Virus record (IMG/VR): IMGVR_UViG_3300032053_000007
Source of the DNA: a virus
Taxonomy: Duplodnaviria; Heunggongvirae; Uroviricota; Caudoviricetes
DNA length: 64,000 nt
Direction: 5' to 3' (one strand)
Shown: piece after piece, positions 1-64,000 of the stretch
Layout: each line of letters begins with the position of its first letter
Numbering within the stretch: position 1 is the stretch's first letter
Position numbers and translations under genes: made by a program
Notes under the pieces: generated by a model
What the model was told of the DNA's origin: nothing
Databases searched by the model: none
The model's input: only the letters and a program-made list of their open reading frames with translations

Positions 1-87
1 CAAGAATAAGAACTACCTTCACTCTCCCTCTTTTTCCGCAAGATTTAAATACTTCCTTTACTCTATGTTATCCCTTAGTGAGAAAAT

Positions 88-408
88 ATGCCTAACCCGA
101 AAATTCATGAAGATATTGATTGGAAAATTTTTGGAGAATCTTATCCCGAAGTTCATAAGTGGATAGATGGAACATATAATGGAACTAACGGACGTACTCA
201 TTGGATAGATACACACTATACAATTGCAATTTATGATAAATACAACCCAGAGGATTACCCAGATATAAAACAACGTGAAAGATTTATTGAAGTAGCAAAG
301 ATGCACGTTATGTTCGATTGGGCACTCTATTATAAGAGAATACTTCTACCAATTTCTCGTGACGATGTAATTAGAGAATTAAGGTCCGAGGGTATATTGA
401 TTGAGTGA
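88..408 (+). CDS. hypothetical protein (106 aa)
   Basis: Track ORF with ATG start; stop overlaps TTG start of next ORF. Confidence 0.45.
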   Translation: MPNPKIHEDIDWKIFGESYPEVHKWIDGTYNGTNGRTHWIDTHYTIAIYDKYNPEDYPDIKQRERFIEVAKMHVMFDWALYYKRILLPISRDDVIRELRSEGILIE

Positions 409-802
409 ACGAAAGGTATATACAAAGCATGACCTATTAGGTTTCAAATTTACATGTGTTCATGAATGTAGTGAATGGAAACATGATATATGTAAACATT
501 GTCGTTCTCGACATTTATGCAATGACCATGTTCGCCCAGTTTATCTTTCCGAAACTGGGGTTTGTTTTGCAACAGAAACAGTAGAAATTGCTCCCAGATA
601 TTCTCAGGATTTAGGAACATATATTCATGAATTCACAGAAGTTGAGATTATCAAAATCCTAATAAAGTATCGCAAAGATTGGAATGCAGACTTTAACATT
701 AAAGGATATAGAGGAACTTTCATAGCTCACTTCATTTCTTTGTATGGAGTAAATGGCACTTGCCTAGAACCTGTAACAAAGAGAAATAGACCAAGATGGT
801 AA
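401..802 (+). CDS. Cys/His-rich hypothetical protein (133 aa)
   Basis: Track ORF with TTG start overlapping the upstream stop; multiple C/H pairs. Confidence 0.45.
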   Translation: MSERKVYTKHDLLGFKFTCVHECSEWKHDICKHCRSRHLCNDHVRPVYLSETGVCFATETVEIAPRYSQDLGTYIHEFTEVEIIKILIKYRKDWNADFNIKGYRGTFIAHFISLYGVNGTCLEPVTKRNRPRW

Positions 803-803
803 T

Positions 804-962
804 ATGAGTTTCGAATATGATGGACTTTGGATTCATGCAACCGATAGATATAGTATAGAATGGAAAATGAAGGGCGAAAATCTTATTCCACCAGTTGAGG
901 GATTTCATCATCAATTTATTATTCTGAGACATCTTGGAAAAGAACAGAGACTCGAAAGTTGA
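804..962 (+). CDS. small hypothetical protein (52 aa)
   Basis: Hand-translated ATG ORF; stop lies inside the TGAGCATGG terminator/promoter module. Confidence 0.3.
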   Translation: MSFEYDGLWIHATDRYSIEWKMKGENLIPPVEGFHHQFIILRHLGKEQRLES

Positions 963-995
963 GCATGGTCTTTCTAGGGCAAGGTTTATATAGGA
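958..995 (+). promoter_or_regulatory. conserved promoter module (TTGAGCATGGTCTTTCTAGGGCAAGG-TTTATATA-GGACG)
   Basis: BRE/TATA-like TTTATATA at 985-992, upstream GAGCATGG plus T-tract; about 30 nt to the ATG. Confidence 0.6.
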
Positions 996-1028
996 CGAAT
1001 GCGTGTATATATTCAAGGTAAGAAAAAA

Positions 1029-1298
1029 ATGATAAAACAAATCCGAAGTTGTATGCGGATTCCTTTAGAAAACATAAGCGAAGACGAGAAACGAAAAATC
1101 AAGGAAATGGATGGGCGAATCGTTGTAGTTAATGTTGAAGAACCGTGTCTTACTTGTGGACGACATAAACGTATGAAGTACACACAACATATTGACGGAA
1201 AGCTATTCGTTATTGAGGAATGTCTCTACTGCACAATCAACAACGGGAATGGCAAATTACATGGGATTCTCACATACGCCAATAGACAAACGAAGTAG
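1029..1298 (+). CDS. small Zn-ribbon protein
   Basis: In-frame ATG about 37 nt after the TATA (track ORF 999-1298); CxxC...CxxC. Confidence 0.45.
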   Translation: MIKQIRSCMRIPLENISEDEKRKIKEMDGRIVVVNVEEPCLTCGRHKRMKYTQHIDGKLFVIEECLYCTINNGNGKLHGILTYANRQTK

Positions 1299-1306
1299 AT
1301 GGTTTT

Positions 1307-1537
1307 ATGCCAGATTATATGTCAATGGTTTACATCGGAGAAAAAACTTATCTTGTTGACCGAGAAGCATACTATTTGCTTTGTAAGTTACAAGAGAAGA
1401 AGATGCCGAGAACCCCATATGAGACTATCTATCTAAAAGTTCTTAGCTGGCTAGTGGATAATAAAAAAGCCATTGAATTATCGCAGAAACCAATACAATT
1501 GGTAATACCGCATTTCAATCAATGGAGCGAAGAATAA
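1307..1537 (+). CDS. hypothetical protein (76 aa)
   Basis: Track ORF. Confidence 0.4.
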   Translation: MPDYMSMVYIGEKTYLVDREAYYLLCKLQEKKMPRTPYETIYLKVLSWLVDNKKAIELSQKPIQLVIPHFNQWSEE

Positions 1538-1546
1538 AGGTGGTGA

Positions 1547-1933
1547 ATGAGTTTGAACCCTAGATGTCCAGAACCAAAATGTATTAGATTACTGCGAACC
1601 AGAAAACTCATAACTAACTTGGGATTATCCGAATGCCCTAACTGTAAAAGAAGTCAATCTAAGCCATTCATCTTGACCGAGAAAAAGAAAGGTATGCGTA
1701 AATGCTTGAAATGCCGCAAAGATTTCATGCCTAAATGCCGAGAAGGACTCACCAAATATTTCATATGCCAAGACCATCCGTGGCAGAAATTCAAAGTTGG
1801 TGCAGAAGTCATCTCATACAAGACTAAACCAAAGACGGCAGAAGAATTAGTTAGAGATGCTGGCGCAAAGAAACCATTCCAAGCGAAGAAGAAACAGAGG
1901 CAATCTAATGTCCAAATGCGACCACGAGCATAA
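1547..1933 (+). CDS. Lys-rich Zn-ribbon protein (128 aa)
   Basis: Track ORF; CPEPKC...CPNC...CLKC pairs, K/R-rich tail. Confidence 0.5.
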   Translation: MSLNPRCPEPKCIRLLRTRKLITNLGLSECPNCKRSQSKPFILTEKKKGMRKCLKCRKDFMPKCREGLTKYFICQDHPWQKFKVGAEVISYKTKPKTAEELVRDAGAKKPFQAKKKQRQSNVQMRPRA

Positions 1934-2165
1934 GGTCTGCGAAAGTCGTTTGCGTACAGTCCTTAAAGGTGTAACCGCAAAGATGTTGGAAGTAGTATTT
2001 GACTTCATAGTTCTCGACCTTATCTTCCAACGTCCAGCGGAATCTTTAGGCGTAGCAATTGGGATAGAAGGACTTTGTTATGCTATTACCTATTTCAATG
2101 AACGTGGATGGAATAGAATACAATGGGGAAGAAAAATAATCAATGTTGCCACTAATAGAAATTGA
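1908..2165 (+). CDS. hypothetical protein (about 85 aa)
   Basis: Internal ATG of track ORF 1857-2165; overlaps neighbours. Confidence 0.3.
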   Translation: MSKCDHEHKVCESRLRTVLKGVTAKMLEVVFDFIVLDLIFQRPAESLGVAIGIEGLCYAITYFNERGWNRIQWGRKIINVATNRN

Positions 2166-3078
2166 GGGCTTCAAAGTTTCTTTCACTCTTCTTTGGGTTA
2201 GAGATGATACCCCATTTTTAGGGAAAGTAGCTAAAGATGTAGTTCTTCTTGTGCCTATTTACAATACTACAAGACGTTGCTGGAAAGTTTTCGAACGAGC
2301 ACTTTATCGCTTAGACCCACAGCCTGAAAAAGTCATCTTCTGCGAAAACAATAGCGTAGATAATACTCTTGAACTGATTGAAAAGTTTCAGTTGCCACAC
2401 GAAGTTATTCGTATTTGGTTCAAAGAAGATGCCGCTAAGGGACAACCTTATGAGCCAATAGCTAATGTTCGTCAACTGCTTTTAACACGGGCAAGAACAT
2501 TTGGTGCAAACATAGCGATATTTCTCGATGATGACTGTATCCCACAGGATAAAGATTTTATTCAAAGGTTTTTGGATAATATTTATTACGACAATAATCT
2601 CGATATTTGTGGCGGGTCATATACTAGGGATTTTCCACAAGAAACTATGGTAGCAACCGTATGGTCTATTGATGCTCCTATTAAGGACATGCCGAAAGGG
2701 ACTGTTCCGATTATAAAACGAGGAATTGCAAAAGAGATAAGAAAAGCCAGACAACTTAATCTTAATGTTCTCGGCTTTAAATATCAAGATTATGACGAGG
2801 GAAAGATATACAAAGCGACTTGCACAAGTGCTGGTGCTTTGGCGTTAAGCAGAAAAATTCTTAATGATAAAAGATTGAATTTTGTTCCTATACGCCATGA
2901 TTTGGCTAAACAAGAAGAGGGGGCAAGCGAAGACTTTGGATTTTGTCTTTTAGCTGGTAGTTTGGGATATTCAGTTCATCTTGATTTCAGAATAAAGTTC
3001 GCTCATTTGGGTGCTATGTCTAATGAAACGGCAAAAAACCGTCCGTGGGCTACCTATGTGAAAGATTTCAAATATTGA
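2143..3078 (+). CDS. family-2 glycosyltransferase (GT-A fold)
   Basis: N-terminal LVPIYNTTRR and DxD motif AIFLDDDCIP; 311 aa. Confidence 0.6.
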   Translation: MLPLIEIEGFKVSFTLLWVRDDTPFLGKVAKDVVLLVPIYNTTRRCWKVFERALYRLDPQPEKVIFCENNSVDNTLELIEKFQLPHEVIRIWFKEDAAKGQPYEPIANVRQLLLTRARTFGANIAIFLDDDCIPQDKDFIQRFLDNIYYDNNLDICGGSYTRDFPQETMVATVWSIDAPIKDMPKGTVPIIKRGIAKEIRKARQLNLNVLGFKYQDYDEGKIYKATCTSAGALALSRKILNDKRLNFVPIRHDLAKQEEGASEDFGFCLLAGSLGYSVHLDFRIKFAHLGAMSNETAKNRPWATYVKDFKY

Positions 3079-3115
3079 GCATGGTGTTTTTTACGCAAGA
3101 TTTATATAGGACGAC
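3076..3115 (+). promoter_or_regulatory. conserved promoter module
   Basis: TTGAGCATGGTGTTTTTTACGCAAGA-TTTATATA-GGACG. Confidence 0.55.
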
Positions 3116-3141
3116 TGATATAATAGGATAGTGACCTAAAA

Positions 3142-3309
3142 ATGGGTAAAATAACTATAAGGGATTACGAGAGCTTGAGAAGATGGGCACAAAGAAAAAT
3201 AGGCGAATCCTATAATCTTTGGATAATGGAACAAGCTCTTAGGGAAATAAATGAAGCATTCAAAGCCTATATCGTTATGGGAGCCAAATCAGTAGAGGTT
3301 AATGAATAA
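3142..3309 (+). CDS. small hypothetical protein (55 aa)
   Basis: Hand-translated; TAATG overlap with next gene. Confidence 0.3.
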   Translation: MGKITIRDYESLRRWAQRKIGESYNLWIMEQALREINEAFKAYIVMGAKSVEVNE

Positions 3310-3698
3310 TGCCAGAAATACCGAAAGTACCAACAATCAAGCCAGTTCTTCCTATCAATCAAGAGAAATGTCCGAAGTGCGGCTCAATAGAAGTCAAACT
3401 TACATATGTTTCAGAAACTTATACAAAGATGGAATGTCGTAAATGTGGTTATCGGGTTGGTGACGATTGGAGACAACCAGCACCACTTAAGGAAGGATGG
3501 GTTTGGTTTCTTAATAGCAAAAAGGCACATTATGTCAAGGAACATCGTGCGCTTTGCGGACGTTGGCTATATCTAGGAAACACTTATGAGTTAGGAAATG
3601 ACGACAGCGTAGATAATTGTGCGGAATGCAAACGAAAATTGCTCAAAACGAATTGGAGAGAAGCAAAGAAATTAGCAAAGGAAGGATTGATACAATAA
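3309..3698 (+). CDS. Zn-ribbon protein (129 aa)
   Basis: CPKCGS...CRKCGY...CAEC. Confidence 0.5.
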   Translation: MPEIPKVPTIKPVLPINQEKCPKCGSIEVKLTYVSETYTKMECRKCGYRVGDDWRQPAPLKEGWVWFLNSKKAHYVKEHRALCGRWLYLGNTYELGNDDSVDNCAECKRKLLKTNWREAKKLAKEGLIQ

Positions 3699-4012
3699 TG
3701 CCAGTAACCATTCATTGTCCACATTGTAACGCAGAACTTCAACTCAAAGAAGAGAATAAAGGTCCAGAAGGTTTACTTGAATGTCCTAAATGTAAATGCA
3801 CATTCAGAGTTTGCTTGGCTACTTTTAATAGAGAATGTTTTGCTAAAATTTATCCAAAAACTGAGTGGAAAGCAGACAAAGACATTCAGATGGAAATTGG
3901 GGAAACTCTTGAGAAACGAAAGCGTGGGCGACCAAAGAAGGATAAAGTAGAATGGCAAGGTGGTCCTATGCAAGAAGTACCAAAAGAGAAGGAAGAAAAA
4001 AATGCCTCTTGA
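3698..4012 (+). CDS. Zn-ribbon protein with KR-rich tail
   Basis: ATG in TAATG overlap; CPHCNAE...CPKCKC; RKRGRPKK tail (track ORF 3617-4012). Confidence 0.5.
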   Translation: MPVTIHCPHCNAELQLKEENKGPEGLLECPKCKCTFRVCLATFNRECFAKIYPKTEWKADKDIQMEIGETLEKRKRGRPKKDKVEWQGGPMQEVPKEKEEKNAS

Positions 4013-4358
4013 ATTGAATTTTCCTAATGCACCACAGATAAAGACAATACGAATAAAAGACAAGTATATATTCAAAGAACCTGATATAGATGAAGACCCC
4101 TATATTATCTGGGTCTGGAACAAAAGACTTCAATCTGGAAATACATTCTATGCAAAGCCTATTAACTTGGTGACGATGAATCTTTATATGGCTAAGAAGA
4201 TGCATGACTGTCCAGAGGATATGGTCGGAATAAGTCAATTCATGAGTGCTGTCTTGGTTGAGGAACTTTCTCATTGTGCAACTCGTTCAATGAAGAATCA
4301 TGAGAATTGGATTAGTTTCTTAGTCAAACTACAGGAGCAACTTCATTATGGCGTATAA
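4002..4358 (+). CDS. hypothetical protein (about 118 aa)
   Basis: Internal ATG of track ORF 3960-4358. Confidence 0.4.
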   Translation: MPLELNFPNAPQIKTIRIKDKYIFKEPDIDEDPYIIWVWNKRLQSGNTFYAKPINLVTMNLYMAKKMHDCPEDMVGISQFMSAVLVEELSHCATRSMKNHENWISFLVKLQEQLHYGV

Positions 4359-4524
4359 GAGAAAAACTGTTGAAGAAATTCATATGATGATTGATTCTTT
4401 CAAGAAGTTGAGAGAAAAAGCTAAAGTTGACCACGAGTGGGCGATGTTCCATATTTTGAAAAGTTACATAGATTTGTTAGAATGGACTTTAGGAGAAAAA
4501 GAACTCAATGTGCCAAGTAAATGA
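4348..4524 (+). CDS. small hypothetical protein (58 aa)
   Basis: Hand-translated ATG ORF. Confidence 0.3.
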   Translation: MAYKRKTVEEIHMMIDSFKKLREKAKVDHEWAMFHILKSYIDLLEWTLGEKELNVPSK

Positions 4525-4525
4525 A

Positions 4526-4786
4526 ATGAAACTTCACGTTCGGTGCAAGACTCTCGAAGACCCAGCCATTGTTTATATAACTTGGAAAAAGAAGGGTCAA
4601 ATAGGTGTATGTGCCAAATGCTGGGAGCGTATTGCAGATAAGGATTGGGAAACTGGTGATAGTCCCAAATCAACTATGGAAGAAATACTTTCCGATAAAG
4701 CTAGGTTCGGAGAAAATCCAGTAGAAACCGAATACAAACTTAGAGGTAAGAAACTTGAAGAGCAAAAAGACGAAGAAGATTTCTAA
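4526..4786 (+). CDS. Zn-ribbon protein
   Basis: Track ORF 4508-4786 (GTG); ATG at 4526; CKT...CAKC. Confidence 0.4.
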   Translation: MKLHVRCKTLEDPAIVYITWKKKGQIGVCAKCWERIADKDWETGDSPKSTMEEILSDKARFGENPVETEYKLRGKKLEEQKDEEDF

Positions 4787-5030
4787 GTCCTATCGCACAT
4801 TTCTTTTTAAAGAACGCATGATAAACATAATTTCTATAATGCAAAGGTCTAATCCAACAATATGCTACTTTTGTGGTTTGCCTTTTGATGCATCCGATTT
4901 TCCGATTGATGGAAGGGACAAAGTTGATATTCACCATGTTTCTTATTCTCCTGAATATCTAGTATTGGCTCACACAAAATGTCACAAAAAGTTTCACGCC
5001 AAGCAGAAAAAAATCAGAACTAAAGTTTGA
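4755..5030 (+). CDS. HNH-like endonuclease domain protein
   Basis: CYFCG...DIHHV...LVLAHTKCHKKFH. Confidence 0.4.
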   Translation: MKSKKTKKISKSYRTFLFKERMINIISIMQRSNPTICYFCGLPFDASDFPIDGRDKVDIHHVSYSPEYLVLAHTKCHKKFHAKQKKIRTKV

Positions 5031-5096
5031 TAACTATATTATAAAGCATGTTGAAAGCATGGGAAAACGGCGGAGAAGGTTATCAAAACCAATATT

Positions 5097-5112
5097 TTAA
5101 TCAGTTGATTAA
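5097..5112. promoter_or_regulatory. palindromic operator-like site TTAATCAGTTGATTAA
   Basis: Perfect 7-2-7 inverted repeat about 20 nt upstream of the promoter module. Confidence 0.55.
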
Positions 5113-5133
5113 CTGGCATCATAACCTTTAAAT

Positions 5134-5170
5134 TGAGCATGGTTATTCTAGCGTAAGGTTTATAAGGGAC
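5134..5170 (+). promoter_or_regulatory. conserved promoter module
   Basis: TTGAGCATGGTTATTCTAGCGTAAGG-TTTATAAG-GGACG. Confidence 0.55.
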
Positions 5171-5204
5171 GGAGAGATTATAGTAGTTGGAGTATTGATG
5201 TATA

Positions 5205-5897
5205 ATGGCTCTTAATATAGATATGAGATTTTGGATTAACACGTTAATTTTCAATAATCTAGCTGAAATTTGTCCATTGCTAAGTCTTACTGGCGAAGAC
5301 CGAAAGGTTTATGAAATCTGCATTGAAGACTTTAAGAATTATACTGAATATCTTGACAGAAACCATATGAGTGTTGATAAACAAATATCTCAAGAGTTTC
5401 TACCTTCGCAACAAGTAATCATGGAAGAGATTATATCATTAATTGTAGAAAATTTTGGCGTAACCAAAAATTTGCAAGATATAAAAGACACAGAGGAATT
5501 TGTTCATTTTTGGGTTCAGTCGTGGTGGAAGAAATGGCAATATAGGACGAAAATTATTTTCAAAGACCAACCACATATGATTAATGTTAATTCACACTTT
5601 ACGGTGAATGATTTTACAGGAGAAGAACTTAACGAATTAACTCATGTCGTGACTGACAGACTTATACAATGTGGTGAGATATGCTGTGTCAACATTATGG
5701 CTGATGCCCTTATTAAGAAAGATATTCAAGCCGCTCAAAAATCAGAATGGACCGTTCAAGATAAACTTAATCTGATTCCAAGATTGCAAAGAGAAGTTAA
5801 GGAAATGAGTTATACCCACGGTCCACTCGTGTTCATTAAGGCAAACAAAAGTTACGGACTGAGGGAATGGCGGGATGGCTCAAACAAAATTATATAG
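5205..5897 (+). CDS. hypothetical protein (230 aa)
   Basis: Track ORF downstream of the promoter. Confidence 0.5.
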   Translation: MALNIDMRFWINTLIFNNLAEICPLLSLTGEDRKVYEICIEDFKNYTEYLDRNHMSVDKQISQEFLPSQQVIMEEIISLIVENFGVTKNLQDIKDTEEFVHFWVQSWWKKWQYRTKIIFKDQPHMINVNSHFTVNDFTGEELNELTHVVTDRLIQCGEICCVNIMADALIKKDIQAAQKSEWTVQDKLNLIPRLQREVKEMSYTHGPLVFIKANKSYGLREWRDGSNKII

Positions 5898-5973
5898 GCA
5901 AATCCATAATCACAAATTTCGACTTGGAAATAACAAATGCAGAGCGGCTTTAGGATGGTACACTCGTTTTATT

Positions 5974-6021
5974 ATGATGGCAATTAAATTTGTAGAAGAA
6001 GAAAAGGTTACGTTCACATGA
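5974..6021 (+). CDS. 15-aa leader mini-ORF ending in the junction motif (MMAIKFVEEEKVTFT)
   Basis: GAAAAGGTTACGTTCACATGA; stop overlaps ATG of the next gene. Confidence 0.3.
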   Translation: MMAIKFVEEEKVTFT

Positions 6022-6167
6022 AACCAAAAAATACATGGGGATGTATAATACCACCACCGACCACTCAATGTGGTAGTAATCATAGAGCATGTATGAGATG
6101 GTTTGTACGACTTGCTCACGAATATTACAACTATTTTCATAAAATAGAGAAGGTCCAATTCGATTGA
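6018..6167 (+). CDS. small Cys-rich protein, junction-motif family (49 aa, ...KVQFD)
   Basis: ATGA/TTGA coupling on both sides. Confidence 0.4.
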   Translation: MKPKNTWGCIIPPPTTQCGSNHRACMRWFVRLAHEYYNYFHKIEKVQFD

Positions 6168-6343
6168 AATGCCTTAATTGCGGTATCGAATTCGAATGTG
6201 ATGCCAAGTTTAAAGACTGTAGAACCAAAGAATGTTTCTGTAGAAAATGTTGGAAGAAAACTCGTTCGTATATTGAGAATCCCCATGCATTTGATGACTG
6301 TTATAAAGTTCGTGTAGAGTCTGAAAAGGTGAAGTTCGATTGA
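6164..6343 (+). CDS. Zn-ribbon protein, CxxCxxxFxC...CFCxxC family (59 aa, ...KVKFD)
   Basis: TTG start in TTGA overlap; paralog of the 35184 family. Confidence 0.4.
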   Translation: MKCLNCGIEFECDAKFKDCRTKECFCRKCWKKTRSYIENPHAFDDCYKVRVESEKVKFD

Positions 6344-6519
6344 TAAAAGAACTTAGAATACGTCCTTCGATGGTTCAAAGAATTTATTGGACAGACCGAA
6401 AGCCTTACTTCTTTATCGAGTTGTTTCTATTTTTAGATATTCCAGAGTTTCCAAAATACCCAGATGACATTATGGTTCTCGTCAATGAATGGTTGACCCT
6501 CTCATTGATTAGAAGTTGA
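6340..6519 (+). CDS. small hypothetical protein (59 aa)
   Basis: TTG in TTGA overlap; stop inside the TGAGCATGG module. Confidence 0.35.
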   Translation: MIKELRIRPSMVQRIYWTDRKPYFFIELFLFLDIPEFPKYPDDIMVLVNEWLTLSLIRS

Positions 6520-6555
6520 GCATGGAGTTTCTGACGCAAAGTTTAAATAGGACGA
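6516..6555 (+). promoter_or_regulatory. conserved promoter module (TATA variant TTTAAATA)
   Basis: TTGAGCATGGAGTTTCTGACGCAAAG-TTTAAATA-GGACG. Confidence 0.5.
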
Positions 6556-6584
6556 GTGCGTAATACCTTTATAGTGATTGAAAT

Positions 6585-7298
6585 ATGAAACAAAAACAGA
6601 AATGTTCATCATGTGGACAAGATTATTTCGTAACAATGTTGAAGGTTTACGTCTTCAAGAAACATACTTGCCCTGACGACAAAACAGAATTGGCGAAGTC
6701 TATTGATGGGAATATTTTTGGTTGCCCTAAATGTAAGAAGGTATTTCGTAAAACTGTTCCAACCGAATGGAATAGTATGGGCACAAAAATTGAGGGTTCA
6801 ACTCGAAGTCTCGAAGAAAAAGGAAAAAGACTAATAAAGGAACCGAACACAGAGGTTGACAATGTTATGATTCCAGAGAAATCAATGTGCCAGAAATGTC
6901 GTAATTGGCAAATTAGAAGCGAACAAGCTACCAAGAATCGTGAACGAAAAATTGCAATGGGTGTGCCTGATGACATAAAGGTGGTTCCAGATTCGATAAG
7001 TAACGCTGATATTTACAAATATGAAATTTTCAGAAAAACCCAGACAGACTATCAGGAAACTAGAAAAGCGGAAGCATATGAACTACAGAAGAAAGAACGT
7101 GCCGCAATGGAAGCTGAACGCCAAGCAAAACTAGCCGAACAATTTAAGAAACCAGAAACTATGATACCCACAAAAGAAGAAATGATACCATTGATTGACC
7201 CCGAAACTGCAAAAATCATAGAAGAAGTAAAGAAGAAAGACGCTCACATAGCCGAACTGAAAAAGAAACTTGAGAAAGCACAAAAGGCTGAGAAGTAA
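6585..7298 (+). CDS. Zn-ribbon/coiled-coil protein with Lys/Glu-rich C-terminus (237 aa)
   Basis: CSSCGQ...CPKCKK...CQKCRN. Confidence 0.5.
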   Translation: MKQKQKCSSCGQDYFVTMLKVYVFKKHTCPDDKTELAKSIDGNIFGCPKCKKVFRKTVPTEWNSMGTKIEGSTRSLEEKGKRLIKEPNTEVDNVMIPEKSMCQKCRNWQIRSEQATKNRERKIAMGVPDDIKVVPDSISNADIYKYEIFRKTQTDYQETRKAEAYELQKKERAAMEAERQAKLAEQFKKPETMIPTKEEMIPLIDPETAKIIEEVKKKDAHIAELKKKLEKAQKAEK

Positions 7299-8416
7299 TG
7301 ACAGGCGCAGATAATCCAGACGAAATCTGGAAACCTTCCAAAGTATTCAAAAGGTTGGAGAAATTAGGAAAGAAGATGAGAAAACCACGAAAGATTCCAG
7401 AAGGATTCGAATGGGACCCTAAAGCTAAAGAATTGATTGATACTAGATGTAATAATGCAAAACTGAGAAAGTTGGTTAAGGAATCTGTTAAGGTTGATTT
7501 CGATAAACCAGCCATATGTATATCTCCATTCTTTACTGGAACAAAGAAACGCCAAAAAGAACTTCCGTGGGAACACTACCCTCATATTCCTATTTTGACA
7601 ACTAATGCCAGACTTAGAAGGTCATTGCTCGGACTTAGACTTCAATGGACAATAAAAGAAGATGGTGAAAATGTTACCATATGGAAGAGAAAGAAACCAC
7701 ATACGCGGAAACAGTTCGAGTTTGTCATATCAAGTCATAATCAAGAGATAGCCGCTAAGGATATTCAAGCCAGAGTAAGAAAAGATTGTGTAGAGGATTA
7801 TGAGAAAATCGTAGCACTAATCGAAGCTAATCCAACATTCAGAGTAATTGTAGAAGAATGTGCCAAAGGTGCAAGCGTCACAGGGATAAGAAGGTATGAA
7901 AAGCCTATCCTGTTCGTTGTTGACATCTACGATACCGCACTCAAGAATTTCCTTCCTTATACACAGGTATATCAATATTGTTATCACTCTAAAATTCCAG
8001 TTGTCCAGCTTTACGCATCAACAAGACACAGAACAATAAAGGATTTGATAAAGTTTTCTAATCACGTTCTGGAATACTGTAACACCGAAAAGGATTACGG
8101 CAAAGATGAAGGTATGGTACTGAAAACATTCGATAAAGAAGGAGAGTATATTCAAGCAAAAGTGAAACTAGATATTCCAAAGCCAATAGTCGAACGGATA
8201 CGAGAGGGACCGCCAAAGTTACCACAAATTCCAGAGAGCGAAATCATGGGTGCAATAAGCCATGTCGAAGCGGACTTTGGATTAGATGGTACACCAAAAC
8301 ATGATATGCCACTTATTGCTAAAGCCGTTTCAGAAGAATGCCGAAAACATCTCTACTCAAGTCGTGGAAACTTGTTCACATTCTATGAAGATTACATGGA
8401 GCGAAGAAAGAAATGA
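7298..8416 (+). CDS. ATP-dependent ligase-like nucleotidyltransferase (RNA/DNA ligase or capping-enzyme superfamily)
   Basis: Motif I KxDG (TIKEDGENV), motif IV-like EGMVLK, motif V-like AKVKLD; 372 aa. Confidence 0.5.
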   Translation: MTGADNPDEIWKPSKVFKRLEKLGKKMRKPRKIPEGFEWDPKAKELIDTRCNNAKLRKLVKESVKVDFDKPAICISPFFTGTKKRQKELPWEHYPHIPILTTNARLRRSLLGLRLQWTIKEDGENVTIWKRKKPHTRKQFEFVISSHNQEIAAKDIQARVRKDCVEDYEKIVALIEANPTFRVIVEECAKGASVTGIRRYEKPILFVVDIYDTALKNFLPYTQVYQYCYHSKIPVVQLYASTRHRTIKDLIKFSNHVLEYCNTEKDYGKDEGMVLKTFDKEGEYIQAKVKLDIPKPIVERIREGPPKLPQIPESEIMGAISHVEADFGLDGTPKHDMPLIAKAVSEECRKHLYSSRGNLFTFYEDYMERRKK

Positions 8417-8529
8417 GAAGGTATCCCGTTAACTTTAGACCGTATAATTGTTGTGCAACCTGTGGAAATGAAGAATGCACCCATAGATGGTGGGGAAGTT
8501 GCAGAGAATGGACGGAGAAGAAAAAATGA
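8413..8529 (+). CDS. small Cys-rich protein (38 aa)
   Basis: ATGA overlaps at both ends; CCATCGNEEC. Confidence 0.3.
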   Translation: MRRYPVNFRPYNCCATCGNEECTHRWWGSCREWTEKKK

Positions 8530-8810
8530 AAGCTACATTTGAAGGAATATTAAATCTTTCTAATGAGGAATGGGAACAGAAAAAGAAAGAGATAGAATCC
8601 TTTCGAAATTGTACTATTTGTAATGCACGGCTTGTTATGAATCTTTGTCATCTTTACGAAGACAAATACTATTGTGAAGAACATTGCCCAGAACATAAAT
8701 GGCAAAGTGATTATGATTGGGTTACAGAATGTGCCAAATGTGGATTACATTACGAACATTATCTCCAAAAACTTCTCGAAGATAATAAAATTTCTTATTT
8801 AAAAAGATGA
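8526..8810 (+). CDS. Zn-binding protein
   Basis: ATG in ATGA overlap (track ORF 8487-8810); CTIC...CEEHC...CAKC. Confidence 0.45.
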   Translation: MKATFEGILNLSNEEWEQKKKEIESFRNCTICNARLVMNLCHLYEDKYYCEEHCPEHKWQSDYDWVTECAKCGLHYEHYLQKLLEDNKISYLKR

Positions 8811-8839
8811 TGATAGTGATATATGGAGAGTAGAAAGAA

Positions 8840-8956
8840 ATGACCGATGAAGAATTACGAATAATTTCAGAAAGTCTTAAAGAATATTTGGAAGCAAGGC
8901 GAGAATATAACAGAGTCTATAGGTATCTTAAAGTTGTAAAGGTAATGAGAAAATGA
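8840..8956 (+). CDS. small basic protein (38 aa)
   Basis: Hand-translated; ATGA overlap with 8953. Confidence 0.3.
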   Translation: MTDEELRIISESLKEYLEARREYNRVYRYLKVVKVMRK

Positions 8957-9174
8957 TATGTCCACATTGCAGAAAAGGAGAATTAGTAAATCCCAGACAT
9001 AACGTTCAACTAGATGCCGACCTTTATACTTGTAATGTTTGTCATCGTGGTTGGCATCAGGATAAAAAGAAGAGATGGCACAGTCACTTTGCGGCAGACG
9101 TTGAAGTATATAGTGAAAATGGGCATACTCTAATAGACTGTTCAACTTGGCACATAAATGAGGGAAGAAAATGA
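8953..9174 (+). CDS. Zn-ribbon protein (73 aa)
   Basis: CPHC...CNVC. Confidence 0.45.
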   Translation: MICPHCRKGELVNPRHNVQLDADLYTCNVCHRGWHQDKKKRWHSHFAADVEVYSENGHTLIDCSTWHINEGRK

Positions 9175-9596
9175 ACTGGCTTAAAAAAGCTAAAAAGAGT
9201 CTTAAAGAAAAATATAACCCCGATACACAGATAGATAAATGTGAATTGTGCGTATGTTGCTTCAAGAAATATAGAGAAGAATATGCCGTGGATTTTAACG
9301 ATGTATTTTTGAGGGCTTCTAATCTCGATAGTCGTATTAGTGGGGAATATTCACCTTATTACAACCTTATTAGGTTGAACAAAATGTATTTGAAACGTTT
9401 GTTCCAATTGAAAACCGTTGATGATGTAATTAGCCACGAGTTGGAACATGCATTAATTTATCGAATAATGCGGCGATTTGGTTTTTCAGAAGAAGTAAGC
9501 GATATTGGTTCTCTCTGTGTTTCCAAACCGTCACAATTTGATTTAAAAGATTTACGAGAGAAACTACATAAAAGGAAGCCAAAAAAATATGCCTGA
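9171..9596 (+). CDS. small HExxH metallopeptidase-motif protein
   Basis: VISHELEHALIY. Confidence 0.4.
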   Translation: MNWLKKAKKSLKEKYNPDTQIDKCELCVCCFKKYREEYAVDFNDVFLRASNLDSRISGEYSPYYNLIRLNKMYLKRLFQLKTVDDVISHELEHALIYRIMRRFGFSEEVSDIGSLCVSKPSQFDLKDLREKLHKRKPKKYA

Positions 9597-10266
9597 TGAA
9601 GAGAAAAGAAAAGAAATAAGACACCCAAGTTTTGGTGTAATAAATATCTCTAGGGGCGTTTGCTCAGAGAAAATGAATTTGTTTGGAAGCAGTATCCAGC
9701 AGAGAACATTCATCAGAGTAGATATTAGCAAAGCTATTCTTATGAGGGACCTTTACAAAGATTGGATTATGTCGGACCACGGCGTACCGATAGTATCCGT
9801 TTATCTTTCGCCGTCACAGTTTGCAGATGCTATAACATCTTTGAATCAGGGTGAAGGAACCCCATGCACAATACGTTACATGGATGGACATGAAGTAAAA
9901 GAGGCACAATTTGAAAGTAAACGTGTGCAGTTCGATACCGAATTCGAAGATAAGATGAAGGAAGTCGCATCGACTACTAACCAATTTTACACCAAGATTG
10001 CTGGGATACTAGCGAAGCCGAGCATAGGAAAACATGATAGGGAAGAAATTCAAAAGCAACTCGACCAGTTAAAGATGCAGATAGAAAATAATGTTCCTTT
10101 TATAAAAAGACAATTCTCAGAACAGATGGATGAAACTGTAGTCGAAGCAAAGAATGAAGTTACCGCATTCATAGAAGACAAAATAAAGAAGTTGGGCTTA
10201 GAGGGATACAAAAAGGAACTACAGAAATCTTTAGAATTCAAGGAAGAAAAGAAGGAAGAACCATGA
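9589..10266 (+). CDS. hypothetical protein (225 aa)
   Basis: Track ORF. Confidence 0.5.
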   Translation: MPDEEKRKEIRHPSFGVINISRGVCSEKMNLFGSSIQQRTFIRVDISKAILMRDLYKDWIMSDHGVPIVSVYLSPSQFADAITSLNQGEGTPCTIRYMDGHEVKEAQFESKRVQFDTEFEDKMKEVASTTNQFYTKIAGILAKPSIGKHDREEIQKQLDQLKMQIENNVPFIKRQFSEQMDETVVEAKNEVTAFIEDKIKKLGLEGYKKELQKSLEFKEEKKEEP

Positions 10267-10430
10267 ACTTTAACGAAGCCAGATGGAAAATTCAAGTGGA
10301 CATAATGTTTTTCCTAGATAGAAAAAATATTCCAATGGCTCTTGAAATTAGTCTATGGCTTACAACCCCGATAACTCTTTGGTACTGGATTATAGGAACA
10401 TTCGTCAAATTGGGGATTCTCGATTTATGA
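10263..10430 (+). CDS. small membrane protein (55 aa)
   Basis: ATGA overlaps at both ends; hydrophobic LWLTTPITLWYWIIG. Confidence 0.35.
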   Translation: MNFNEARWKIQVDIMFFLDRKNIPMALEISLWLTTPITLWYWIIGTFVKLGILDL

Positions 10431-10615
10431 CCGAGGAAGTTAAACTTCTTAAATGCCCCAAATGTGGTGAATTGCTTATTCGGGTTAATGAAGAGAAGGA
10501 ACGTCAGCGTGTCGATTGCAAATGGATGTGTATTAACCAAGATTGTAGAAAAGGTTTAGAGTTTCCTGTCTATTATGGTTATACACAAAAAGATATTGAC
10601 AATCAGGTGAAATAA
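10427..10615 (+). CDS. Zn-ribbon protein
   Basis: CPKCGE...CINQDC (track ORF 10355-10615). Confidence 0.45.
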   Translation: MTEEVKLLKCPKCGELLIRVNEEKERQRVDCKWMCINQDCRKGLEFPVYYGYTQKDIDNQVK

Positions 10616-10746
10616 TGGTTGCTATTAAATCTTGTGACCATTGTGGAAACGATGTTCTCGTTCAAGAAGTTCATCTTTACTGGAACGGCACTTCAATGTC
10701 ATGGATATGTGAAGTGTGTTGGAATAAATGTGGTAGTAAAAATTGA
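10615..10746 (+). CDS. small Zn-ribbon protein (43 aa)
   Basis: CDHCGN...CEVC; TAATG overlap. Confidence 0.3.
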   Translation: MVAIKSCDHCGNDVLVQEVHLYWNGTSMSWICEVCWNKCGSKN

Positions 10747-10754
10747 ATGAAACA

Positions 10755-10922
10755 ATGAAACAATGGGTTAAGTCGTCTGGTAAAAAATGTAAAAGTTGTA
10801 AAAGAGAATTAACAGAAATCGAAGCGGCATATTGTGAGAATTTGCATACCTGTGCATACTATTGTATTAACTGTCTTTCAAAGAAGTATTATCTAATGCC
10901 AAAATTGCATGAGGACGATTGA
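10755..10922 (+). CDS. small Zn-ribbon protein (55 aa)
   Basis: CKSC...CINC. Confidence 0.3.
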   Translation: MKQWVKSSGKKCKSCKRELTEIEAAYCENLHTCAYYCINCLSKKYYLMPKLHEDD

Positions 10923-10935
10923 TATGTTCGAAATT

Positions 10936-10985
10936 TTGAGCATGGGCGTTCTACCACAAAGTTTATAAGGAATGAATGCGTATTA
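10936..10985 (+). promoter_or_regulatory. conserved promoter module
   Basis: TTGAGCATGGGCGTTCTACCACAAAG-TTTATAAG-GAATG. Confidence 0.5.
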
Positions 10986-11008
10986 GTGTGTAGATAGGTG
11001 AAACAGTA

Positions 11009-11404
11009 ATGTTTGAAATCTGGAAAGACCATTTGGCAACTTGTAACATCTTAGAATCTATGACTCCCGAAGGATGGATAATCGTAGATGTTAGAGATAT
11101 AAAGGATGGAACTGGCAACGATATTGAAGCTATAAAAACCAAAATACAAATCATAGCTAACCTTCTTTCTGTCGGGCAAAAAGTTGTAGTTAGATGTTGC
11201 GGCGGAATATCTCGGTCAAATACTATCGCATGTGCCGTAATGGTATTTATGCTTAATATTGACGGCAGAGATTTCGCTTATCATTGGGCAAAAGTTCGAA
11301 AAGCATGTCCACGGGCACTTATAAATATGGGATTCTTTGATGAAGTAAAGAAAGCCTTAGAAGAATTAGGCGTTGAAGAGAAACGGTTATTCTATGATAC
11401 CTAA
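11009..11404 (+). CDS. dual-specificity/tyrosine protein phosphatase (CX5R)
   Basis: VVVRCCGGISRSNTIACAVMVF active-site loop. Confidence 0.6.
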   Translation: MFEIWKDHLATCNILESMTPEGWIIVDVRDIKDGTGNDIEAIKTKIQIIANLLSVGQKVVVRCCGGISRSNTIACAVMVFMLNIDGRDFAYHWAKVRKACPRALINMGFFDEVKKALEELGVEEKRLFYDT

Positions 11405-11651
11405 AAAGAAAGTATGGTTAGTCTGGGAATTTCAAATAGTAACTATAGAAACTGCTAAAGTTCAGTTACAGAGTCTTAGAGTTATCGCTGATACGGAAGA
11501 GAAAGGCGTTATCTATAAAGCCATATTTGAAAGAGAGAAACAATGGAAGTTTACTAAAGATGAATTATGGTTTGAACTTGAGGAAAGAGAGGTTAATCAT
11601 ATGTTCGGAATAGAAGACTTGAACAGATATGTGAGTAGAAATAGAATATGA
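11373..11651 (+). CDS. hypothetical protein (92 aa)
   Basis: Track ORF. Confidence 0.4.
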   Translation: MKRNGYSMIPKKKVWLVWEFQIVTIETAKVQLQSLRVIADTEEKGVIYKAIFEREKQWKFTKDELWFELEEREVNHMFGIEDLNRYVSRNRI

Positions 11652-12304
11652 ACAAACTTATTTGCTTAATGCCAGTTTACAACTCGGCTGATGTAGTTCT
11701 AGAAGCCTTAAAATCTATAGACGGCAAAGTTGATGAGATATTTTGTCTTGACGGGCGATGGATTGGTACGAGTGGTTTAGACCATTCAACTGATGAAACA
11801 CAGGAAATAATTTTGAATTTTTCTGAACATTCAAAATCTCGTGTTTGTTACACAAGATTACGACCTATGCATCAATGGGAAGCTAGGACAGAATCATTAA
11901 AATTTTGTGGTGATGGAGATTGGGCAATTTTTCTCGACTCAGATGAGATAATAATCATGTGGGGCGATAATGTTCGTAAAACGCTTGAAATATCAAATGA
12001 GAAAGTATATCGTATTTATTGGAAATTTTATAAACCTCATACGGCACTTCTAAGATATGGACTTGTTAAAAAGACAGAAACAATACATTGGTCAACAGAC
12101 CATAGGAGAATATTTGATAAAGATGGTGAATTAGATATAGTACATGCTCCAATAATCAATATTGTATTTGACCATCAAAAAATAGCCGACATAAAGAAGA
12201 TGCGTAAACGAGAGGAAGAATACAAACATTGGCTTCACGAATATGAAACTACACATTGGAATTTAGAAGATGGTCCAGACCCCAATCAAATTGATTTGGG
12301 ATAA
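11648..12304 (+). CDS. GT2-like glycosyltransferase
   Basis: LMPVYNSADVV and DxD AIFLDSDEII. Confidence 0.5.
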   Translation: MNKLICLMPVYNSADVVLEALKSIDGKVDEIFCLDGRWIGTSGLDHSTDETQEIILNFSEHSKSRVCYTRLRPMHQWEARTESLKFCGDGDWAIFLDSDEIIIMWGDNVRKTLEISNEKVYRIYWKFYKPHTALLRYGLVKKTETIHWSTDHRRIFDKDGELDIVHAPIINIVFDHQKIADIKKMRKREEEYKHWLHEYETTHWNLEDGPDPNQIDLG

Positions 12305-12555
12305 TCAAGATAGGAATTAGGTGGGTAATAAATTTTCCCATCAAAACATGGTATTTCTTTATAGTTCAATTCTTTACAACAAAAGTACCGATGATGACCA
12401 TTCAGAATTATGGCTTTTCCATCTTCACGAAACATTACTCGCAAAGGCTCTTTTAATCCATTAACTCGAATATCTTCAAGTAATACCTTCTCAACTTTGG
12501 GATTTCCTCTTGGAATTATTTTGTCTATGGGAACCATAATTATAGGGATTTTCAA
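12286..12555 (-). CDS. ParB/Srx-like nuclease domain protein
   Basis: AIILNGHHRYFCCKELNYKEIPC; TTG start in TTGA overlap. Confidence 0.5.
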   Translation of the reverse strand: MKIPIIMVPIDKIIPRGNPKVEKVLLEDIRVNGLKEPLRVMFREDGKAIILNGHHRYFCCKELNYKEIPCFDGKIYYPPNSYLDYPKSI

Positions 12556-12671
12556 GTGAACTGCACCTTAGTTTTTTCTTTTATATGTTTACAATTCTCA
12601 CAGAGCCATCGTGTCGTCTTTGGCTTCTTGTATAATACTTGAACATCTTTGCCACACCCATCGCAAATCAA
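12552..12671 (-). CDS. small Zn-ribbon protein (39 aa, ...TKVQFT)
   Basis: Minus-strand junction motif at both ends. Confidence 0.4.
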   Translation of the reverse strand: MICDGCGKDVQVLYKKPKTTRWLCENCKHIKEKTKVQFT

Positions 12672-12850
12672 GTGAACTCGACCTTCTCTCCAAGTTCTCT
12701 ATAACCACATTCTTTAATTTGACCTTTACTTTTACAAGTGCATTTTTTACAAAGACAAACAGAAAGTCCTTTTGACACACTTTCCTCACACACTATATCA
12801 CCTTTACAGAAAAATTCTTTTCCACAATCAACACATTTCATTTTTATCAA
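12668..12850 (-). CDS. Zn-ribbon protein, CxxCxxxFxC family (...KVEFT)
   Basis: MIKMKCVDCGKEFFCKG...CKKCTC; paralog of 35184. Confidence 0.5.
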   Translation of the reverse strand: MIKMKCVDCGKEFFCKGDIVCEESVSKGLSVCLCKKCTCKSKGQIKECGYRELGEKVEFT

Positions 12851-12903
12851 TCGAACTGCACCTTTACCCTCTCATCTTCTTTTTTCGGAAATTTAGGTTT
12901 CAT
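12847..12903 (-). CDS. 18-aa leader mini-ORF MKPKFPKKEDERVKVQFD
   Basis: Consists almost only of the junction motif; TGA/TTG overlap with 12668-12850. Confidence 0.3.
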   Translation of the reverse strand: MKPKFPKKEDERVKVQFD

Positions 12904-13036
12904 TTTGTCGGCTGGAAGTAGAACAATGTTGTAATAGTCATCCCAACGATAGTTGCACATGGTAATCAATAGAACAATAACCATAAGACTTATATATACC
13001 TTTCTCCTTCTATATACAGATTGTGTAGTGATAAGC

Positions 13037-13201
13037 ATGGCAAAGCCATTTATTCCTTTGACAAAAGAGGAACAACAGGCTAGAGCCACTAGGATAGCAC
13101 AACGGGTTTGTACTTCATGCCGTTACGACTACGAAACTGGATGCAAAAAATGTATCTGGTATTTCATAATGAATGGAATGATAGGAGAGGAAGAATTTTG
13201 A
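13037..13201 (+). CDS. small Zn-binding protein
   Basis: CTSC...CKKC (track ORF 12953-13201). Confidence 0.4.
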   Translation: MAKPFIPLTKEEQQARATRIAQRVCTSCRYDYETGCKKCIWYFIMNGMIGEEEF

Positions 13202-13274
13202 GCGAGGAAGAATTAGAAGACGGTTCATTATTCTGGCAAGCATATCTTACTGACAATTGGGTGTTTAATCCTTC

Positions 13275-13481
13275 ATGAATCCCCTCAAGAAACTCTGGAA
13301 TCTTTTCATTACTCTACAGCTTTCTCTAATGTGGTGGCTTCTAACGGCTGTGATTCTTTTCAATTACTTTGGGTTTCTGGGATTGGTATGGGCGTTTTTT
13401 ATCATGTATTATGCCCGATACGCTAAACGAGAAGACCTCAAAAAGATGAGAGAAACCGCAAGGTTTATTAGTGACCGATAG
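13275..13481 (+). CDS. small membrane protein
   Basis: Two hydrophobic helices. Confidence 0.45.
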   Translation: MNPLKKLWNLFITLQLSLMWWLLTAVILFNYFGFLGLVWAFFIMYYARYAKREDLKKMRETARFISDR

Positions 13482-13494
13482 ATACATTCTATAG

Positions 13495-14250
13495 ATGACT
13501 AATATGGCAAAATATATGATATGTATTTGCGGTTGGGTAAGTGAAGAATATCCAGATAATTGGATGCCTATAGGTTTAGGCGGAGTATTGGACTGTCCAA
13601 TATGTCATGCTCAACAACGAAATGCTACACTTGAAATGTGTTACGGTCACGTTTCTGTAGTTACCTTAAAGGAACTCAAAATGATTAGAGAATTTGAAGC
13701 AAGAGATATTCCGTGGGAAAAAGCAATATCGTTGTATCATGAAATAAAAATATGGGAAGGAGCTAGTGTGGAAAACTTGGCTAAAACTTATGAAAAACTT
13801 GAAACCAAATCTATTCATTGTCATCTTGCGTGGTTTGGTAGCGAGTTGGTTTGCAAAGAATGTAACCCAGTTTGCTATAAGAATCACCAGATGGGCAACC
13901 CAAATCATCTCAAATGGTGTGGCGAAGAGAAGTGTCCGATAAATCCCGAAAGATTCAAGAAACCAACATTTCCAGTAACATATAACCAAGAATTAGCTGA
14001 CTATCTAAGTTCTCCGCGAGAAGGTGTTTCTCCTAGAGAAAAAAAGGAAATAAAAAAGGGATTAGACGCATTAAAGACAGAAGAGGCTAAACCATTTGTT
14101 CCTGTAATACGTTCTCGAAGTGATGAATGCTGGGAAGAAGAGGAAGAACTGGAAGCAAAAGAGGATGCTATTCGAATGTCAAAGCGCAAGTCAATTCGCA
14201 AGGGTGGAAAATATAAAGAGCGAGGCAAGGAAAAACGGCGTGAACCATGA
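13495..14250 (+). CDS. Cys/His-rich protein with charged KE-rich tail (251 aa)
   Basis: Track ORF. Confidence 0.5.
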   Translation: MTNMAKYMICICGWVSEEYPDNWMPIGLGGVLDCPICHAQQRNATLEMCYGHVSVVTLKELKMIREFEARDIPWEKAISLYHEIKIWEGASVENLAKTYEKLETKSIHCHLAWFGSELVCKECNPVCYKNHQMGNPNHLKWCGEEKCPINPERFKKPTFPVTYNQELADYLSSPREGVSPREKKEIKKGLDALKTEEAKPFVPVIRSRSDECWEEEEELEAKEDAIRMSKRKSIRKGGKYKERGKEKRREP

Positions 14251-14411
14251 GTGATTGTAATAGATGTCCATATTGTGGTTCTGTTCCTATTCATGACCCA
14301 ATAATGTGTATAAATAAGTGCCCCCATTGTGGACGAATATGGTCTGATATTTACGCTGAGAATTATCTTTCAGATTTTTGGAACCGACCAGTAAAGGTAC
14401 AATTCGACTAA
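14247..14411 (+). CDS. small Zn-ribbon protein (54 aa, ...PVKVQFD)
   Basis: ATGA overlap; CNRCPYCG...CPHCG. Confidence 0.4.
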   Translation: MSDCNRCPYCGSVPIHDPIMCINKCPHCGRIWSDIYAENYLSDFWNRPVKVQFD

Positions 14412-14454
14412 CCGTAAAGTTTATATACTTCTTTTAATACAGTATCTCTTAGAC

Positions 14455-14770
14455 ACGGGTAATTGTTCACAACTTACATAGATGGACATGCCCCATGTTA
14501 GGACCTTTCGGGTACACGATTGGCGACAACATGATTGGTCGGACAACGAACAAGACCTATAGGAGTTGGGTGAACCCGCCAGCAATGCATTGGGGGTGGC
14601 GAAACCCTGACAAAACCGTGTCATGACCGAAGACCCACGGTGGGAGCGAAACGTACACTATGATATACGGATTGGCAGAACGGCTCGCCGTGATAGCTAT
14701 GGGGTCGGGTGTACTTTACCCGTCCCCACATTCTATTTCCATAACCTTTAAATACCCGTTTTTCTTCTCA
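14455..14770 (+). ncRNA. candidate structured ncRNA (GC-rich, ORF-free, own BRE/TATA at 14413-14427, 3' hairpin plus T-tract)
   Basis: GC-rich island in an AT-rich genome; hairpin 14702-14727; T-rich 14756-14770. Confidence 0.3.
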
Positions 14771-14785
14771 TTCTAATGGATAGCA

Positions 14786-15229
14786 ATGGCTAGAATAAAG
14801 AAAAACATCAAAGGTATTCCGTTATTTTTATACGACTTTTTACAAATTTCCTTGTCAGCCTTCAAAGATTATTATCTAAAATTGAAGGTTTCTATAACAG
14901 GAGAAAATTATATTGGTCGTTATGTGGGAATCATTAGTTCATCTGAAAGACGACTTAGTTTTGAGAAATGCATAGCTGGTGGCTATACGGGGTATGTTCA
15001 GATAAAACTTTTCTCAAATCCAGATTGTGATGATTATGAAGAATGTGCAGAAGAAATTCTCAATCATGAAATACTTCATCAAGTGCTTGACAAAGTTGTG
15101 GGGCATGAAGCCAAAATGGGATTAGATAATATTCACAAGTCTTTCTATGTTCTCGATTGCAATGATAATAAGTGGCGGTTTGTGATAAAATTCATTAGCA
15201 AGAAAAAAGGGAATGTAGCCATTATCTGA
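14786..15229 (+). CDS. small HExxH motif protein
   Basis: ILNHEILHQVLDKVVGHE. Confidence 0.45.
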   Translation: MARIKKNIKGIPLFLYDFLQISLSAFKDYYLKLKVSITGENYIGRYVGIISSSERRLSFEKCIAGGYTGYVQIKLFSNPDCDDYEECAEEILNHEILHQVLDKVVGHEAKMGLDNIHKSFYVLDCNDNKWRFVIKFISKKKGNVAII

Positions 15230-15292
15230 GGTAAACAAAAACCTATAAGATGAACCGAAAGATTTATATATTAGTTAGAAGTATATAAGTTT

Positions 15293-15679
15293 GTGATTTC
15301 AATGTCATTAAAAGATAGAAAACAAAAAAGACAATATATGAAAGATTATTGGATAACTCATCCAGAGAAATATGCGGACCAAAAGAAATCCATGACAAAA
15401 TTTCATAGAAAACAAAGACAATCGTTGAGAGTTGAGATTATTCAACTGCTCGGTAGCAAGTGTTCTAATACAGATTGTCCTATTCCACCTGAAAAGATGG
15501 ATATTAGATGTTTGCAAATAGACCATATAAATGGAAACGGAAATAAAGAACGAAGTCAATTTAGCAATTATAACCAATGGTTGAAATTTATCTTACCAAA
15601 AATACAAGTTGGTTCTAAAGATTATCAACTTCTTTGTGCATATTGTAATTGGATAAAACGTTATACTGAAAAATCCTAG
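15293..15679 (+). CDS. HNH endonuclease
   Basis: CSNTDC...QIDHINGNG...N...LLCAYCNWIKR. Confidence 0.55.
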   Translation: MISMSLKDRKQKRQYMKDYWITHPEKYADQKKSMTKFHRKQRQSLRVEIIQLLGSKCSNTDCPIPPEKMDIRCLQIDHINGNGNKERSQFSNYNQWLKFILPKIQVGSKDYQLLCAYCNWIKRYTEKS

Positions 15680-15845
15680 TATAAAAACCTATCGCAAGAT
15701 GTAAATAGGCGTTATACGTGAATTCTTTTAATCATATGATTAAACTTTCAAAATGTGCGATTGGGCAAAAAGCGATTTCAAATCTTAACACCGTGGCTCT
15801 GCTCCGCACCATATGTTCAAACCGACTTATAAATGTTGCGGAAAT

Positions 15846-15885
15846 TGAGTATGGAGTTTCTAGCGCAAGGTTTATAAGGGACGAA
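15846..15885 (+). promoter_or_regulatory. conserved promoter module driving array 1
   Basis: TTGAGTATGGAGTTTCTAGCGCAAGG-TTTATAAG-GGACG. Confidence 0.55.
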
Positions 15886-15910
15886 AGACATTATTATTCC
15901 CAGATGGAAA

Positions 15911-16153
15911 ATGAGCGACAATCGTAAAACCCCATTCGGAAAACTCAACAGACGAGCAGAGCAAATTGCTGGTGATATTGATACAAAGAAGTTGGAAGAC
16001 GAGATTGGTGAGGCATTAGCAGATGCATGGCAAGCTGGCTATGACGAAGGATGCGGTACAGCACATGATGAGGGTTATCAGGAAGGAAAGGCAGAGGGCA
16101 TAAGGGAAGCCGAAGAGAAGTTTAAAGCCAAAGAGAAAGTGACGTTCACATGA
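15911..16153 (+). CDS. acidic small protein (...EKVTFT)
   Basis: Junction motif; ATGA. Confidence 0.5.
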   Translation: MSDNRKTPFGKLNRRAEQIAGDIDTKKLEDEIGEALADAWQAGYDEGCGTAHDEGYQEGKAEGIREAEEKFKAKEKVTFT

Positions 16154-16287
16154 TGAAGCCACCGAAAGAATGTTTTGTTTGTAGAGGAATTGGTTACGTG
16201 ATAGAAAGAAATCCAGACCCAAAAGGAGATAGATGGATTAGAGTTATGTGTAGAAGATGTAAAGGAGCGGGGTTTCTGAGAGAATGA
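16150..16287 (+). CDS. Zn-ribbon mini-protein (45 aa)
   Basis: CFVC...CRRC; ATGA at both ends. Confidence 0.45.
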   Translation: MMKPPKECFVCRGIGYVIERNPDPKGDRWIRVMCRRCKGAGFLRE

Positions 16288-16502
16288 TTCATTGTGAATG
16301 GAGAGGGTGTTCTAAGAAATCGGAATATGTTATCAATTGGAAAAACGAGCCTAGACCAATAATCATTGAACCTTTTGCGGACCATAACTTTCTTTGTGGA
16401 ACACACTTCAAAAAATTACAGCATGATTTTCCTGAGACAAAACAGAAACCTATAGAAATCTATGAACTTACAGACCCAGTTATAAAGGTGACATTTACTT
16501 GA
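16284..16502 (+). CDS. small C/H-rich protein (...KVTFT)
   Basis: Junction motif; TTGA. Confidence 0.5.
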   Translation: MIHCEWRGCSKKSEYVINWKNEPRPIIIEPFADHNFLCGTHFKKLQHDFPETKQKPIEIYELTDPVIKVTFT

Positions 16503-16735
16503 ACTTTGACAAAATAAGGGCTGGCGACATTGTAATGTTCGAGCGAGAAGGAAAAATGCTTCATGGCAGAGTGTCAGCTAAAGGTTATCGTTATGTTGTT
16601 AGACCATTTGTGAATACTGATGAGCCAATTCTTTTCATTAGAGTGATTGAACATCCAGAATGGAAGGAAATAACTTTGTCTAGTAAAGAAGTAAAAAATA
16701 TTATCACAATAGGAGAAGTAGTGCATTTCACATGA
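16499..16735 (+). CDS. small protein (...VVHFT)
   Basis: TTG start; junction motif. Confidence 0.5.
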   Translation: MNFDKIRAGDIVMFEREGKMLHGRVSAKGYRYVVRPFVNTDEPILFIRVIEHPEWKEITLSSKEVKNIITIGEVVHFT

Positions 16736-16833
16736 ACAGAAAAGATATAGACTATCCTCTCATCTTTAGACGACTTCGCTGGTTTAAACGACTTGCTAAA
16801 GAATATCAGAAAGAAAAGGTGCAGTTCACATGA
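16732..16833 (+). CDS. 33-aa mini-protein (...EKVQFT)
   Basis: ATGA at both ends. Confidence 0.4.
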   Translation: MNRKDIDYPLIFRRLRWFKRLAKEYQKEKVQFT

Positions 16834-17102
16834 CAATCATACTTAAAAAGAACTTCAAGAAATGTCCTATGTGCGGCTCACGAAATTTAGCCCCTCATCT
16901 TCATAGCCAACATACTGAAAAGGAAGTACCGTGGGTTCGTTGCGAAGATTGTACGGCAATGTTTGTTAGAAGTTGTTCAAGTAATTCCCCAACAGAATCT
17001 ATTGTTATTTGGAATCGTAGAGGAAATGGCACTAAAATTGAGCCTGAAAGCACTAGCGTCTTTGTAACGCCAGAAGACCCAGAGGTTGTGCATTTTACAT
17101 GA
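16830..17102 (+). CDS. Zn-ribbon protein (...VVHFT); paralog of 19202
   Basis: CPMCGSRN...CEDC. Confidence 0.55.
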   Translation: MTIILKKNFKKCPMCGSRNLAPHLHSQHTEKEVPWVRCEDCTAMFVRSCSSNSPTESIVIWNRRGNGTKIEPESTSVFVTPEDPEVVHFT

Positions 17103-17347
17103 TTGGGTCAACTATTGCTAATATAAGAAAAGACGGACACACTAGATGTGTAGCAATGCATGGTCGGAGTGACCAATGCCCAAAAGAGGCAGAATTCTTA
17201 CTTTACTATAAAATACAAGGAAGAGTTAATGTTGAACCGTTTTGCGAAGATGACGCATATGAATTCTCAATGTATTTCTCGAATTATCTAGGGCTAAAAG
17301 TAATAATCGAAGAGATGAGACTTAAAGAGAGGGTACAATTTACATGA
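17099..17347 (+). CDS. small protein (...RVQFT); paralog of 18682
   Basis: Shared AYEFSMYFSNYLGLKV segment. Confidence 0.55.
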   Translation: MIGSTIANIRKDGHTRCVAMHGRSDQCPKEAEFLLYYKIQGRVNVEPFCEDDAYEFSMYFSNYLGLKVIIEEMRLKERVQFT

Positions 17348-17595
17348 TGAAGAGACCATGTGACAAGTGCAATAATATGTCTGATGCGTTAGTAAGAGTA
17401 CATCCAATTGATAAAAATGGACAAAATTTGGAAACTGTTTATCTTTGCCCAAATTGTCGTGCGGCGTGGGGAAAAGTTTATGATAAGGAAGTAAAGAATG
17501 TTGATTCTATTAAATTCCAAAGTGCGTGGACTAATTCTTGGGAAAACTTTATGAGTGGGAAATATGAAGAACGAGAAGTGGTGCAGTTTACATGA
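17344..17595 (+). CDS. Zn-ribbon protein (...VVQFT)
   Basis: CDKC...CPNC. Confidence 0.55.
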   Translation: MMKRPCDKCNNMSDALVRVHPIDKNGQNLETVYLCPNCRAAWGKVYDKEVKNVDSIKFQSAWTNSWENFMSGKYEEREVVQFT

Positions 17596-17774
17596 GTGCT
17601 GAACCAGTTCTTTTAACGCATCCTTCTAAACTGAACGTTAAATGGAGTATTTCGGGATGCACAGTACATAATTCGCTTAACAAAGAATATTGCATAAAAT
17701 CTTGCAGAATAAGAGAACATTGTACGGTTTATGTGTCAATTATGAATGAACGGGAGAAGGTTCAATTCACATGA
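17592..17774 (+). CDS. small Cys-containing protein (...KVQFT)
   Basis: Junction motif. Confidence 0.5.
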   Translation: MSAEPVLLTHPSKLNVKWSISGCTVHNSLNKEYCIKSCRIREHCTVYVSIMNEREKVQFT

Positions 17775-17998
17775 AACAACTCAAAGTTTTGCATTATGAT
17801 AAAGATTGTGGTTTGGTTCGTTTGACTACGCGAGAACATAGGTCTATACATTCTAATATTTGTTTCGGTTGTGGATATAATGGAGCAATAAAATGGAATT
17901 CTTATAACAAAGTTGTTCAATGTCACAATTGCGGACAGATAATAGCTAAACCAGAAAGTCATCCAGAATTAGAACGAGAGGTAGTGCAATTTACATGA
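17771..17998 (+). CDS. Zn-ribbon protein (...VVQFT)
   Basis: CFGCGY...CHNCGQ. Confidence 0.55.
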   Translation: MKQLKVLHYDKDCGLVRLTTREHRSIHSNICFGCGYNGAIKWNSYNKVVQCHNCGQIIAKPESHPELEREVVQFT

Positions 17999-18210
17999 CT
18001 GAACTACTAATTATTGGAATGATAAGTACAATTTGTGGTCTAATTATTGCAATGGTATTAGAGGCAAAAAGACAAAAACGCAAAATGATAAAAAGAGTAA
18101 GAATATATATCAAAGACCGTAATAAAACTTTACGTCTTTCAAAATGGAAAAGAATTGCTACTGAATGGAGAGAAGAATTAAAGAGACCTGTAAAGGTGAA
18201 GTTTACATGA
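17995..18210 (+). CDS. small membrane protein (...VKVKFT)
   Basis: N-terminal TM helix. Confidence 0.5.
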   Translation: MTELLIIGMISTICGLIIAMVLEAKRQKRKMIKRVRIYIKDRNKTLRLSKWKRIATEWREELKRPVKVKFT

Positions 18211-18560
18211 GCAAATTTTTACGGGCATATCTAGTTCAGGGTAACAAGAAATATGAGGGGATTTCATCAGTCGATATGACAGTAAAAGTGAATGGTGGCG
18301 ACATTTGGGAAATCGAACTTAAAATAGATAACGCACAGAAATTATGTAAAGATTGTGATAATAACAAAATGTTCAGGCTTCATATAGAAAGTACATCAAT
18401 GAAGGATTCAAAACCAATGATTGAAACTACTACAGGGGAAATACTAATAACTGAGATTGAATTTTTATCACAAACTCAATGTCGTGTAAATGGAATCGCA
18501 TCTAATATACGTTGGGCTTCCAGAGAAGGAATCACTAGAGAAAAGGTGCAATTTACGTGA
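18207..18560 (+). CDS. small protein (117 aa, ...EKVQFT)
   Basis: ATG in ATGA overlap (track ORF 18165-18560). Confidence 0.5.
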   Translation: MSKFLRAYLVQGNKKYEGISSVDMTVKVNGGDIWEIELKIDNAQKLCKDCDNNKMFRLHIESTSMKDSKPMIETTTGEILITEIEFLSQTQCRVNGIASNIRWASREGITREKVQFT

Positions 18561-18685
18561 AGTCAAAGTTATTTGATAATTGGGATACAGAAATTCAATA
18601 CAAAGCTAGAGTAATAGATTGGATGCTTGTTGTTGCAATTTGGAGACAGAACAAACACAGAAGGGAAAAGGTGCAGTTTACTTGA
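18557..18685 (+). CDS. 42-aa mini-protein (GTG start, ...EKVQFT)
   Basis: GTGA and TTGA overlaps. Confidence 0.35.
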   Translation: MKSKLFDNWDTEIQYKARVIDWMLVVAIWRQNKHRREKVQFT

Positions 18686-18930
18686 ATGGTCGTGTTTTAA
18701 CCTGTTGTCTCGCGGTTGATTGTAGAAAAGAATCAGAGATTATTTTGTCATACAAAATGGTGCGAAGCGAAGGGAGCACTCGTGAATTTGCTACAAAAAT
18801 AACACATATATGCCACGATGAATTTTGTGAAGAACATGCTTATGAGTTCGGTATGTATTTTTCAAATTACTTAGGACTAAAAGTAAGAACAAAGAGAATA
18901 AATAGACCAGTAAAGGTGCAGTTTACATGA
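18682..18930 (+). CDS. small protein (...VKVQFT); paralog of 17099
   Basis: TTG start (track ORF 18619-18930). Confidence 0.5.
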   Translation: MNGRVLTCCLAVDCRKESEIILSYKMVRSEGSTREFATKITHICHDEFCEEHAYEFGMYFSNYLGLKVRTKRINRPVKVQFT

Positions 18931-19157
18931 AACGATGGTATCATAAAAAGTGTTGTTATTGCCATTGCAGTTTTATGTGTCACGGAGAATGTGGAATAGA
19001 ACTTAAAGCTAAACAAGAAACTGCTTGCTATTGTGGGGCTTGCATTCAAGAATTTGAGAGAGAGAAGGGTGGCAGAGAAATTGTCTCTGGAAAAGAGCGT
19101 TGTAGAAGTAGAATGGATTTTGGAATTGATGCAAAGGAGAAGGTGGAATTCACATAG
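18927..19157 (+). CDS. Cys-rich protein (...KVEFT, TAG stop)
   Basis: CCYCHC...CYCGAC; junction mutated to ACATAG. Confidence 0.5.
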   Translation: MKRWYHKKCCYCHCSFMCHGECGIELKAKQETACYCGACIQEFEREKGGREIVSGKERCRSRMDFGIDAKEKVEFT

Positions 19158-19201
19158 CTCTCAATACTTTTGGTTTAAAATTCAACTTCACTAAATGCCC
19201 T

Positions 19202-19405
19202 ATGTGCCATTCACGAAATATAGAAAAGAAAGAAGTATGTATGGAATGTAAAGATTGTCATGCTCAGTTTGTTCGAAGAGTACATCTTTTCGACAAAGAA
19301 TCATTGACGTGTATTTGGAATAGAAAAACAGATGGGACATATTTTGAGCATAGCAACAAAGTTTTTATAGTACCAGAGGACCCAGAGGTAGTGCAGTTCA
19401 CATGA
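19202..19405 (+). CDS. Zn-ribbon protein (...VVQFT); paralog of 16830 with lost coupled start
   Basis: Homology continues upstream in frame to 19154 with no start codon. Confidence 0.45.
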   Translation: MCHSRNIEKKEVCMECKDCHAQFVRRVHLFDKESLTCIWNRKTDGTYFEHSNKVFIVPEDPEVVQFT

Positions 19406-19692
19406 CTGTTTGGATTTGTCCGTTCTGTAAAAGTGAACTGATATTTACTGGAAAACGAAATGGCATAGGTTGGTTTGGAGATTTAGGCGCGAGTTTCTAT
19501 GCTTGTGAGTGCGGGCACAATATTATTAGCGAGGCATTCAAAAATGAAGATGGGACTCCAAAGATTTTCTATGATAATAAATGGGAACATCTTCTTAATG
19601 ACAAATGGAGATTTTATGATGAAAGGGATATGTGGGGAACGCCTAAAGATGTGCCGAAAGAATTAAAGAGAATAAAGGTGCAGTTTACTTGA
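19402..19692 (+). CDS. Zn-ribbon protein (...IKVQFT)
   Basis: CPFCKSE...CECGHN. Confidence 0.55.
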   Translation: MTVWICPFCKSELIFTGKRNGIGWFGDLGASFYACECGHNIISEAFKNEDGTPKIFYDNKWEHLLNDKWRFYDERDMWGTPKDVPKELKRIKVQFT

Positions 19693-19868
19693 CTGAATAT
19701 AAATGTACTTGTTGCACACTTACCAAAGGATGCATATTACGGACTAACAAACATGGAGAAATTTTTTGCACTCATGGTGGTAAAAGTATCAAAATTCCAA
19801 TTGAAAGGGAAATAAAACGTGGGGATTTAAAAGTGATAATACCGAGAGAGGTAGTGCAATTCACATGA
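19689..19868 (+). CDS. Cys-rich mini-protein (58 aa, ...VVQFT)
   Basis: TTGA and ATGA overlaps. Confidence 0.4.
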   Translation: MTEYKCTCCTLTKGCILRTNKHGEIFCTHGGKSIKIPIEREIKRGDLKVIIPREVVQFT

Positions 19869-20104
19869 GAGCTAATTGGCTTAAAGGTAGAAAATGTGAC
19901 CGTTGTGGAAAAGAATCTGAATTGGTTTTAGGCAAATTTGAACATTTTCTTTGCAGAGAATGTAGTACAGAATGGGGTAATTTTATACAACCATTTCTTT
20001 CCAAACTTCATGATGTAGCGAGAACTCCTAAATGGTCTGAATTATGGGAAAAAATTTACGCCAAGTTTTTGGCTGAATGGATAGAGAAGGTACAATTCAC
20101 TTGA
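19865..20104 (+). CDS. Zn-ribbon protein, CxxC...LCxxC..W..F family (...KVQFT)
   Basis: CDRCGKE...CREC. Confidence 0.55.
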   Translation: MRANWLKGRKCDRCGKESELVLGKFEHFLCRECSTEWGNFIQPFLSKLHDVARTPKWSELWEKIYAKFLAEWIEKVQFT

Positions 20105-20385
20105 CCGAAGAAATAAATCTTGAAAACCTCATTATTAAGGTGCGAAAAAGTACGCCTAAAAATCATAGACGAGCAAAAATTTGGGTTAAAAAAGGTTCGG
20201 CTAAAGTGGAGATTACTGACCAAGAAAAGTGGCTTAATGTAGAAGATATGTGTTGCGTTCTTAATCACGAGTTTCTTCATTGGATAATTACAAATATGAC
20301 AAAAACAAGACCTAAACAATATGACAAATACTTAGAGAGTCTTGGATTGTACTACCACGAAATATTAAGGGAAATATGGCAATAA
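20101..20385 (+). CDS. small HExxH motif protein
   Basis: TTG start in TTGA overlap; LNHEFLHWII. Confidence 0.45.
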   Translation: MTEEINLENLIIKVRKSTPKNHRRAKIWVKKGSAKVEITDQEKWLNVEDMCCVLNHEFLHWIITNMTKTRPKQYDKYLESLGLYYHEILREIWQ

Positions 20386-20564
20386 GGGTAGTGAATAAGA
20401 TACCATTTGAAGAGATAAAGGAACGTGCAAAATGTAAGGAATGTTTAAGGGAAGAATACTGCAAGCGTATTCCAGTAAACGACCTTATCGTTCAGGCAAT
20501 AAAGGAGAATGGCAAGTGCCCAGACTTTATTACAACAGCTTCCCCGCCACCCGCTTCCTTCTGA
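20376..20564 (+). CDS. small Cys-containing protein
   Basis: Last gene of array 1a. Confidence 0.4.
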   Translation: MAIRVVNKIPFEEIKERAKCKECLREEYCKRIPVNDLIVQAIKENGKCPDFITTASPPPASF

Positions 20565-20978
20565 GCATATACCAACTTTCTCTGGGATAGTCCCCTACCC
20601 CTAGCTCCCCTAGACGTTCAAAACTCCCTGAAAAAAAGACGTTTTCAGTTATTTTCTTTTCTCGAATCCTTAGTAAATCTAAATCGAAATGCTCAGGAAA
20701 TAGGAAATAAAAATAATACCAAAATAACAATCATAACAGAAATCACAAAGTTCGCCGACCAAAATCAAATTTTCGCCTGCGCGCCGCCTATGTGTGGGTA
20801 TGTGGTTTCAAAAAGTGTGACCGATGGTTTTTTCCTAAAGGTTTTTCTGCGTTACCCTTTTCCGTGTTTCCGTCTGGGTCACTTTCGAGGTTACGGTTAG
20901 TGTAACTTTCTGTGTCATTGAAAGTTCAACTCTTCCTTATATAATACGAGTTGCACCATATAAACCTTTCGGTAGTTA

Positions 20979-20994
20979 TTAATCAACTGATTAA
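20979..20994. promoter_or_regulatory. palindromic site TTAATCAACTGATTAA
   Basis: Perfect inverted repeat. Confidence 0.5.
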
Positions 20995-21310
20995 AAGTTT
21001 GGGGCATGGAGCCGAGGGGGTGGAAAAAAGCCATCTGACCCCCGAACTGAATCGAACTCGGCAATACGAGCAAATTTCGGGGCGATTTGGCTCCCGCCCT
21101 TTCCCACCGAGAAAATTTCCCATAGGGTGAGTTTCGAACTGAGTCGAATTTCCGAAAACGAGCAAATTTCGAGGCAGATAATTTTTACAGGTCTCGCAAA
21201 TGACCATCACTTTTTTGCTGGTTGGGGATGTTTGTATGGAGAGAATGGCTTTCGAAATTTTTCGAAGTGCCAAAAAAGCTCCCAACCCTGCTGGTCATGG
21301 AAACCGAATG

Positions 21311-21326
21311 TTTAATCAACTGATTA
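21311..21326. promoter_or_regulatory. palindromic site TTAATCAACTGATTAA
   Basis: Perfect inverted repeat. Confidence 0.5.
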
Positions 21327-21392
21327 AAATAGTTCCTTTTATGACCTTCGGCATGGAGAAGTCCATGCAAACCAGCGATACTCATAGGGTTT

Positions 21393-21430
21393 TGAGCATG
21401 GGAGTTCTTACTAAACCTTTATATAGGGGA
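21393..21430 (+). promoter_or_regulatory. conserved promoter module driving array 1b
   Basis: TTGAGCATGGGAGTTCTTACTAAACC-TTTATATA-GGGG. Confidence 0.5.
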
Positions 21431-21459
21431 AAGCTATATCTCTAGGTAGTGACCGATTA

Positions 21460-21681
21460 ATGGGAAAAGTTAGAGATACAATGAAGCAGATAGGAATCAG
21501 GAACAGACCGAAAACCAATCTCGATAATGCTCAATGTCTCATTCAATGGGTTGCAAAGAAACACCCAAAAGTCTTAACTGAATATCTTGACTCCGAATTT
21601 TTCAAGATTCTAACGAGAACAAACCAATACGTTAGCGTCATGGAAGCAATGCACTTTCTTGATACAGGGAAGGATGAATAA
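21460..21681 (+). CDS. hypothetical protein (73 aa)
   Basis: Track ORF. Confidence 0.45.
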   Translation: MGKVRDTMKQIGIRNRPKTNLDNAQCLIQWVAKKHPKVLTEYLDSEFFKILTRTNQYVSVMEAMHFLDTGKDE

Positions 21682-22337
21682 TGATTGAGGAAAAGAGAAA
21701 GAAAATTATAGTTACAATGGAACGGTTGCAAGACCTTCACCATTTAGCTATTCGACACCCGTTTCGTGTGAGTAGAAAAGGTACAACAGATGAATATTAT
21801 GACGTTCTTGATGAACTCGGTGAAGTTTTTCTAGCGTTAGTAAAGAAGTCTTTCGAGAACTCGGACATACCTTATCCGTGGTATCCGACAGGTAGATGGA
21901 TTTGGTCACACCAATATTGGTCATGCCTTCTTTCTCTCAGAGGGGAGATTGACGCTCAAACACCCGAATACATGGAAACTGTCGAACATTACCTAAATAC
22001 AATTCATCAATTCATGGAAAGAGAAAAACTCGAATCTTTCTATATGCACTCTGGTTATTCAACTTATGACAAGAAACAGCATGAAGAAAATCCCATGCGA
22101 AGTATGTTGTATGTCTATTATCCGAAAAGTAAAAGATGGGATTTGACAAAGTTCTGGGCTGAACGGGAATTGGAATATTGGAAGAAAGAACTAGCCGATG
22201 ATTTGGAACAAGTCAGGAAAGCAAAAAAAGATAAGGGACAATTCGTAAAAGTAAACGTCAACTATTATGAACGAAACACATATTACGATAGAAGAAGAAT
22301 AAAGGAATTGAAGGAGATAATAAATGGTGAAGCATAG
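21681..22337 (+). CDS. hypothetical protein (218 aa)
   Basis: Track ORF; TAATG overlap. Confidence 0.5.
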   Translation: MIEEKRKKIIVTMERLQDLHHLAIRHPFRVSRKGTTDEYYDVLDELGEVFLALVKKSFENSDIPYPWYPTGRWIWSHQYWSCLLSLRGEIDAQTPEYMETVEHYLNTIHQFMEREKLESFYMHSGYSTYDKKQHEENPMRSMLYVYYPKSKRWDLTKFWAERELEYWKKELADDLEQVRKAKKDKGQFVKVNVNYYERNTYYDRRRIKELKEIINGEA

Positions 22338-22427
22338 ATTCATTCCGCGTCCTTTCATTGAGGACGATGAACGCCCGACTAGACCGATGCCTCACGGGAA
22401 TCCATTCGACTTAGGAGAACTTGATTA

Positions 22428-22661
22428 ATGCCTAAGAAATTCTACGCGCGTTGTGGTTTGTGCAAGAAAAACTTTGCAACAAAGAGAGGCGTTGATACTC
22501 ATTTTAAAAGTGAAGAACATCTCAGACGACTTGCAAGATGGTATGAACTTTGTACGGAAGGTAAAGAAAAAGGATTCACTTATATTTTAGGAAACATGGA
22601 AGGAAGTGCAAAGGAAGTTCTTGCAGAAGAGGAACGTCCAGAAGTTGTTAGCTTTGACTAA
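22428..22661 (+). CDS. C2H2-like Zn-finger protein (...VVSFD)
   Basis: CGLCKKNF...HFKSEEH. Confidence 0.5.
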   Translation: MPKKFYARCGLCKKNFATKRGVDTHFKSEEHLRRLARWYELCTEGKEKGFTYILGNMEGSAKEVLAEEERPEVVSFD

Positions 22662-22893
22662 AAGAAACTGTGAGAAATGTGGACGAGTTTTCACGGTGAC
22701 AGAAGATAAACTAAAATATCCTCATTCTATAGACGCTATTCTTTGTGGTTCTTGTCTAAGAAAATGGCTAGAGTTTTTTGCTGACCATAATACATTTTTT
22801 GTTGCTAAATATCCTAAGAAAATAAACCCAACTTGGGAAGTATTTAAGGGGAAAATTGCAGACTATACTAGAGAGAAGGTTGTGTTCACTTGA
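22654..22893 (+). CDS. Zn-ribbon protein (...KVVFT)
   Basis: TTG start (track ORF 22606-22893); CEKCG...CGSC. Confidence 0.45.
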   Translation: MTKRNCEKCGRVFTVTEDKLKYPHSIDAILCGSCLRKWLEFFADHNTFFVAKYPKKINPTWEVFKGKIADYTREKVVFT

Positions 22894-23078
22894 CGACTTG
22901 GCAAATTGTTAAGTGTGACGTTTGCGGACGGTCTTATGAACAATACGGGGACGCTCACGATATTGGTGAACAAAACTTCTGCTGTGAACATTGCCTCTGG
23001 ACAGCAGTTAGTAATAGTGGAGAACCACAACCTAGACATACTTGCATAGAGGTAAAGGAAAAGGTGAACTTTACTTGA
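22890..23078 (+). CDS. Zn-ribbon protein (...KVNFT)
   Basis: CDVCG...CCEHC. Confidence 0.5.
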   Translation: MTTWQIVKCDVCGRSYEQYGDAHDIGEQNFCCEHCLWTAVSNSGEPQPRHTCIEVKEKVNFT

Positions 23079-23263
23079 GTGGTTTATCAATTAATCGTGG
23101 TTGCTTCAACTGTAAGAAATACAAAAATTGTCGTGGTTCCATAGATAGTGAAAAAGGAATAGACCCAAAAGAAATTCAGAAAGGTAGAAATAATATACCT
23201 TATCGTGCTGGCTGTTGTTGCCAAAATTACGAGTTTGTCAAAGAAAAGGTGCTGTTCACATGA
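23075..23263 (+). CDS. Cys-rich protein (...KVLFT); paralog of 46391
   Basis: GCFNC...GCCCQNYEF. Confidence 0.5.
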   Translation: MSGLSINRGCFNCKKYKNCRGSIDSEKGIDPKEIQKGRNNIPYRAGCCCQNYEFVKEKVLFT

Positions 23264-23535
23264 TTTGTGCTAAATGCGGAAAGGAAAACGGAAAAGCCAC
23301 GATGTTTAGGGAAACGGGGACAACCAACATTCTTAAACTAAATCCTGTATTTTATATTGGTGCTGATTGTGGTTGTTTTTGGAAGTGGTTGAAATTTCTT
23401 AAAGAGAAAGACCCAAATATCAAAATTGAAAAGAAAAGATGGGGCGCGTCTATAATATTTTCAAAGGGAATAGGTGAAGCAAACGAATTAGCCAAAGAGT
23501 TCGCGGACGATTTTGTGAAGGTGCAATTCACTTGA
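23260..23535 (+). CDS. Zn-binding protein (...VKVQFT)
   Basis: ATG in ATGA overlap; CAKCGKENGK. Confidence 0.5.
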   Translation: MICAKCGKENGKATMFRETGTTNILKLNPVFYIGADCGCFWKWLKFLKEKDPNIKIEKKRWGASIIFSKGIGEANELAKEFADDFVKVQFT

Positions 23536-23735
23536 AATGCCAAATTCCGATGTGCAATAAAGAAGCTGTAAAAGAAGTTCACGTTTACAAAAAGGTGAAC
23601 AGAGTAGAAATAATTTTTCTTTGTGAAGAACATTTTAAACAAGAAAATAAATGGCTCAGATATAAGAATATACAGCGAGAGATTTTCGACTTGAAACCTA
23701 AAGTGGATGATAGAATAAGGGTGCAATTTACTTGA
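23532..23735 (+). CDS. small protein (...RVQFT)
   Basis: TTG start; junction motif. Confidence 0.5.
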   Translation: MKCQIPMCNKEAVKEVHVYKKVNRVEIIFLCEEHFKQENKWLRYKNIQREIFDLKPKVDDRIRVQFT

Positions 23736-23968
23736 AACCGAAAAATAGACAAAACGTAAAATGTCCTAAATGTGGAAACGGATGGAATGAATGGGGATTT
23801 GCTTTTGAGCAAAAAGACATAAAATGGGTTCCGAACGGACATAAATTCTTAATGGGATATAAAGTTGTTGAAGGACACGACCCTTATCCTCTTAAAGTAA
23901 CTTGCAAGAAATGTGGTAAAGTTTTCAGAATAGAGTATGTTGATAAGGAAAAGGTCGAGTTCACTTGA
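23732..23968 (+). CDS. Zn-ribbon protein (...KVEFT)
   Basis: CPKCGN...CKKCGK. Confidence 0.55.
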   Translation: MKPKNRQNVKCPKCGNGWNEWGFAFEQKDIKWVPNGHKFLMGYKVVEGHDPYPLKVTCKKCGKVFRIEYVDKEKVEFT

Positions 23969-24288
23969 CTTACTATTGTCCCTTCTGCAAACAAAAAATG
24001 TTTCATCAACCGAACAACCAAAGCGTAACTCAAGACGAAAAACTGAAAGCCAAAGTTGGAGACACTTTCAAATGTAGTTGCAGTATTTTTCAAGAAGATT
24101 CAGACGGGCAAGTTTACCAACTAAATTCGTGGAAACTTGAAAATGATGGATGGTATCATTTCGGCTCAACAAACGGCAAACCAATTAGAGAACATTTTCA
24201 CATGCACAACGAAAATGAGTGGGTAAAAATTTGTGGCAGAACTAGCGAACCATTTGATACACTTCCAGAGGTTGTGAGTTTTACTTGA
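23965..24288 (+). CDS. Zn-binding protein (...VVSFT)
   Basis: CPFCKQ. Confidence 0.5.
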   Translation: MTYYCPFCKQKMFHQPNNQSVTQDEKLKAKVGDTFKCSCSIFQEDSDGQVYQLNSWKLENDGWYHFGSTNGKPIREHFHMHNENEWVKICGRTSEPFDTLPEVVSFT

Positions 24289-24443
24289 GCAAAAGAATCA
24301 CTATGAGTATAGACTACGCTGACATTCAGAAAGCCATAGAAATAATGGAGAAAGACGGGTTCTTGGTTGCTATTAGAGGAGATAAAATGATTGTCATGGG
24401 AAAACCAATAAAGGATACAAAGGAGAAGGTACAGTTTACATGA
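24285..24443 (+). CDS. 52-aa mini-protein (...EKVQFT)
   Basis: TTGA and ATGA overlaps. Confidence 0.4.
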   Translation: MSKRITMSIDYADIQKAIEIMEKDGFLVAIRGDKMIVMGKPIKDTKEKVQFT

Positions 24444-24580
24444 CCGAACTTCCAGAACATAAGTGCAAAGGTTGTCAAATGGATTGTTGGGGCAAAGAAT
24501 GGGACGATGAGAAGAAACAATATTTCTGTATAGCTGACGGATTTTATATTCAACAGAAAGAAAGAGTTGAGTTTACTTGA
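24440..24580 (+). CDS. 46-aa Cys mini-protein (...RVEFT)
   Basis: CKGC...C. Confidence 0.4.
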   Translation: MTELPEHKCKGCQMDCWGKEWDDEKKQYFCIADGFYIQQKERVEFT

Positions 24581-24870
24581 CAGACCTGAAAATTTGTTCT
24601 GTTTGTAATGAGGAAAAGACATGCCATTCTATTGCCCCATATACTATATGTAAAGATTGTTTTTCAAAATGGACACACTTTCTTGACAAAGGAAGTAGAA
24701 TACAAAGATTAAATGATGCTCGTAAAAATTATAACAATAGTGCAAAATTTGGAAATGATAACGATGAGGGTGAAAAAGCGTGGAAAGAATTCAGCGAAAT
24801 TTGGAACAAATATTTTGAAGAGTTTTTGAAAAACATAGAAACCAGAAAAGAGAAGGTTGCATTTACATGA
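24577..24870 (+). CDS. Zn-ribbon protein, CxxC...CxxC..W..F family (...KVAFT)
   Basis: CSVCNE...CKDCFSKW. Confidence 0.55.
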   Translation: MTDLKICSVCNEEKTCHSIAPYTICKDCFSKWTHFLDKGSRIQRLNDARKNYNNSAKFGNDNDEGEKAWKEFSEIWNKYFEEFLKNIETRKEKVAFT

Positions 24871-25013
24871 ATGCCAAAATCACTATGGCTTATACAGGAT
24901 TAACGTGTGACGGATGCGGAAGAAAACAGATTGTGGTAGTTCTTAAAGGAAGAAAGTGGCTTTGTTATGACTGTATGCACAAAATGGACGTGGAGAAAGT
25001 AACCTTTACTTGA
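24867..25013 (+). CDS. 48-aa Zn-ribbon mini-protein (...EKVTFT)
   Basis: CDGCG...CYDC; stop inside the TGAGCATGG module. Confidence 0.45.
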   Translation: MNAKITMAYTGLTCDGCGRKQIVVVLKGRKWLCYDCMHKMDVEKVTFT

Positions 25014-25046
25014 GCATGGTTCTTCTACCACAACCTTTATATAGTA
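25011..25046 (+). promoter_or_regulatory. terminator/promoter module after array 1
   Basis: TGAGCATGGTTCTTCTACCACAACC-TTTATATA. Confidence 0.45.
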
Positions 25047-25369
25047 GTTTGCACATACTACTTCTCAGCTATGGGTGATAGCATGGAAAACTACACCACA
25101 ACGAATCGTCTGAATGCTAGAATAGGACTTGAAACAACGATTACTGTTTCCATTATATATATTTAATGAATTGGTATATAGAATTAAAATGCGTGTAGAA
25201 AGAAACACGTACTTCTAGCCTAATCGTGCCCGTCCCGTTCAAGTGGACGAAGCGAAACCCCCTAACGGCTGTTCCGTTTTGGATGTTTCATTTTCAATTT
25301 TTCTACGTTAGTTTTTTTTCGAATGCTCAAAATTTTGCGCGAGCGCGACTCACCCGATTTTTCGAATTT

Positions 25370-25385
25370 TTAATCAGTTGATTAA
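25370..25385. promoter_or_regulatory. palindromic site TTAATCAGTTGATTAA
   Basis: Perfect inverted repeat. Confidence 0.5.
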
Positions 25386-25420
25386 TTATCCTATATTGTC
25401 CATGCAATATACGACCACGG

Positions 25421-25436
25421 TTAATCACCTGATTAA
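25421..25436. promoter_or_regulatory. palindromic site TTAATCACCTGATTAA
   Basis: Perfect inverted repeat. Confidence 0.5.
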
Positions 25437-25763
25437 AATTCTAAAATATAATTTTAATATTTTTTATATCTATGTCCTTTTGTCAAACGGGGCATTCTTA
25501 TGGCTTCTCTGGGCAATCGGATAGTTATTTTAATCCATAAAATCCTAAATAATTATATTTTCTTTTCGAAAATTGTTCGAATAGTCTATGGTAAAAGTAT
25601 GGACTTTTTGATGTTTCGAACTAACTCCGAAATCTATCAAGGATTATATTTAGGATTTATGGAATAGTTTATAACCTATGGGAAAAGACCATGAAAAATT
25701 ATATAACAGTCCCATTAAATCTTAAATTTAATTCATATACTTTTTCGAACTAACTTCGAAACT

Positions 25764-25800
25764 GAGCATGGCAATTCTTAGGGAAAGTTTATAAGGGACA
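25764..25800 (+). promoter_or_regulatory. conserved promoter module
   Basis: CTGAGCATGGCAATTCTTAGGGAAAG-TTTATAAG-GGACA. Confidence 0.5.
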
Positions 25801-25827
25801 TTGCTATCTTAGTGTGTAGTGATTGAA

Positions 25828-26235
25828 ATGAACGACAAGAAATCAACTCAAGTCGTAGTAAAAACCTATGGAACTTCGTGGATAACTTCGCTGATTATCG
25901 CACTCATAGTCGGTGCTGTCGGCTTTCTAATTACGTCAAGCATACAAGGATTCATAGTCGGCTTCGTTATGGTTTTCCTGACTGAACTCATAATGCTGGC
26001 TTCGCTTATTCCCTACGTTGGCATATATCTCTATTGGGTCTGGGCGATACAACTAAATCAATTACTGATTAGTCTGGGAAACTTTACAACTGCACAAACA
26101 GCAACCTTCACAAACTTGCTAATCTATGCCCCATTGATTTACTGCCTGATTATCGGAATAATTCTTTTTGCCGTTTCAACACTCGTAGTCACGGTGTTCA
26201 TAGGAGCTTTGATAGGAGCATTGCTATCTCGATGA
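25828..26235 (+). CDS. integral membrane protein (4 TM helices)
   Basis: GTGATTGAAATG start context; hydrophobic throughout. Confidence 0.55.
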   Translation: MNDKKSTQVVVKTYGTSWITSLIIALIVGAVGFLITSSIQGFIVGFVMVFLTELIMLASLIPYVGIYLYWVWAIQLNQLLISLGNFTTAQTATFTNLLIYAPLIYCLIIGIILFAVSTLVVTVFIGALIGALLSR

Positions 26236-26429
26236 ACACGATAAAAACCAAAAAACTTCACCTTTTTTTAGAAGGAAAGAAAATAAAACAAACGTCCGAA
26301 GAAAAAGAATGGGAAGCACATGAAGCTGGATTTTCAGAGGGTTATGACGCTGGCGCGGACGATTTTGAAGAGGTTGCAAGACGTAAAGCAAAACTTAGAG
26401 CAAAAGGAATCCCCGTGATGCACGATTAA
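26232..26429 (+). CDS. small acidic protein (65 aa)
   Basis: ATGA overlap. Confidence 0.4.
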   Translation: MNTIKTKKLHLFLEGKKIKQTSEEKEWEAHEAGFSEGYDAGADDFEEVARRKAKLRAKGIPVMHD

Positions 26430-26431
26430 TC

Positions 26432-26468
26432 GAGCATGGACGTTCTAACGCAAAGTTTATAAGTCACA
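26432..26468 (+). promoter_or_regulatory. conserved promoter module
   Basis: CGAGCATGGACGTTCTAACGCAAAG-TTTATAAG. Confidence 0.5.
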
Positions 26469-26498
26469 TTGAGATAGTATAGAAGTAAAGTGATTGAA

Positions 26499-26657
26499 AT
26501 GGTTGACAGAGATACGAAAAAGATAGATACCAAGTCCGAGAAGATTTGGATAACACAAATTCAACAAAGACATGGCTACGATACGTTAGTCACGATGCTT
26601 GTTCCAAACCCGAATTTGGGTGGAAAAAAGAACAAACGAAAACGTAGAGAAGATTAG
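26499..26657 (+). CDS. small basic protein (52 aa)
   Basis: GTGATTGAAATG start context. Confidence 0.35.
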   Translation: MVDRDTKKIDTKSEKIWITQIQQRHGYDTLVTMLVPNPNLGGKKNKRKRRED

Positions 26658-26658
26658 A

Positions 26659-26928
26659 ATGCAAGTAGAAAAACACGACAAATGGAATGCAAAAATAGGT
26701 TTCATAGTTCCAGAAGAGAAGCAACGGGGAGCAGAGTATCATTATACTGCTTATGCAGAAGGGAAAACTCCTAAAGAGTTGCGAAAAGCGATACGCGAGA
26801 AGATAAAATATCTTGAAAACAACGGAAGAGTAGTGAAAACGATTGAATTAGTTCACGATGTTAGTTTGGCTCTTATTTTTTCAAAAGAAGAATATCTAAG
26901 CGGAAAGGCAAAGGGGAAAAGAGAATGA
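26659..26928 (+). CDS. hypothetical protein (about 89 aa)
   Basis: Internal ATG of track ORF 26599-26928. Confidence 0.45.
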   Translation: MQVEKHDKWNAKIGFIVPEEKQRGAEYHYTAYAEGKTPKELRKAIREKIKYLENNGRVVKTIELVHDVSLALIFSKEEYLSGKAKGKRE

Positions 26929-27242
26929 TAGACCCCTCAATGCTTTTCAACATTTCTAACATTCTCTTTCTGCTTGGCACATCTGCGCTGATTAGGGCAG
27001 TATTGAAGAACCGAAACATCTTGAAAGGCTACGATTGGCTAGGGGCATTGCTAACTTTGTCGGCGATGGCTTGCGTTCAGGGAGCGTATATTGTCTTTAT
27101 CGGACAGGGTTTGGGAAATTATTGGGTTTCATTTTTCTTCGCTCTTCCAACAGTTGCATATTGGGTTCTAGTCACAGTTTACTCGGTAAAGAACAAAATA
27201 CAAAAAGGCAAAATCGAAATCAAAGAAATAGAGGACGATTGA
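26925..27242 (+). CDS. membrane protein (105 aa)
   Basis: ATGA overlap; 3 TM helices. Confidence 0.5.
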   Translation: MIDPSMLFNISNILFLLGTSALIRAVLKNRNILKGYDWLGALLTLSAMACVQGAYIVFIGQGLGNYWVSFFFALPTVAYWVLVTVYSVKNKIQKGKIEIKEIEDD

Positions 27243-27243
27243 A

Positions 27244-27477
27244 ATGTTCGGATGGGGAAAGAAAGATAAATGCGATAGTTGTCCAACAGCGAAAATTTTA
27301 GAGGACGCAATGAGATTAGAGAGCGAAACGATTCGTACTTACCGCGACAGAATGGAAACACTTACGAATTATCTTCACCATTTCGAATTACGATACTTAG
27401 ACTTGAAAGAGGAAAACGAAGGTTTAAGAAAAGAGTTAAAGAAGTTGACGGGAAAAGAAAAGGTTCAATTCACTTGA
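27244..27477 (+). CDS. coiled-coil small protein (...EKVQFT)
   Basis: Junction motif outside the arrays. Confidence 0.5.
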   Translation: MFGWGKKDKCDSCPTAKILEDAMRLESETIRTYRDRMETLTNYLHHFELRYLDLKEENEGLRKELKKLTGKEKVQFT

Positions 27478-27487
27478 GTTGATTGAA

Positions 27488-27679
27488 ATGTCCGAAATAA
27501 AATTCGTAGGTACTTTCCATTTAGGCGAAAGATTCTACGCGATGCTTTCTAATCTAGCTTTCTATTTCCAGATAGGCATAGTTCCAAACCCAAAGATAGA
27601 ACATTTTATCTATTTGCAGATAGACTTTGAGGACAAGAAGATTCATTGGAGATTCTTTAAATTCACTAATTTAAGGTGA
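27488..27679 (+). CDS. hypothetical protein (63 aa)
   Basis: GTTGATTGAAATG start context. Confidence 0.4.
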   Translation: MSEIKFVGTFHLGERFYAMLSNLAFYFQIGIVPNPKIEHFIYLQIDFEDKKIHWRFFKFTNLR

Positions 27680-27684
27680 TTGAA

Positions 27685-27894
27685 ATGTCTGAAAAACAAA
27701 AAGCACAAGCACAGGGAATACTAGACGCGCTGAAAGAATTAGGTTACTTGTCGATTGAATATGATTGTGGACATAGAGTAACCGTTTCTATAAGTGCTGG
27801 CGATGCACAGCGTTCAAGACCGAAAGCAACTGCGCTGGCTGTTGTAAAACTTCGAGAAATTATCCTTCAAGCGATAGTAAAGACAGAGGAATAA
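27685..27894 (+). CDS. hypothetical protein (69 aa)
   Basis: GGTGATTGAAATG start context. Confidence 0.4.
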   Translation: MSEKQKAQAQGILDALKELGYLSIEYDCGHRVTVSISAGDAQRSRPKATALAVVKLREIILQAIVKTEE

Positions 27895-27896
27895 AA

Positions 27897-28841
27897 ATGA
27901 GCGAAGAACAAAGTAAAAAAGAACTAGAGGAAAGAGCTAAATCTGTAATGGAGAGAATGGAAGAGATAATCGCTAAGGCTCAGAATGATGGAACGCTAGA
28001 GAGTTTTAACAAACCAATTCAACTTACTAAAGACTTTCTGACCACTAGACCGAACGATGCAAAGATAAAGACACAAATAGCATTATTCAAAAGCAGAACC
28101 TTCCTAGACAATTTCTTCTTAGACAAAGACGATAAACCTATGGGGGGCATTCCGAAAGTTGCACAGATAGGTGTGGTCGGAAACCCAGATGTCGGCAAGT
28201 CTTTAATCGCTCAGGAAGTTGCGCTCAGATTAGCTAGTGACGGAAACAAAGTTATTTTCACAACTAGCGAAGATATTTTCCAAGCTGACAACGACAGATT
28301 TGATTTGCAGAGTCGAATGAAACAGATGGCAACTTTTCTGGGACTGAGTTGGGAAAACATAAAGCAGAATCTTTTTGTGCTGGACGTTATTGCACACGGC
28401 GAACTTAGAGAATGGAATACACTTGTTTCAACTTATCGCGTACTCGTAGAACAGGAAAAGGCTGAGTTTCTAATTGTCGATTCGTTAACTCTCCTAGATG
28501 ATTATCGTGCTGGACTGAAATTCCACTTAGGCGAATTTGTCCGCTATAATCAGAAGAAAGGCGTGACAGGAATCTTTATCTCACAGAAAGCAAATGAGGA
28601 ATCAGTTGACCAACACGGACTTGCAGGGGGCATTGCATTAAGCCATTTGCTAGACGTGGAGTTTGAAATCAACTTTAAGAAACTCTCAAGTTGGGACGCT
28701 CAAATGAAAATCGACACCGAAGCAAAACAAGGCGAACTTCTACACTTCATACGGGTTCTCAAGTGTCGGCTAGGCAAGGCTGATATGCGATACCACAAAC
28801 TCCAAATAAGTAAAGATGGGATACTTCAATTAATCAAGTGA
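27897..28841 (+). CDS. RecA-superfamily ATPase (KaiC/RadA-like)
   Basis: Walker A GNPDVGKS, Walker B FLIVDSLT, KaiC-like GGIPKVAQIGVVG. Confidence 0.55.
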   Translation: MSEEQSKKELEERAKSVMERMEEIIAKAQNDGTLESFNKPIQLTKDFLTTRPNDAKIKTQIALFKSRTFLDNFFLDKDDKPMGGIPKVAQIGVVGNPDVGKSLIAQEVALRLASDGNKVIFTTSEDIFQADNDRFDLQSRMKQMATFLGLSWENIKQNLFVLDVIAHGELREWNTLVSTYRVLVEQEKAEFLIVDSLTLLDDYRAGLKFHLGEFVRYNQKKGVTGIFISQKANEESVDQHGLAGGIALSHLLDVEFEINFKKLSSWDAQMKIDTEAKQGELLHFIRVLKCRLGKADMRYHKLQISKDGILQLIK

Positions 28842-28846
28842 TTAAT

Positions 28847-28963
28847 ATGTTGACCGAACTTCAATTCTACGGCTTGATGGCTCTCTACTTTCTCGGTGTG
28901 GTTATATTCGCTCACTTGAAGTATGAGAAGCACAAACCCCCAGAACCGTTCAAACGTGATTGA
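28847..28963 (+). CDS. small membrane protein (38 aa)
   Basis: Hand-translated. Confidence 0.3.
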   Translation: MLTELQFYGLMALYFLGVVIFAHLKYEKHKPPEPFKRD

Positions 28964-28995
28964 GTATGGTCTTTCTAGGGAAACCTTTATTAGTT
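28962..28995 (+). promoter_or_regulatory. promoter module (weak TATA CTTTATTAG)
   Basis: TGAGTATGGTCTTTCTAGGGAAACC. Confidence 0.4.
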
Positions 28996-29028
28996 ACGCT
29001 GTTATAACATAAGTATAAAGTGGTTGAA

Positions 29029-29136
29029 ATGACAAAGAAGATATTGGGCTACACAACTCAATTCGGAAAAGTTTGCGAAATCGTTGAGAAGGATAAAGAA
29101 ATAGTTGTCGAAGAAACAAACATAGATAGTGACTGA
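29029..29136 (+). CDS. 35-aa mini-protein
   Basis: GGTTGAAATG start context. Confidence 0.25.
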   Translation: MTKKILGYTTQFGKVCEIVEKDKEIVVEETNIDSD

Positions 29137-29138
29137 AG

Positions 29139-29408
29139 ATGGAAACAAGAAAACGAAAACTCGAAAGCGAATTGACGAAGATTGCAGAGATGGAAAAAGA
29201 ATCAAAACAACTCAGAACTTTTGAATCTTTTACAGACAAAGAAAAGATAGAATATTTCCGTAAAGTTTACGCATTCGCCAAAAAAATCATGGACGAAAAA
29301 CTCGGCGAAGATTGGTGTGAAGATAACGATAATGACCACTATGCTTTCGAGTTAGTTATGGAAATCTTCGGCAAAGACATTTGGAAACTCTACAATGGAA
29401 GCGATTAA
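29139..29408 (+). CDS. hypothetical acidic protein (89 aa)
   Basis: Track ORF. Confidence 0.45.
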   Translation: METRKRKLESELTKIAEMEKESKQLRTFESFTDKEKIEYFRKVYAFAKKIMDEKLGEDWCEDNDNDHYAFELVMEIFGKDIWKLYNGSD

Positions 29409-29586
29409 AATGAAGTGTCCTAATTGCGGAAGTTCAAAAATCGCATACGATGTGAATCGTTCAAAGTTATCGAAGAAAGCAAAGGCAGAAGCGTACAGGC
29501 ATATTGAGGGAATAGTAAAGTCAGAGGGTCGGACAGATTTTCACGCAACATGTAAAAAGTGTGGCTATAAAGGAGAAATAAGATAA
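29395..29586 (+). CDS. Zn-ribbon protein (63 aa)
   Basis: CPNCGS...CKKCGY. Confidence 0.5.
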   Translation: MEAIKMKCPNCGSSKIAYDVNRSKLSKKAKAEAYRHIEGIVKSEGRTDFHATCKKCGYKGEIR

Positions 29587-29843
29587 TGGCACACGTTAGA
29601 CTTAGAAATCGGGAAACTCCAAAGAGTGAAATAGAATGTCAAATAGGGGAAACGGTTAACCCAAAAAAGGTTTGTCCGAAATGTGCTTATGCAACGGGAT
29701 GCTCTGATTATGAGAATTATCTAAGCGAAAGGCATAGACGACATCAGGTATTAACAAAAATCAAACTAGAATTACAATATCGGTATTGGCAACTTAGAGT
29801 TTGGCTTGACAACTACAAACTGAGGTATTGGAACTATGAATAG
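29586..29843 (+). CDS. small protein (85 aa)
   Basis: CPKC; TAATG overlap. Confidence 0.45.
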   Translation: MAHVRLRNRETPKSEIECQIGETVNPKKVCPKCAYATGCSDYENYLSERHRRHQVLTKIKLELQYRYWQLRVWLDNYKLRYWNYE

Positions 29844-30057
29844 CGGTTGTAACTGTCACGAGTGCAACGGTTGTCGTGAAGTTCCCCGTAAAATGCTCAA
29901 AGAAAGACTGAAAATAATTCGAACACAAGATAAACGAATCGAAAGGGATTTAGAAAAAATGATTGCTCAAGAAACCATTCGAATACTGATAATGAATATA
30001 GGTGAACTAATAGAATATTCAGACCTATACCTAGAAAGCAAAGGTGTTTTCAGATGA
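29836..30057 (+). CDS. small protein (73 aa)
   Basis: CNCHECNGC. Confidence 0.45.
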   Translation: MNSGCNCHECNGCREVPRKMLKERLKIIRTQDKRIERDLEKMIAQETIRILIMNIGELIEYSDLYLESKGVFR

Positions 30058-30317
30058 GCGAATGTCGAGAACATCATTGGGGTTCTAACGGGCGATGCTC
30101 AGTTTGCAGTATGCAAGCTAGATATTACGGTGAAGGTATGGGAAATTTGAGGGCTTGGTCGAAAAGAGAAATTGTTGGCGATAAGGCTCATTATGAAAGT
30201 TGTCTTGAATCTATGAAGTGTCATCCTCACGTTCATTGGTTACACACATCTCACATAATGTTGCCAACTGAGAAATCTCCACTAGCACAACTTTACAATA
30301 TGGAAGGGAACCAATAA
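30054..30317 (+). CDS. small C/H protein (87 aa)
   Basis: ATGA overlap. Confidence 0.45.
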   Translation: MSECREHHWGSNGRCSVCSMQARYYGEGMGNLRAWSKREIVGDKAHYESCLESMKCHPHVHWLHTSHIMLPTEKSPLAQLYNMEGNQ

Positions 30318-30469
30318 TGAACAAAATAAATTGGAAGAAAGAAATCCGAGATTGGCGAAATTGGGTGTGGATTGGTATGTCTAGCTTTGGAACTTGGATA
30401 TGGTTTCTTAGTTGGGTTACTTCACCACAGGGACAGCAATTCATTCAACATCTGGGGCGTTTAGCATGA
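30317..30469 (+). CDS. Trp-rich small membrane protein (50 aa)
   Basis: TAATG and ATGA overlaps. Confidence 0.35.
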   Translation: MNKINWKKEIRDWRNWVWIGMSSFGTWIWFLSWVTSPQGQQFIQHLGRLA

Positions 30470-30678
30470 ACGTAAGATGTATGAATAGGGGACAATTACG
30501 AAAACATCTTGCCATTTGGGATTATCTGGGAATATCCGAAGAGGAATTTCGAAAACGTGCGCTATATGGGTCGTGTGTCAAATGCGGTCAAACAGCAAGA
30601 GTACCAGATTCTTGTTTGTGTTTAGCGCACACGAGAGGATACCACAAATGGAGAAACACTAGAGAGCGAAAACTATGA
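30466..30678 (+). CDS. Zn-binding protein
   Basis: ATG in ATGA overlap (track ORF 30412-30678); CVKCGQ...CLCLAH. Confidence 0.45.
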   Translation: MNVRCMNRGQLRKHLAIWDYLGISEEEFRKRALYGSCVKCGQTARVPDSCLCLAHTRGYHKWRNTRERKL

Positions 30679-30839
30679 ATCAAGACGAACGCCGAGCATT
30701 GAAACTTCTTCGTGAACGATGCTTCTTAGTTGACGAAATGGAATTTAGAAAGTGGTGCGATAGCAGAGTAAAAGGCGAACGTGAAGGGCAATTACAAATA
30801 TCAGAACTTTGGTTAGCAAGGAATAGGTTGAATCAATGA
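30675..30839 (+). CDS. small protein (54 aa)
   Basis: ATGA at both ends. Confidence 0.35.
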   Translation: MNQDERRALKLLRERCFLVDEMEFRKWCDSRVKGEREGQLQISELWLARNRLNQ

Positions 30840-31060
30840 CTAAAGAAAGACATTGTATTCGATGCGGACGGAGAATCTTTAATCCTTCGGACACTTGTTT
30901 TGAATGCAATAAAGAATGGCAGACGTATATGAAAACTCATCCTTTGAAAACTAACATAGATTATTCCAGAGATAACGTAGAACAAAAACTTAGAGAAATG
31001 AGAGAGGAATCAAACAAACGCTGGAAAGGCTTTATTAGCGAAAAGGTGATGTTCACTTGA
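30836..31060 (+). CDS. Zn-ribbon protein (...KVMFT)
   Basis: CIRCGR...CFECNKEW. Confidence 0.5.
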   Translation: MTKERHCIRCGRRIFNPSDTCFECNKEWQTYMKTHPLKTNIDYSRDNVEQKLREMREESNKRWKGFISEKVMFT

Positions 31061-31197
31061 AGTGGACAGTTGTAACTAGCAAACGTAAATTTGAAGTTAA
31101 GGCTAAAAGAAAAGCAGACGCGGAGCGAGAGGCGTGGAAACTAGCCGAGAAAGGCGAAGAAATTCTTTTTGTCGTTCCTAAATTTCCCTCTGACTAA
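31057..31197 (+). CDS. small basic protein (46 aa)
   Basis: TTG in TTGA overlap. Confidence 0.3.
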   Translation: MKWTVVTSKRKFEVKAKRKADAEREAWKLAEKGEEILFVVPKFPSD

Positions 31198-31213
31198 TTA
31201 ATCAGGTGTTTAA
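31198..31213. promoter_or_regulatory. degenerate palindromic site TTAATCAGGTGTTTAA
   Basis: One mismatch in the right arm. Confidence 0.35.
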
Positions 31214-31215
31214 CC

Positions 31216-31485
31216 GTGAGTGAAAAAGTAAAACAATATCTGCAATGTGGATGCAAAACAAAATTTATTCTTCTTGCTAGAGAGGAACACGAGAAACTTC
31301 ACAGAGATGCGTTTATACATTCTCTTGCACTATATAATGGTGCGATTGTTCACAACAACGTGGCACTACTTCATAGCGGAGAATCTTATTATCCTTCTAT
31401 TTCACTTAATTTAGGGGTTCGCCGTTTAGCTTGGCAAAGACGAGTTGAAATCTGGAACGAACCCGAACGTGTTCAATTTACTTGA
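31216..31485 (+). CDS. small protein (...RVQFT)
   Basis: GTG start; junction motif. Confidence 0.45.
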   Translation: MSEKVKQYLQCGCKTKFILLAREEHEKLHRDAFIHSLALYNGAIVHNNVALLHSGESYYPSISLNLGVRRLAWQRRVEIWNEPERVQFT

Positions 31486-31520
31486 ACATGGACTTTCTTA
31501 GCGAAGGTTTATAAGTGACG
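31484..31520 (+). promoter_or_regulatory. conserved promoter module
   Basis: TTGAACATGGACTTTCTTAGCGAAGG-TTTATAAG-TGACGCTGATAACTTACT. Confidence 0.5.
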
Positions 31521-31553
31521 CTGATAACTTACTTTCAGTAAGGTCGAGAATAA

Positions 31554-32450
31554 ATGAGAAATATACTAAAGAATAAAAACGGCGAATGGAGCATTATTCG
31601 AATTGCTATTGTTGTCATCATTTCCGCATTTCTAGTGTTGACAGGCGTTCTAGGAATCAGGACTGTTCCAAGCGGTTACATAGGCGTTTCTACTCAATTC
31701 GGGCAAATTACAGGCACAACGGGTGAAGGCATTCATTGGGTCAACATTTGGTTTGGACAAGACATAGTGAACATTGACTTGCAGATTCATAAAGCAGAAC
31801 TAGCAAACATGTCTTGTGGAACTAACGACATGCAAGAAGTCACAACCACAGTTGCAATAAACTATCGAATTGAGTCTGGATTTGCAGAGGATATTTACAG
31901 AACACTCCGCACAGATTGGGAATCACGGGTTATAATCAACAACATGCAAGAAAGTCTAAAAGGTTCAATCTCTACTTTCAAAGCAGAAGAACTTCTCCAA
32001 AAACGAGATGCAGTAAAAGTTCTCTTTTTAGACACACTTCGCTCACGAATAAAGGATTATCACATAACAGTCGTTGACGTTCAGCTAGAGAACTTCGCAT
32101 TCTCAACAAAGTTCAACGAAGCCATTGAGAACAAAGTAACAGCCGAACAGCAAGCAATCACAGAAAAGAACAACTTAGAAATAGTTCGCTATCAACAGGA
32201 ACAGGAAATTCTCAAGCAACAAGCACAAGCAAACATGACAAGAATTGAAGCAGACGCATACGCATACGCAACTTTGGCAAAAGCCAATGCAGACGCGGAA
32301 GCATTGCAATTAATCGCACAGAAACTAAATGTTAGCCCAGAATATCTTCAATATCTCTATCTGCAACAATGGGACGGCAAACTGCCGACCTATTACGGAA
32401 GCGGTATAATTCCGTTCTTCCAACTGCCAACCAATTCGACAACTCCATAA
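31554..32450 (+). CDS. SPFH/band-7 (prohibitin/stomatin/HflK-like) membrane protein
   Basis: N-terminal TM; SPFH-like core; Ala/Gln-rich coiled-coil C-terminus. Confidence 0.55.
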   Translation: MRNILKNKNGEWSIIRIAIVVIISAFLVLTGVLGIRTVPSGYIGVSTQFGQITGTTGEGIHWVNIWFGQDIVNIDLQIHKAELANMSCGTNDMQEVTTTVAINYRIESGFAEDIYRTLRTDWESRVIINNMQESLKGSISTFKAEELLQKRDAVKVLFLDTLRSRIKDYHITVVDVQLENFAFSTKFNEAIENKVTAEQQAITEKNNLEIVRYQQEQEILKQQAQANMTRIEADAYAYATLAKANADAEALQLIAQKLNVSPEYLQYLYLQQWDGKLPTYYGSGIIPFFQLPTNSTTP

Positions 32451-32537
32451 AATCTTCCTTTCTTTTTTTGTATATGGGTTTTCTTAGTAAACATTTATAT
32501 AGAGGATTGTTATAGTATTCTAGTAAGGTCGAGAAAA

Positions 32538-33218
32538 ATGAAAAAAAGAAATTTGATAATAATCGCGCTTTTGATTGCGTTAGTGATACCAATAGTGATA
32601 GTTCCAGCATTTGCTTCTGACGACAATGATAAGCCAAATTGCAATGACGGTGACGATGGCAACTCTTGTAACAACAAGACCAAAATAATCTACGTGGACA
32701 GAATTGTTTACGTCAACCAAACGGTTGAAGTTCCTGTTTACGTGGACAGAATAGTGTACGTTGACAGAGTTGTTGAGAAAATCGTTTACAAAGACAGAAT
32801 AGTGGAAAAGACTGTTTACATTGACAGAATAGTTGAAAAGATTGTCTATGTTGACAAAGTTGTTGAAACAGTCGTTTACGTTGAAGTGCCAATAGAGGTC
32901 ATCAAAGAAGTCATTAAGGAAGTGCCTGTCGAAGTCATCAAGGAAGTCGAAATAATCAAATACTGCAACAACACGGTCTATATCGAAGTGCCAAAAGAAG
33001 TCATCAAGTACATCGAGAAAGTCCTTTACGTGAACAGAGTTGTTTACGTTGACAAGCCATTCTACGTCTATATCACCGACAACAAGAAAGACTGTAACCC
33101 ATGTTGGCTCTTGATAATCATACTGACTTTCATACTAGGACTGATAATTGGGGCATTGCTCAACAATCGAAAGTGTGTTTGCGTCAAAGAAACCAAAAAC
33201 AAAAATACCAAACAATAG
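32538..33218 (+). CDS. secreted/membrane-anchored tandem-repeat protein
   Basis: Signal/TM at N-terminus, about 10-11-aa repeats (DRIVYVDRVVEK...) ×12, C-terminal TM. Confidence 0.55.
   Translation: MKKRNLIIIALLIALVIPIVIVPAFASDDNDKPNCNDGDDGNSCNNKTKIIYVDRIVYVNQTVEVPVYVDRIVYVDRVVEKIVYKDRIVEKTVYIDRIVEKIVYVDKVVETVVYVEVPIEVIKEVIKEVPVEVIKEVEIIKYCNNTVYIEVPKEVIKYIEKVLYVNRVVYVDKPFYVYITDNKKDCNPCWLLIIILTFILGLIIGALLNNRKCVCVKETKNKNTKQ
32690..33080 (+). repeat. roughly 30-33-nt coding tandem repeats inside 32538-33218
   Basis: GACAGAATAGTKTACGTTGACAGARTTGTTGAGAAAATCGTTTAC reiterated. Confidence 0.6.
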
Positions 33219-33388
33219 AGCATTTTTTTAATTGCTCTCTATATTTCTCTTTTTTAATCTAGTTATCCATTTTAGGGCATACTGCTTTAATTTTCTGTAA
33301 CTTTAAAACATAACAAACTCTTCTGGTTTTATATATGAACCCTTCTTAAACACTACTACTGTGGGCGGAACGGCAAATTTGAGAAATT

Positions 33389-33404
33389 TTAATCAGTTGA
33401 TTAA
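33389..33404. promoter_or_regulatory. palindromic site TTAATCAGTTGATTAA
   Basis: Perfect inverted repeat. Confidence 0.5.
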
Positions 33405-33446
33405 TTAATTTATTGGAAAGACCGTGGAATTTTTTCCAAAGTCGAG

Positions 33447-33462
33447 TTAATCAACTGTTTAA
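33447..33462. promoter_or_regulatory. degenerate palindromic site TTAATCAACTGTTTAA
   Basis: One mismatch. Confidence 0.35.
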
Positions 33463-33507
33463 AAAAGTGGCTTTTGATGGCACAAGGGCTTGGACAGACG
33501 GTTATAT

Positions 33508-33545
33508 TGGCATGGATGTTCTAGGCAAAAGTTTATAAGGGACGC
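33508..33545 (+). promoter_or_regulatory. conserved promoter module
   Basis: GGCATGGATGTTCTAGGCAAAAG-TTTATAAG-GGACGCTGATAATATA. Confidence 0.5.
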
Positions 33546-33562
33546 TGATAATATATCCTAAT

Positions 33563-33853
33563 ATGACAACAAGAGAAGATGCAATAAAGCACATTCAGAA
33601 TTATAACAAGCCAAACGAACATATCTGTCTAATAATTTGGAATGTTGAGGACGTTCTGGGACGGGCAAAAGACAGGGGTATGAAAATTACCAAAAATGAA
33701 GCAGAGGAAATTATTGACATAATGGAACATAGACATGACGCAACAATAGGTGTAACTTGGGATACTATTGACTGTTATCTAGGAGATTTAGATGACAAAC
33801 GCCAAGAAGAGGAAAAGGCAAAGAATGGGGCAGAAAAGGTGTCCTTCACTTGA
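33563..33853 (+). CDS. hypothetical acidic protein (...EKVSFT)
   Basis: Junction motif; stop inside the next promoter module. Confidence 0.5.
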   Translation: MTTREDAIKHIQNYNKPNEHICLIIWNVEDVLGRAKDRGMKITKNEAEEIIDIMEHRHDATIGVTWDTIDCYLGDLDDKRQEEEKAKNGAEKVSFT

Positions 33854-33890
33854 GTATGGGGTTTTAGGGCAAAGGTTTATAAGGGTCGAT
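33852..33890 (+). promoter_or_regulatory. conserved promoter module
   Basis: TGAGTATGGGGTTTTAGGGCAAAGG-TTTATAAG-GGTCGATGCTATTAATA. Confidence 0.5.
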
Positions 33891-33916
33891 GCTATTAATA
33901 ATTCAGGGTAGATTAG

Positions 33917-34174
33917 ATGACAAAGAAAAAAGAAACATTAATGCGTGATTTGAGTGTTAATCCAGAAAACGAAATGGATATTGAAACGGCAGTTCAAAAG
34001 CTAAAAGAAAGACAACGTAGAGCAATGCTTGTTCGAGATAAACGTATGGAAGAGTTTTCAATGTTCCGTTCGAAGAAACTTGCGTGTTTTTGGATTTTCG
34101 GGGGTTTGTTGTTAGCTTTGGCATTCATAGAGTTTATGAATGTACTATTAAGCAGTATGGCAACACCACTTTAG
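33917..34174 (+). CDS. small protein with C-terminal membrane anchor
   Basis: Track ORF. Confidence 0.45.
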   Translation: MTKKKETLMRDLSVNPENEMDIETAVQKLKERQRRAMLVRDKRMEEFSMFRSKKLACFWIFGGLLLALAFIEFMNVLLSSMATPL

Positions 34175-35041
34175 GTGAATGGAATGACCGAAACAGAAAA
34201 TAAAATCGCGGTTGAAATATCTGAACCCGATAAGGTTCAAGAAATGAGCGATGCAATACTTGAAATGATAGTGAAGAACCTAGTCGATAACGGAAGATTG
34301 CTTGTTATTGGGCTAGGGGGAACGGGCAAGACAAACGCCGTGAAGCACATAGTAAGATACATTCGAAACTCACAAAGATATAAAGAGGGAAAAATAGTAA
34401 TTCGAATAGGCGATAGTGCTAATACATGGAAACTCACATTTGATGAAATACCCTACGTTGACATAACAAAGAAACCGAGCATTCCAGAGGACGAGAAAAC
34501 AGTTTTGCTTGATTTGGGATTCTTATCAACTGCAAAAAATGTTAGCCTAGTCGAAAACTTAGTCGGACAAGACTATTACATTCAGAGAGAATCAATGAAC
34601 AAGAACAACGGGACGGCAGAAATCCAGAGAATCTACGTTCTGGAAGAGATTCAGAACTTGTTTGGTTCTTACAAGAAATCTGACTTCTGGTTGAAGATTT
34701 GGAGCGAATCAAGAAATTATAGTCAATTCTTCATAGGAATAGGTCAACGTCTGAGTGACATTTCTACTCAGATAGTTGAGCGCACAAAATATCTACTGAT
34801 AGGTTCTCTCGCTGGCGATAACGACATCTCGAAATTGAAAAGGGCATTTGGTTCAGAGAAGGGACAGAGAATAGCAAATGTAGTTATGAGTTTGCGAAAA
34901 GGCGAATTTCTCTGGGTTGACAGAGAGGGCGAAAACTCTATGAAAATTTCGTTTCCAAAGTTCGAACAGAACGGTAAACCTTATGAATTTAACGACAAAA
35001 CCATTAACACAAGGATTCATGCCGAGAGAGTTTTCCTATGA
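34175..35041 (+). CDS. P-loop NTPase (possible packaging/assembly ATPase)
   Basis: Walker A VIGLGGTGKTNAV; 288 aa. Confidence 0.5.
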   Translation: MNGMTETENKIAVEISEPDKVQEMSDAILEMIVKNLVDNGRLLVIGLGGTGKTNAVKHIVRYIRNSQRYKEGKIVIRIGDSANTWKLTFDEIPYVDITKKPSIPEDEKTVLLDLGFLSTAKNVSLVENLVGQDYYIQRESMNKNNGTAEIQRIYVLEEIQNLFGSYKKSDFWLKIWSESRNYSQFFIGIGQRLSDISTQIVERTKYLLIGSLAGDNDISKLKRAFGSEKGQRIANVVMSLRKGEFLWVDREGENSMKISFPKFEQNGKPYEFNDKTINTRIHAERVFL

Positions 35042-35183
35042 ATTTCTGGAAAGTTTATCAGAAATGGGTTTTGGTTACGGGCAATATTATTGCCTATTAC
35101 ACCCATTCTGAATTTCTTCTTTTCCTTTTTTTCCTTCTCAATGACCCATTAATAGTTTTAGCATTGAAAGGGAGAACAACAGA

Positions 35184-35405
35184 ATGATTAAGGTCAGATG
35201 TGCGAATTGCAAAAAAGAATTTTACTGTAATGGTAATGATATGTGTTCTGTCGGCATTCGAGTTTCACAATTTCACAAAAAGATACATGAATGTTATTGT
35301 GAAGAATGTACGAGAAAACAACGCTTAGATACCGCGAAAGGAATTAAAAAATGCGGTTACAGAAAAGTTGAGGACGTAGAACCAGAAATGGTGAAATTCA
35401 CATGA
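35184..35405 (+). CDS. Zn-ribbon protein, CxxCxxxFxC...CYCxxC family (...MVKFT)
   Basis: CANCKKEFYCNG...CYCEEC. Confidence 0.55.
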   Translation: MIKVRCANCKKEFYCNGNDMCSVGIRVSQFHKKIHECYCEECTRKQRLDTAKGIKKCGYRKVEDVEPEMVKFT

Positions 35406-35725
35406 TTGTCGGATTAAAAATCTTAGATGATTTTCAAGTTGGGGACGCGGAAGAGTTAGTCGAACAACTGAGAAAACGCGGTTTGCTAGATTTGACTCTT
35501 GAACAAGTGAAAGAGAAAGTTAAGAAAGAATATAATGGCACAGATTTTGAGGACGTAGTTTGTAACGATGATTGTATAGACTATATTCTCAAAGATTTAG
35601 CTGACGGTTGTTTTTATTGGGAATACCACAATAGTTCAGAACAATTTACGATAAACATAATTGACCCTAATAAACCATTCACTAAAGACGGTAAAGAACC
35701 AAAGGTTAAGGTGCAATTCAGTTGA
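35402..35725 (+). CDS. acidic small protein (...VKVQFS)
   Basis: Junction motif. Confidence 0.5.
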   Translation: MIVGLKILDDFQVGDAEELVEQLRKRGLLDLTLEQVKEKVKKEYNGTDFEDVVCNDDCIDYILKDLADGCFYWEYHNSSEQFTINIIDPNKPFTKDGKEPKVKVQFS

Positions 35726-35949
35726 GTTTACCAACACAGGGCTGTTTCAACTGTTTGTTTAACAACCGAAAAAAAGGATATTGTGATACGAAAGGAGAAC
35801 AATATGGAACGAGATATGAGAATATAGGAAAACACAGCGAAAAATCCATTAAGACGACAGGAAGCAGTTGTATAACTTGGAAACAAGGAATAGACCTTTT
35901 CGCAAAATGGGATAAAGAGAAAGTAAAGGAAAGGGTGAAGTTTACTTGA
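35722..35949 (+). CDS. small protein (...RVKFT)
   Basis: TTG start. Confidence 0.5.
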   Translation: MSLPTQGCFNCLFNNRKKGYCDTKGEQYGTRYENIGKHSEKSIKTTGSSCITWKQGIDLFAKWDKEKVKERVKFT

Positions 35950-36119
35950 AGTGTAAAAATTGTAAAAAAGAGTTTAATTGCAAGCAATCATGTGATGCGA
36001 AAAATAGAAAGATGAACCAATGTTTATGTCCTGATTGTTGGGTGAAAAAGAAAGAAAGACTTGTAGAATGTCTTAAAGTCAAGCAACCAAATGAAAGGGA
36101 AATAGTGATGTTCACTTGA
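35946..36119 (+). CDS. Zn-ribbon mini-protein, CxxCxxxFxC family (57 aa, ...IVMFT)
   Basis: CKNCKKEFNCKQ...CLCPDC. Confidence 0.45.
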   Translation: MKCKNCKKEFNCKQSCDAKNRKMNQCLCPDCWVKKKERLVECLKVKQPNEREIVMFT

Positions 36120-36265
36120 ACAAAATAATACCCAGAGGACAAGCCAACAGAGAAGAGTTGAAAGTTGGAGATGTCTTTCACAAAAACGGTTATCGTTATC
36201 TGGTTCAAAAAATAGTTCATGGGATTCCATATTTAGAAGAACAAGAGGAAGTGCAATTCACTTGA
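36116..36265 (+). CDS. 49-aa mini-protein (...EEVQFT)
   Basis: TTGA overlaps. Confidence 0.4.
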   Translation: MNKIIPRGQANREELKVGDVFHKNGYRYLVQKIVHGIPYLEEQEEVQFT

Positions 36266-36390
36266 ATCGAGAACAGATAATCAAAAATCTAAAATCTGTT
36301 CCAACAGGAAATGTCCAACAGAATCAGCAAATAATTGCTCAGGCATTAATTTACATCTTGGAGAATAAAGAAAAGGTGTCCTTCACTTGA
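36262..36390 (+). CDS. 42-aa mini-protein (...EKVSFT)
   Basis: TTGA overlaps. Confidence 0.4.
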   Translation: MNREQIIKNLKSVPTGNVQQNQQIIAQALIYILENKEKVSFT

Positions 36391-36551
36391 GAAGAATGCA
36401 ACTGCAAGCTAACATAAAAACGGGCGTAACTACTCTGAAAGTTTTGATATGCACAAACTATTTACAAGACAGATGCCAAAAGTGTGACATGTATTCTGTG
36501 TGCGATGTTAGTGGCAAAAAGCCTAAAAAGGAAGTTGTGTGTTTCACTTGA
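36387..36551 (+). CDS. 54-aa Cys mini-protein (...VVCFT)
   Basis: TTGA overlaps. Confidence 0.4.
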   Translation: MRRMQLQANIKTGVTTLKVLICTNYLQDRCQKCDMYSVCDVSGKKPKKEVVCFT

Positions 36552-36763
36552 CCGAAAAAATTCCGCTAGAAGAAGATTATGACCCCCCAGATTATAGAGA
36601 GAAACTTACTTGTTATAATTGTGAGAAGTTCGCAAGTAGTATTAGAGAAATAGGCAATGGGGGAAGAGTAAAATTTGCTCACAAGTTTTGGTGGCTTTGT
36701 CCCGAATGTTTCAAAAAGCTAATTTTGAAAGAAAAAAGAAAAGAGAGGGTTGAGTTCACATGA
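36548..36763 (+). CDS. Zn-ribbon protein (...RVEFT)
   Basis: CYNC...CPEC (track ORF 36539-36763). Confidence 0.5.
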   Translation: MTEKIPLEEDYDPPDYREKLTCYNCEKFASSIREIGNGGRVKFAHKFWWLCPECFKKLILKEKRKERVEFT

Positions 36764-37047
36764 CACGTAAAGTTAGTTTAAGATGGCTTGCGTATTCTAA
36801 TGACCCTCTTGCAGTAAAATTTAGAGGGGGTATAAGTGGGGGTTCAGAGGAATGTGCTCTTTGCTCTATGTTTTTTGAAGATGACTACGATGACGGAGAA
36901 CATATATCTAAATGTTCATTTGAAGAGATACACGAAAGCGAGATAGAACACTTTCAACAGATGGCAGATGAGATGATTTTGGATATTAAAATTACTTCAC
37001 TAGGCGATATAAGGAACGCTATAAAAGAAGTAGTTCAGTTCACTTGA
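36760..37047 (+). CDS. small acidic protein (...VVQFT)
   Basis: Stop inside the next promoter module. Confidence 0.5.
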   Translation: MTRKVSLRWLAYSNDPLAVKFRGGISGGSEECALCSMFFEDDYDDGEHISKCSFEEIHESEIEHFQQMADEMILDIKITSLGDIRNAIKEVVQFT

Positions 37048-37082
37048 GTATGGTAGTTCTGGGCTAAGGTTTATATAGGACG
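37046..37082 (+). promoter_or_regulatory. conserved promoter module
   Basis: TGAGTATGGTAGTTCTGGGCTAAGG-TTTATATA-GGACGATGCTAATATACT. Confidence 0.5.
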
Positions 37083-37108
37083 ATGCTAATATACTCTTGT
37101 TGATAAAA

Positions 37109-37318
37109 ATGGACTCCGAAGTTGATTTGATTATCGCCTACGAATCAGGCGAACTAGACGAACAGAAAACTCTGGAACTTTTCTCGATGCTAGTGAAAAA
37201 CGGACACGCTTGGAGTTTACAGGGAACCTACGGACGCATGGCTCACCAATTAATCGAAGCTGGCTACCTAGATAAACAGGGAAATATAACTCGAACATTC
37301 GAAGAGGACGAAGGTTAA
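37109..37318 (+). CDS. small acidic protein (69 aa)
   Basis: Track ORF 37097-37318. Confidence 0.45.
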   Translation: MDSEVDLIIAYESGELDEQKTLELFSMLVKNGHAWSLQGTYGRMAHQLIEAGYLDKQGNITRTFEEDEG

Positions 37319-37482
37319 TGCCTGAACCGAAATTCAAAATAGTTACGAGTAAACGCAATTGGGTTGAGAAAGCGAAGGACAAGCAAACAGCCTACATACA
37401 GGCAGAGAAAAAGTTGGACAGGGACGAAAAGATTCTCTTCAACTTAGCATGGAATCAGGAAGCAAAACTTAGCGGTGAATGA
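37318..37482 (+). CDS. small basic protein (54 aa)
   Basis: TAATG overlap. Confidence 0.35.
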   Translation: MPEPKFKIVTSKRNWVEKAKDKQTAYIQAEKKLDRDEKILFNLAWNQEAKLSGE

Positions 37483-37483
37483 A

Positions 37484-37618
37484 ATGCCAAAAACCCTTTA
37501 TGATGTTGTCTTAAAGGAATTGGACAAACAATTGAAATACTACGGAGAAGATGTCGATTCAGAAATAGTTGCTTCGGAGATTGTAAAAAAAGTTGAGAAG
37601 TTTCTAGGAGAAAAGTAA
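37484..37618 (+). CDS. 44-aa mini-protein
   Basis: Hand-translated. Confidence 0.3.
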   Translation: MPKTLYDVVLKELDKQLKYYGEDVDSEIVASEIVKKVEKFLGEK

Positions 37619-37619
37619 A

Positions 37620-37790
37620 ATGCCAAAACAAGCAACAGATGAACAAGTAAAAGACCTAGTTCGAAAGATAGACTTTCGGTCAAGAGTTTACGAAAGACTC
37701 AGAGTTCTAGGCTATTCAAAAGAAGATGCAACAGAAATAGTTATCGAATTAAGAAAAGCAATGGAGAAAATAGACGATGCCAACGCTTGA
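37620..37790 (+). CDS. 56-aa mini-protein
   Basis: Hand-translated. Confidence 0.3.
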   Translation: MPKQATDEQVKDLVRKIDFRSRVYERLRVLGYSKEDATEIVIELRKAMEKIDDANA

Positions 37791-38013
37791 ATCTTCGATT
37801 TACATTGAAGCCCAAAAGAAAAAGAAAGACCCGAATGCAGAACTTAGACGAATGAAGGGAACGGCGATTCTTTTCATCTGCGATAATCCGACCCCGATAT
37901 TCACACGACAATTTAATGCGGAGAAACAAGCCGTTTCCGAGTTGGCGTTTTCGGAAGAAATGGTTGAGAACCCCGAAAAAAGGAAGGAAAGACTTAGAGG
38001 TTACGTTTGCTGA
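37777..38013 (+). CDS. small protein (78 aa)
   Basis: Track ORF. Confidence 0.4.
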   Translation: MPTLESSIYIEAQKKKKDPNAELRRMKGTAILFICDNPTPIFTRQFNAEKQAVSELAFSEEMVENPEKRKERLRGYVC

Positions 38014-38048
38014 GTACGTTCGTTCTAGGCATACATTTATATAGGACG
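38011..38048 (+). promoter_or_regulatory. conserved promoter module
   Basis: TGAGTACGTTCGTTCTAGGCATACA-TTTATATA-GGACG. Confidence 0.5.
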
Positions 38049-38067
38049 AACACATAGACATAACTGA

Positions 38068-38343
38068 GTGTCTGCAATGGAAGGAAGTAAAGCGTTTCGC
38101 GCTCAGATAGACAAACTTGTTAAGCAACGAACAAAACTTAAACTAGACGATGACGTAAAAATATTGAGGGGGGAAAACAAAGGCAAGATAGGGTTCATTG
38201 ACAAAATAGGCTCTATAACAGACATTAAAGACGTAAATTCTACACACGTTCAATATCTTGTTCGTGTTGGCAAAGACCTTCTTGCATACGATGATTTTGA
38301 ATTACAGGTAACAATGAAACCTGAGAAAGTGGACTTCACATGA
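38068..38343 (+). CDS. small protein (...EKVDFT)
   Basis: Junction motif. Confidence 0.5.
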   Translation: MSAMEGSKAFRAQIDKLVKQRTKLKLDDDVKILRGENKGKIGFIDKIGSITDIKDVNSTHVQYLVRVGKDLLAYDDFELQVTMKPEKVDFT

Positions 38344-38606
38344 TGTTGAAAACGGATTGTCTAAAATGTGGTGCATGGGTTCCTGAATATAATCGGGACG
38401 ATGATATGATAGACGTTTCTTTGTGCAAAGATTGTCTTGCGATGTGGCACAAATTTCATCACAAATATGGAAGGGATATTGAAAGAAAATATACTCAGGG
38501 CATAAATGGACATCACGCAAGTTGGGCTGTTTTTCTAGGCGAACTTCCTAACTTCTGGGATAAGAGTATAGACAAACCTAAAAAAGAACGAGTGCAATTT
38601 ACATGA
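38340..38606 (+). CDS. Zn-ribbon protein, CxxC...LCxxC..W..F family (...RVQFT)
   Basis: CLKCGA...CKDCLAMWHKF. Confidence 0.55.
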   Translation: MMLKTDCLKCGAWVPEYNRDDDMIDVSLCKDCLAMWHKFHHKYGRDIERKYTQGINGHHASWAVFLGELPNFWDKSIDKPKKERVQFT

Positions 38607-38761
38607 ATAACCCCGATTGTGAAAAGTGTCATTGCAACGGTTGTGCTAACTTCTGCTATAAAACTTGTAAAAGTCATTCATGTGGTGCTGACAGAGAAAA
38701 TTATCCTTACAAAATTTTGTGCAGAGAAATCAAAATCAGAGAGAAGGTATTGTTCACTTGA
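38603..38761 (+). CDS. Cys-rich mini-protein (52 aa, ...EKVLFT)
   Basis: 10 Cys. Confidence 0.4.
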   Translation: MNNPDCEKCHCNGCANFCYKTCKSHSCGADRENYPYKILCREIKIREKVLFT

Positions 38762-38985
38762 AGTGCGCTAAATGTCACAAAGAAATTCAGGGACGAGAAG
38801 TTAAGATAGGAGAATCTAAAGAAACTATGAGAATTATTTGTATGGGGTGCAGAACAGTTTGGATAAAAATTTATGAGAAAAAGATTCAGATATTAGAAGG
38901 TTTCCAACTTCAAAATAAAGTTTGGAAAGAAGAGTATCACAAGTTCATAGGAATTATAGACAAAGAACAGGTAGAATTTACATGA
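38758..38985 (+). CDS. Zn-ribbon protein (...EQVEFT)
   Basis: TTG start (track ORF 38719-38985); CAKCHKE...CMGC. Confidence 0.5.
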   Translation: MKCAKCHKEIQGREVKIGESKETMRIICMGCRTVWIKIYEKKIQILEGFQLQNKVWKEEYHKFIGIIDKEQVEFT

Positions 38986-39128
38986 ATCGAAACGAACAAC
39001 CTGATTATTGCAAAAAGTGTGAGTTGGATTGTGAGGGAAGAGTATGGGATTCAAAAAGAGGATTGTGGTATTGCACAAGTTGGACTTGCTTTATTCCAGA
39101 TAACAGAGAGCGAGTTGAGTTTACTTGA
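38982..39128 (+). CDS. Zn-ribbon mini-protein (48 aa, ...RVEFT)
   Basis: CKKCELDC...C. Confidence 0.4.
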   Translation: MNRNEQPDYCKKCELDCEGRVWDSKRGLWYCTSWTCFIPDNRERVEFT

Positions 39129-39505
39129 GTGGCACTTTTTCGAATTGGACTTTACGCAAAGAACCTGAGTTTGAAACCGAACTAACAGATATTATGGAAG
39201 AATATTCAGATGACACGATAGAGAAAAATATCCTTATCATTTTGAAACGGGAGAAATTATGGGATAAGGGGTTTGAACTGATTTTTCCTATTGGAGCTTT
39301 CAAAGAGATAGATAAAGAAAATGATAGCTACCAATTTGACTATGAGATTTGGAAGGGCGATAAGGTAATTGCTAGTGGAACTTGTTACGGGACTGTCACA
39401 ACCGACTTGGCATATTCAGAAATTTTAGATATGACACTAGAAATAAATGAGGGATATAGCGAACTTGTACGTTTACATTCAAAAGAAAAGGTTGAGTTTA
39501 CATGA
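39125..39505 (+). CDS. acidic protein (126 aa, ...EKVEFT)
   Basis: TTG start. Confidence 0.5.
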   Translation: MSGTFSNWTLRKEPEFETELTDIMEEYSDDTIEKNILIILKREKLWDKGFELIFPIGAFKEIDKENDSYQFDYEIWKGDKVIASGTCYGTVTTDLAYSEILDMTLEINEGYSELVRLHSKEKVEFT

Positions 39506-39717
39506 TAGTCCCCGAACTTTTCAAAAGAACTTGTAGAACGTGTGGACGAATTTTTTACTGTGATAATGATTGTGGAAAACTTGAAAAGAGCAAACATAGT
39601 AATGGTTGTGAATGTGGATTATGCCACGCAAAAACAGTAAGGGAAAATGGTCGTTCTTGCGAAGAACGAATGGAGCGAAACAAATATCGTTATCAAGAGG
39701 TTGTACAATTTACATGA
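39502..39717 (+). CDS. Zn-ribbon protein, CxxCxxxFxC family (...VVQFT)
   Basis: CRTCGRIFYCDNDC...CECGLC. Confidence 0.55.
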   Translation: MIVPELFKRTCRTCGRIFYCDNDCGKLEKSKHSNGCECGLCHAKTVRENGRSCEERMERNKYRYQEVVQFT

Positions 39718-39815
39718 ACCATCTACAACATATTTTTACAAAATATAGAAGTCTCAAAAAATGGTATGACCGTTTTGAAATTGAGAAAGAACCCGTGAGA
39801 GTGCAATTCACATGA
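39714..39815 (+). CDS. 33-aa mini-protein (...VRVQFT)
   Basis: ATGA at both ends. Confidence 0.35.
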   Translation: MNHLQHIFTKYRSLKKWYDRFEIEKEPVRVQFT

Positions 39816-40027
39816 CACAAAAATCCTATAATCGTATTTGTGAAAAATGCGGTGAATCTTTTCAAACGAATAACGATATTCTTTGTCAAAAATGCAGAGA
39901 AAAATGGTATAATTTTTACGAACTTCACAAAAACGATGCCGACATTCCAGAATCCGAAGCAAAAGCAACCTTTCTCTGGGACAAGTTTATTAAAAGGGTA
40001 GATAAAGAGGTAGTGCAATTTACATGA
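39812..40027 (+). CDS. Zn-ribbon protein, CxxC...LCxxC..W..F family (...VVQFT)
   Basis: CEKCGES...CQKCREKWYNF. Confidence 0.55.
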   Translation: MTQKSYNRICEKCGESFQTNNDILCQKCREKWYNFYELHKNDADIPESEAKATFLWDKFIKRVDKEVVQFT

Positions 40028-40233
40028 AGAAATATCCATTAGCTCTAACAAAGAAGTGCGGTAATTGTGGTAGAACTTTCACTTGTAAAGGGAGAGGATG
40101 GACTAAATCTTCAATAACGGGAAAATGTCCTCACGAATATAGCGTTTGTTGGTGTGAAAAATGCAATCATGGGTCGGGTCGTCCAGAAGGTTGCGAAGAG
40201 GTTGACTTAAAAGAAGTGGTGCAATTCACATGA
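40024..40233 (+). CDS. Zn-ribbon protein, CxxCxxxFxC family (...VVQFT)
   Basis: CGNCGRTFTCKG...CWCEKC. Confidence 0.55.
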   Translation: MKKYPLALTKKCGNCGRTFTCKGRGWTKSSITGKCPHEYSVCWCEKCNHGSGRPEGCEEVDLKEVVQFT

Positions 40234-40373
40234 CGGAAATATACTGCGCTGGAAAAATAATTTACTGCGATGTCGGGGAGATAAATCATTATGACGATTT
40301 TTGTCAAAAGAGTTGCAGACAACGTTCGATTTGTGAAGTGAGAAAACAAAAAGAAGAGGTTCAATTCACTTGA
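40230..40373 (+). CDS. 47-aa Cys mini-protein (...EEVQFT)
   Basis: ATGA and TTGA overlaps. Confidence 0.4.
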   Translation: MTEIYCAGKIIYCDVGEINHYDDFCQKSCRQRSICEVRKQKEEVQFT

Positions 40374-40567
40374 AAGAAATGACGTGCCAAGTTTGCGGAA
40401 AAAAGTTCTTCTGTAATTGTGACGAAGAATGTTCCCCAGACGCTACATTATGCTATTGTAAAGAATGTTCAATCAAAAAATGGGGAACAAAATTTACTGA
40501 AGATATAGGGTCACTTGAATTGTGCTATGGGGGAATACCCGAAAAAGAGAAGGTGTTATTCACTTGA
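40370..40567 (+). CDS. Zn-ribbon protein, CxxCxxxFxC family (...KVLFT)
   Basis: CQVCGKKFFCNCDEEC...CYCKEC. Confidence 0.55.
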   Translation: MKEMTCQVCGKKFFCNCDEECSPDATLCYCKECSIKKWGTKFTEDIGSLELCYGGIPEKEKVLFT

Positions 40568-40773
40568 CAAACAAACTCGTTGATAAAGAAGAACTTCCAG
40601 ATTTTTGTCCCGTGTGCGGAGAAAAGAATAACGGAAAATGGGCGTTTCTTTGTATAAAATGTTGGATGGTTTTTGTCAAGTGGAGTCATGAAAAATATCC
40701 GAATGACATAATAATTTCAGACCATATTCCAGAATATTTAGCCAAACTCAAAGAGAAGGTAGAGTTCACTTGA
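40564..40773 (+). CDS. Zn-ribbon protein, CxxC...LCxxC..W family (...EKVEFT)
   Basis: TTG start (track ORF 40522-40773); CPVCGE...CIKCW. Confidence 0.5.
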   Translation: MTNKLVDKEELPDFCPVCGEKNNGKWAFLCIKCWMVFVKWSHEKYPNDIIISDHIPEYLAKLKEKVEFT

Positions 40774-41048
40774 AATGTTCGAAATGTGGAAAACCAATAA
40801 CTGTAACTCTTCCAAAAAAGAAATGGTTCCACGTAAGCAATTCTAATAATTTTGAACATAAAGACGAAGATACCAAAACGATAGATGCGGTTTTAATCTT
40901 TTTAGTAAATAGCGGATTTAAACATAACATCTGGATTTGTAGAGGATGTTATGACGAATGGGGCATCTTTCATGGGAAACATTTTGGAAGATGGGAATAT
41001 TGCTGGAATCTCTGGTTTAATATGAGAGAGGTTGTTCGATTCACATGA
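40770..41048 (+). CDS. Zn-ribbon protein (...VVRFT)
   Basis: CSKCGK...CRGC. Confidence 0.55.
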   Translation: MKCSKCGKPITVTLPKKKWFHVSNSNNFEHKDEDTKTIDAVLIFLVNSGFKHNIWICRGCYDEWGIFHGKHFGRWEYCWNLWFNMREVVRFT

Positions 41049-41260
41049 ACAAAATTTGTGGAAAATGCGGAAAACATTTCGTGTGCAATAATGGGTGCGC
41101 TAGATTAGGTCTTAGTCATGGCAAAGTGCAATACGGGGGTTGTTATTGCTCCGATTGTGCGCGAAAGTTTGAGAAATCCGAAGTTGGGGAATACCCAAAA
41201 GATTTGAAAGAAGTTTGTTCACGATTCTGTAAAGCTAAAGAAACGGTGTCATTCACATGA
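41045..41260 (+). CDS. Zn-ribbon protein, CxxCxxxFxC family (...TVSFT)
   Basis: CGKCGKHFVCNNGC...CYCSDC. Confidence 0.55.
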   Translation: MNKICGKCGKHFVCNNGCARLGLSHGKVQYGGCYCSDCARKFEKSEVGEYPKDLKEVCSRFCKAKETVSFT

Positions 41261-41487
41261 CCCATAAATCTCCGCTTGCACAATGGAAAAAGAAACCACT
41301 TGTCGAATTGAAAAGTGAAATTCATACTTTACAAGCATTGAGCAACCGATTAACTAGGTCTGCGGAACTACATAAAAAAGAGAGAAATTTTCCAATGCAA
41401 ATGGTTTGTCTGATAAAGAAGAGAAAAGTCGATATTAGAATTTCTGAACTTATGTTTCGGATTCCAGAAAAGGTGAGTTTCGATTGA
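41257..41487 (+). CDS. small protein (...EKVSFD)
   Basis: Junction variant. Confidence 0.5.
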   Translation: MTHKSPLAQWKKKPLVELKSEIHTLQALSNRLTRSAELHKKERNFPMQMVCLIKKRKVDIRISELMFRIPEKVSFD

Positions 41488-41624
41488 CAGAAGAGAAAAT
41501 GATAGAATGTTTTAGATGTGGAAAACTTTGGTTCTGCAAACCCTTCGCTGGAAGTCGTGCACTTTTTTGTCCCGAATGTCTAAAACTATTGTATAAACAA
41601 AAAGAGAAAGTTCGGTTCGATTAG
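41484..41624 (+). CDS. Zn-ribbon mini-protein (46 aa, ...EKVRFD, TAG)
   Basis: CFRCGK...CPEC; last gene of array 2. Confidence 0.4.
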   Translation: MTEEKMIECFRCGKLWFCKPFAGSRALFCPECLKLLYKQKEKVRFD

Positions 41625-41729
41625 TCCCCTACCCCTAGCTACATTTGACAGGTAAATAGACTAGGGAAAAAGACGTTCTGGATGCTAGGGCGAAGCCAAT
41701 GGGAACTGAAGCCTGAAGTCGGTGCTTTT

Positions 41730-41745
41730 TTAATCAGTTGATTAA
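41730..41745. promoter_or_regulatory. palindromic site TTAATCAGTTGATTAA
   Basis: Perfect inverted repeat. Confidence 0.5.
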
Positions 41746-42164
41746 AAGTCTGGGGAATACGTTGGGGGCTGGCAGAGGGCTTCACCATAAACCGAAATCT
41801 AATTGGGAAGAAAAAACGCCTATGTGCGTTATGTGACACTCAGGATTCTACTAAAAATTTAATTTTCGAGGGGACGGAAAGTTACACCGAAAGTGTGACC
41901 TAGCCTTCGTCCTCTAGTGCTTCCTCAAGTTCTGACGGGTCGGGACAACCAACGGGTCGCCTGAAAGTTTTAACTACTTTTGCAAGAACAATTAAACCTA
42001 TTATGAAACCCAGAGTATCAAACGGAAACATATTTGTGCCTCTTTGTGAATACTACAACACGGTAGCTTATAAATCTTTCCCTAAAAACGCCATGCTCAA
42101 TTTCCAGCACAGCTTTCACAATGGTCGCTTTTGCCAAACGGGACGCGGTGCGAGGCGCATTTAA

Positions 42165-42180
42165 TTAATCAGGTGATTAA
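42165..42180. promoter_or_regulatory. palindromic site TTAATCAGGTGATTAA
   Basis: Perfect inverted repeat. Confidence 0.5.
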
Positions 42181-42229
42181 CTGCTTCACGCCCCTTCACG
42201 CCGAGGCACGATGCGAACTGTTGAGCTTA

Positions 42230-42245
42230 TTTAATCAAATGATTA
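42230..42245. promoter_or_regulatory. palindromic site TTAATCAAATGATTAA
   Basis: Arms perfect; spacer AA instead of CANNTG. Confidence 0.45.
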
Positions 42246-42341
42246 ATTTCAAAACTCGAAGCCTTTACATTCGAAGTCTGCGCGTTGCCGTTTTCCAAGA
42301 CTGATTTTCCAAAACGAACCCGAACGAAACCCAGATTCCAT

Positions 42342-42520
42342 AGGACTGATGGTCTTTTTAACATCGTTTCCATTGGTCGAAAAGCATTATTTGAGCCTCT
42401 TCGAACAAAAGAAGGACACTCGTTCAATATCGTTTATATATGTTCGAAATTATTGAACGATTTGCCCCGAAGAGAACGCTCAGGGGATGAAATTGAGAGT
42501 CGGGCATTATCCACAGTCCT
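42342..42520 (+). ncRNA. candidate structured RNA/repeat element, copy 1 (179 nt)
   Basis: Starts AGGACTGATGG, ends CGGGCATTATCCACAGTCCT; complementary termini; second copy at 56348-56526. Confidence 0.3.
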
Positions 42521-42629
42521 TTGGGGGACACTACTTCGGGGCACAGTTAAACTCTAGGTGTAATAAAAGTTTCGACCATGCCTTTGACCATCAACATTTA
42601 AGTCACTCAGAGTGCAACCTTTCACTTTT

Positions 42630-42645
42630 TTAAACAGTTGATTAA
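42630..42645. promoter_or_regulatory. palindromic site TTAAACAGTTGATTAA
   Basis: One mismatch; 7 nt upstream of the promoter module. Confidence 0.45.
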
Positions 42646-42651
42646 CTAAAA

Positions 42652-42690
42652 CGAGCATGGTCGTTCTGGGGAAACCTTTATAAGCTACGC
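42652..42690 (+). promoter_or_regulatory. conserved promoter module
   Basis: CGAGCATGGTCGTTCTGGGGAAACC-TTTATAAG-CTACGCTGGCATCTATA. Confidence 0.55.
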
Positions 42691-42714
42691 TGGCATCTAT
42701 AAAGGTGTGGAAAA

Positions 42715-44442
42715 ATGACAAAGCAGAAACAAGCAAAGACGAACAACTTCTCTAAGATACTTGACGAGATGAGGAATCTTGCCATAGCAATTACGAAGGA
42801 CAAACGGATTCGTATCAAGTATATTCCAGAACAACCAACTTCTGCTTTCAATATGGAAAACTTTGAGATTTCTTTGAGTTTACAGAGTTATCCCGATTTC
42901 GTGAAAACATCGCCCCGTCTATTCCGAAAAATCCTAGACGGTGACATGGTTCACGAGTGCGGTCATCTGATTCTAACAAAACCGAATTGGGAATTTTTCA
43001 ACAATTGGACAACAAAAATCAAACGACAGAGAGGATTTTACAAGCTGGCTCACGAAGTTTGCAACATAGTTGAAGATAAGCGCGTGAATCATTTCATAAT
43101 TCTCAGATACAGGTTTGATGTCGGCAAGAGGCTACTTTTGGCGAATTTGATACTAAAAGACATGATAGACAACACAATTGAAAAGCCACAAATAGCCATG
43201 TCAACCATCTTACCGAAGGGCGAAAACTTAGGCGAAAACGAAATTCCAAACATGACAATTCAAGCTGGACAACAAGACGGGGTTTACATGGTTGCAATTT
43301 TGTGCAATGAAGGTCTATATGAGGCTAAATGCACAGAGTTATGGAACAAACTAAGCCCAGATGCTAGAAAGGACTGTGAAACAGCCCTTAAAGTGCTAGA
43401 GGGGACGAAATATCAACGTGTCAAACTCGACATAATAAGGTCTTGCCAAACGATTTATGAATTGGTAGCTAAACACTTGAACGCTGACTATACGACAAAG
43501 GAATATGTCGTTTCTAGAAGAGGGGGCAACGTAAAGGGCAAAATATCGGACAGACTTAGGCAATTACTAGAAAAAGAGGAAGAGCAAGAAAAGGCAGAAG
43601 AGGACAAGAAGAAACACCTAGAAGATTTGCAGAAAGGTTCGGGTGCTGGCGAAGGCACAGGCGAAGAGATTCCAGCCCCAGACCCAGATTTTGAGGCGTA
43701 TTCGAAACTTCTGGACGAATGCAAGCCTGAAATTTCCGAGCTATTGAATCAACTAAAGAAGAAAATGAAACCGAGAGTTCAACGGGACATTTTCCAGAAA
43801 CGCGGAAAAATGATGAGTCCAATTGTTCCACGCATCTACACAAACAGCTTTAGGGGAACCGTTCGCAATGTGTATCTGCGTACAACAACAAAATTTGAGA
43901 AGGAACAAGTCGCAATTCAATTTTGGTTCGATTTCTCAGGGTCAGTTAGTCGAATAGAGGCTGAAAAGATAACCACTATACTGAATGAGGTCTTTGGACA
44001 TTACGTTGACGATTACGGGTTCAGTATTGGGTGCTTTGGGGCAGATACCCAGAAAGTAAAGACTTTCTTTGAAACCTTCGAAAACACACGGGCAAGAATT
44101 GGAGCTATTTCGGTGAATGCTGGCGGTACTGAGGTTTCCGTTGGATTAGAGGCAAGCCTGAGAATGTTCAATACGATTAAAGGCGAACGCCGAAAGATTC
44201 TGGTCATTGCGTCCGATTTCTGCTTCTGTGGTGATGAAGAAACGAAAGCAGAGGAATTAATCGACCAATATGCGAAAGCTGGAATTGAATGTATCTTCAT
44301 AGGTTTCTGTGACTGTGAGAATGTAGAAACCTTCGCAAGCAAAGTGAAAAACTTGAAGTGCTCACGAACACGGATAAACCAAATATCCGAATTACCTCAG
44401 AGATTCCTAAACGTGTATCTAAACGTAGAAACCCAGAAGTGA
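42715..44442 (+). CDS. HExxH metallopeptidase-motif / von Willebrand factor A (vWA) fusion protein (575 aa)
   Basis: N-terminal MVHECGHLIL; acidic linker; C-terminal vWA MIDAS DFSGSVS...GGTEVS...IASDF. Confidence 0.6.
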   Translation: MTKQKQAKTNNFSKILDEMRNLAIAITKDKRIRIKYIPEQPTSAFNMENFEISLSLQSYPDFVKTSPRLFRKILDGDMVHECGHLILTKPNWEFFNNWTTKIKRQRGFYKLAHEVCNIVEDKRVNHFIILRYRFDVGKRLLLANLILKDMIDNTIEKPQIAMSTILPKGENLGENEIPNMTIQAGQQDGVYMVAILCNEGLYEAKCTELWNKLSPDARKDCETALKVLEGTKYQRVKLDIIRSCQTIYELVAKHLNADYTTKEYVVSRRGGNVKGKISDRLRQLLEKEEEQEKAEEDKKKHLEDLQKGSGAGEGTGEEIPAPDPDFEAYSKLLDECKPEISELLNQLKKKMKPRVQRDIFQKRGKMMSPIVPRIYTNSFRGTVRNVYLRTTTKFEKEQVAIQFWFDFSGSVSRIEAEKITTILNEVFGHYVDDYGFSIGCFGADTQKVKTFFETFENTRARIGAISVNAGGTEVSVGLEASLRMFNTIKGERRKILVIASDFCFCGDEETKAEELIDQYAKAGIECIFIGFCDCENVETFASKVKNLKCSRTRINQISELPQRFLNVYLNVETQK

Positions 44443-44448
44443 GTAAAA

Positions 44449-44613
44449 ATGGTTTGCATAATTGACGATAAAGAATGTAGAAAATTGGCAGACGAAATTT
44501 CTAAAGACCTCTTCGAATACAATAAACACAAGATAAAGCTAACCAAAAAATTCTTGTGGACTATGCTTTATTGCGAATTGAAACGAAGTAAACTTAACAA
44601 AACTCGAATGTGA
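44449..44613 (+). CDS. small basic protein (54 aa)
   Basis: Hand-translated. Confidence 0.3.
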   Translation: MVCIIDDKECRKLADEISKDLFEYNKHKIKLTKKFLWTMLYCELKRSKLNKTRM

Positions 44614-44619
44614 TAACTT

Positions 44620-44847
44620 GTGAAATATAAAAGACATTGCACACATTGTAAGAACAATTTTTTCTGCAACGGAAAATGCAAAAGTGATAGACTTAAAAAT
44701 CCGAATGACTGTTATTGTCTTGAGTGTGTAAAAAAAGTTTCGGAAGAGTTTTCAAAGTTGTCTGGGGCAGACTCTACTTATGAATCTTTTAACGTTGTTC
44801 AATTTCATTGCCAAGAATCGGGCAGAGAAGAAGTGCAATTTACTTAA
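44620..44847 (+). CDS. Zn-ribbon protein, CxxCxxxFxC family (...EEVQFT, TAA)
   Basis: CTHCKNNFFCNGKC...CYCLEC. Confidence 0.5.
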   Translation: MKYKRHCTHCKNNFFCNGKCKSDRLKNPNDCYCLECVKKVSEEFSKLSGADSTYESFNVVQFHCQESGREEVQFT

Positions 44848-44896
44848 ACTTTTGGTGCAACCTTTGGTTCGGGCGGGAGAGGGGTTTTGAGAAATT

Positions 44897-44912
44897 TTAA
44901 TCAGTTGATTAA
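44897..44912. promoter_or_regulatory. palindromic site TTAATCAGTTGATTAA
   Basis: 8 nt upstream of the promoter module. Confidence 0.55.
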
Positions 44913-44919
44913 CTAAAAT

Positions 44920-44956
44920 GAACATGGTCTTTCTAAGCAAACATTTAAATAGGACG
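44920..44956 (+). promoter_or_regulatory. conserved promoter module (TTTAAATA)
   Basis: TGAACATGGTCTTTCTAAGCAAACA-TTTAAATA-GGACGCTGGCATCTATACT. Confidence 0.55.
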
Positions 44957-44985
44957 CTGGCATCTATACTCGTAAGGTAATAAAG

Positions 44986-45873
44986 ATGAACTCAGAATTT
45001 GAAAAGATTCATGCAAAGGTCGAATCAGCACTTGAAGGTGCTGGCATCTACGTCAAAGGCATCGAGTTCGTGGACGAACATGGCTACATTGAAAAGTCAA
45101 GAGCGATTCTTGAAATTGTCGGCAACCTTAGATTAGTCGGCGAAACGGGGACGGGCAAAACAACTCTTGTTCACAAGTTGGCTGAATTGTTAGAGGTTCC
45201 GCTTTTTGAAATTGTCTTAACACGGGACGTGACAAAGTGGGATTTGCTGGCATGTGATACTCTGAAAGCTGGAAGCACAGAAACAAGAGATGGAATCATA
45301 ATTCAATGGTTGAACAGCGAGAAAGGTCTGCTTTACATAGACGGGTTCAACTATGCAGAACCATCGATAATTTCACTTCTGGAATCATTGGCAGACTTTA
45401 GGGGAAACGTGTATATTCCAGAATACAAGAAGCAATTCACACGGACAGCACAGCACTATCTCGTTATCAGCTATAACCCCTCAGAAAAATCGGGTTACTC
45501 TGGGACATTCATCGAGAACATTGCAACCATTAGACGATTTGAAGGTCTGATAATCGAATACCTTAGCCCCCAGAAAGAACGCGAATTGGTAAAGAAGTTC
45601 TCTGGAAACTATGACTTTTCTGCGAAGTTCGTAGAAATTGCCAAAAAGACGCGAACCGAATACGAGAACGGAAAACTTAGAACGCCCCTCACGACAGGCA
45701 ACCTAATAAACTACGGCAAACTCTACAAAGCGAAGATGTCCGAAGAGGACATAATCGATATAGCAAGTTCGCTTTACACCGCAAGAGAAGAGCGCAATTT
45801 ATTTAGGTCGTTCTTCGAAGATAGCTCTGAGATAGACGTAGAAAAGTTGAAAAAGAAAGAAGAGGATACCTAA
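44986..45873 (+). CDS. MoxR-family AAA+ ATPase
   Basis: Walker A GETGTGKTTL; Walker B/sensor LLYIDGFNYAEPSIISLLESL; 295 aa. Confidence 0.65.
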   Translation: MNSEFEKIHAKVESALEGAGIYVKGIEFVDEHGYIEKSRAILEIVGNLRLVGETGTGKTTLVHKLAELLEVPLFEIVLTRDVTKWDLLACDTLKAGSTETRDGIIIQWLNSEKGLLYIDGFNYAEPSIISLLESLADFRGNVYIPEYKKQFTRTAQHYLVISYNPSEKSGYSGTFIENIATIRRFEGLIIEYLSPQKERELVKKFSGNYDFSAKFVEIAKKTRTEYENGKLRTPLTTGNLINYGKLYKAKMSEEDIIDIASSLYTAREERNLFRSFFEDSSEIDVEKLKKKEEDT

Positions 45874-46200
45874 ATGAATAGATTCTTTTGCAATAGAAAA
45901 ATTATAGTAGCGAACCCTGCTGGCGAAGAACCCCCAACACCACAACCGACACGAAAAACTTTGCAGAAACCGTTTGACCCCAAAAACCCCCCGAAAGGTA
46001 TCTGTGAAATTTGCCTAGACCCGAAACACAAAACTGCACATTGCGAAGCACACGGACGGATTCACTATATTCACAAAAAATGCCACAAAATTGCAGATGG
46101 AAAACTTCTCGAATTCATACGTCATTTCTACTGTAAAGAATTCGAAGAGTTACCAATTGAACAACGTGCAATTTGGCTATGGCTACACGATAAATGGTAA
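45874..46200 (+). CDS. Cys/His-rich Zn-binding protein (108 aa)
   Basis: TAAATG overlap with the ATPase gene; CEICLDPKHKTAHCEAHG...HKKCH. Confidence 0.5.
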   Translation: MNRFFCNRKIIVANPAGEEPPTPQPTRKTLQKPFDPKNPPKGICEICLDPKHKTAHCEAHGRIHYIHKKCHKIADGKLLEFIRHFYCKEFEELPIEQRAIWLWLHDKW

Positions 46201-46233
46201 ACCCAAAATTCCACTTTTTTGAGGAAAACCAAA

Positions 46234-46386
46234 ATGACTGATTATATTGAAGAGGCGTTAGCGCGAAGAGAAATGCAAGAATTTCTAATCGAGAGAAGAA
46301 AAGACTATCAGAAAAAATACGCTCAAACTCACAAACGAAAATCGAAACCGAAAAAGAAAGTTGAACGGGAAATTTTCCATTGGTGA
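46234..46386 (+). CDS. small basic protein (50 aa)
   Basis: Hand-translated. Confidence 0.3.
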   Translation: MTDYIEEALARREMQEFLIERRKDYQKKYAQTHKRKSKPKKKVEREIFHW

Positions 46387-46390
46387 AAAA

Positions 46391-46606
46391 ATGACATATA
46401 TCGGGCAAGACGAAGAATTAACGATAGAGCGTGGTTGTTTTAATTGCGCTCGATTCAAAAAATGTCATCTTATTGAGGGACAAAGAAGAAATGGAATTAA
46501 TTTTATGGAGATTTTGAAGGACGGTGCGGAAGATTATCGTTATGGTTGTTGTTGCACAACTTATCTAGCAGAATCCGAAGCTAGAGAACAGGTGCAATTT
46601 ACTTGA
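46391..46606 (+). CDS. Cys-rich protein (...EQVQFT); paralog of 23075
   Basis: GCFNC...GCCCTTY. Confidence 0.5.
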   Translation: MTYIGQDEELTIERGCFNCARFKKCHLIEGQRRNGINFMEILKDGAEDYRYGCCCTTYLAESEAREQVQFT

Positions 46607-46890
46607 TTCAAAATTGTCCGTCTTGCGGTTCAATTCGCTTGACTCGAAAATGTCCGTCTTGTGGTTCTATTCTGGAAGAACAAAGTGGAACACTTTTTTT
46701 CACAGATAGTTTTTCACAACACGATAGACAAAAAATAAGGGAAACTCACTTTTTGCATTATTTTTGCGAAGTTTGTCGTAAAAATGATTTGCCTTTTGAC
46801 TTTTTATTTTTCAAAGGAAAACAATTCATTTATGATAAGGGCAGATGGAACCTCTTAGCTCCTGAGAGAGAATGTGTTCAATTCACCTAA
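46603..46890 (+). CDS. Zn-ribbon protein (...CVQFT, TAA)
   Basis: CPSCGS...CPSCGS duplicated knuckle. Confidence 0.5.
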   Translation: MIQNCPSCGSIRLTRKCPSCGSILEEQSGTLFFTDSFSQHDRQKIRETHFLHYFCEVCRKNDLPFDFLFFKGKQFIYDKGRWNLLAPERECVQFT

Positions 46891-46937
46891 TTAATCAACC
46901 ATAAGACTTAAATACTTAATTAACCATCTATTAATTA

Positions 46938-47300
46938 GTGTTTCAAATGAAATGTCAAGACTGTGAAAAAGAAACAAATACAAAATCTCAAAGATGTCCT
47001 GAATGCCAAAAGATATATCACCAAAAATGGCTAGAAGAATTAAAACTCTGGGCGATTCAAAAGTTAGGCGATAAGTGTTTTCATTGCGATAAACATTTTG
47101 ATTCTTGTGTTTATGATTTTCACCATGAAGGAAACGATACATGGCTTCGTTGCAATGAACAACAAAAAAATGCGAATCGAAGAGTAAAAGAATTGGTTCG
47201 TTGGAGAAGGGCAGAGAAAATTCCAGAGGACGTTCGATTAGTCTGCGCGAATTGTCACAGAATTATTAGTCATAAATCGTTTAATCACCTGATTAAGTAA
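46938..47300 (+). CDS. HNH endonuclease
   Basis: CFHC...DFHHEGND...N...LVCANCHRII. Confidence 0.55.
   Translation: MFQMKCQDCEKETNTKSQRCPECQKIYHQKWLEELKLWAIQKLGDKCFHCDKHFDSCVYDFHHEGNDTWLRCNEQQKNANRRVKELVRWRRAEKIPEDVRLVCANCHRIISHKSFNHLIK
47281..47296. promoter_or_regulatory. palindromic site TTAATCACCTGATTAA
   Basis: Overlaps the 3' end of the HNH gene; 7 nt upstream of the promoter module. Confidence 0.5.
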
Positions 47301-47302
47301 AA

Positions 47303-47340
47303 TGAGAATGGAGATTCCTAGCAAACGTTTATATAGGACG
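47303..47340 (+). promoter_or_regulatory. conserved promoter module
   Basis: TGAGAATGGAGATTCCTAGCAAACG-TTTATATA-GGACGCTG. Confidence 0.55.
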
Positions 47341-47352
47341 CTGTATTTATAG

Positions 47353-47368
47353 TTAATCAAGTGATTAA
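47353..47368. promoter_or_regulatory. palindromic site TTAATCAAGTGATTAA between TATA and start codon
   Basis: Second site flanking the same promoter. Confidence 0.5.
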
Positions 47369-47369
47369 A

Positions 47370-48059
47370 ATGGCTGACCAAAAAACGACAAACAAACTCA
47401 TCATAGACGAAAAGGCTCTTGAATCGTTAGGACTACACGGCGAAACGATTTATACAATAGAGTATGACCTTTACAGCGAGAAATATCTGACGGACGCGGA
47501 AAAGAAAAAGTTGACAAAAGAACAACGGGACGCAAACACGCGATTCAACAAACTTGCGCGAATTTTCAGAAACGCAATTGTGTTCGCTCTGAAATTCAAG
47601 CTGGACGCTGTGAAACATCTCGAAAGCAGTTGGCTTCTGGACGGCGATAAGCTGGACTTAGCTGTTGCAGAAATTGAAGAGATAAAGGCAAAGGCAAAGA
47701 GCAAAGGATTTGAGGACATCGACAGACGCATAAAAATCATTCCGATTTTCACGACCCCAGAAGGATTCGAAAACTACAAAGACAAGAAAGCAGAGTTCAT
47801 TCTTAACTTCATAATGGAACACGTCAAGATGGCAGAGGACGGGTTAAAAGACAAACGCATGGCTCAGAGCACACTTTGGAGATGTCGAAAAGCAGTTGAG
47901 ATTTGCAATTCACACATCGAAAGCATGAAGGGACACGAGCGATATAACGAAATGTTAGACACCGTGAATATGCTGGACGAATTGAACGGGCAATGCGAAA
48001 GTTTTCTCTGTGACCAAAAGGCAGAAAAGGCAAAGAAGAACAAGAAAGAAGAGGACTGA
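47370..48059 (+). CDS. hypothetical coiled-coil protein (about 229 aa)
   Basis: Track ORF 47361-48059; ATG at 47370. Confidence 0.5.
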   Translation: MADQKTTNKLIIDEKALESLGLHGETIYTIEYDLYSEKYLTDAEKKKLTKEQRDANTRFNKLARIFRNAIVFALKFKLDAVKHLESSWLLDGDKLDLAVAEIEEIKAKAKSKGFEDIDRRIKIIPIFTTPEGFENYKDKKAEFILNFIMEHVKMAEDGLKDKRMAQSTLWRCRKAVEICNSHIESMKGHERYNEMLDTVNMLDELNGQCESFLCDQKAEKAKKNKKEED

Positions 48060-48091
48060 AAACTTAGACAAAAATTCGAGCGTGAAAGAAA

Positions 48092-48370
48092 ATGTTTCAA
48101 TTCAATATAATTTCAACCAAAGAAATAGAAGAGGACGCTAAACTGTTCTCAAACCTTAAAGTACCATGTTCTCTGTTGCTCATTAGAAAAGACGGTTTCG
48201 ACATAGAAGAACAGGAAGATATTGACCTTATATGCAACCTTCTTTCTCAATTTGAATATGAGGTTAGTACCGAGTCCACTTTTTATGTTTCGACAAAAGA
48301 CATAGGCAAAATTAAAGAAGTCTTAGTTGCCTACGGAATTGCATTAAATCCACACATTAAGGAAGATTAA
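48092..48370 (+). CDS. hypothetical acidic protein (92 aa)
   Basis: Track ORF. Confidence 0.45.
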   Translation: MFQFNIISTKEIEEDAKLFSNLKVPCSLLLIRKDGFDIEEQEDIDLICNLLSQFEYEVSTESTFYVSTKDIGKIKEVLVAYGIALNPHIKED

Positions 48371-48373
48371 AAA

Positions 48374-48490
48374 ATGAGTAAAGAACTAACGGGCTACGAA
48401 ATATTTCGTAAAATCTTTAGTGAAACTGAGGGTGGCAAAAAGTTTTCAGAACACCCGTTAGCGAAAAAAATCTTTAAGGAACGGACGTGA
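48374..48490 (+). CDS. 38-aa mini-protein
   Basis: Hand-translated; GTGA overlap. Confidence 0.25.
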   Translation: MSKELTGYEIFRKIFSETEGGKKFSEHPLAKKIFKERT

Positions 48491-48648
48491 AAACTTTGAC
48501 AAAACAACCTTCGTGGACGGATAACCGAATTTTGACACGCAACGAAGTTAGACGGGGATTAGTAGAAAATTGGCTGAACGGTTGTGAATTTTCCGAAGCG
48601 TTTCTTAATTCAGACCTTTACAAACTAGAGAACAAGAGCGTGAAATAA
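48487..48648 (+). CDS. 53-aa mini-protein (GTG start)
   Basis: Hand-translated; TAATG overlap. Confidence 0.25.
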   Translation: MKTLTKQPSWTDNRILTRNEVRRGLVENWLNGCEFSEAFLNSDLYKLENKSVK

Positions 48649-48803
48649 TGTCTAAAAAGAAATTCTTAGTTACATACGAAGGGGACGACCCCCCGACATT
48701 GCTCGACATGAAAGACTGTCTGTTATCAAACGGAATGGACGAAGGGGGCATTCTCACAGTCGTAGAGGTCAAACGGACGAAGGAAAAGGTTGCATTTACA
48801 TGA
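48648..48803 (+). CDS. 51-aa mini-protein (...EKVAFT)
   Basis: Junction motif. Confidence 0.4.
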   Translation: MSKKKFLVTYEGDDPPTLLDMKDCLLSNGMDEGGILTVVEVKRTKEKVAFT

Positions 48804-49021
48804 ATCAAATAATAAAAGCTGGCGATTTTGTACGGTTGCTTAAATCAAATAATCCTTACGTTCCCGTAGGCACGATACTAGAAGTTGAATCAATTACAAA
48901 AAAAACCCCACTTGTTTTTACCGTGTGTGTGGTAAAACGAAAATGGTCAAAGTATTTCGTTCACGGTGACATAATTCGAAAGGTGAAATTCATGGTTCCT
49001 GAGAGGGTTGAATTTACATGA
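48800..49021 (+). CDS. small protein (...RVEFT)
   Basis: Junction motif. Confidence 0.5.
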   Translation: MNQIIKAGDFVRLLKSNNPYVPVGTILEVESITKKTPLVFTVCVVKRKWSKYFVHGDIIRKVKFMVPERVEFT

Positions 49022-49266
49022 CTGATTTGAAGAACGTAGCTCGAAAACTTGGGCATATTGGATTTGGAGTTCGAATTGAGGGGGACAAACTAATCGTTTA
49101 TGAGGGATGGATGAAAGATTGTCTGCTCATTCTGGGCGTTAAATCCTATAAGGACGGGCTGGCGAAGAGGGCGAAGCAATTAGAGGCTGAATATGGGCTT
49201 AAACTCGAAAGTTGTAAGATACGGAACAGTATTTCGAGAATGGTCTTTCTGGAACAACCTTTATAA
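49018..49266 (+). CDS. small protein (82 aa)
   Basis: 3' end carries TATA-like CCTTTATAAG for a downstream promoter. Confidence 0.45.
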   Translation: MTDLKNVARKLGHIGFGVRIEGDKLIVYEGWMKDCLLILGVKSYKDGLAKRAKQLEAEYGLKLESCKIRNSISRMVFLEQPL

Positions 49267-49284
49267 GTCACGGTGTTGTTCTAG

Positions 49285-49300
49285 TTAATCAGGTGATTAA
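49285..49300. promoter_or_regulatory. palindromic site TTAATCAGGTGATTAA just after the TATA
   Basis: Perfect inverted repeat. Confidence 0.5.
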
Positions 49301-49464
49301 TACGGGAAAACTTCATAGGATAAAGCGCAAACTCGCAAAACGCAAAGTCACGGGGGTCTGCCGTTGAACGTCCGAAAACTTAGACGTTTCTATTCAAGTC
49401 TGCCGACAGGCTCACATCACGGTCAACCGTTCGCACATGGCAAGTTTAGAGAGGGGTTGAAAGC

Positions 49465-49662
49465 GTGACGGATTTAAACTTAAAGGCTCTTCTGAAAAAT
49501 CACGATGTCCCTATTTGCATTGATGAGGCAGAATGTCCTCATAAGGTTCACAGAAAGAACCCCTATAAACCTCTATGCTTATTGCCTTTTCTTAACTATA
49601 AACATAAAGAATGCAAAGCGCAAAGATACCCAGACGCAAAGGAAAAGGTGAACTTTACATGA
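49465..49662 (+). CDS. Cys/His small protein (...EKVNFT)
   Basis: GTG start; CIDEAECPHKVH. Confidence 0.45.
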   Translation: MTDLNLKALLKNHDVPICIDEAECPHKVHRKNPYKPLCLLPFLNYKHKECKAQRYPDAKEKVNFT

Positions 49663-49952
49663 CGGGTAAATGGGTCTGGGATGGAACTAATTCGTGGAGA
49701 ATAGGAACCGAATTTCTTAGTTTAGACGTTTATGAAGATTGTGAAACTCATACTCCCAATGAATGTGAGTGCACAGAGATTTGGCTCAGAGATGATAAAA
49801 CAGGAAAATACGATACTGAGGGAATCTTTAACACTTATGAAGAGGCAAAAAGTCATGCTGAACAATTTATGAGAGAAAATCCGAATGGATGGCTTTTAAA
49901 GGACAGTTTAAAAACAGAATACGACAAAAGGGAAAAGGTGACGTTTACATGA
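49659..49952 (+). CDS. small acidic protein (...EKVTFT)
   Basis: ATG in ATGA overlap (track ORF 49611-49952). Confidence 0.5.
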   Translation: MTGKWVWDGTNSWRIGTEFLSLDVYEDCETHTPNECECTEIWLRDDKTGKYDTEGIFNTYEEAKSHAEQFMRENPNGWLLKDSLKTEYDKREKVTFT

Positions 49953-50068
49953 CTGACTGTGCTATAATAGTGTTCGACAAAGATACAGGAAAACTTAGAT
50001 GTTTCATTCATACGGCAGAGTTTAATCGCTGGCTAGACAGAAGAAAAGAACGGGTGATTTTCTCGTGA
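49949..50068 (+). CDS. 39-aa mini-protein
   Basis: ATGA and GTGA overlaps. Confidence 0.35.
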   Translation: MTDCAIIVFDKDTGKLRCFIHTAEFNRWLDRRKERVIFS

Positions 50069-50259
50069 CGTTTCAAGTTGGCGATAAGGCAAAGCTAAAA
50101 TACGCTGGCTTTAGGCATTGCCCCAAAGGTTCATTTGTTAAAATTACAAGAATTATGTCAAACAGAACCATTGATATAAGATATAAAACCGAAAGGTATG
50201 TTGTATCTGATACAGATTTAATCGAATTACAACAAAAGGAGAAGGTATGTTTCACATGA
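50065..50259 (+). CDS. small protein (...EKVCFT)
   Basis: GTG start. Confidence 0.45.
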   Translation: MTFQVGDKAKLKYAGFRHCPKGSFVKITRIMSNRTIDIRYKTERYVVSDTDLIELQQKEKVCFT

Positions 50260-50462
50260 CAACAATAGACGATAACGGTTATATCGAGTACGATTATGAG
50301 GATTTGTGTACGGAATGCAAGATGCACGATAAATGTCACGAAAACAGTATTGATTATGATGAAATTGATAAATGTTGTCAAGAACTTAATTCTCAAATGA
50401 AAGCGCGAGGAACCAAACTATATAAAACCCCAGAGCCAAAAGAGAAGGTGTTATTCACATGA
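50256..50462 (+). CDS. Cys-containing acidic protein (...EKVLFT)
   Basis: ATG in ATGA overlap. Confidence 0.5.
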   Translation: MTTIDDNGYIEYDYEDLCTECKMHDKCHENSIDYDEIDKCCQELNSQMKARGTKLYKTPEPKEKVLFT

Positions 50463-50605
50463 CGGGCGTTCTCGTTATACCGTGTTCAAAATGTGGCAGA
50501 CCTCTCAATATTCCCGTTAAAAACTATGCGGATGCAAAGAAGATAGGTTCAAGAATGTGTAAGCAATGCAACAACAAAGGAAGAGAAAAGGTCTGTTTCA
50601 CATGA
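50459..50605 (+). CDS. 48-aa Zn-ribbon mini-protein (...EKVCFT)
   Basis: CSKCGR...CKQC. Confidence 0.4.
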   Translation: MTGVLVIPCSKCGRPLNIPVKNYADAKKIGSRMCKQCNNKGREKVCFT

Positions 50606-50820
50606 TTTGTTCTAAATGTGGAAACGAGTTCAAACAACGAATTAACGAGAAATTATGCTTTAATTGTATGATGTACGAGCTAGACAGGCTCAGAGAGCAA
50701 GGCGAACGCATAGACAAGTTACTTTCCGATAACCCAGAGATAATGGAACTCTTAGACAAAATGAAGGCGCGAGAGATTATTAACCGTCTAAAGGGACGGG
50801 AAACGGTGACGTTCACATGA
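50602..50820 (+). CDS. Zn-ribbon protein (...TVTFT)
   Basis: CSKCGNE...CFNC (track ORF 50566-50820). Confidence 0.5.
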   Translation: MICSKCGNEFKQRINEKLCFNCMMYELDRLREQGERIDKLLSDNPEIMELLDKMKAREIINRLKGRETVTFT

Positions 50821-50996
50821 TTTGTAAAGTTTGTGGAAAGAGATTCACTTGCAATAATATATGTGATAGTTTGCATAAATTGAGCGCGAACGTGTGTTAT
50901 TGCAAACCATGTTCAATAGAAAGAGGATTCAAAGGCAATACCCTAAATGTTTGTTATAAAAAGGCTAACGAAAAAGAACAGGTCGAGTTCACATGA
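50817..50996 (+). CDS. Zn-ribbon protein, CxxCxxxFxC family (59 aa, ...QVEFT)
   Basis: CKVCGKRFTCNNIC...CYCKPC. Confidence 0.45.
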   Translation: MICKVCGKRFTCNNICDSLHKLSANVCYCKPCSIERGFKGNTLNVCYKKANEKEQVEFT

Positions 50997-51232
50997 TAAA
51001 TTCAAACCGTAAAAAGTGTTGTATTTGCGGTAAAAAAGGTTATGCAAATTATCACGATATACAGACTGAGGAAAAACTTTATCTTTGCGACTCACATGGT
51101 ATTTTGTGGGAAAAATCACAAGAACGACATGACTTCTTTCACGATAGAAGAGATAATACTTGGGAGTCTTTTTTCAAAAAGTGGCTATTAAAACGCAAAG
51201 TAACAACAAAAGAGAAGGTCAATTTCACTTGA
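50993..51232 (+). CDS. Zn-binding protein (...EKVNFT)
   Basis: CCICGKKG...CDSHG. Confidence 0.5.
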   Translation: MINSNRKKCCICGKKGYANYHDIQTEEKLYLCDSHGILWEKSQERHDFFHDRRDNTWESFFKKWLLKRKVTTKEKVNFT

Positions 51233-51456
51233 AAGAGAAAGGTTGCTTTAACTGTTCGAACAAGAGGAATCTCGACAAGATTTATTATAAATGCACAGAG
51301 ATGCGCTCACAACCTAACTTAACTGAACCGAACGGGAAAGCTACAGGATTTTTAAGGGACGTGAAAACTCCGTTAGGTAGTCCTAGACATTCTTATCGTT
51401 TAGGTTGTTCATGTGAGTATTGGAAGAGTGAACGGGAAACGGTTGAATTTACATGA
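51229..51456 (+). CDS. Cys-containing protein (...TVEFT)
   Basis: TTG start (track ORF 51160-51456); GCFNCSN...GCSCEY. Confidence 0.45.
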   Translation: MKEKGCFNCSNKRNLDKIYYKCTEMRSQPNLTEPNGKATGFLRDVKTPLGSPRHSYRLGCSCEYWKSERETVEFT

Positions 51457-51695
51457 CAAAATTTAAAGGACGTTGTAGAAAATGCAAAAGAATAGTTAGC
51501 GGTCAATTTCCAATTAAACTATTATTGGCTGTTCTCTGCGAAAGTTGTAACGAAGAATGGAAGAGATATTTTTCAAAAAGGTTTGACAAAGAACATGGGA
51601 CGCTTTTAGGTTTTCATACGCCCATTGAAGAATGGGAAAAGGAAAAGTGGTTTAAGGATTTTCTCAACAGCAAAGAGAAGGTAGAGTTTACATGA
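51453..51695 (+). CDS. Zn-ribbon protein, CxxC...LCxxC..W..F family (...EKVEFT)
   Basis: CRKCKR...CESCNEEWKRYF. Confidence 0.55.
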   Translation: MTKFKGRCRKCKRIVSGQFPIKLLLAVLCESCNEEWKRYFSKRFDKEHGTLLGFHTPIEEWEKEKWFKDFLNSKEKVEFT

Positions 51696-51907
51696 TTCAA
51701 CTAACAAAAACCGATTATAATATTTGTATTTCATCAATAAGCTATTATAGTTGCACTAATTGTTGGAAAAACAGCCTAAAAGTTTATCGTTTGAAAGGAA
51801 AAGTACAAGAAAGAGGAAAAATTGGCATAACTTTAACGTGGCTCTGCCCTGACTGTTTCGAAAAAATCATCAAAAAGAAAGACATAGAACAGGTTCAATT
51901 TACATAA
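51692..51907 (+). CDS. Zn-ribbon protein (...EQVQFT, TAA)
   Basis: CTNCW...CPDC; last gene of array 3. Confidence 0.5.
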   Translation: MIQLTKTDYNICISSISYYSCTNCWKNSLKVYRLKGKVQERGKIGITLTWLCPDCFEKIIKKKDIEQVQFT

Positions 51908-51948
51908 ACCATAACCTTTATAAGCAACTTCTACTATTTTATCTTTAG

Positions 51949-52275
51949 ATGATTCAGATGCGATTAAAGTCTATTGGAAATTTTGACGTTGAAATAAAAG
52001 AGAAAACTGAATCACAAAAAAAGAGACAACGAGAACAAATAAAAATGTGGGGAAAAAAACACCCAGAGCGAACTAAAATGAAGAATGCAAAACGGCGAGA
52101 ATTAGGGTTTGACCCTTTTAATGGGAGATTTATTGGCTCTGTTGCTCATCATATAGATTTTGAATGTGTTATCTATATTCCCAGAGAACTTCATATTTCT
52201 ATTCATCATTGCGTTTGGACAGGTCAGGGTATGGCAGAAATAAATGATAAAGTTTTCGAATGGCTTACCACATAA
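51949..52275 (+). CDS. possible HNH-like nuclease (low confidence)
   Basis: AHHIDFEC...N...HISIHHC. Confidence 0.3.
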   Translation: MIQMRLKSIGNFDVEIKEKTESQKKRQREQIKMWGKKHPERTKMKNAKRRELGFDPFNGRFIGSVAHHIDFECVIYIPRELHISIHHCVWTGQGMAEINDKVFEWLTT

Positions 52276-52305
52276 ACGTGGCGACAAGTGGTTTTTAGCG
52301 AATTT

Positions 52306-52321
52306 TTAATCAGTTGATTAA
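52306..52321. promoter_or_regulatory. palindromic site TTAATCAGTTGATTAA
   Basis: Immediately upstream of the promoter module. Confidence 0.55.
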
Positions 52322-52322
52322 C

Positions 52323-52360
52323 TCGAACATGGACGTTCTAGGCGAAACTTTATATAGCGC
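52323..52360 (+). promoter_or_regulatory. conserved promoter module
   Basis: GAACATGGACGTTCTAGGCGAAAC-TTTATATA-GCGCGCTGTACT. Confidence 0.55.
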
Positions 52361-52369
52361 GCTGTACTG

Positions 52370-52385
52370 ATTAATCAGTTGATTA
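52370..52385. promoter_or_regulatory. palindromic site TTAATCAGTTGATTAA between TATA and start codon
   Basis: Same dual-operator layout as at 47.3 kb. Confidence 0.55.
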
Positions 52386-52398
52386 ATTGGTGAACGCG

Positions 52399-52782
52399 AT
52401 GAACACGGAGAAAATTTACTTCGATAACGCTGAACTCGATGGAACAGCTTTGGCTTCTGGGACTATTTCAAGATATGATACTAAAATTACCAAAGTTATC
52501 TATTCCATTGACGGTATAATCGCTGATGATATTGGTGCTGAGTTGTTCGTTCACGAATTCAATGAAGTTGCAATTTATGAAGTATTGAATCGAATTCTTC
52601 CATACGAAAGTTTATCAGCTATTTCTCACAACTTGAACGCTGAAAGCGATAACGAGTATGTAGAAGAGAGAAACCTTTTACATGGTTATGTAAAGAGCGA
52701 TAGACTTCCAGCTATTGACAAAGTTTTCACACAACAAGAAACAGACGAGTTTAGGGCAAGAGCAAACAAACCTAGACGATAA
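52399..52782 (+). CDS. hypothetical protein (about 127 aa)
   Basis: Track ORF 52387-52782. Confidence 0.45.
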   Translation: MNTEKIYFDNAELDGTALASGTISRYDTKITKVIYSIDGIIADDIGAELFVHEFNEVAIYEVLNRILPYESLSAISHNLNAESDNEYVEERNLLHGYVKSDRLPAIDKVFTQQETDEFRARANKPRR

Positions 52783-52784
52783 AC

Positions 52785-52820
52785 GAGCATGGACTTTTTC
52801 CCGAAACATTTATATACTTG
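52785..52820 (+). promoter_or_regulatory. conserved promoter module with no ORF downstream
   Basis: CGAGCATGGACTTTTTCCCGAAACA-TTTATATA. Confidence 0.5.
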
Positions 52821-52839
52821 ATTGACATCTGTAATAACA

Positions 52840-53090
52840 TGACGCACTCGCGTCTAACTAAAGGGCGCGTAAGACCGAAGGACGCACAACGTCCAAAAAC
52901 TTACCGACCCTTCAAAGTCGCTAGGGTTACGTTCGAAATAAGCGACAAGAACGGAACCGCACAAGACCGAAGGTTTGTCTCGCGGTAAAACGGGGCATTC
53001 CACCAACTTGTGCTTCAACTGACAAAAAAACCACAAACCACGTCCGAAAACGGGGCATGGCACACTCTCCATGCCCCCTCTCTCCTTTTT
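52840..53090 (+). ncRNA. candidate ncRNA A (GC-rich, ORF-poor, promoter-to-terminator unit)
   Basis: Internal repeats AAGACCGAAGG ×2 and AAAACGGGGCAT ×2; ends in a 9-bp hairpin plus T-tract. Confidence 0.35.
53052..53090 (+). terminator. intrinsic-terminator-like hairpin GGGGCATGG-N8-CCATGCCCC followed by a T-rich tract
   Basis: Perfect 9-bp stem, then CTCTCTCCTTTTT. Confidence 0.5.
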
Positions 53091-53128
53091 AAGTATGGTC
53101 TTTCTATGACAAGGTTTATATAGGACGC
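53091..53128 (+). promoter_or_regulatory. conserved promoter module (second ncRNA unit)
   Basis: AGTATGGTCTTTCTATGACAAGG-TTTATATA-GGACGCAGACATATTACT. Confidence 0.5.
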
Positions 53129-53149
53129 AGACATATTACTTTTGGGTTC

Positions 53150-53265
53150 GTGCGGAACACTCTCAGATAGTCGGCGAGTTAATGAGCCATGAAAAACCGC
53201 TAGGGTATGGGAGTTAGGCGTGGGTAATGGCACTCACGGTGTATCAGCCACACGAACTCACTAAT
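53150..53265 (+). ncRNA. candidate short ncRNA B
   Basis: Promoter followed by a GC-rich ORF-free segment ending at the next promoter module. Confidence 0.25.
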
Positions 53266-53300
53266 TGAATATGGTCTTTCTTAGCGAAAGTTTATATAGT
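53266..53300 (+). promoter_or_regulatory. conserved promoter module (third unit)
   Basis: TTGAATATGGTCTTTCTTAGCGAAAG-TTTATATA. Confidence 0.5.
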
Positions 53301-53324
53301 TGGGTGTGTATTATACTCTTCCGC

Positions 53325-53440
53325 ACGTTGAAAAATCCTTATGCGGTGCGATACGACATAGGGCAAATTTCAACCTCTACATTAAATAAAACTAGGGTCA
53401 CGGCGAAACGCACTAGCCAAGACCCCCCTAAAATTTTGAG
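53325..53440 (+). ncRNA. candidate short ncRNA C
   Basis: As for unit B; contains GGTCACGGCGAAACGCACTAGCC. Confidence 0.25.
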
Positions 53441-53475
53441 CACGTTCTTTCTTAGCAAACCTTTATATAGGACGG
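53436..53475 (+). promoter_or_regulatory. conserved promoter module
   Basis: TTTTGAGCACGTTCTTTCTTAGCAAACC-TTTATATA-GGACG. Confidence 0.5.
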
Positions 53476-53503
53476 CGAACACTACATCTCAAAGGTTGAA
53501 ACT

Positions 53504-53893
53504 ATGAAATTGCAAGAACTTAGGGAAAAGTTGACATCGAAGGACGTTAAACCCTCAGAGTCATGGCTAGAAAATCAATATCCAGCACAACCATCTGAAC
53601 GATACTCTAAGCTAACATATTTGAACCTAGCGAACATTGAGGACAATTTCGGCAAAGAGGCAAAAGAACAACTAGAAAAATATCTTCTAAAGAACCCAGA
53701 AAAACGTGTCGTTGTTCTCGCGGAACTCACAGAGAAGGGCAATGTCAAAAAGCGACCCAGAATCTTCGTAGATTCAGGTGTTGGTTATGACAACTTTGCG
53801 TCATACTACGGAATCTATGAGCTATTCGCGTGTTCCGTTCACATGCACGGATTCATTGAAGTTTTCCAGAATATCAAAGACGGACAACAATAG
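53504..53893 (+). CDS. hypothetical protein (129 aa)
   Basis: Track ORF. Confidence 0.5.
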   Translation: MKLQELREKLTSKDVKPSESWLENQYPAQPSERYSKLTYLNLANIEDNFGKEAKEQLEKYLLKNPEKRVVVLAELTEKGNVKKRPRIFVDSGVGYDNFASYYGIYELFACSVHMHGFIEVFQNIKDGQQ

Positions 53894-53904
53894 GTGACTG
53901 AGCA

Positions 53905-54252
53905 ATGAAGAACTTCCTAACATCAAAAGACAAATTCCCACCCGTCCATTGCAATGTTTTCCAAGACTATGACAGATTAGACGCGCTGGCAAAGAAACGG
54001 GGCTACCACGCTATTGAACTAGGAAATGACGACAAAATTACGACCCGTTCAGGCACAGGGCTTCAAAATGAACACCTTCATTCTGGATGGATAACAACTA
54101 TGGGTGAATCTGGAACAGACCCGAAAGCAATGACCGAATTGCTGAAAGACAAGATAAAAGAGTGCGAAACGCGCGGAGAAACCGTTATTATTGGCTTCTG
54201 CCAAACGGGATGGTTCTCAGTCGGATATACGCTTTACTTGAAGGACGCTTAA
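53905..54252 (+). CDS. hypothetical protein (115 aa)
   Basis: Track ORF. Confidence 0.5.
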   Translation: MKNFLTSKDKFPPVHCNVFQDYDRLDALAKKRGYHAIELGNDDKITTRSGTGLQNEHLHSGWITTMGESGTDPKAMTELLKDKIKECETRGETVIIGFCQTGWFSVGYTLYLKDA

Positions 54253-54255
54253 GCC

Positions 54256-54435
54256 ATGATGGACAAAGAGTTTAAGGTCAAAATAACCCCTAAACAAGCT
54301 CGATACGTCATAAAGCTCTTGAAAGATGCCGTAAAGACGAAAAGACGCAAAAAACAGCAAAACATCGACAGCATTGAAATACTCGTCACGGACATCGACA
54401 TTCAGGTATCAACCGAGAACACACGATTTCTCTAA
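54256..54435 (+). CDS. small basic protein (59 aa)
   Basis: Hand-translated. Confidence 0.3.
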   Translation: MMDKEFKVKITPKQARYVIKLLKDAVKTKRRKKQQNIDSIEILVTDIDIQVSTENTRFL

Positions 54436-54449
54436 CCTTCTCTTTTTTT

Positions 54450-54485
54450 GTGCATGGACGTTCTACCACAATCTTTATATAGCTG
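54450..54485 (+). promoter_or_regulatory. conserved promoter module
   Basis: TGCATGGACGTTCTACCACAATC-TTTATATA. Confidence 0.5.
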
Positions 54486-54608
54486 TTTGATTATTGTATT
54501 ACTCGTATGAGCACGGGAACAAGGTTTCCAAACTACGTCCTTAGCTGACGAGTGATGGACGCTTATTGGAGAATCGTCCGTGTTCCGCGCTAATCTAAGT
54601 GGTCTAAA

Positions 54609-54746
54609 ATGATAACACTAAAAACCGTGATTAAGAAAGTAAAAGAGAACGCTGGCATAATCATGGCATTTGCCCCGATAGCCTTTTTCGTAGTTGTAAT
54701 AGCTCTAATACTTTCTGGAATACTCAAAGTTCACATTGAATTTTGA
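54609..54746 (+). CDS. small membrane protein (45 aa)
   Basis: Hydrophobic core; stop inside the TGAGCATGG module. Confidence 0.35.
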   Translation: MITLKTVIKKVKENAGIIMAFAPIAFFVVVIALILSGILKVHIEF

Positions 54747-54780
54747 GCATGGACGTTCTTAGGAAACCTTTATATAGCTC
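54744..54780 (+). promoter_or_regulatory. conserved promoter module
   Basis: TGAGCATGGACGTTCTTAGGAAACC-TTTATATA. Confidence 0.5.
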
Positions 54781-54800
54781 GGTGTTGTTGTTATTATCAA

Positions 54801-55028
54801 GTGAACAAGATGGTCAAGCAAAAAATAGGATTCTTTAAGTGGCTCTACACAAGAACCATCGAAGTCATACGTGACCCTCTAACCCAAAGTATAGGGGCAA
54901 TTCTGGGTGGAATTTTCATTTTCGCTTTTTCTGCTACTTTTGGTGCGCTATTCTCGCCTCTTCTATTTTTGGGTGTCCCTGTTGGAATATTGGTACTACT
55001 CTACGGAGTCTATAAAGTCGAACACTAG
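54801..55028 (+). CDS. small membrane protein (75 aa)
   Basis: Two TM helices. Confidence 0.5.
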   Translation: MNKMVKQKIGFFKWLYTRTIEVIRDPLTQSIGAILGGIFIFAFSATFGALFSPLLFLGVPVGILVLLYGVYKVEH

Positions 55029-55031
55029 ATT

Positions 55032-55068
55032 CGAGCATGGTCTTTCTACCACAACCTTTATATACCCG
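55032..55068 (+). promoter_or_regulatory. conserved promoter module opening an ORF-free island
   Basis: CGAGCATGGTCTTTCTACCACAACC-TTTATATA. Confidence 0.45.
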
Positions 55069-55336
55069 TTTGACATACTACTCTATCAAGGGCGAAGGGA
55101 TATTGTTCCATTTTTTCACCGTCCTTTCTCGCGCTTTCCCTTCGCCCGTTCTACTCATTCCTTCTAACCTCTCTAACCCTCTACAAACTTAGACGATTTC
55201 ACTAACACTTTTTGTTAAAGACCTCAGAACCCCCGACCCAGAGAGCCTTTACACTTTTTGATTTCACCACGTCAACCGAAACTGACCCAAGTTCTGCCCA
55301 AGCCGTCTTGAGCCTCTCTCACGAAACCCAGATTTT

Positions 55337-55352
55337 TAATCAACTGATTAAC
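55337..55352. promoter_or_regulatory. palindromic site TTAATCAACTGATTAA
   Basis: Perfect inverted repeat. Confidence 0.5.
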
Positions 55353-55672
55353 GAATCGTAGCTCGTAACGAGGCTGTGCACCCTTTACCCCGACCTCTAA
55401 CCATATAACACAAATTGTTAAGCAAATTCCCGAACCCCAGAGAACCCACGTCCGACCCCTAACCCAGACCCTCTAACGACCTCTAATCACTAACCCCCCC
55501 AAGAGAGCCATATACCCCCAAAAGTGGAGTCCATGCTTAAAAGAAATGCTCGATAAAAGATACTGATGACCTTTACATACGTAAAGGAAAGGGTTGTCAT
55601 ACGTAAAGGGTCTATGGAGTGGAATGTTGGCATACGACAACGGCGTGATTGACATAGTGCTGTAGCTCTATT

Positions 55673-55688
55673 TTAAACAGGTGATTAA
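55673..55688. promoter_or_regulatory. palindromic site TTAAACAGGTGATTAA
   Basis: One mismatch. Confidence 0.4.
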
Positions 55689-55813
55689 CGACCCCATTAT
55701 AAAGAAGTCCCCCCCCTCTAGCTCCCCTGAATGCCAAAACAAGCCTAGAAAAAAGACGTTTTGGCAAACGGTGACTTTATTATCCGAAAGGCTCGCGGAA
55801 CTGTGGAGAATTT

Positions 55814-55829
55814 TTAATCAGGTGATTAA
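55814..55829. promoter_or_regulatory. palindromic site TTAATCAGGTGATTAA
   Basis: Perfect inverted repeat. Confidence 0.5.
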
Positions 55830-56347
55830 GCAGGGCGAACCGACAGGTAGAAGGGACGGCGTGAACTCTCTGACCAGAAAATAATTGGAACCAAAAAAAC
55901 GCCTATGTGCGCTTATGTGATATTCTCAGTTGCATTCTATGGACAATTTCCTGTTAACCGAGGCGTTACCCCAAAAGTTGCACTTTTTGTTACACTAGAA
56001 GTTGTGCTAGACCAAAACGTTTATATACCCCCTATTTAAGCGTATCGCCGATAGCCTTATATAGTAGCTATTTAAACCTATCGGTTGCTTATATATGTGC
56101 AAACTTAGCAAAATTCGAACCATAAAGTACAACTCTCTATTATCACGTCCTTCGAACCATATACCGCAACTCTTATATAGATGCCATACTTACTTATAAA
56201 CGTTTGCCCAGAACGACCATGCTCGATTTAGAGGCTGATTCAGGGCGGAAACAACTAACGGAGCACACTTACAGATTCGAACTCGCGCCGATGACTAGCT
56301 CTGAGACTGATTAACTAAAACGAACGTCATCGAACGGTGAATTCATT

Positions 56348-56526
56348 AGGACTGATGACAATTTTGACGTTCTAACATTACCCCGAACTCCACGATTTAG
56401 CCTTATTCGACTAAACGGGGCGTACTCGCTCAATATCGTTGAGCAAATATAAAGGGAATTGAGCGTATTGCTCCGAACGACCCGCTCACAGGTTGATTTT
56501 AGAAAACGGGCATTATCCACAGTCCT
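56348..56526 (+). ncRNA. candidate structured RNA/repeat element, copy 2 (179 nt)
   Basis: AGGACTGATGA...CTCGCTCAATATCGTT...CGGGCATTATCCACAGTCCT; same length and termini as 42342-42520. Confidence 0.3.
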
Positions 56527-56783
56527 ACCCGCCATTGCTGGCGCGAACGGGCTTCGAACTTGGTTGTACTTTGAGTTACATTGAATATACATCATGCGTT
56601 ACTATGTAATATACGCTTAACGCGAACAACTCCAACTCTCTCAAACATACGTTCTCAGCGCACTATATATACGTTTGCTTTTTCCTGTACGACACATCTA
56701 CAAGTCAATGGTCGAACTGTTGGTTTAAGCTACACTTTAATGGAAACGTTTATAAGAGAGGGTGCGAACGTTATTCTAAGGAC

Positions 56784-57287
56784 GTGAAACACTTGAACGA
56801 TAAGGACGAATTGACACGACTTGAAAACTTAGCGCAAAAACTAGGTTTTACCGTGATATATAATTTAACCCTTAGCTGGAATCATTCGAAGGTTTCCTTT
56901 TATCCATGTCGAAGAATCCTTATCGGAACTAAGAACTATTCACCAAATTCAAATATCGGTTATGGAACCATACCTGATAAGGTTAAAGCGTTAATTCTGA
57001 ATCACGAGCTAGGGCATATTGTCGTATATGAAACGCTTTACCCTAACATGGATTTAGCTGATTTTTGTCTCTCAAATGATTCAAAATTCTTGGTACAACA
57101 AGAGATGTACGCATGGAAAACCGCAATAAATGAATCGCTCGATGATAATTCTGACCCTCTAGTGTTGGAATTGATACAAGAATCGATAAACCAATACATT
57201 TATTGTGAGTATATCGGAACATGCACAATAGAATCTCAGCAAGAACTACAGCAAAAAATAATTACTAAGTTTACACGTACAAAATAG
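56784..57287 (+). CDS. HExxH motif protein (167 aa)
   Basis: GTG start; LILNHELGHIVVYE. Confidence 0.5.
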   Translation: MKHLNDKDELTRLENLAQKLGFTVIYNLTLSWNHSKVSFYPCRRILIGTKNYSPNSNIGYGTIPDKVKALILNHELGHIVVYETLYPNMDLADFCLSNDSKFLVQQEMYAWKTAINESLDDNSDPLVLELIQESINQYIYCEYIGTCTIESQQELQQKIITKFTRTK

Positions 57288-57340
57288 TACACAAAGGTTT
57301 ATTAAGGACGGTGCTATTATACTCTTAAGGACGTGGAAAG

Positions 57341-57634
57341 ATGGTCGAAATAAAAATCTATGTCGTAACAACGGAAAACCCAGATAAGACAAAACTAGAT
57401 TCTGTGAAAGTTCAACTATGCGGTGCATTCGGCGGTTTAACCGTCATTAATAACTGTGAGGGTCTATGGCTAGATAACGGAAAATTATACGCGGACAACG
57501 TACAGATTTGGCTCATAGAAAGTTCAACTGTGGTTTCTCCTGAACAAATAATGAAATATGGTGAAGACTTAAAGGCAATATGCAAACAAAAATCTCAAAT
57601 GATAAGCATAAACGGACACCCATATTTTGTTTGA
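57341..57634 (+). CDS. hypothetical protein (97 aa)
   Basis: Variant promoter with TATA at 57293-57300 and leader TATACTCTTAAGGACGTGG. Confidence 0.5.
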   Translation: MVEIKIYVVTTENPDKTKLDSVKVQLCGAFGGLTVINNCEGLWLDNGKLYADNVQIWLIESSTVVSPEQIMKYGEDLKAICKQKSQMISINGHPYFV

Positions 57635-57702
57635 AACAATTTCCCTCTTTTTTTGATATAAACCTTTATATAGAACGCTGACATTATACTATTGAAGGAC
57701 GT

Positions 57703-58302
57703 GTGAACGTGGAACACTTACAACTTAGCGCAATATGCGAACACTTAACACAACTAGAGGACACGGACGCGGAAGGACTCTTCGATTTAAGCCTAGAATC
57801 ACAAGTGCAGTTCTTAGAATTCTTTAAACACTATAAGGACTGTGAAAAAGGCAAGGCTAAAGGAAAGGGCTTTGGAAATTGCTGGAAATTGAATTCTAAG
57901 CGTAATCCTAACGTATTTACCCATTTAGAGGCACAATTTAAGAGATTAGTGGACGACTTTAACCTAGAGTTGAACCATGAGGTACGCATAAAAGTTAAGG
58001 ATAGGTGCAACCGCTGGCACATTTTCAAATTAGACTTCTTTGACCCTAAGACCCAAATTGACATAGAAATAAGCCCAAATTGGCACAAGAATTACCTTTT
58101 AGTCGTAAGACGTGACGCATTGCGTAGAAGGCTCTTAAAACGGGTCGGGATTCGAAGTCTAACGGTTCCTGTAGTATATAAGGGCAAACACGGACACATA
58201 GATTATATAAGAGCGAAACGAATAATAAAGATAATCAAAAGTGCAACCGTCAGCCCTAACTCACTAGACTACTATACAACTAATAAAGAGGTGAATGAAT
58301 AA
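57703..58302 (+). CDS. hypothetical protein (199 aa)
   Basis: GTG start; TATA at 57665-57672. Confidence 0.5.
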   Translation: MNVEHLQLSAICEHLTQLEDTDAEGLFDLSLESQVQFLEFFKHYKDCEKGKAKGKGFGNCWKLNSKRNPNVFTHLEAQFKRLVDDFNLELNHEVRIKVKDRCNRWHIFKLDFFDPKTQIDIEISPNWHKNYLLVVRRDALRRRLLKRVGIRSLTVPVVYKGKHGHIDYIRAKRIIKIIKSATVSPNSLDYYTTNKEVNE

Positions 58303-58535
58303 TGGAATATTTCGGAAATTGTCCCAAATGCAGACACCACACGATAGTTAAATCCGTGAAGGCTATAAAAAGTGCAACTGCGAGACTACCACAGCGTACA
58401 AGCGAATGTATCAACTGCGGAACAACTGCAAGAATAACCATAATCGGCGAAATAGTTAAACTTGCAGGGATAACTAACGTGGTCAACCCAGAGTTTGCAA
58501 CGGTAAACAGACTTGTGGTGCGCCTGTGGAGTTAA
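58302..58535 (+). CDS. Zn-ribbon protein (77 aa)
   Basis: TAATG overlap; CPKCRHH...CINCG. Confidence 0.5.
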   Translation: MEYFGNCPKCRHHTIVKSVKAIKSATARLPQRTSECINCGTTARITIIGEIVKLAGITNVVNPEFATVNRLVVRLWS

Positions 58536-58830
58536 ACCACCGTGACATGCACGGTGCAACTTTCCCTTCTTTTTTTAGTACAACTTTCTATTAACTGAAA
58601 ACTTAGCGAATTTTTAATTTTCTTCCCTGTTCGAATATTGTCTTCGATTCACCACAATGACGTGCTATTGAACCATACTCTCCATTGTGATGAATTTGTG
58701 TCCCACTTCGAGGTATGGTCTTTTCCCATGCTTTTCTTCGAATGTTGACTTCGATTCATCACGAATTTTGGAAACATTGTTGGCATGGATGGAACGGTAC
58801 GGCGGAGCCGTGCGGCGAACTTAGCATTTT

Positions 58831-58846
58831 TTAATCAACTGATTAA
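58831..58846. promoter_or_regulatory. palindromic site TTAATCAACTGATTAA
   Basis: Upstream of the promoter for 58910. Confidence 0.5.
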
Positions 58847-58909
58847 CTCAGGACTGAGTAGGAATGTTTATAAGACTCGATGCTATTATACTCTTAAGGA
58901 CGTGGAATA

Positions 58910-59170
58910 ATGGCAAGAATCTTTAAAGTGAATGAAACCACAGAAATACTCTGTGAATTTGTGAGCACAAGAAGCGGTTTTAGACATGATGCAAGGCTGT
59001 TCAAAAATGGCAATGAATACGAAAAGGCTAAAGTATGCTACGTAAACAGAACATGGGAGAAATTTGACTTCGAAACCGTCATACATAAACTGCTAGAAAA
59101 GACGGACGCTTTGACCGAAACAGAAAAAGAGCAATTCAGAACCGAATTAAACAACAAATACGGCTATTAA
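58910..59170 (+). CDS. hypothetical protein (86 aa)
   Basis: Variant promoter GTTTATAAGACTCGATGCTATTATACTCTTAAGGACGTGG. Confidence 0.5.
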   Translation: MARIFKVNETTEILCEFVSTRSGFRHDARLFKNGNEYEKAKVCYVNRTWEKFDFETVIHKLLEKTDALTETEKEQFRTELNNKYGY

Positions 59171-60020
59171 CCCCCCTACCCCCTTTTTGTTTTTTTGGTG
59201 ATAATCATGGAACAAAAAAGACGAATTCGGACACAACCGAAATTAAAAGGAAATCTCGGCAAACTGTTTAATAAGCGATTTTTTGAACTGCTCGAACAGA
59301 ACCGATAAAACTCCCTCTTTTTTTGACTTGCAAACTTAGCGGAAAAACAAATTTTAACTTAATATATACCTATGTGCGTTACACCCCAGACAGTTACCCC
59401 CAGAAGTTCAACTTTCGGTTGACCACAACCTTTATATAGGTCGCCATACCGAAACGTTTATATACTACCCTATACCGAAACCCTTATATACTACCTATTT
59501 GACTTCATAGTTCCTGTTCTAACCATACAACACCGTCACTTATAAACCTTCCTATTTAACTGTTCAACAATAATACAGTTAGTACATTGTGTTCGATTCA
59601 TCACAACGATGAGAGCGAAAATTTCGTTCGAGAAAATATACATGAAAACACCATAGTACGAGTAACCACTTCGAAAACACACATATGGGGCAATAAAAAG
59701 ACCATTGTGGTGAATCGTAGCCAATTTCGAAGCATGGGAAAAGCATGGTAAATTCTCGAATCGTGACTTCGATTCACCACGCATAGGAACAAAAGTTCAC
59801 CGTGAGTTCAACTGTGGGTGACATTCAATTCAAGTGATGCGTGTCCATGTAATATACGCTTAACGCGAGGCTCTGGTTATGAACGTGGGCACGGGACTAT
59901 TTAAACGTTTGCTTTTAACTGTTTAACGTGACTACACATGACCATATAAACTGTATATTTGACCTACACTTTAAAGCCAACCTTTAAATACTACGTTCGA
60001 CACGTTACCTAATGGTGAAC
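59171..60020. repeat. ORF-free repeat island
   Basis: CCCCCTACCCCC, ACCTATGTGCGTTACAC, AGTTCAACTTTCGGTTGACC, tandem TATA-like boxes 59425-59500, CCATGTAATATACGCTTAACGCGA. Confidence 0.45.
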
Positions 60021-60024
60021 AAGG

Positions 60025-60498
60025 ATGCCAATAAAAACCGTGGAATTTGTCTTATATCTCTCGGACGTTGTAAACTTAGGCTTTTCAGAATTGACGATTC
60101 AAAAAATTAAGCAGAGATTGATAGACCACTTTTCATTTGGTACGAATTTACCAGAGAATTACGTTGTAATTTATCCTCATATTGTAGCGTTTGAGATGCA
60201 CAACGAGGATAAAATTGTTCGCAAATTTAACTATACAGTTCTGCATGAATTGATACACGGATTACTTGAAGAGAGTGAACTTAATACAGAAGAGATGTGC
60301 CACGCTTGGAGTATGATACTAACCGATGACCGTGAATCAAATGTAAGCGGTCAAGGACACCACTATTATCAAATGTTAAAAGGACGAACAGAAATCGTTG
60401 TAAACGAAGAACCCAAATTCGAGGCGGAAAAGCTAAACGCGGCGCGGAATTTGTCCAGAATGCGATTAGTGAAACACCATGAGCTAACAGGACTTTAA
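60025..60498 (+). CDS. HExxH motif protein (157 aa)
   Basis: VLHELIHGLLEE. Confidence 0.5.
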   Translation: MPIKTVEFVLYLSDVVNLGFSELTIQKIKQRLIDHFSFGTNLPENYVVIYPHIVAFEMHNEDKIVRKFNYTVLHELIHGLLEESELNTEEMCHAWSMILTDDRESNVSGQGHHYYQMLKGRTEIVVNEEPKFEAEKLNAARNLSRMRLVKHHELTGL

Positions 60499-60581
60499 AC
60501 CGCGAAGTATATAAACCTTCTGGTTTTACCCAAACCTTTATTAATGACCGTGCTATATTATATCTCAAGGATGTTGAAAAA

Positions 60582-60884
60582 ATGGCAAACGTATTTAGTG
60601 TTAAACACTACGTAAAAATTGCCGAGCTAATAGGCAAGGCAAAAGACTTAGACGAATTTTACAGATTTTTCGTAAAGTTCGCACAAGCCGAAAACCCAAA
60701 ATTCTCTATTGAGAAGTTCTATAAAGCGGTTCAGAAAAGCCACCAATTCGGCGGAATCGGGTGCGGTGCGCCCGAATTAGCCGAGAAACCCCAAAAAGAG
60801 TGGGAATTTCCTCAAGAGGCTATAGAATCGGACGGTCAACCTGACGAAGCCCAAGAATGGCACGATTTCGACCCTGACGCTTAA
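60582..60884 (+). CDS. hypothetical acidic protein (100 aa)
   Basis: Track ORF. Confidence 0.5.
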   Translation: MANVFSVKHYVKIAELIGKAKDLDEFYRFFVKFAQAENPKFSIEKFYKAVQKSHQFGGIGCGAPELAEKPQKEWEFPQEAIESDGQPDEAQEWHDFDPDA

Positions 60885-61004
60885 AGCGTCCCTCTTTTTT
60901 TATCCATAACATGTAACATAACATGTTTTCCATGCTTTGACCATGCCTGACATGACATAAAGGTTTATATAAGTCGGTTGATATAGTAGTACATGGCGAG
61001 AAAA

Positions 61005-61166
61005 ATGAACACACACAACAACACACAAGTAAAAACTCATGTCGGGACTTTTCAAGTGAAATACCACCGTGACGGCGGAAAAGTCGGCAGTACGAGCGTG
61101 ATTATCCGAAAGAAGCTCGTTTATGAACCCTATGACATTTTAGCCTATAAATTCGGAGCAAAATAA
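61005..61166 (+). CDS. 53-aa small protein
   Basis: Hand-translated; TATA at 60963-60971. Confidence 0.3.
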   Translation: MNTHNNTQVKTHVGTFQVKYHRDGGKVGSTSVIIRKKLVYEPYDILAYKFGAK

Positions 61167-61168
61167 AA

Positions 61169-61288
61169 ATGCCAAAAACTTGTTTAGGAAATTTGACTCG
61201 TGACTGTTCTGGGACATGTCCAGATTATCAGGAATGCCTTAAAAAATACATGGACATGGAAATAAGAACGTCAGAACATAACAGAGAT
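61169..61288 (+). CDS. 39-aa Cys small protein
   Basis: Hand-translated. Confidence 0.25.
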
Positions 61289-61522
61289 TAATGCAACCGA
61301 GGCGGTTCACGGGAAGTTTAACTTTAAGTTGGTTTCTAATCATGGTATCCGTGTCCATGTAATATCCCGTTTTTTCTCGCGCTGAGGTTGTCGCCCTCAA
61401 TAGTAACGTGTGCATCGAGGTATATAAACGTTTGCTTTCAAGTGTAGAACAGGACTACAGTTTAGCTACACAACAACGTTTATAAGTCACGGTGATATAA
61501 TATAGTTAAGGACGTGTGTGAC

Positions 61523-62035
61523 ATGGACGCATTAAAAAAAGCTCTTGCGGTTAAGCGTAAAATGATTCACCCAGAACGACAAAATTTTTGTCTAAACAAA
61601 CTTAGTGAATTCTCGAAACGCTTAATATTAGGAATTCAAGACACACCTTATATTTTGCTTCCTGACCAAAAACAAACCTATTCTATCGATTTGAACCTTA
61701 AGCAATGCCGAAAAGCTAAACGGGACGGTTTACAGAACGTAATTCGTGCATCATGGTCAAATCTGCCTTTTAGAAATAAAAGCGAATTTGATATTATTTA
61801 TGCTGATAATTTCGGCGATAGAAAAGACATTAACGAAATAGCGCACGAAGTAAATCGACTGAAAACCAAAAAGCTCATCGTTTTAGGTGCGGCTAGAGCA
61901 TTCAGGAAGCCAGCGAAGCGTAAATGGAAATATCTGCTCAAAACGAGGTTCCCTAAGCTAAAGCTCCAAGAATTACGGAAGGACGGCGGTTATTGTTCCA
62001 CGGTGCAATGGACAGCAATACTGTATAAGCGTTGA
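61523..62035 (+). CDS. hypothetical basic protein (about 170 aa)
   Basis: Track ORF 61514-62035. Confidence 0.5.
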   Translation: MDALKKALAVKRKMIHPERQNFCLNKLSEFSKRLILGIQDTPYILLPDQKQTYSIDLNLKQCRKAKRDGLQNVIRASWSNLPFRNKSEFDIIYADNFGDRKDINEIAHEVNRLKTKKLIVLGAARAFRKPAKRKWKYLLKTRFPKLKLQELRKDGGYCSTVQWTAILYKR

Positions 62036-62091
62036 ACACTTAAATAGGAACGTTTATATAGCTCGCCGCATACGTTACTATTGGTGAAAAA

Positions 62092-62223
62092 ATGACCAAC
62101 AACAAAAAGCCCAAAAAGTTGAGCACGGAAGACTTTAACGCGATATTTGACGCGATAAGGAACACGGAAAAACACCCAAAAATAAAATTCTCATGTCGAA
62201 CGTTCAGAGGAGTCAGGGACTAA
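62092..62223 (+). CDS. 43-aa small basic protein
   Basis: Hand-translated. Confidence 0.3.
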   Translation: MTNNKKPKKLSTEDFNAIFDAIRNTEKHPKIKFSCRTFRGVRD

Positions 62224-62310
62224 AACCCTTTTTCTTTTGTAGTTCTGTTGTACACTTGAATCGAAAGGTATATAAGGAACGGTGTACACATACTATTGAG
62301 GGAAAAACTC

Positions 62311-62538
62311 ATGGCAAGGACAATAAGGGTTAACGTGGTTGTGTGCTACAGAAATAGGCTTACAAGAATGTTTAAAAACGTTGAACTTGACATAACACAC
62401 ATAAACGAACTTAATAACCGTAACATGTCAAGAGCGTTCGAAGAACAATACCCTAAACTCGTGGCAAAAATCCCAACGTGGACGGACAACCGAGGGTTTA
62501 CTTTTAGGGCTAACTTCGAATGTGAACCGCTCTACTAA
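62311..62538 (+). CDS. hypothetical protein (about 75 aa)
   Basis: Track ORF 62296-62538. Confidence 0.45.
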   Translation: MARTIRVNVVVCYRNRLTRMFKNVELDITHINELNNRNMSRAFEEQYPKLVAKIPTWTDNRGFTFRANFECEPLY

Positions 62539-62758
62539 AACCCCAATTTTTTGTGTATTTCTGTTCTACAGTTAAAAGCGAAGGTTTAAATAGGTCGGCG
62601 ATATACTATATTTGTCGAGCGCGGGACTCGGCGGCGCGAGCTATCGGATATTACATGGGCACGGACGGCAAGAATCCACCGAAACGTTTATAAGCAACCG
62701 CCTCACCAGAACCTTTATAAGTCTCTGTGCTATACTATTCTATAAGGACTGTGAAAAC

Positions 62759-63052
62759 ATGATAGACATGAATAAGGTCAGTATGGCGTTAACTCTAACA
62801 AACGCGAAGTTAAACGCTCTCTCAACAGAAAAATACAACACACTAAAAGCCTCTGTTGACGTACCACTTGAACCGCTGGAAATAGTGAAATATCAGAATC
62901 TAAAAGCTATCGCCCAAATAGAACAGAAAATTTCACTCGAAGTTGCACTCTGGATATACACGGCAATTGAGCATTGGGCAAAAACGACACTAGGAGAAAA
63001 AATTCTGATAACTCAAATGATAGCTGGCTGGGCTGGGATTCTTCGCAAATAA
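62759..63052 (+). CDS. hypothetical protein (97 aa)
   Basis: ATG after the promoter (track ORF 62612-63052 over-extended). Confidence 0.45.
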   Translation: MIDMNKVSMALTLTNAKLNALSTEKYNTLKASVDVPLEPLEIVKYQNLKAIAQIEQKISLEVALWIYTAIEHWAKTTLGEKILITQMIAGWAGILRK

Positions 63053-63141
63053 ACCCTTTCTTTTCTGTATTATTGTTCTACAGTCAAAAGCAAACGTTTA
63101 AATACCTCTCTGAACATATACTATTATTGGTGAAAAGCGCA

Positions 63142-63288
63142 ATGAGAAACCGAAAAAGAGAATTTAGTTATGAAGAGCAACCTAGACAAATAGCTCTAGC
63201 ATTTGAACGTGAGCTATTGATAATCTGCGCTCAAGTAGAACAAGCCGAAAAAATCGAAGCACAAAAAAGACGAGGTTATCAAGTATGA
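63142..63288 (+). CDS. 48-aa small protein
   Basis: ATG after TATA at 63095 (track ORF 62974-63288). Confidence 0.35.
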   Translation: MRNRKREFSYEEQPRQIALAFERELLIICAQVEQAEKIEAQKRRGYQV

Positions 63289-63377
63289 GCGAATTACTAA
63301 TAGCTCTCTTAGGCATCTTTTCAGCGTGGTTTATCTCTGACCAACTGATACAGAACGTAGGCAAAAAGAAAAAGTAA
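63285..63377 (+). CDS. 30-aa membrane mini-protein
   Basis: ATGA overlap. Confidence 0.25.
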   Translation: MSELLIALLGIFSAWFISDQLIQNVGKKKK

Positions 63378-63389
63378 GAGGGCTTCAAT

Positions 63390-64000
63390 ACAGCACGGGC
63401 TAATTGCCCGTGTTCCTAGTGATTAGCCTCTAGGTAGAATATAGCTAACTGATGAACCTTATAGGCTATGGTTTATAGGGTCAAGGTTGTTGCACTACAC
63501 TTGCAAGCTAGAGGCTATCACACAATAATACTTTTAGTACAACTAATTAGTTACACTTTTAGTTATACCAAATCCTTATATACTAGCCTGTTTCACTTGT
63601 GCACAACACTACTATATAAACCTTTCACAACCCTTATATACTAGAGCCTCACTCACGAGCACAGCACTACTATATAAGGCTTACGCAACCCTTATATACT
63701 ACACCCTACCCCCTACCCCTATTTAAACTTATCGCAACGCTTATATACTAGACCCGCCCCTCTACCCCCTTATAAAGCTATCGGACAATTCTCAGTTGCA
63801 CTTTCGGTTGCACCCACAAGAGCACTAACAATTATCACAAAAAGTACAACTTTCAGTTACATCAACAAGTCCCCCGCCAGTTCCACCCACAGGCGAATCA
63901 GAGGTAATATAGTCCCCCCCTAAACACAGGAATTCGATTTTGGTGGATGGGACTAAGCTGGGTAAATTGCCCTATGTTTCAACTGGGTCATGATGTTTCA
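63390..64000. repeat. ORF-free repeat island at the window end (tandem CCTTATATACTA boxes)
   Basis: At least 6 TATA-like boxes 63560-63760, CCCTACCCCCTACCCC, GTTGCACTTTCGGTTGCAC. Confidence 0.5.

Follow-up and report, generated by a model that had tools for sequence, protein, structure and literature searches.

T1, a conserved non-coding cassette and putative cis-regulatory platform upstream of HExxH genes in a probably archaeal virus-like genome

Control regions of plasmids and phages include arrays of short direct repeats, such as iterons and the centromere or operator heptads bound by ParR or omega-type proteins, and invertons are invertible promoter switches flanked by inverted repeats. 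Reused or "putative mobile" promoter regions have been described as well (Matus-Garcia et al., Nucleic Acids Res 2012, PMC3488235). For uncultured archaeal viruses and plasmids, regulation is almost unknown. Here, we describe a repeated non-coding cassette, T1, in a 64-kb stretch of DNA (the window, by which we mean the whole stretch analysed) from an uncultured virus-like genome that is probably archaeal. The control system of this genome is unusually easy to read: there are about 30 promoters that are nearly identical, 23 palindromes that resemble operators, and two or more families of conserved upstream cassettes that can be swapped. The constraint on T1 is as tight as that on a gene, yet T1 neither encodes a protein nor forms a conserved RNA fold, and it is tied to one class of genes, those for small HExxH proteins; at present, T1 stands as a well-defined and conserved non-coding element, with a putative function, in one narrow lineage.

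A preliminary description had reported two 179-nt look-alikes at 42342-42520 (copy A) and 56348-56526 (copy B), and both are present at exactly these coordinates. Their pairwise alignment spans 179 columns with 0 gaps and 112/179 identical positions, compared to 48.2 ± 6.2 identities (maximum 73) in 20,000 random ungapped 179-nt pairs drawn from the window. The 3′ 20-mer CGGGCATTATCCACAGTCCT is matched only in copies A and B, even when 3 mismatches are allowed (expected 0), exact matches to TAGGACTGATG are confined to the same two copies, and the 5′ AGGACTG is indeed the reverse complement of the 3′ CAGTCCT. While the 179-nt repeat is real, this length was too narrow as the full extent of the element. 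Gap-free homology between the two copies runs from about 42251/56257 to 42520/56526, i.e., about 90 nt further upstream than the 179-nt core, and in B- and C-type copies it continues about 25 nt more upstream and about 33 nt more downstream than the A/B stretch. The 179-nt copies are the cores of a longer non-coding cassette of about 300–330 bp, which we call T1. The full unit of copy A covers 42251..42553 on the plus strand (gap-free homology to copy B from 42251; E=8e-78 with nhmmer against the family model) and that of copy B 56235..56559 on the same strand (nhmmer E=2e-89; B/C flank conservation). Copy B shares its 5′ block CTGATTCAGGGCGGAAACAACT and its 3′ block, which ends in GCGCGAACGGGCTTCGAAC, with the B and C copies of relatives, and one related contig, L080, carries a copy identical to copy B. 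The placement of a repeated non-coding family within ORF-free islands was borne out; the overlapping ORF at 42285-42557, which had been assigned to the minus strand, lies on the plus strand.

Nine further distinct T1 copies were found in related metagenome contigs, which makes 11 distinct sequences, including the two of the window, among 15 matches in total (nhmmer E 1e-58 to 1e-93). All copies sit in three homologous slots (A, B, and C), and all 15 matches have a single core orientation relative to the conserved flanks, which is plus relative to the downstream gene. Slot A is occupied by T1 in the window and in L017, by an alternative family, T2, in L003 and L004, and by nothing in L056, while the slot-C cassette is T2 in the window and in L059 but T1 in L058, L060, and L064. 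In the window, T2 lies at 58617..58774 (plus strand; TTCGATTCAYCAC sites both direct and inverted; nhmmer E=1e-45), with a long variant in slot C at 59585..59825 (plus strand; nhmmer comparison of the T2 family). Among relatives with downstream proteins that are 83–90% identical, one and the same slot may contain T1, T2, or no cassette; the homologous region stands before different genes and is exchanged independently of the gene, as is characteristic of a reused upstream regulatory region. The islands are mosaics of promoter pieces, and assemblies frequently break within them; from coordinate arithmetic, one 86-kb contig ends inside copy B.

An HExxH protein, with the motif at residues 71–80, is the product of the gene that follows T1 in 10 of the 11 copies. 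In the window, the product of the slot-A gene (42715..44442, plus strand, 575 aa) has HECGH at residue 80 and, at its C terminus, a VWA/MIDAS domain (PF00092 in homologues); a gene for a MoxR-type AAA_5 ATPase follows (44986-45873). HELGH at residue 74 is found in the product of the slot-B gene (56784..57287, plus strand, 167 aa) and HELIH, also at residue 74, in that of the slot-C gene (60025..60498, plus strand, 157 aa), which has a T2 cassette upstream in the window.

T1 is surrounded by promoter-like sites. A leftward site (GAGCATGG box and TTTATAAG; 42056..42123, minus strand; promoter HMM 36.8 bits, E=9e-11) lies directly left of copy A and faces a 43-aa ORF at 41900-42031, and another lies directly left of copy B (56181..56243, minus strand; 45.0 bits, E=2e-13). 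These are the only two strong minus-strand promoters that the promoter HMM detects in the 64 kb, and a leftward promoter likewise adjoins T1 in L058, L064, and L065. To the right, the gene after copy A has a promoter-like site at 42631..42696 (plus strand; 47.9 bits) preceded by a palindrome at 42630-42645, and the gene after copy B has a late-type TATA region (AACGTTTATAAG...TAAGGACGTG; 56742..56766, plus strand; a member of repeat family D11) that gives a partial, non-significant HMM match (E=0.1). In every related locus, T1 is found between a leftward TATA and one or more rightward TATA boxes, the latter starting 35–75 nt past the T1 end. Within T1, the promoter HMM has no match, and a BRE/TATA position weight matrix from 31 sites of this genome (training minimum 13.5 bits) detects no site of the genome's own type at a conserved T1 position on either strand, the best reaching at most 7 bits. 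A T5 run that could act as a terminator was not found after T1. Two palindromes (TTAATCANNTGATTAA; 42165-42180 and 42231-42246, together 42165..42246) lie between the leftward promoter and copy A. Across the window, this palindrome is matched 30 times (10 expected), and 23 of these matches have no more than one mismatch. Palindromic sites had been said to adjoin both copies, which holds for copy A (42165, 42231, and 42630) but not for copy B, where the nearest is about 500 nt off at 55814.

Sequence comparisons indicate that T1 is under purifying selection. Nucleotide identity between orthologues is 0.65–0.88 in T1 versus 0.60–0.89 in the adjacent gene, with 0–2 versus 9–36 gap columns, and copy A and its L017 orthologue are 82–90% identical inside T1 versus 40–70% in the flanks. 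Most copies have stops in every frame, and mismatches by phase (107/109/90, p=0.34) show no 3-periodicity. In the 11-copy alignment, the conserved part consists of short primary-sequence blocks at constant spacing that are mostly CGA-centred, with the CGA cores as invariant columns. The same-strand series at fixed spacing comprises 7–8 YCGAAC/TTCGA boxes, TCG-T-N3-TATCG, AGGACTGAT, and CAGTCCT, and T1 also holds two or three half-copies of the operator-like palindrome of the genome (CTGATT...AAAACG). Copy B has seven CGAAC boxes (plus strand; 56278, 56321, 56331, 56384, 56474, 56544, and 56555, spanning 56278..56559), and those of copy A lie at 42315, 42321, and 42402, with the variant TTCGAAG at 42271 (plus strand). 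Between 56001 and 57000, CGAAC occurs 12 times on the plus strand and 0 times on the minus strand, where the window averages 0.66 per 500 nt, an approximately 9-fold enrichment around copy B on one strand only.

From these features, we tentatively read T1 as a putative DNA-level cis-regulatory platform for protein binding, a reading to which we give slightly less than even confidence. We infer that one or more DNA-binding proteins with sequence specificity would recognize the boxes and dock on T1, that the bound proteins would regulate transcription from the flanking divergent promoters, and that strains would exchange T1 for T2 by recombination in the repeat-rich islands. Several observations count against this: the box spacings (43, 10, 53, 24, 66, 73, and 10 nt) have no regular helical phase, the 7-bp inverted repeat is perfectly conserved yet has no specific role in such a platform, and T1 segments resemble the operator/promoter module, but not to a statistically significant degree. 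The one-strand motif bias would equally fit a ligand at the RNA level and likewise weighs against a DNA platform.

T1 could instead act as a largely unstructured RNA that is made by read-through or starts at a non-canonical promoter, e.g., as a sponge that captures an RNA-binding protein through its 7–8 CGAAC boxes or as a long RNA that regulates the HExxH genes, which would fit the position of all boxes on one strand, the fixed orientation relative to the downstream gene, and the strong constraint without coding capacity. A minus-strand TATA at 56654-56679 also points into copy B, both in the window and in L065, but since this module lies on the other side of T1 in L059 and L060, it is not a constant partner of T1. 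Since neither strand has a canonical promoter at a conserved position, the slot-A T1 is hemmed in by T-run/palindrome sites, and the promoters of the downstream genes are located after T1, which places T1 outside the leaders of those genes, we regard an unstructured RNA as unlikely, although it deserves some weight. Quite unlikely is the idea that T1 and T2 are interchangeable regulatory cassettes swapped by strains of an archaeal virus before a family of small HExxH (metalloprotease-like) genes, with T1 perhaps an unstructured sponge (RNA or decoy DNA) that would titrate a nucleic-acid-binding protein of the virus by means of its 7–8 CGAAC boxes, all on one strand; if true, this would be a kind of regulatory element that is not known to have been described for archaeal viruses. 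The structured non-coding RNA of the preliminary description, closed by an AGGACUG/CAGUCCU stem and including C/D-box-like RNAs, is largely refuted, and we consider it barely credible. Every copy has the 7-bp complement, for which 97% of cells are paired, the single sequences fold slightly better than shuffled ones (z = -2.1 and -2.4), and one compensatory change distinguishes an internal hairpin (CTCGYTCAAT/ATTGARCG) of copies A and B. However, the covariation check on 11 copies reveals no conserved fold: the SCI is 0.09 on the plus and 0.14 on the minus strand, and the RNAalifold consensus has 13 pairs (-7.8 kcal/mol; covariation term +0.18), none of which shows a compensatory change. The internal hairpin is kept in six copies and lost in five, the terminal stem is broken three times without compensation and never shows a double change, and no compensatory change was found among the 11 copies in the terminal stem or the third helix pairs. 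In the structure derived from copies A and B, 2/23 pairs have a double change, both in the helix missing from five copies, and double changes are no better than in shuffles (253/500 shuffles do as well). The C-box-like UGAUGA is present only in copy B of the window (1/11; UGAUGG, UGAUGU, UAAUGU, or UGAUAU elsewhere), a CUGA D box was not found near the T1 3′ end in the 11 copies, and the window has no Rfam match at the gathering score, the two T1 regions giving only chance-level matches (E of 2 or more, with E up to 10 allowed); a box C/D sRNA is not supported.

Other readings take T1 as a different kind of DNA element. Direct-repeat boxes in an ORF-free setting with divergent promoters, a cumulative GC skew that flattens at about 52–56 kb near copy B, and nearby AT-rich arrays of TATA-like boxes might suggest a replication origin or a centromere-like partition site, to which an initiator or a partition protein would bind through the repeated boxes. 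This is improbable, as there are two to three copies per genome, close relatives (L056) lack the element, no AT-rich unwinding stretch exists inside T1, and its boxes are 5–6 bp long and irregularly spaced rather than phased repeats of at least 10 bp beside a rep or par gene; adjacent initiator or par genes are absent, and the scan of neighbouring proteins gave no rep or par domain. T1 might also have no function of its own and be a relic of duplicated operator/promoter modules that travel with HExxH paralogues, given that its segments resemble a half-palindrome plus AAAACGAGC module, that TGATTAACTAAAACG is identical at 42639 and 56308, and that the islands are of mosaic composition. Such a relic is hard to reconcile with a sequence that is conserved like coding sequence while the neighbouring non-coding DNA decays, is nearly indel-free over about 300 nt, and is still about 60% identical between copies whose downstream proteins have diverged past BLAST detection, and we hold it to be similarly improbable. 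Finally, T1 could be a recombination substrate or mobile unit, i.e., an invertible AGGACTG/CAGTCCT segment, a recombinase target, or the miniature inverted-repeat element (MITE) proposed earlier. The inverted repeat is conserved and assembly breaks are common in the islands, as in the contig ending in copy B, and because cassettes are swapped between strains, a recombination site keeps a small share of our confidence. Overall, we judge this family of explanations very unlikely: the inverted repeat is just 7 bp, homology runs past both supposed termini (by about 90–115 nt on the upstream side, beyond AGGACTG, and by about 33 nt on the downstream side, beyond CAGTCCT), no target-site duplication or duplicated flanks were found at the T1 copies, no inverted copy was seen among the 15 assembled matches, the scanned neighbouring genes included no recombinase or transposase, and the copies are found only in the three homologous slots. 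The same extended homology, missing target-site duplication, single orientation, and homologous slots speak against the MITE.

If protein binding were confirmed, the DNA platform would offer a concrete cis-element and gene set to study the timing and switching of viral expression, and a handle on strain diversity through recombination between regulatory modules. Among known systems, T1 is like archaeal box C/D sRNAs in that copy B begins with the terminal complement followed by UGAUGA, but it differs in the rarity of this box, the lack of a D box and of an Rfam match, and a threefold excess in length. MITEs are likewise short repeated non-coding elements with inverted ends, whereas the 7-mers of T1 are internal to a longer unit that has one orientation, three syntenic slots, and no target-site duplication. 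A segment of about 170 bp between inverted repeats upstream of a gene recalls invertons, although the repeat of T1 is only 7 bp and there is no internal promoter, nearby invertase, or inverted copy found. As in iteron, ParR, and omega arrays, a short motif is repeated in one orientation beside promoters with conserved spacing, but here the boxes are 5–6 bp and irregular, no par or rep gene is nearby, and the setting is that of archaeal TATA/BRE promoters. In contrast to the mobile promoters (PMC3488235), T1 has no recognizable promoter of the genome's own type and sits upstream of the actual promoters, and its downstream genes share HExxH and so may be distant paralogues rather than unrelated; like them, it is a homologous non-coding region before different genes in one genome that is exchanged between relatives independently of the gene.

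The two 179-nt stretches at 42342-42520 and 56348-56526 (copies A and B) are present as the preliminary description had them, and their pairwise alignment has 112 identities over 179 columns with 0 gaps. Since 20,000 ungapped 179-nt pairs drawn at random from the window gave only 48.2 ± 6.2 identities (maximum 73) and the 3′ 20-mer occurs in the window at these two sites alone, even with three mismatches allowed, the similarity is far above chance and is not confined to short accidental matches. The 179-nt limits first drawn are not the limits of homology, as A and B are gap-free and collinear from about 42251 and 56257, and the wider family shows conservation for another ~25 nt upstream (CTGATTyAGGGCGGAAaCA) and ~33 nt beyond CAGTCCT, up to a terminal GGTTCGAAC. 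This ~300–330-bp cassette, here called T1, is real and cleanly delimited.

Homologues of the 575-aa gene downstream of copy A and of the 167-aa gene downstream of copy B were traced into contigs, which gave 11 distinct copies of T1 in three homologous gene-upstream positions: slot A precedes the 575-aa gene (in the window and in related metagenome locus L017), slot B precedes the 167-aa gene (in the window, L058, L059, L060, L064, and L065), and slot C precedes the homologue of gene 60025-60498 (in L058, L060, and L064). For 10 of the 11 copies the downstream protein carries an HExxH motif at residues 71–80; otherwise the three downstream proteins have no detectable mutual similarity, and their annotation with Pfam and PHROGs yielded nothing above threshold. 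The window contains six ORFs with this zincin-like motif in a hydrophobic context (9171-9596, 14786-15229, 20077-20385, 42715-44442, 56784-57287, and 60025-60498), mostly encoding small proteins of 100–170 aa, with a sub-threshold SprT-like hit of 9171-9596 as the sole Pfam match among them. Homologues of the 42715-44442 protein (HExxH-VWA), namely P0005, P0020, and P0059, are ~900 aa long and contain intein/LAGLIDADG domains (PF14890, PF14528) that are missing from the window copy. A partial T1, consisting of the 3′ third only (TTGCyyCGAAC...GGTTGA...AAAAC.GGC), is also found elsewhere in relatives (L009 7838-7926, L064 4265-4338, and L022 909-947), which suggests that sub-modules may recombine.

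T1 is as conserved as coding sequence. At orthologous slot-B loci its identity is 0.65–0.88 versus 0.60–0.89 for the adjacent gene, with 0–2 gap columns versus 9–36, and between the window and L017 it is 82–90% identical, whereas the non-coding DNA directly downstream falls to ~40% with indels. T1 is nevertheless non-coding: no open frame is common to the copies, and the three codon phases have similar numbers of mismatches (107/109/90, p=0.34). The invariant columns in the alignment of all 11 copies form short blocks at fixed spacing, i.e., ATTCGAAC-T-GC..CG.TG.C, CTGATT....AAACGAA, TCGAAC, AGGACTGAT, CCGAAC, TTCGAC.AAAC, TCG.T...TATCG, CG...T...CCGAAC, and CAGTCCT, together with ACGrAC...TTCGAAC in most copies only. 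Among these blocks are seven to eight boxes of the YCGAAC/TTCGA type, which share a single strand, and within 1 kb around copy B CGAAC occurs 12 times on the plus strand and 0 times on the minus strand (1.3 expected). The motif TGATT-N-AAACG has four matches against 1.7 expected, which is not significant, and three of the four lie in T1. The CGAAC boxes were also considered as regularly phased iterons and rejected as such on their irregular spacing.

The promoter-like module of this genome, TTGAGCATGG-N17-18-TTTATAWAGGACG, has an archaeal-type BRE/TATA look and occurs at ~29 near-identical sites (for instance 947-1000, 42631-42696, and 54722-54787), 27 of 29 on the plus strand and all before about 55.1 kb. 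Genes from 56.7 kb on have another upstream type, TATATAAACGTTTGCTTT...CTACAC...AACGTTTATAAG...TAAGGACGTG-ATG, and the split near 55–56.7 kb suggests that the two types may mark two temporal classes. A perfect 16-bp palindrome, TTAATCANNTGATTAA, lies at 23 sites (including 5097-5112, 33389-33404, 52306-52321, and 58831-58846), with 30 matches in the window against 10 expected, usually with a T-run before it and a promoter box 7–25 nt after it; it is abundant in the distant relative L077 as well (13 copies) and could be an operator or terminator. In two or three segments T1 looks like the palindrome's right half plus AAAACGAGC, the beginning of the standard promoter, a resemblance that is not statistically significant, and TGATTAACTAAAACG is identical at 56308 and in the promoter of the slot-A gene. 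The pattern GTNNNNTTYA[CG]WTGA marks 69 gene junctions on the plus strand between 6007 and 51695 (such as 16819-16841, 40553-40575, and 50448-50470), with two on the minus strand and ~0 in shuffles. Small ORFs of 48–128 codons on the 5′ side share the tail E-[K/V/R]-V-x-F-T-stop, the junction TGA overlaps the following start codon (ATGA or TTGA), and an SD-like GAGAAGGTG stands 9–10 nt ahead of that start. These junctions are either a translational-coupling signal on dozens of genes or the mark of a very large small-protein family with a conserved C-terminus.

Strong minus-strand promoters number just two in the window, 42123-42056 and 56243-56181, and a T1 copy sits just to the right of each. 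In every related locus a leftward BRE/TATA is found 20–130 nt left of T1, and the downstream gene has its TATA box(es) starting 35–75 nt past the T1 end, or further where a module is inserted, as at window copy B; T1 is thus what separates two divergent promoters. The islands around it are mosaics: in the window and L065 the module ATGTAATATACGC...TATATAAACGTTTGCTTT lies to the right of T1, in L059 and L060 to the left. The ORF-free islands 55030-56780 and 59330-60020 have a high density of TATA-like boxes on either strand, with a minus-strand promoter-like site near 55510-55545 and a tandem repeat, ATACCGAAAC(G/C)(T/C)TTATATACTACC, at 59447-59497; the cumulative GC skew flattens from about 52–54 kb. 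L080, 99.3% identical to the window, has a 1.9-kb insertion (L080 4543-6407 versus window 58863-59058) that holds a minus-strand 160-aa gene and is bounded by a ~195-nt direct repeat of the late-promoter region; it shows recombination between duplicated regulatory modules. Many independent assemblies end 200–400 nt past gene 53905-54252 or at the repeated promoter 55033-55082 (breaks about 54450-55082), and the end of the 86-kb contig k141_72449, as calculated from coordinates, falls within copy B, at about 56406; such ends within the islands suggest population-level polymorphism.

The slots can also hold an alternative cassette. In slot A of L003 and L004, where the downstream protein is 88% and 83% identical, a ~160-nt cassette (T2) takes the place of T1, and in L056 (85%) the slot has no cassette. 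Copies of T2 lie at 58617-58774 and 59585-59825 (slot C) in the window and at L003 3756-3913, L004 1525-1682, and L060 2808-2965. T2 centres on three TTCGATTCAYCAC sites, one of them inverted and the others direct, and also has tandem (G)CATGGTCTTT boxes; the C/T variant positions in its arms do not covary, and the arms look like candidate protein-binding sites rather than an RNA stem. T1 appears, on these comparisons of loci, to be exchangeable with T2 by recombination.

The window sequence comes from metagenome contigs of 86–152 kb and has a G+C content of 37–40%, almost all genes on the plus strand, mostly small ORFs without known families, and no tRNA or tmRNA genes. Megablast and tblastn searches against GenBank phages and PLSDB plasmids gave no match. 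Since an “uncultured archaeon” MAG holds one relative of the gene adjoining copy A, three IMG/VR viral contigs are distant relatives, and likeness to GenBank phages or PLSDB plasmids is lacking, we infer that the genome is an uncultured, probably archaeal, virus-like element. The only IMG/VR relatives, found by protein (downstream protein 42–51% identical), have neither T1 nor T2, and exact-pattern searches of IMG/VR with T1 motifs, three in all, returned 0 matches.

The best fit, which we hold tentatively and at somewhat less than even confidence, is that T1 is a DNA-level cis-regulatory platform, an array of putative sites for one or more sequence-specific proteins that would act on the flanking promoters of the HExxH genes, exchangeable with T2 by recombination. 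This reading is preferred because T1 combines an indel-intolerant constraint on primary sequence with no coding, no conserved fold, no canonical promoter of its own, and a fixed place between divergent promoters. The structured non-coding RNA proposed in the preliminary description is now highly improbable. From A and B only, a terminal stem, an internal hairpin with one compensatory change, and a third helix can be drawn, but with 11 sequences RNAalifold gives 13 invariant pairs (−7.8 kcal/mol, covariation term +0.18) and no compensatory change; the structure conservation index, 0.09 for the plus and 0.14 for the minus strand, is ~0 in every 120-nt sub-window. The hairpin is intact in only six of the 11 copies, and the third helix is 71% paired with 0 double changes. 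The AGGACTG/CAGTCCT stem does stand as complementarity (97% paired), its only variation being three uncompensated breaks, and by a rough estimate two complementary 7-mers would arise by chance among ~100 conserved positions with a probability of order 0.3. The C-box-like UGAUGA occurs in one copy only and a D box is absent; Rfam gave no usable match, whether for the whole window at gathering score or for either island at E up to 10. A hammerhead (CUGAUGA) and a k-turn, checked by hand against the pairing, were also rejected: the terminal complement contains the CUG, and the A9 position of a hammerhead core is G in copy A.

An unstructured protein-binding RNA, which would agree with one-stranded boxes, is unlikely, and would have to be made by read-through or from a non-canonical promoter: a PWM of 31 of the genome's own BRE/TATA sites reaches ≤7 bits inside T1 on either strand (training minimum 13.5, median 20), and as far as can be read from its sequence T1 is not an autonomous transcription unit. 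A decayed standard promoter was set aside, an HMM of 29 promoters not scoring inside T1 (best E=68). That T1 is a non-functional relic of duplicated promoter modules, as the mosaic islands might allow, is improbable and contradicted by its conservation. We think it equally improbable that the box array is an origin or partition site. Very little probability attaches to a site of recombination or inversion, or to a MITE. A MITE is contradicted by the inverted 7-mers, which lie within the conserved unit, by the lack of a target-site duplication, and by the uniform orientation of all copies, each of them in a syntenic slot.

Read as a cis-regulatory platform, T1 would be an intergenic regulatory module, repeated and conserved, whose lineage has no characterised relatives, and a putative regulatory module is not a surprising thing for it to be. 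It fails the defining tests of a C/D-box RNA, a MITE, an Rfam-type structured RNA, and an iteron origin. Its closest counterparts in behaviour are reused upstream regions termed “putative mobile promoters” (PMC3488235), from which it differs in having no internal promoter, and it loosely resembles the multi-box operator/centromere arrays of plasmids and phages.

Follow-up and report, generated by a model that had tools for sequence, protein, structure and literature searches.

The locus described here raises two questions, namely whether a MoxR-type AAA+ ATPase encoded beside a protein that joins an HExxH metallopeptidase-like module to a vWA domain represents a new kind of viral system, and what such a pair could act on. 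The analyzed stretch of DNA (64 kb, in the following the window; all features are on the plus strand) derives from a large uncultivated virus-like element that is probably viral and archaeal in nature. An earlier note on this DNA had regarded the pairing as unusual for a virus. This view could not be maintained, as a MoxR ATPase paired with a metallopeptidase–vWA protein is known from T4-like ("group 2.2") jumbo phages, where a role in assembly and processing has been proposed (Iyer et al., 2021; PMC7824862), and as profile comparisons connect the vWA protein to CobT-like proteins of phages and bacteria. The pair is a strongly diverged form of the CobS/CobT-like pair known from big phages and not a new kind of system. 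What is new is the linkage to a third gene, the promoter module common to all three genes with its palindrome at a constant offset, and the D-G Walker B motif of the ATPase family. The likeliest function of the module is the maturation or remodelling of a virus-specified client by a chaperone/adaptor equipped with a targeted protease.

A probable CobT-like adaptor with a zincin-like domain

The gene of the putative adaptor (42715..44442) encodes 575 aa and the ATPase gene (44986..45873) 295 aa; both are located where the earlier note had placed them and contain the peptides it quoted. The N-terminal domain of the adaptor (aa 1-262, 42715..43500) is zincin-like with respect to motif conservation and fold matches. 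The HExxH motif (aa 80-84, 42952-42966) sits on helix 67-104, after strands 33-36, 44-46, and 51-54, and is followed by E120-D121-x-R123 (43072-43083) on helix 109-131. In an alignment of 29 sequences (29-85% identity), H80, E81, H84, and the EDxR residues do not vary, and 112 of the 116 full-length family members have HExxH. E120 and D121, 36-37 residues past H84, are our guess as candidates for the third zinc ligand. The best long fold matches were M48 peptidases and minigluzincins (BepA, Ste24/ZMPSTE24, selecase, jannalysin), which likewise have HExxH on an active-site helix after a small beta-sheet and an acidic residue on the next helix. The topology, a1 plus three strands plus helices, is also that reported for CobT_N, which resembles a peptidase M48C domain; the same study also covers linker, shaft, and MIDAS geometry (bioRxiv 10.64898/2026.07.21.739949).

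The relationship to CobT was evident from hhalign comparisons of the window family with the CobT-annotated protein of Ochrobactrum phage vB_OspM_OC (95.9%, E 5e-9, zincin core) and with P0336, which is positive for Pfam CobT PF06213 (90.2%, E 1.6e-6), and HMM searches also tied the family to CobT-like proteins. Neither the window protein nor the family summary matched Pfam CobT (PF06213) or CobT_C (PF11775); distant relatives (E 1e-8 to 1e-18) matched CobT_C, and P0336 also matched CobT. As phage comparator we used the genes of vB_OspM_OC (Kyanoviridae, 227 kb) annotated as CobT and cobalt chelatase subunit, which, judging from the phage taxonomy, probably are an instance of the jumbo-phage pair. 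In both cases, an AAA_5-type ATPase is encoded next to a protein with an N-terminal HExxH...EDxR zincin-like domain, a Gly/acid-rich linker, and a C-terminal vWA domain. The phage ATPases share about 25-29% identity with the window ATPase and have D-E in Walker B where the window family has D-G; the window family is also set apart by a conserved third gene and by its probable archaeal host. Sequence similarity to the jumbo-phage pair is too low for BLAST, and a tblastn search gave no match.

The zincin-like domain is followed by a charged helical and Gly/acid/Pro-rich linker (aa 263-353, 43501..43773). It contains the motif GAGEGTGxEIPxPxPxxxxY (aa 309-329, 43639-43701), in which G312, G316, P320, P322, and Y329 show no or almost no variation in the 29 sequences; pLDDT dropped over aa 301-320 (means of 62 and 77 per block). 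Comparable Gly/acid-rich linkers occur in phage CobT-like proteins, and the order of N-domain, Gly/acid linker, and vWA domain matches the tripartite architecture of CobT. Between linker and vWA domain lies a segment that is conserved in the alignment (FQKRGKMM..IVPRIY..SFRG.., aa 354-398, 43774..43908). AlphaFold2 confidence was low over aa 359-387, and Q361, G364, Y375, S378, V383, and Y387 are conserved despite a pLDDT below 50. The CobT shaft directly precedes the vWA domain and becomes ordered only once it is inserted in the CobS ring (bioRxiv 10.64898/2026.07.21.739949). As its position corresponds to that of the CobT shaft, the pre-vWA segment is a candidate "shaft" that could enter the ATPase pore.

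The C-terminal domain (aa 399-575, 43909..44442) has a Rossmann-like vWA fold and a complete MIDAS, consisting of D406-x-S408-x-S410 (43930-43944), T472 (44128-44130), and D501 (44215-44217). D406, S408, S410, and D501 are invariant in the 29 sequences and T472 is conserved in at least 90% of them; DxSxS is found in all 116 full-length members. The Pfam VWA profile did not match the window adaptor even at E <= 1, and relatives matched PF00092 (23 of 29), VWA_2 (21 of 29), and VWA_CoxE (11 of 29). On the basis of the conserved MIDAS residues and the fold, the vWA assignment of the earlier note stands, and so does its HExxH module. As the HExxH motif appears to lie in a zincin-like fold and the domain calls hold, we found nothing of what that note had named as speaking against its interpretation.

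It was in principle possible that the zincin-like domain is no working protease, but docks on the ATPase lid and helps to hold the client, in which case the module would act purely as a chaperone for remodelling or insertion, comparable to NorQD, CbbQO, or CobST. In the solved CobSTN complexes, CobT_N touches the small subdomain of CobS as well as CobN, with no catalysis described (bioRxiv 10.64898/2026.07.21.739949). HExxH is also missing in some CobT-like relatives, for example in the protein of Stenotrophomonas phage BUCTxx99, which has HGFLD, and in 18 of 65 distant relatives. As the same domain in canonical CobT is described only as a docking surface, catalysis by the adaptor N-domain is not guaranteed. 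However, docking alone hardly explains that HExxH and EDxR are strictly kept within the divergent window family. Moreover, inteins target these motifs: in adaptor genes of relatives, insertion sites lie close to the HExxH helix, immediately ahead of EDKR, within the Gly-rich motif (residue ~315), and in the vWA domain. Inteins are usually located in conserved sites of important genes, and their positions suggest that the adaptor is functionally important. We thus consider a pure docking role of the domain unlikely and favor an adaptor that carries a targeted protease.

An ATPase family largely lacking the Walker B glutamate

The 295-aa protein is a MoxR-class (CobS/NorQ/CbbQ-like) AAA+ ATPase according to profile and PDB sequence matches, as the earlier note had proposed. 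It matched Pfam AAA_5 well above the cut-off (E 1.1e-13, 51.8 bits, cut-off 22) and PHROG_249 over residues 30-293 (E 8.9e-28); matching phage genes are annotated as porphyrin biosynthesis, cobalt chelatase subunit, or CobS. PDB sequence matches were midasin (2e-20), CbbQ 5c3c (3.7e-12), NorQ (6.7e-10), and CobS (1.9e-5). The NCBIfam CobS match (E 1e-5) reached 24.9 bits, with an equivalog cut-off far above at 558, and the match to Pfam bpMoxR was weak (E 0.0028).

The nucleotide-binding and sensing residues are all kept in this family, whereas the Walker B glutamate is replaced by glycine in most members. Walker A (GETGTGKT, aa 52-59, 45139-45162) contains K58, which is found in 118 of 120 relatives, the remaining two being gapped. 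In Walker B (LLYIDG, aa 115-120, 45328-45345), G120 aligns with the catalytic glutamate of midasin AAA domains and of phage CobS-like ATPases, and the window ATPase thus lacks the hhhhDE pattern. Within the family, the motif is D-G in 114 of 120 members, D-E in five, and D-N in one. Sensor-1 N164 (120/120), the Arg finger R183/R184 (120/120 and 119/120), and the sensor-2 candidate R223 (119/120) were assigned by their alignment order relative to N186, R210, and R271 of CobS and not from a structure. The segments in which the helix-2 and pre-sensor-1 beta-hairpin inserts are expected are highly conserved (W85, D86, L87, D91, G96, R101, G103, and W108; D137-F-R-G140).

At the equivalent Walker B position of CobS, the E142Q exchange abolishes ATP hydrolysis (bioRxiv 10.64898/2026.07.21.739949). 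ATP hydrolysis may therefore be impaired in this ATPase family, and since most members lack the glutamate, they may not work as classical motors.

A third gene and a shared promoter module

A third conserved gene, orf232 (47361..48059), encodes 232 aa when started at GTG 47361; gene callers place the start at ATG 47370, resulting in 229 aa. Its family comprises 67 clusters. Searches against Pfam, PHROG, and PDB gave no match to a known family, and we found no similarity to VMAP, iSTAND, or FtsH and no relation to CobN. The ATPase gene, the orf232 homologue, and the vWA gene were grouped in all eight independent loci examined, at 33-100% identity to the window protein. The three genes lie within about 3 kb (in the window, about 5.3 kb from one end to the other), and their order varies (two to three arrangements). 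Module relatives were absent from 185,579 reference genomes and found on virus-like contigs only. The orf232 product is the best candidate for a client or a third subunit. Both this gene and the loss of the Walker B glutamate had been overlooked in the earlier note.

Two small ORFs between the adaptor and ATPase genes had been described as Zn-ribbon genes. The 75-aa ORF (44620..44847, C-terminal EEVQFT) is indeed Cys-rich and Zn-ribbon-like, but the 54-aa ORF (44449..44613) is not Cys-rich. Both were restricted to L001 and L002, two identical contigs, and were not found in the related loci L003-L006 and L010-L012; L003-L006 have a LAGLIDADG endonuclease gene at this position. Having no counterparts in related elements, the small ORFs are passengers outside the conserved module.

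The adaptor and ATPase genes share a 74-nt palindrome and promoter module (repeat family D10) that is 82% identical between the two copies. Module 1 (42628..42701) consists of the palindrome TTAAACAGTTGATTAA (42630-42645), a GAGCATGG-N3-TTCT element from 42653, and a BRE/TATA-like AAACC-TTTATAAG, with the TATA part (42677-42684) starting 38 nt 5' of the adaptor ATG. Module 2 (44895..44968) has the palindrome TTAATCAGTTGATTAA (44897-44912), the element GAACATGG from 44920, and the TATA-like TTTAAATAG from 44944. A third D10 copy, module 3 (47279..47368), precedes orf232 with the same layout (palindrome 47281-47296, TATA 47328-47333) and has a second palindrome between TATA and start codon (47353-47368). 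These features were identified by palindrome scans and promoter regular expressions. The earlier description of the two genes as operator-guarded is fair with regard to the sequence, but the palindrome is not special to them: TTAATCAnnTGATTAA occurs in 24 copies element-wide, with 1.1 expected. Its placement exactly 23 nt 5' of the promoter element is restricted to the ATPase, adaptor, and orf232 genes. We propose that the trio is co-regulated, with the palindrome as a putative regulatory operator.

The module is surrounded by many tiny, fast-evolving Cys-rich ORFs, as is typical of accessory regions, and no capsid or tail genes were found near it. Such surroundings would fit a module for host takeover or anti-defence, in which the vWA/MIDAS domain would capture a host protein, such as one of immunity or housekeeping, that the MoxR ring would remodel and the zincin cleave, and the architecture suits a targeted protease equally well in that case. 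However, searches for known families of defence or anti-defence proteins gave no match, and the occurrence of the trio in all eight loci, together with the inteins, agrees better with a core function than with an accessory role in an arms race, which makes this explanation rather improbable. A defence system borne by the element itself appears very improbable. It would be a MoxR–vWA ternary conflict system with orf232 as the third, sensing component and a vWA protein that carries a peptidase effector as a fusion; such fusions with metallopeptidases are described as rare variants (Kaur et al., 2020; PMC7159879), and the three components as well as the weak bpMoxR match would agree with it. On the other hand, PADLOC gave no significant match, orf232 lacks the similarities mentioned above, the ATPase is nearest to AAA_5 proteins of the CobS/NorQ/CbbQ/midasin type whereas ternary systems derive from CoxD-CoxE, and the restriction to virus-like contigs also disagrees. 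Least credible of all is an auxiliary chelatase, in which a CobS/CobT (or BchI/BchD-like) motor would drive cobalt or another metal into a tetrapyrrole with a host CobN/ChlH-type subunit, as implied by the PHROG label "porphyrin biosynthesis" and in agreement with the PHROG_249 and CobS profile matches and the superfamily link of the adaptor to CobT and CobT_C, since no CobN-like ORF was found in the related loci or in the window, where no ORF exceeds the 575 aa of the adaptor, the CobS score is far too low, the glutamate required for CobS ATPase activity is missing, and orf232 is unrelated to CobN.

Proposed mechanism and significance

We consider it probable that the three genes form a co-regulated module whose core is a very divergent CobS/CobT-type pair and which serves nucleotide-gated maturation or processing of a virus-specified target. 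The idea of a maturation or activation system, already raised in the earlier note, is thus the best-supported reading in the sense of a chaperone system. The domain identities, the conservation of motifs, the linkage of the genes, and the common promoter module were observed in the sequences; complex formation, pore insertion, and proteolysis, as well as which client is acted on and when in the viral cycle, are inferred. The mechanism proposed here is modelled on the solved CobS–CobT, NorQ–NorD, and Rea1 systems. The 295-aa protein would form a hexameric MoxR-class AAA+ ring, and the 575-aa protein, with its CobT-like build of M48-like zincin, flexible linker, pre-vWA segment, and MIDAS-competent vWA domain, would be its adaptor. 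The adaptor N-domain would dock onto the lid subdomain of the ATPase, the pre-vWA segment would enter the central pore in the nucleotide-bound state, and the MIDAS face, directed away from the ring, would capture an acidic residue of the client. The zincin could then cut either the client bound in this way or the conserved linker of the adaptor itself, which we propose because its site is intact here, whereas the canonical CobT N-domain is not described as catalytic. As about 95% of the family have glycine in place of the Walker B glutamate, the ring may be a slow ATP-dependent clamp or switch instead of a fast unfoldase.

CobS–CobT (PDB 9uka and related entries), which shares the tripartite adaptor and the MoxR-class ring, was the template for this model; the window module differs from the cobaltochelatase in lacking CobN, the Walker B glutamate, a tetrapyrrole context, and Pfam CobT matches. 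NorQ–NorD, CbbQ–CbbO, and Rea1/midasin are cellular cofactor-insertion or ribosome-assembly machines with known clients and without a zincin domain. Archaeal viruses likewise encode pairs of a MoxR-type ATPase and a vWA/MIDAS partner, namely ATV p618/p892 and the pairs of the haloarchaeal siphoviruses Hardycor1 and HVTV-1. For ATV, protein-interaction assays pointed to a chaperone role in tail development (PMC4124505), and the ATV system is described as lacking the peptidase domain (PMC7824862). With 618/892 aa and 711 aa, these proteins are far larger than those of the window, and no sequence match to the window pair was found. As no structural genes lie close by and orf232 could be assigned to no fold or family, a role of the module in assembly or maturation is suggested by analogy only.

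A more far-reaching version, which we regard as speculative and unlikely in its entirety, is that an ATP-gated clamp without fast hydrolysis licenses an active, vWA-tethered zincin to cut one partner, either the orf232 protein or the adaptor linker. The trio would then belong to the core set of an undescribed archaeal virus lineage of about 100-150 kb, and its adaptor would stand for an ancestral state of CobT adaptors in which catalysis is still active. If this is true, the three proteins constitute a self-contained proteolytic switch.

The labels "CobS/CobT" or "porphyrin biosynthesis", which are in wide use for viral genes, probably denote a general MoxR–adaptor–protease module and not cobalamin synthesis. 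The adaptor family connects the M48C-like N-domain of CobT to versions that keep the complete catalytic motif. The elements that carry the module belong to a group of large, almost wholly unannotated virus-like elements with very regular promoter and gene-junction signals, and the natural Walker-B-Gly MoxR ring in its fixed three-gene set is a compact system for asking what viral MoxR–vWA pairs act on.

The adaptor and its CobT-like relatives

Both genes that the earlier note had paired were borne out by the ORF scan, at 42715..44442 (+; 575 aa) and 44986..45873 (+; 295 aa), in a window with a GC content of 35-43% whose ORFs lie almost all on the + strand. The finding is real, and its domain-level reading is correct: an HExxH domain and a vWA domain in the 575-aa protein, here called the adaptor, and a MoxR-type ATPase in the second. 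Of the two small Zn-ribbon genes claimed to lie between them, the one at 44620..44847 (+; 75 aa) is indeed Cys-rich and the one at 44449..44613 (+; 54 aa) is not. We rejected both small ORFs as members of the system because they are not conserved across related loci; in the intein-bearing loci L003-L006, a free-standing LAGLIDADG endonuclease gene occupies the gap in their place.

Direct scans of Pfam, NCBIfam, PHROG and PADLOC with the adaptor gave no match, nor did tblastn against 50,697 phage records; phmmer against the PDB returned low-complexity noise only, and a scan of family patterns over 185,579 GTDB species genomes found no relative. Metagenomes contained 77 relatives at the 90%-cluster level, and an exhaustive profile search with the family yielded 65 representatives at E <= 1e-30 and 517 at E <= 1e-3. 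Invariant residues were taken from an alignment of 29 members with 29-85% identity (A1). They include H80, E81 and H84 of the HExxH motif, E120, D121 and R123 (NIxEDKRVN), D135 and G137, and the MIDAS residues D406-x-S408-x-S410 and D501, with T472 kept in at least 90%. The linker is variable and charged, with one strongly conserved Gly/Pro motif, GAGEGTGxEIPxPxPxxxxY (aa 309-329; window 43639-43701), in which G312, G316, P320, P322 and Y329 are invariant or kept in at least 90% of the sequences and which may serve for self-cleavage, as a docking peptide or as a hinge. The segment preceding the vWA domain is also conserved in A1. The HExxH domain alone (aa 1-262) was modelled with a pLDDT of 87.9 and a pTM of 0.84, and the model runs from an N-terminal helix through a three-stranded sheet and the long HExxH helix to a helix with E120/D121, followed by more helices.

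Several relatives of about 900-1230 aa carry inteins (P0005, P0011, P0018-P0020, P0059, P0204, P0213 and P0221; loci L003-L006), one or two per protein and distributed over four different conserved sites, namely close to the HExxH helix, immediately ahead of IVEDKR (residue ~116), between GAGEG and TG (~315), and in the vWA domain (~427).

By tblastn, the ATPase matches phage genes at ~25-29% identity; these bear CobS-type annotations, and every one of them adjoins a gene for 580-700 aa. In Ochrobactrum phage vB_OspM_OC this neighbor is annotated CobT and reads ...HESAH...NVCEDVRID...; the partner protein of Brevibacterium phage Cantare has ...HELCH...ILEDQRIE..., and that of Stenotrophomonas phage BUCTxx99 matches Pfam CobT_C (8.5e-30) and CobT (1.4e-4) with a degenerate HGFLD. 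With hhalign, A1 matched the vB_OspM_OC protein at 95.9% (E 5e-9), with HExxH and EDxR aligned, and the N-domain matched P0336, a relative that passes Pfam CobT and CobT_C, at 90.2% (E 1.6e-6). The comparison with the Cantare partner was not significant (5%), although HExxH...EDxR is present by eye. Among the distant representatives of at least 450 aa, DxSxS occurs in 65/65 and HExxH...EDxR in 33/65. These neighborhoods, profile matches and motif counts place the adaptor, at the level of sequence, in the CobT-like superfamily as a divergent member with the catalytic signature kept.

This assignment is in agreement with the CobSTN plan described in a 2026 preprint. CobT_N consists of a1, a three-stranded sheet and helices, "resembling the peptidase M48C domain", and binds the CobS small subdomain; the linker of ~90 residues is disordered, the "shaft" immediately before the vWA domain enters the CobS ring pore upon nucleotide binding, and the client CobN sits on the CobT face opposite the ring, near the MIDAS (bioRxiv 10.64898/2026.07.21.739949). 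The adaptor agrees with this plan element by element, including the conserved segment preceding the vWA domain. Residues ~359-387, just before the vWA domain, are conserved yet of low confidence in the predicted model and would be the equivalent of the shaft. The unusualness that the earlier note saw in the pairing was overstated, as phages are already known to have this architecture, which CobT shares.

An ATPase family largely without the Walker-B glutamate

The 295-aa protein matches Pfam AAA_5 with an E of 1.1e-13, which exceeds the curated cut-off, and more weakly CbbQ_C and AAA_3; its NCBIfam matches to CobS and GvpN are weak and far sub-threshold. PHROG_249 ("porphyrin biosynthesis") matches it across nearly the full length (E 8.9e-28), and its PDB sequence matches are midasin, CbbQ, NorQ and CobS. 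Judged by these similarities, it belongs to the MoxR class of AAA+ proteins.

The Walker A Lys, sensor-1 N164, R183/R184 and R223 are each kept in 118-120 of 120 relatives. The Walker B motif is LLYID-G (aa 115-120; window 45328-45345), and in alignments its G120 falls at the position of the catalytic Glu in midasin AAA domains and in phage CobS-like ATPases, the latter of which retain the Glu as D-E or, in Cantare, N-E. Across the family, D-G was found in 114/120, D-E in 5/120 and D-N in 1/120; one divergent relative, at locus L013, combines a G-E Walker B with a GKD Walker A. In CobS, the exchange E142Q at the equivalent position abolished ATP hydrolysis (bioRxiv 10.64898/2026.07.21.739949). 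The predicted nucleotide binding and sensing residues of the family are thus complete, and the canonical catalytic base is missing.

A linked third gene and a common promoter module

A third gene, orf232 (47361..48059, +), encodes 232 aa from the GTG at 47361, with gene callers placing the start at the ATG at 47370. It was linked to the vWA/ATPase pair in 8/8 independent loci examined, which were the window's own contig, the intein-bearing L003-L006 group, the IMG/VR UViGs L010-L012, and L013, L014 and L015, and in which the adaptor is 33-100% identical to that of the window. The genes run vWA-ATPase-orf232 in the window clade, ATPase-orf232-vWA in L010-L013 and L015, and orf232-ATPase-vWA in L014. 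This persistence of the linkage through rearrangement is strong evidence that ATPase, adaptor and orf232 form a functional unit. The orf232 family comprises 67 clusters, and searches of Pfam, PHROG and PDB, also with the family profile, detected no homology.

Many genes of the window share a very regular upstream promoter consensus, GAGCATGG-N3-TTCTAG-N2-AAAnn-TTTATAWAGGACG, of which 28 copies lie on the + strand (for example at 961-990, 25012-25041 and 54745-54774). Its AAAnn-TTTATA part resembles an archaeal BRE/TATA box, and this core suggests archaeal transcription; we know of no counterpart that we could name for the conserved upstream GAGCATGG..TTCT element. The palindrome TTAATCAnnTGATTAA, presumably the site of an element-encoded dimeric regulator, is not specific to the three genes, as the window holds 24 copies against 1.1 expected (for example at 5097, 25370/25421, 33389/33447, 52306/52371 and 55336-55829). 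Pairs spaced 50-70 nt apart are frequent, and copies lie either ahead of the promoter element or downstream of the TATA, before the start codon. Only in the promoters of the adaptor, the ATPase and orf232 is a palindrome placed precisely 23 nt before the GAGCATGG element. Together these three 74-nt modules make up the whole of repeat family D10, the first two being 82% identical. In the orf232 promoter, another palindrome copy follows the TATA, ahead of the start codon.

Other signals were seen in the window. We counted 49 copies of a gene-junction motif, GGTnnnnTTYACWTGA, where 0.05 would be expected; 47/49 are on the + strand, and the copies cluster at 16.4-24.9 kb, 35.3-41.3 kb and 48.7-51.7 kb (for example at 16818-16833, 40218-40233 and 50805-50820). 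In this motif, WTG initiates the gene that follows, and the overlapping TGA terminates the gene before it. Dozens of small proteins, mostly rich in Cys, therefore share the C-terminus ...(E/K)V-x-F-T. With its GGTG, which resembles a Shine-Dalgarno sequence, and the conserved TTCAC, the motif looks like a fixed signal for translational coupling or re-initiation. Three ORF-poor regions of ~1.1-1.5 kb each (20500-21700, 41625-42714 and 55250-56800) contain several palindrome copies and common short conserved blocks; examples are AGTCCCCTACCCCTAGC at 20589, 41623 and 55706, and the similarity of 42452-42520 to 56458-56526. The regions may contain non-coding RNA genes or replication origins, or serve as regulatory hubs; across the window, Rfam and tRNA scans matched no family and no tRNA. 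Tandem repeats lie near the window end (63571-63783; 58-nt and 49-nt units with TATA-like CCTTATATACTA motifs) and within ORF 32538..33218 (32750-32884; a 30-nt unit x 4.5).

The element and the probable role of the module

The window derives from a 151.8-kb metagenomic contig, and its relatives sit on contigs of 40-150 kb, three of them IMG/VR viral contigs. In the window, recognizable genes encode two GT2 glycosyltransferases, an RNA ligase, a KaiC/RecA-like ATPase, an SPFH protein, a phrog_6452 protein and, by a weak match, a terminase-like ATPase. One relative of the MoxR-class ATPase is labelled as from an Aenigmatarchaeota MAG, and an archaeal virus is a plausible identity of the element. 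The family phrog_6452 (unknown function) is widespread in large phages; the 225-aa member at 9589-10266 (E 2.7e-40) is 27-33% identical to proteins in 53 phage records, among them many large bacterial phages (Stenotrophomonas, Brevundimonas, Sphingobium, Yersinia phiR1-37) and 22 Microbacterium phages, some of only ~53 kb. The KaiC/RecA-like ATPase, RNA ligase and SPFH/Band-7 genes lie at 27897-28841, 7298-8416 and 31554-32450. The first two recur in the distant L014 contig (1528-2475 and 16358-17239), which suggests a core gene set common to these elements.

For the phage pair of MoxR and metallopeptidase-vWA proteins, Iyer et al. proposed virion assembly with proteolytic processing (PMC7824862). 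In ATV, p618 (MoxR) binds p892 (vWA) and several virion proteins, interactions that were taken to indicate a chaperone function during tail development (PMC4124505). AAA-vWA pairs were also noted in haloarchaeal siphoviruses (PMC7911831); the record of halovirus HGTV-1 held no relevant genes.

We consider it probable, with some reserve, that the module is a CobS/CobT-type MoxR ring with an adaptor whose predicted zincin would be catalytically competent. It would act with, or on, the linked 232-aa protein in the maturation or remodelling of a virus-specified target, and its cycle may be gated by ATP binding instead of rapid hydrolysis. That the adaptor serves as a scaffold only is possible and distinctly less probable, and a protease directed at the host, for takeover or anti-defence, is somewhat less probable still. 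We regard a defence system as very improbable, and a true metal chelatase slightly more so, given the sub-threshold NCBIfam score for CobS, the missing Walker-B Glu and the lack of a CobN-like gene in the 64-kb window.

The module with its probable ring and zincin-bearing adaptor is a new, very divergent variant of the phage/CobT architecture, distinguished by the constantly linked third gene, the common palindrome-promoter module and the near-universal loss of the Walker-B glutamate, and the lineage of large virus-like elements to which it belongs is poorly known.
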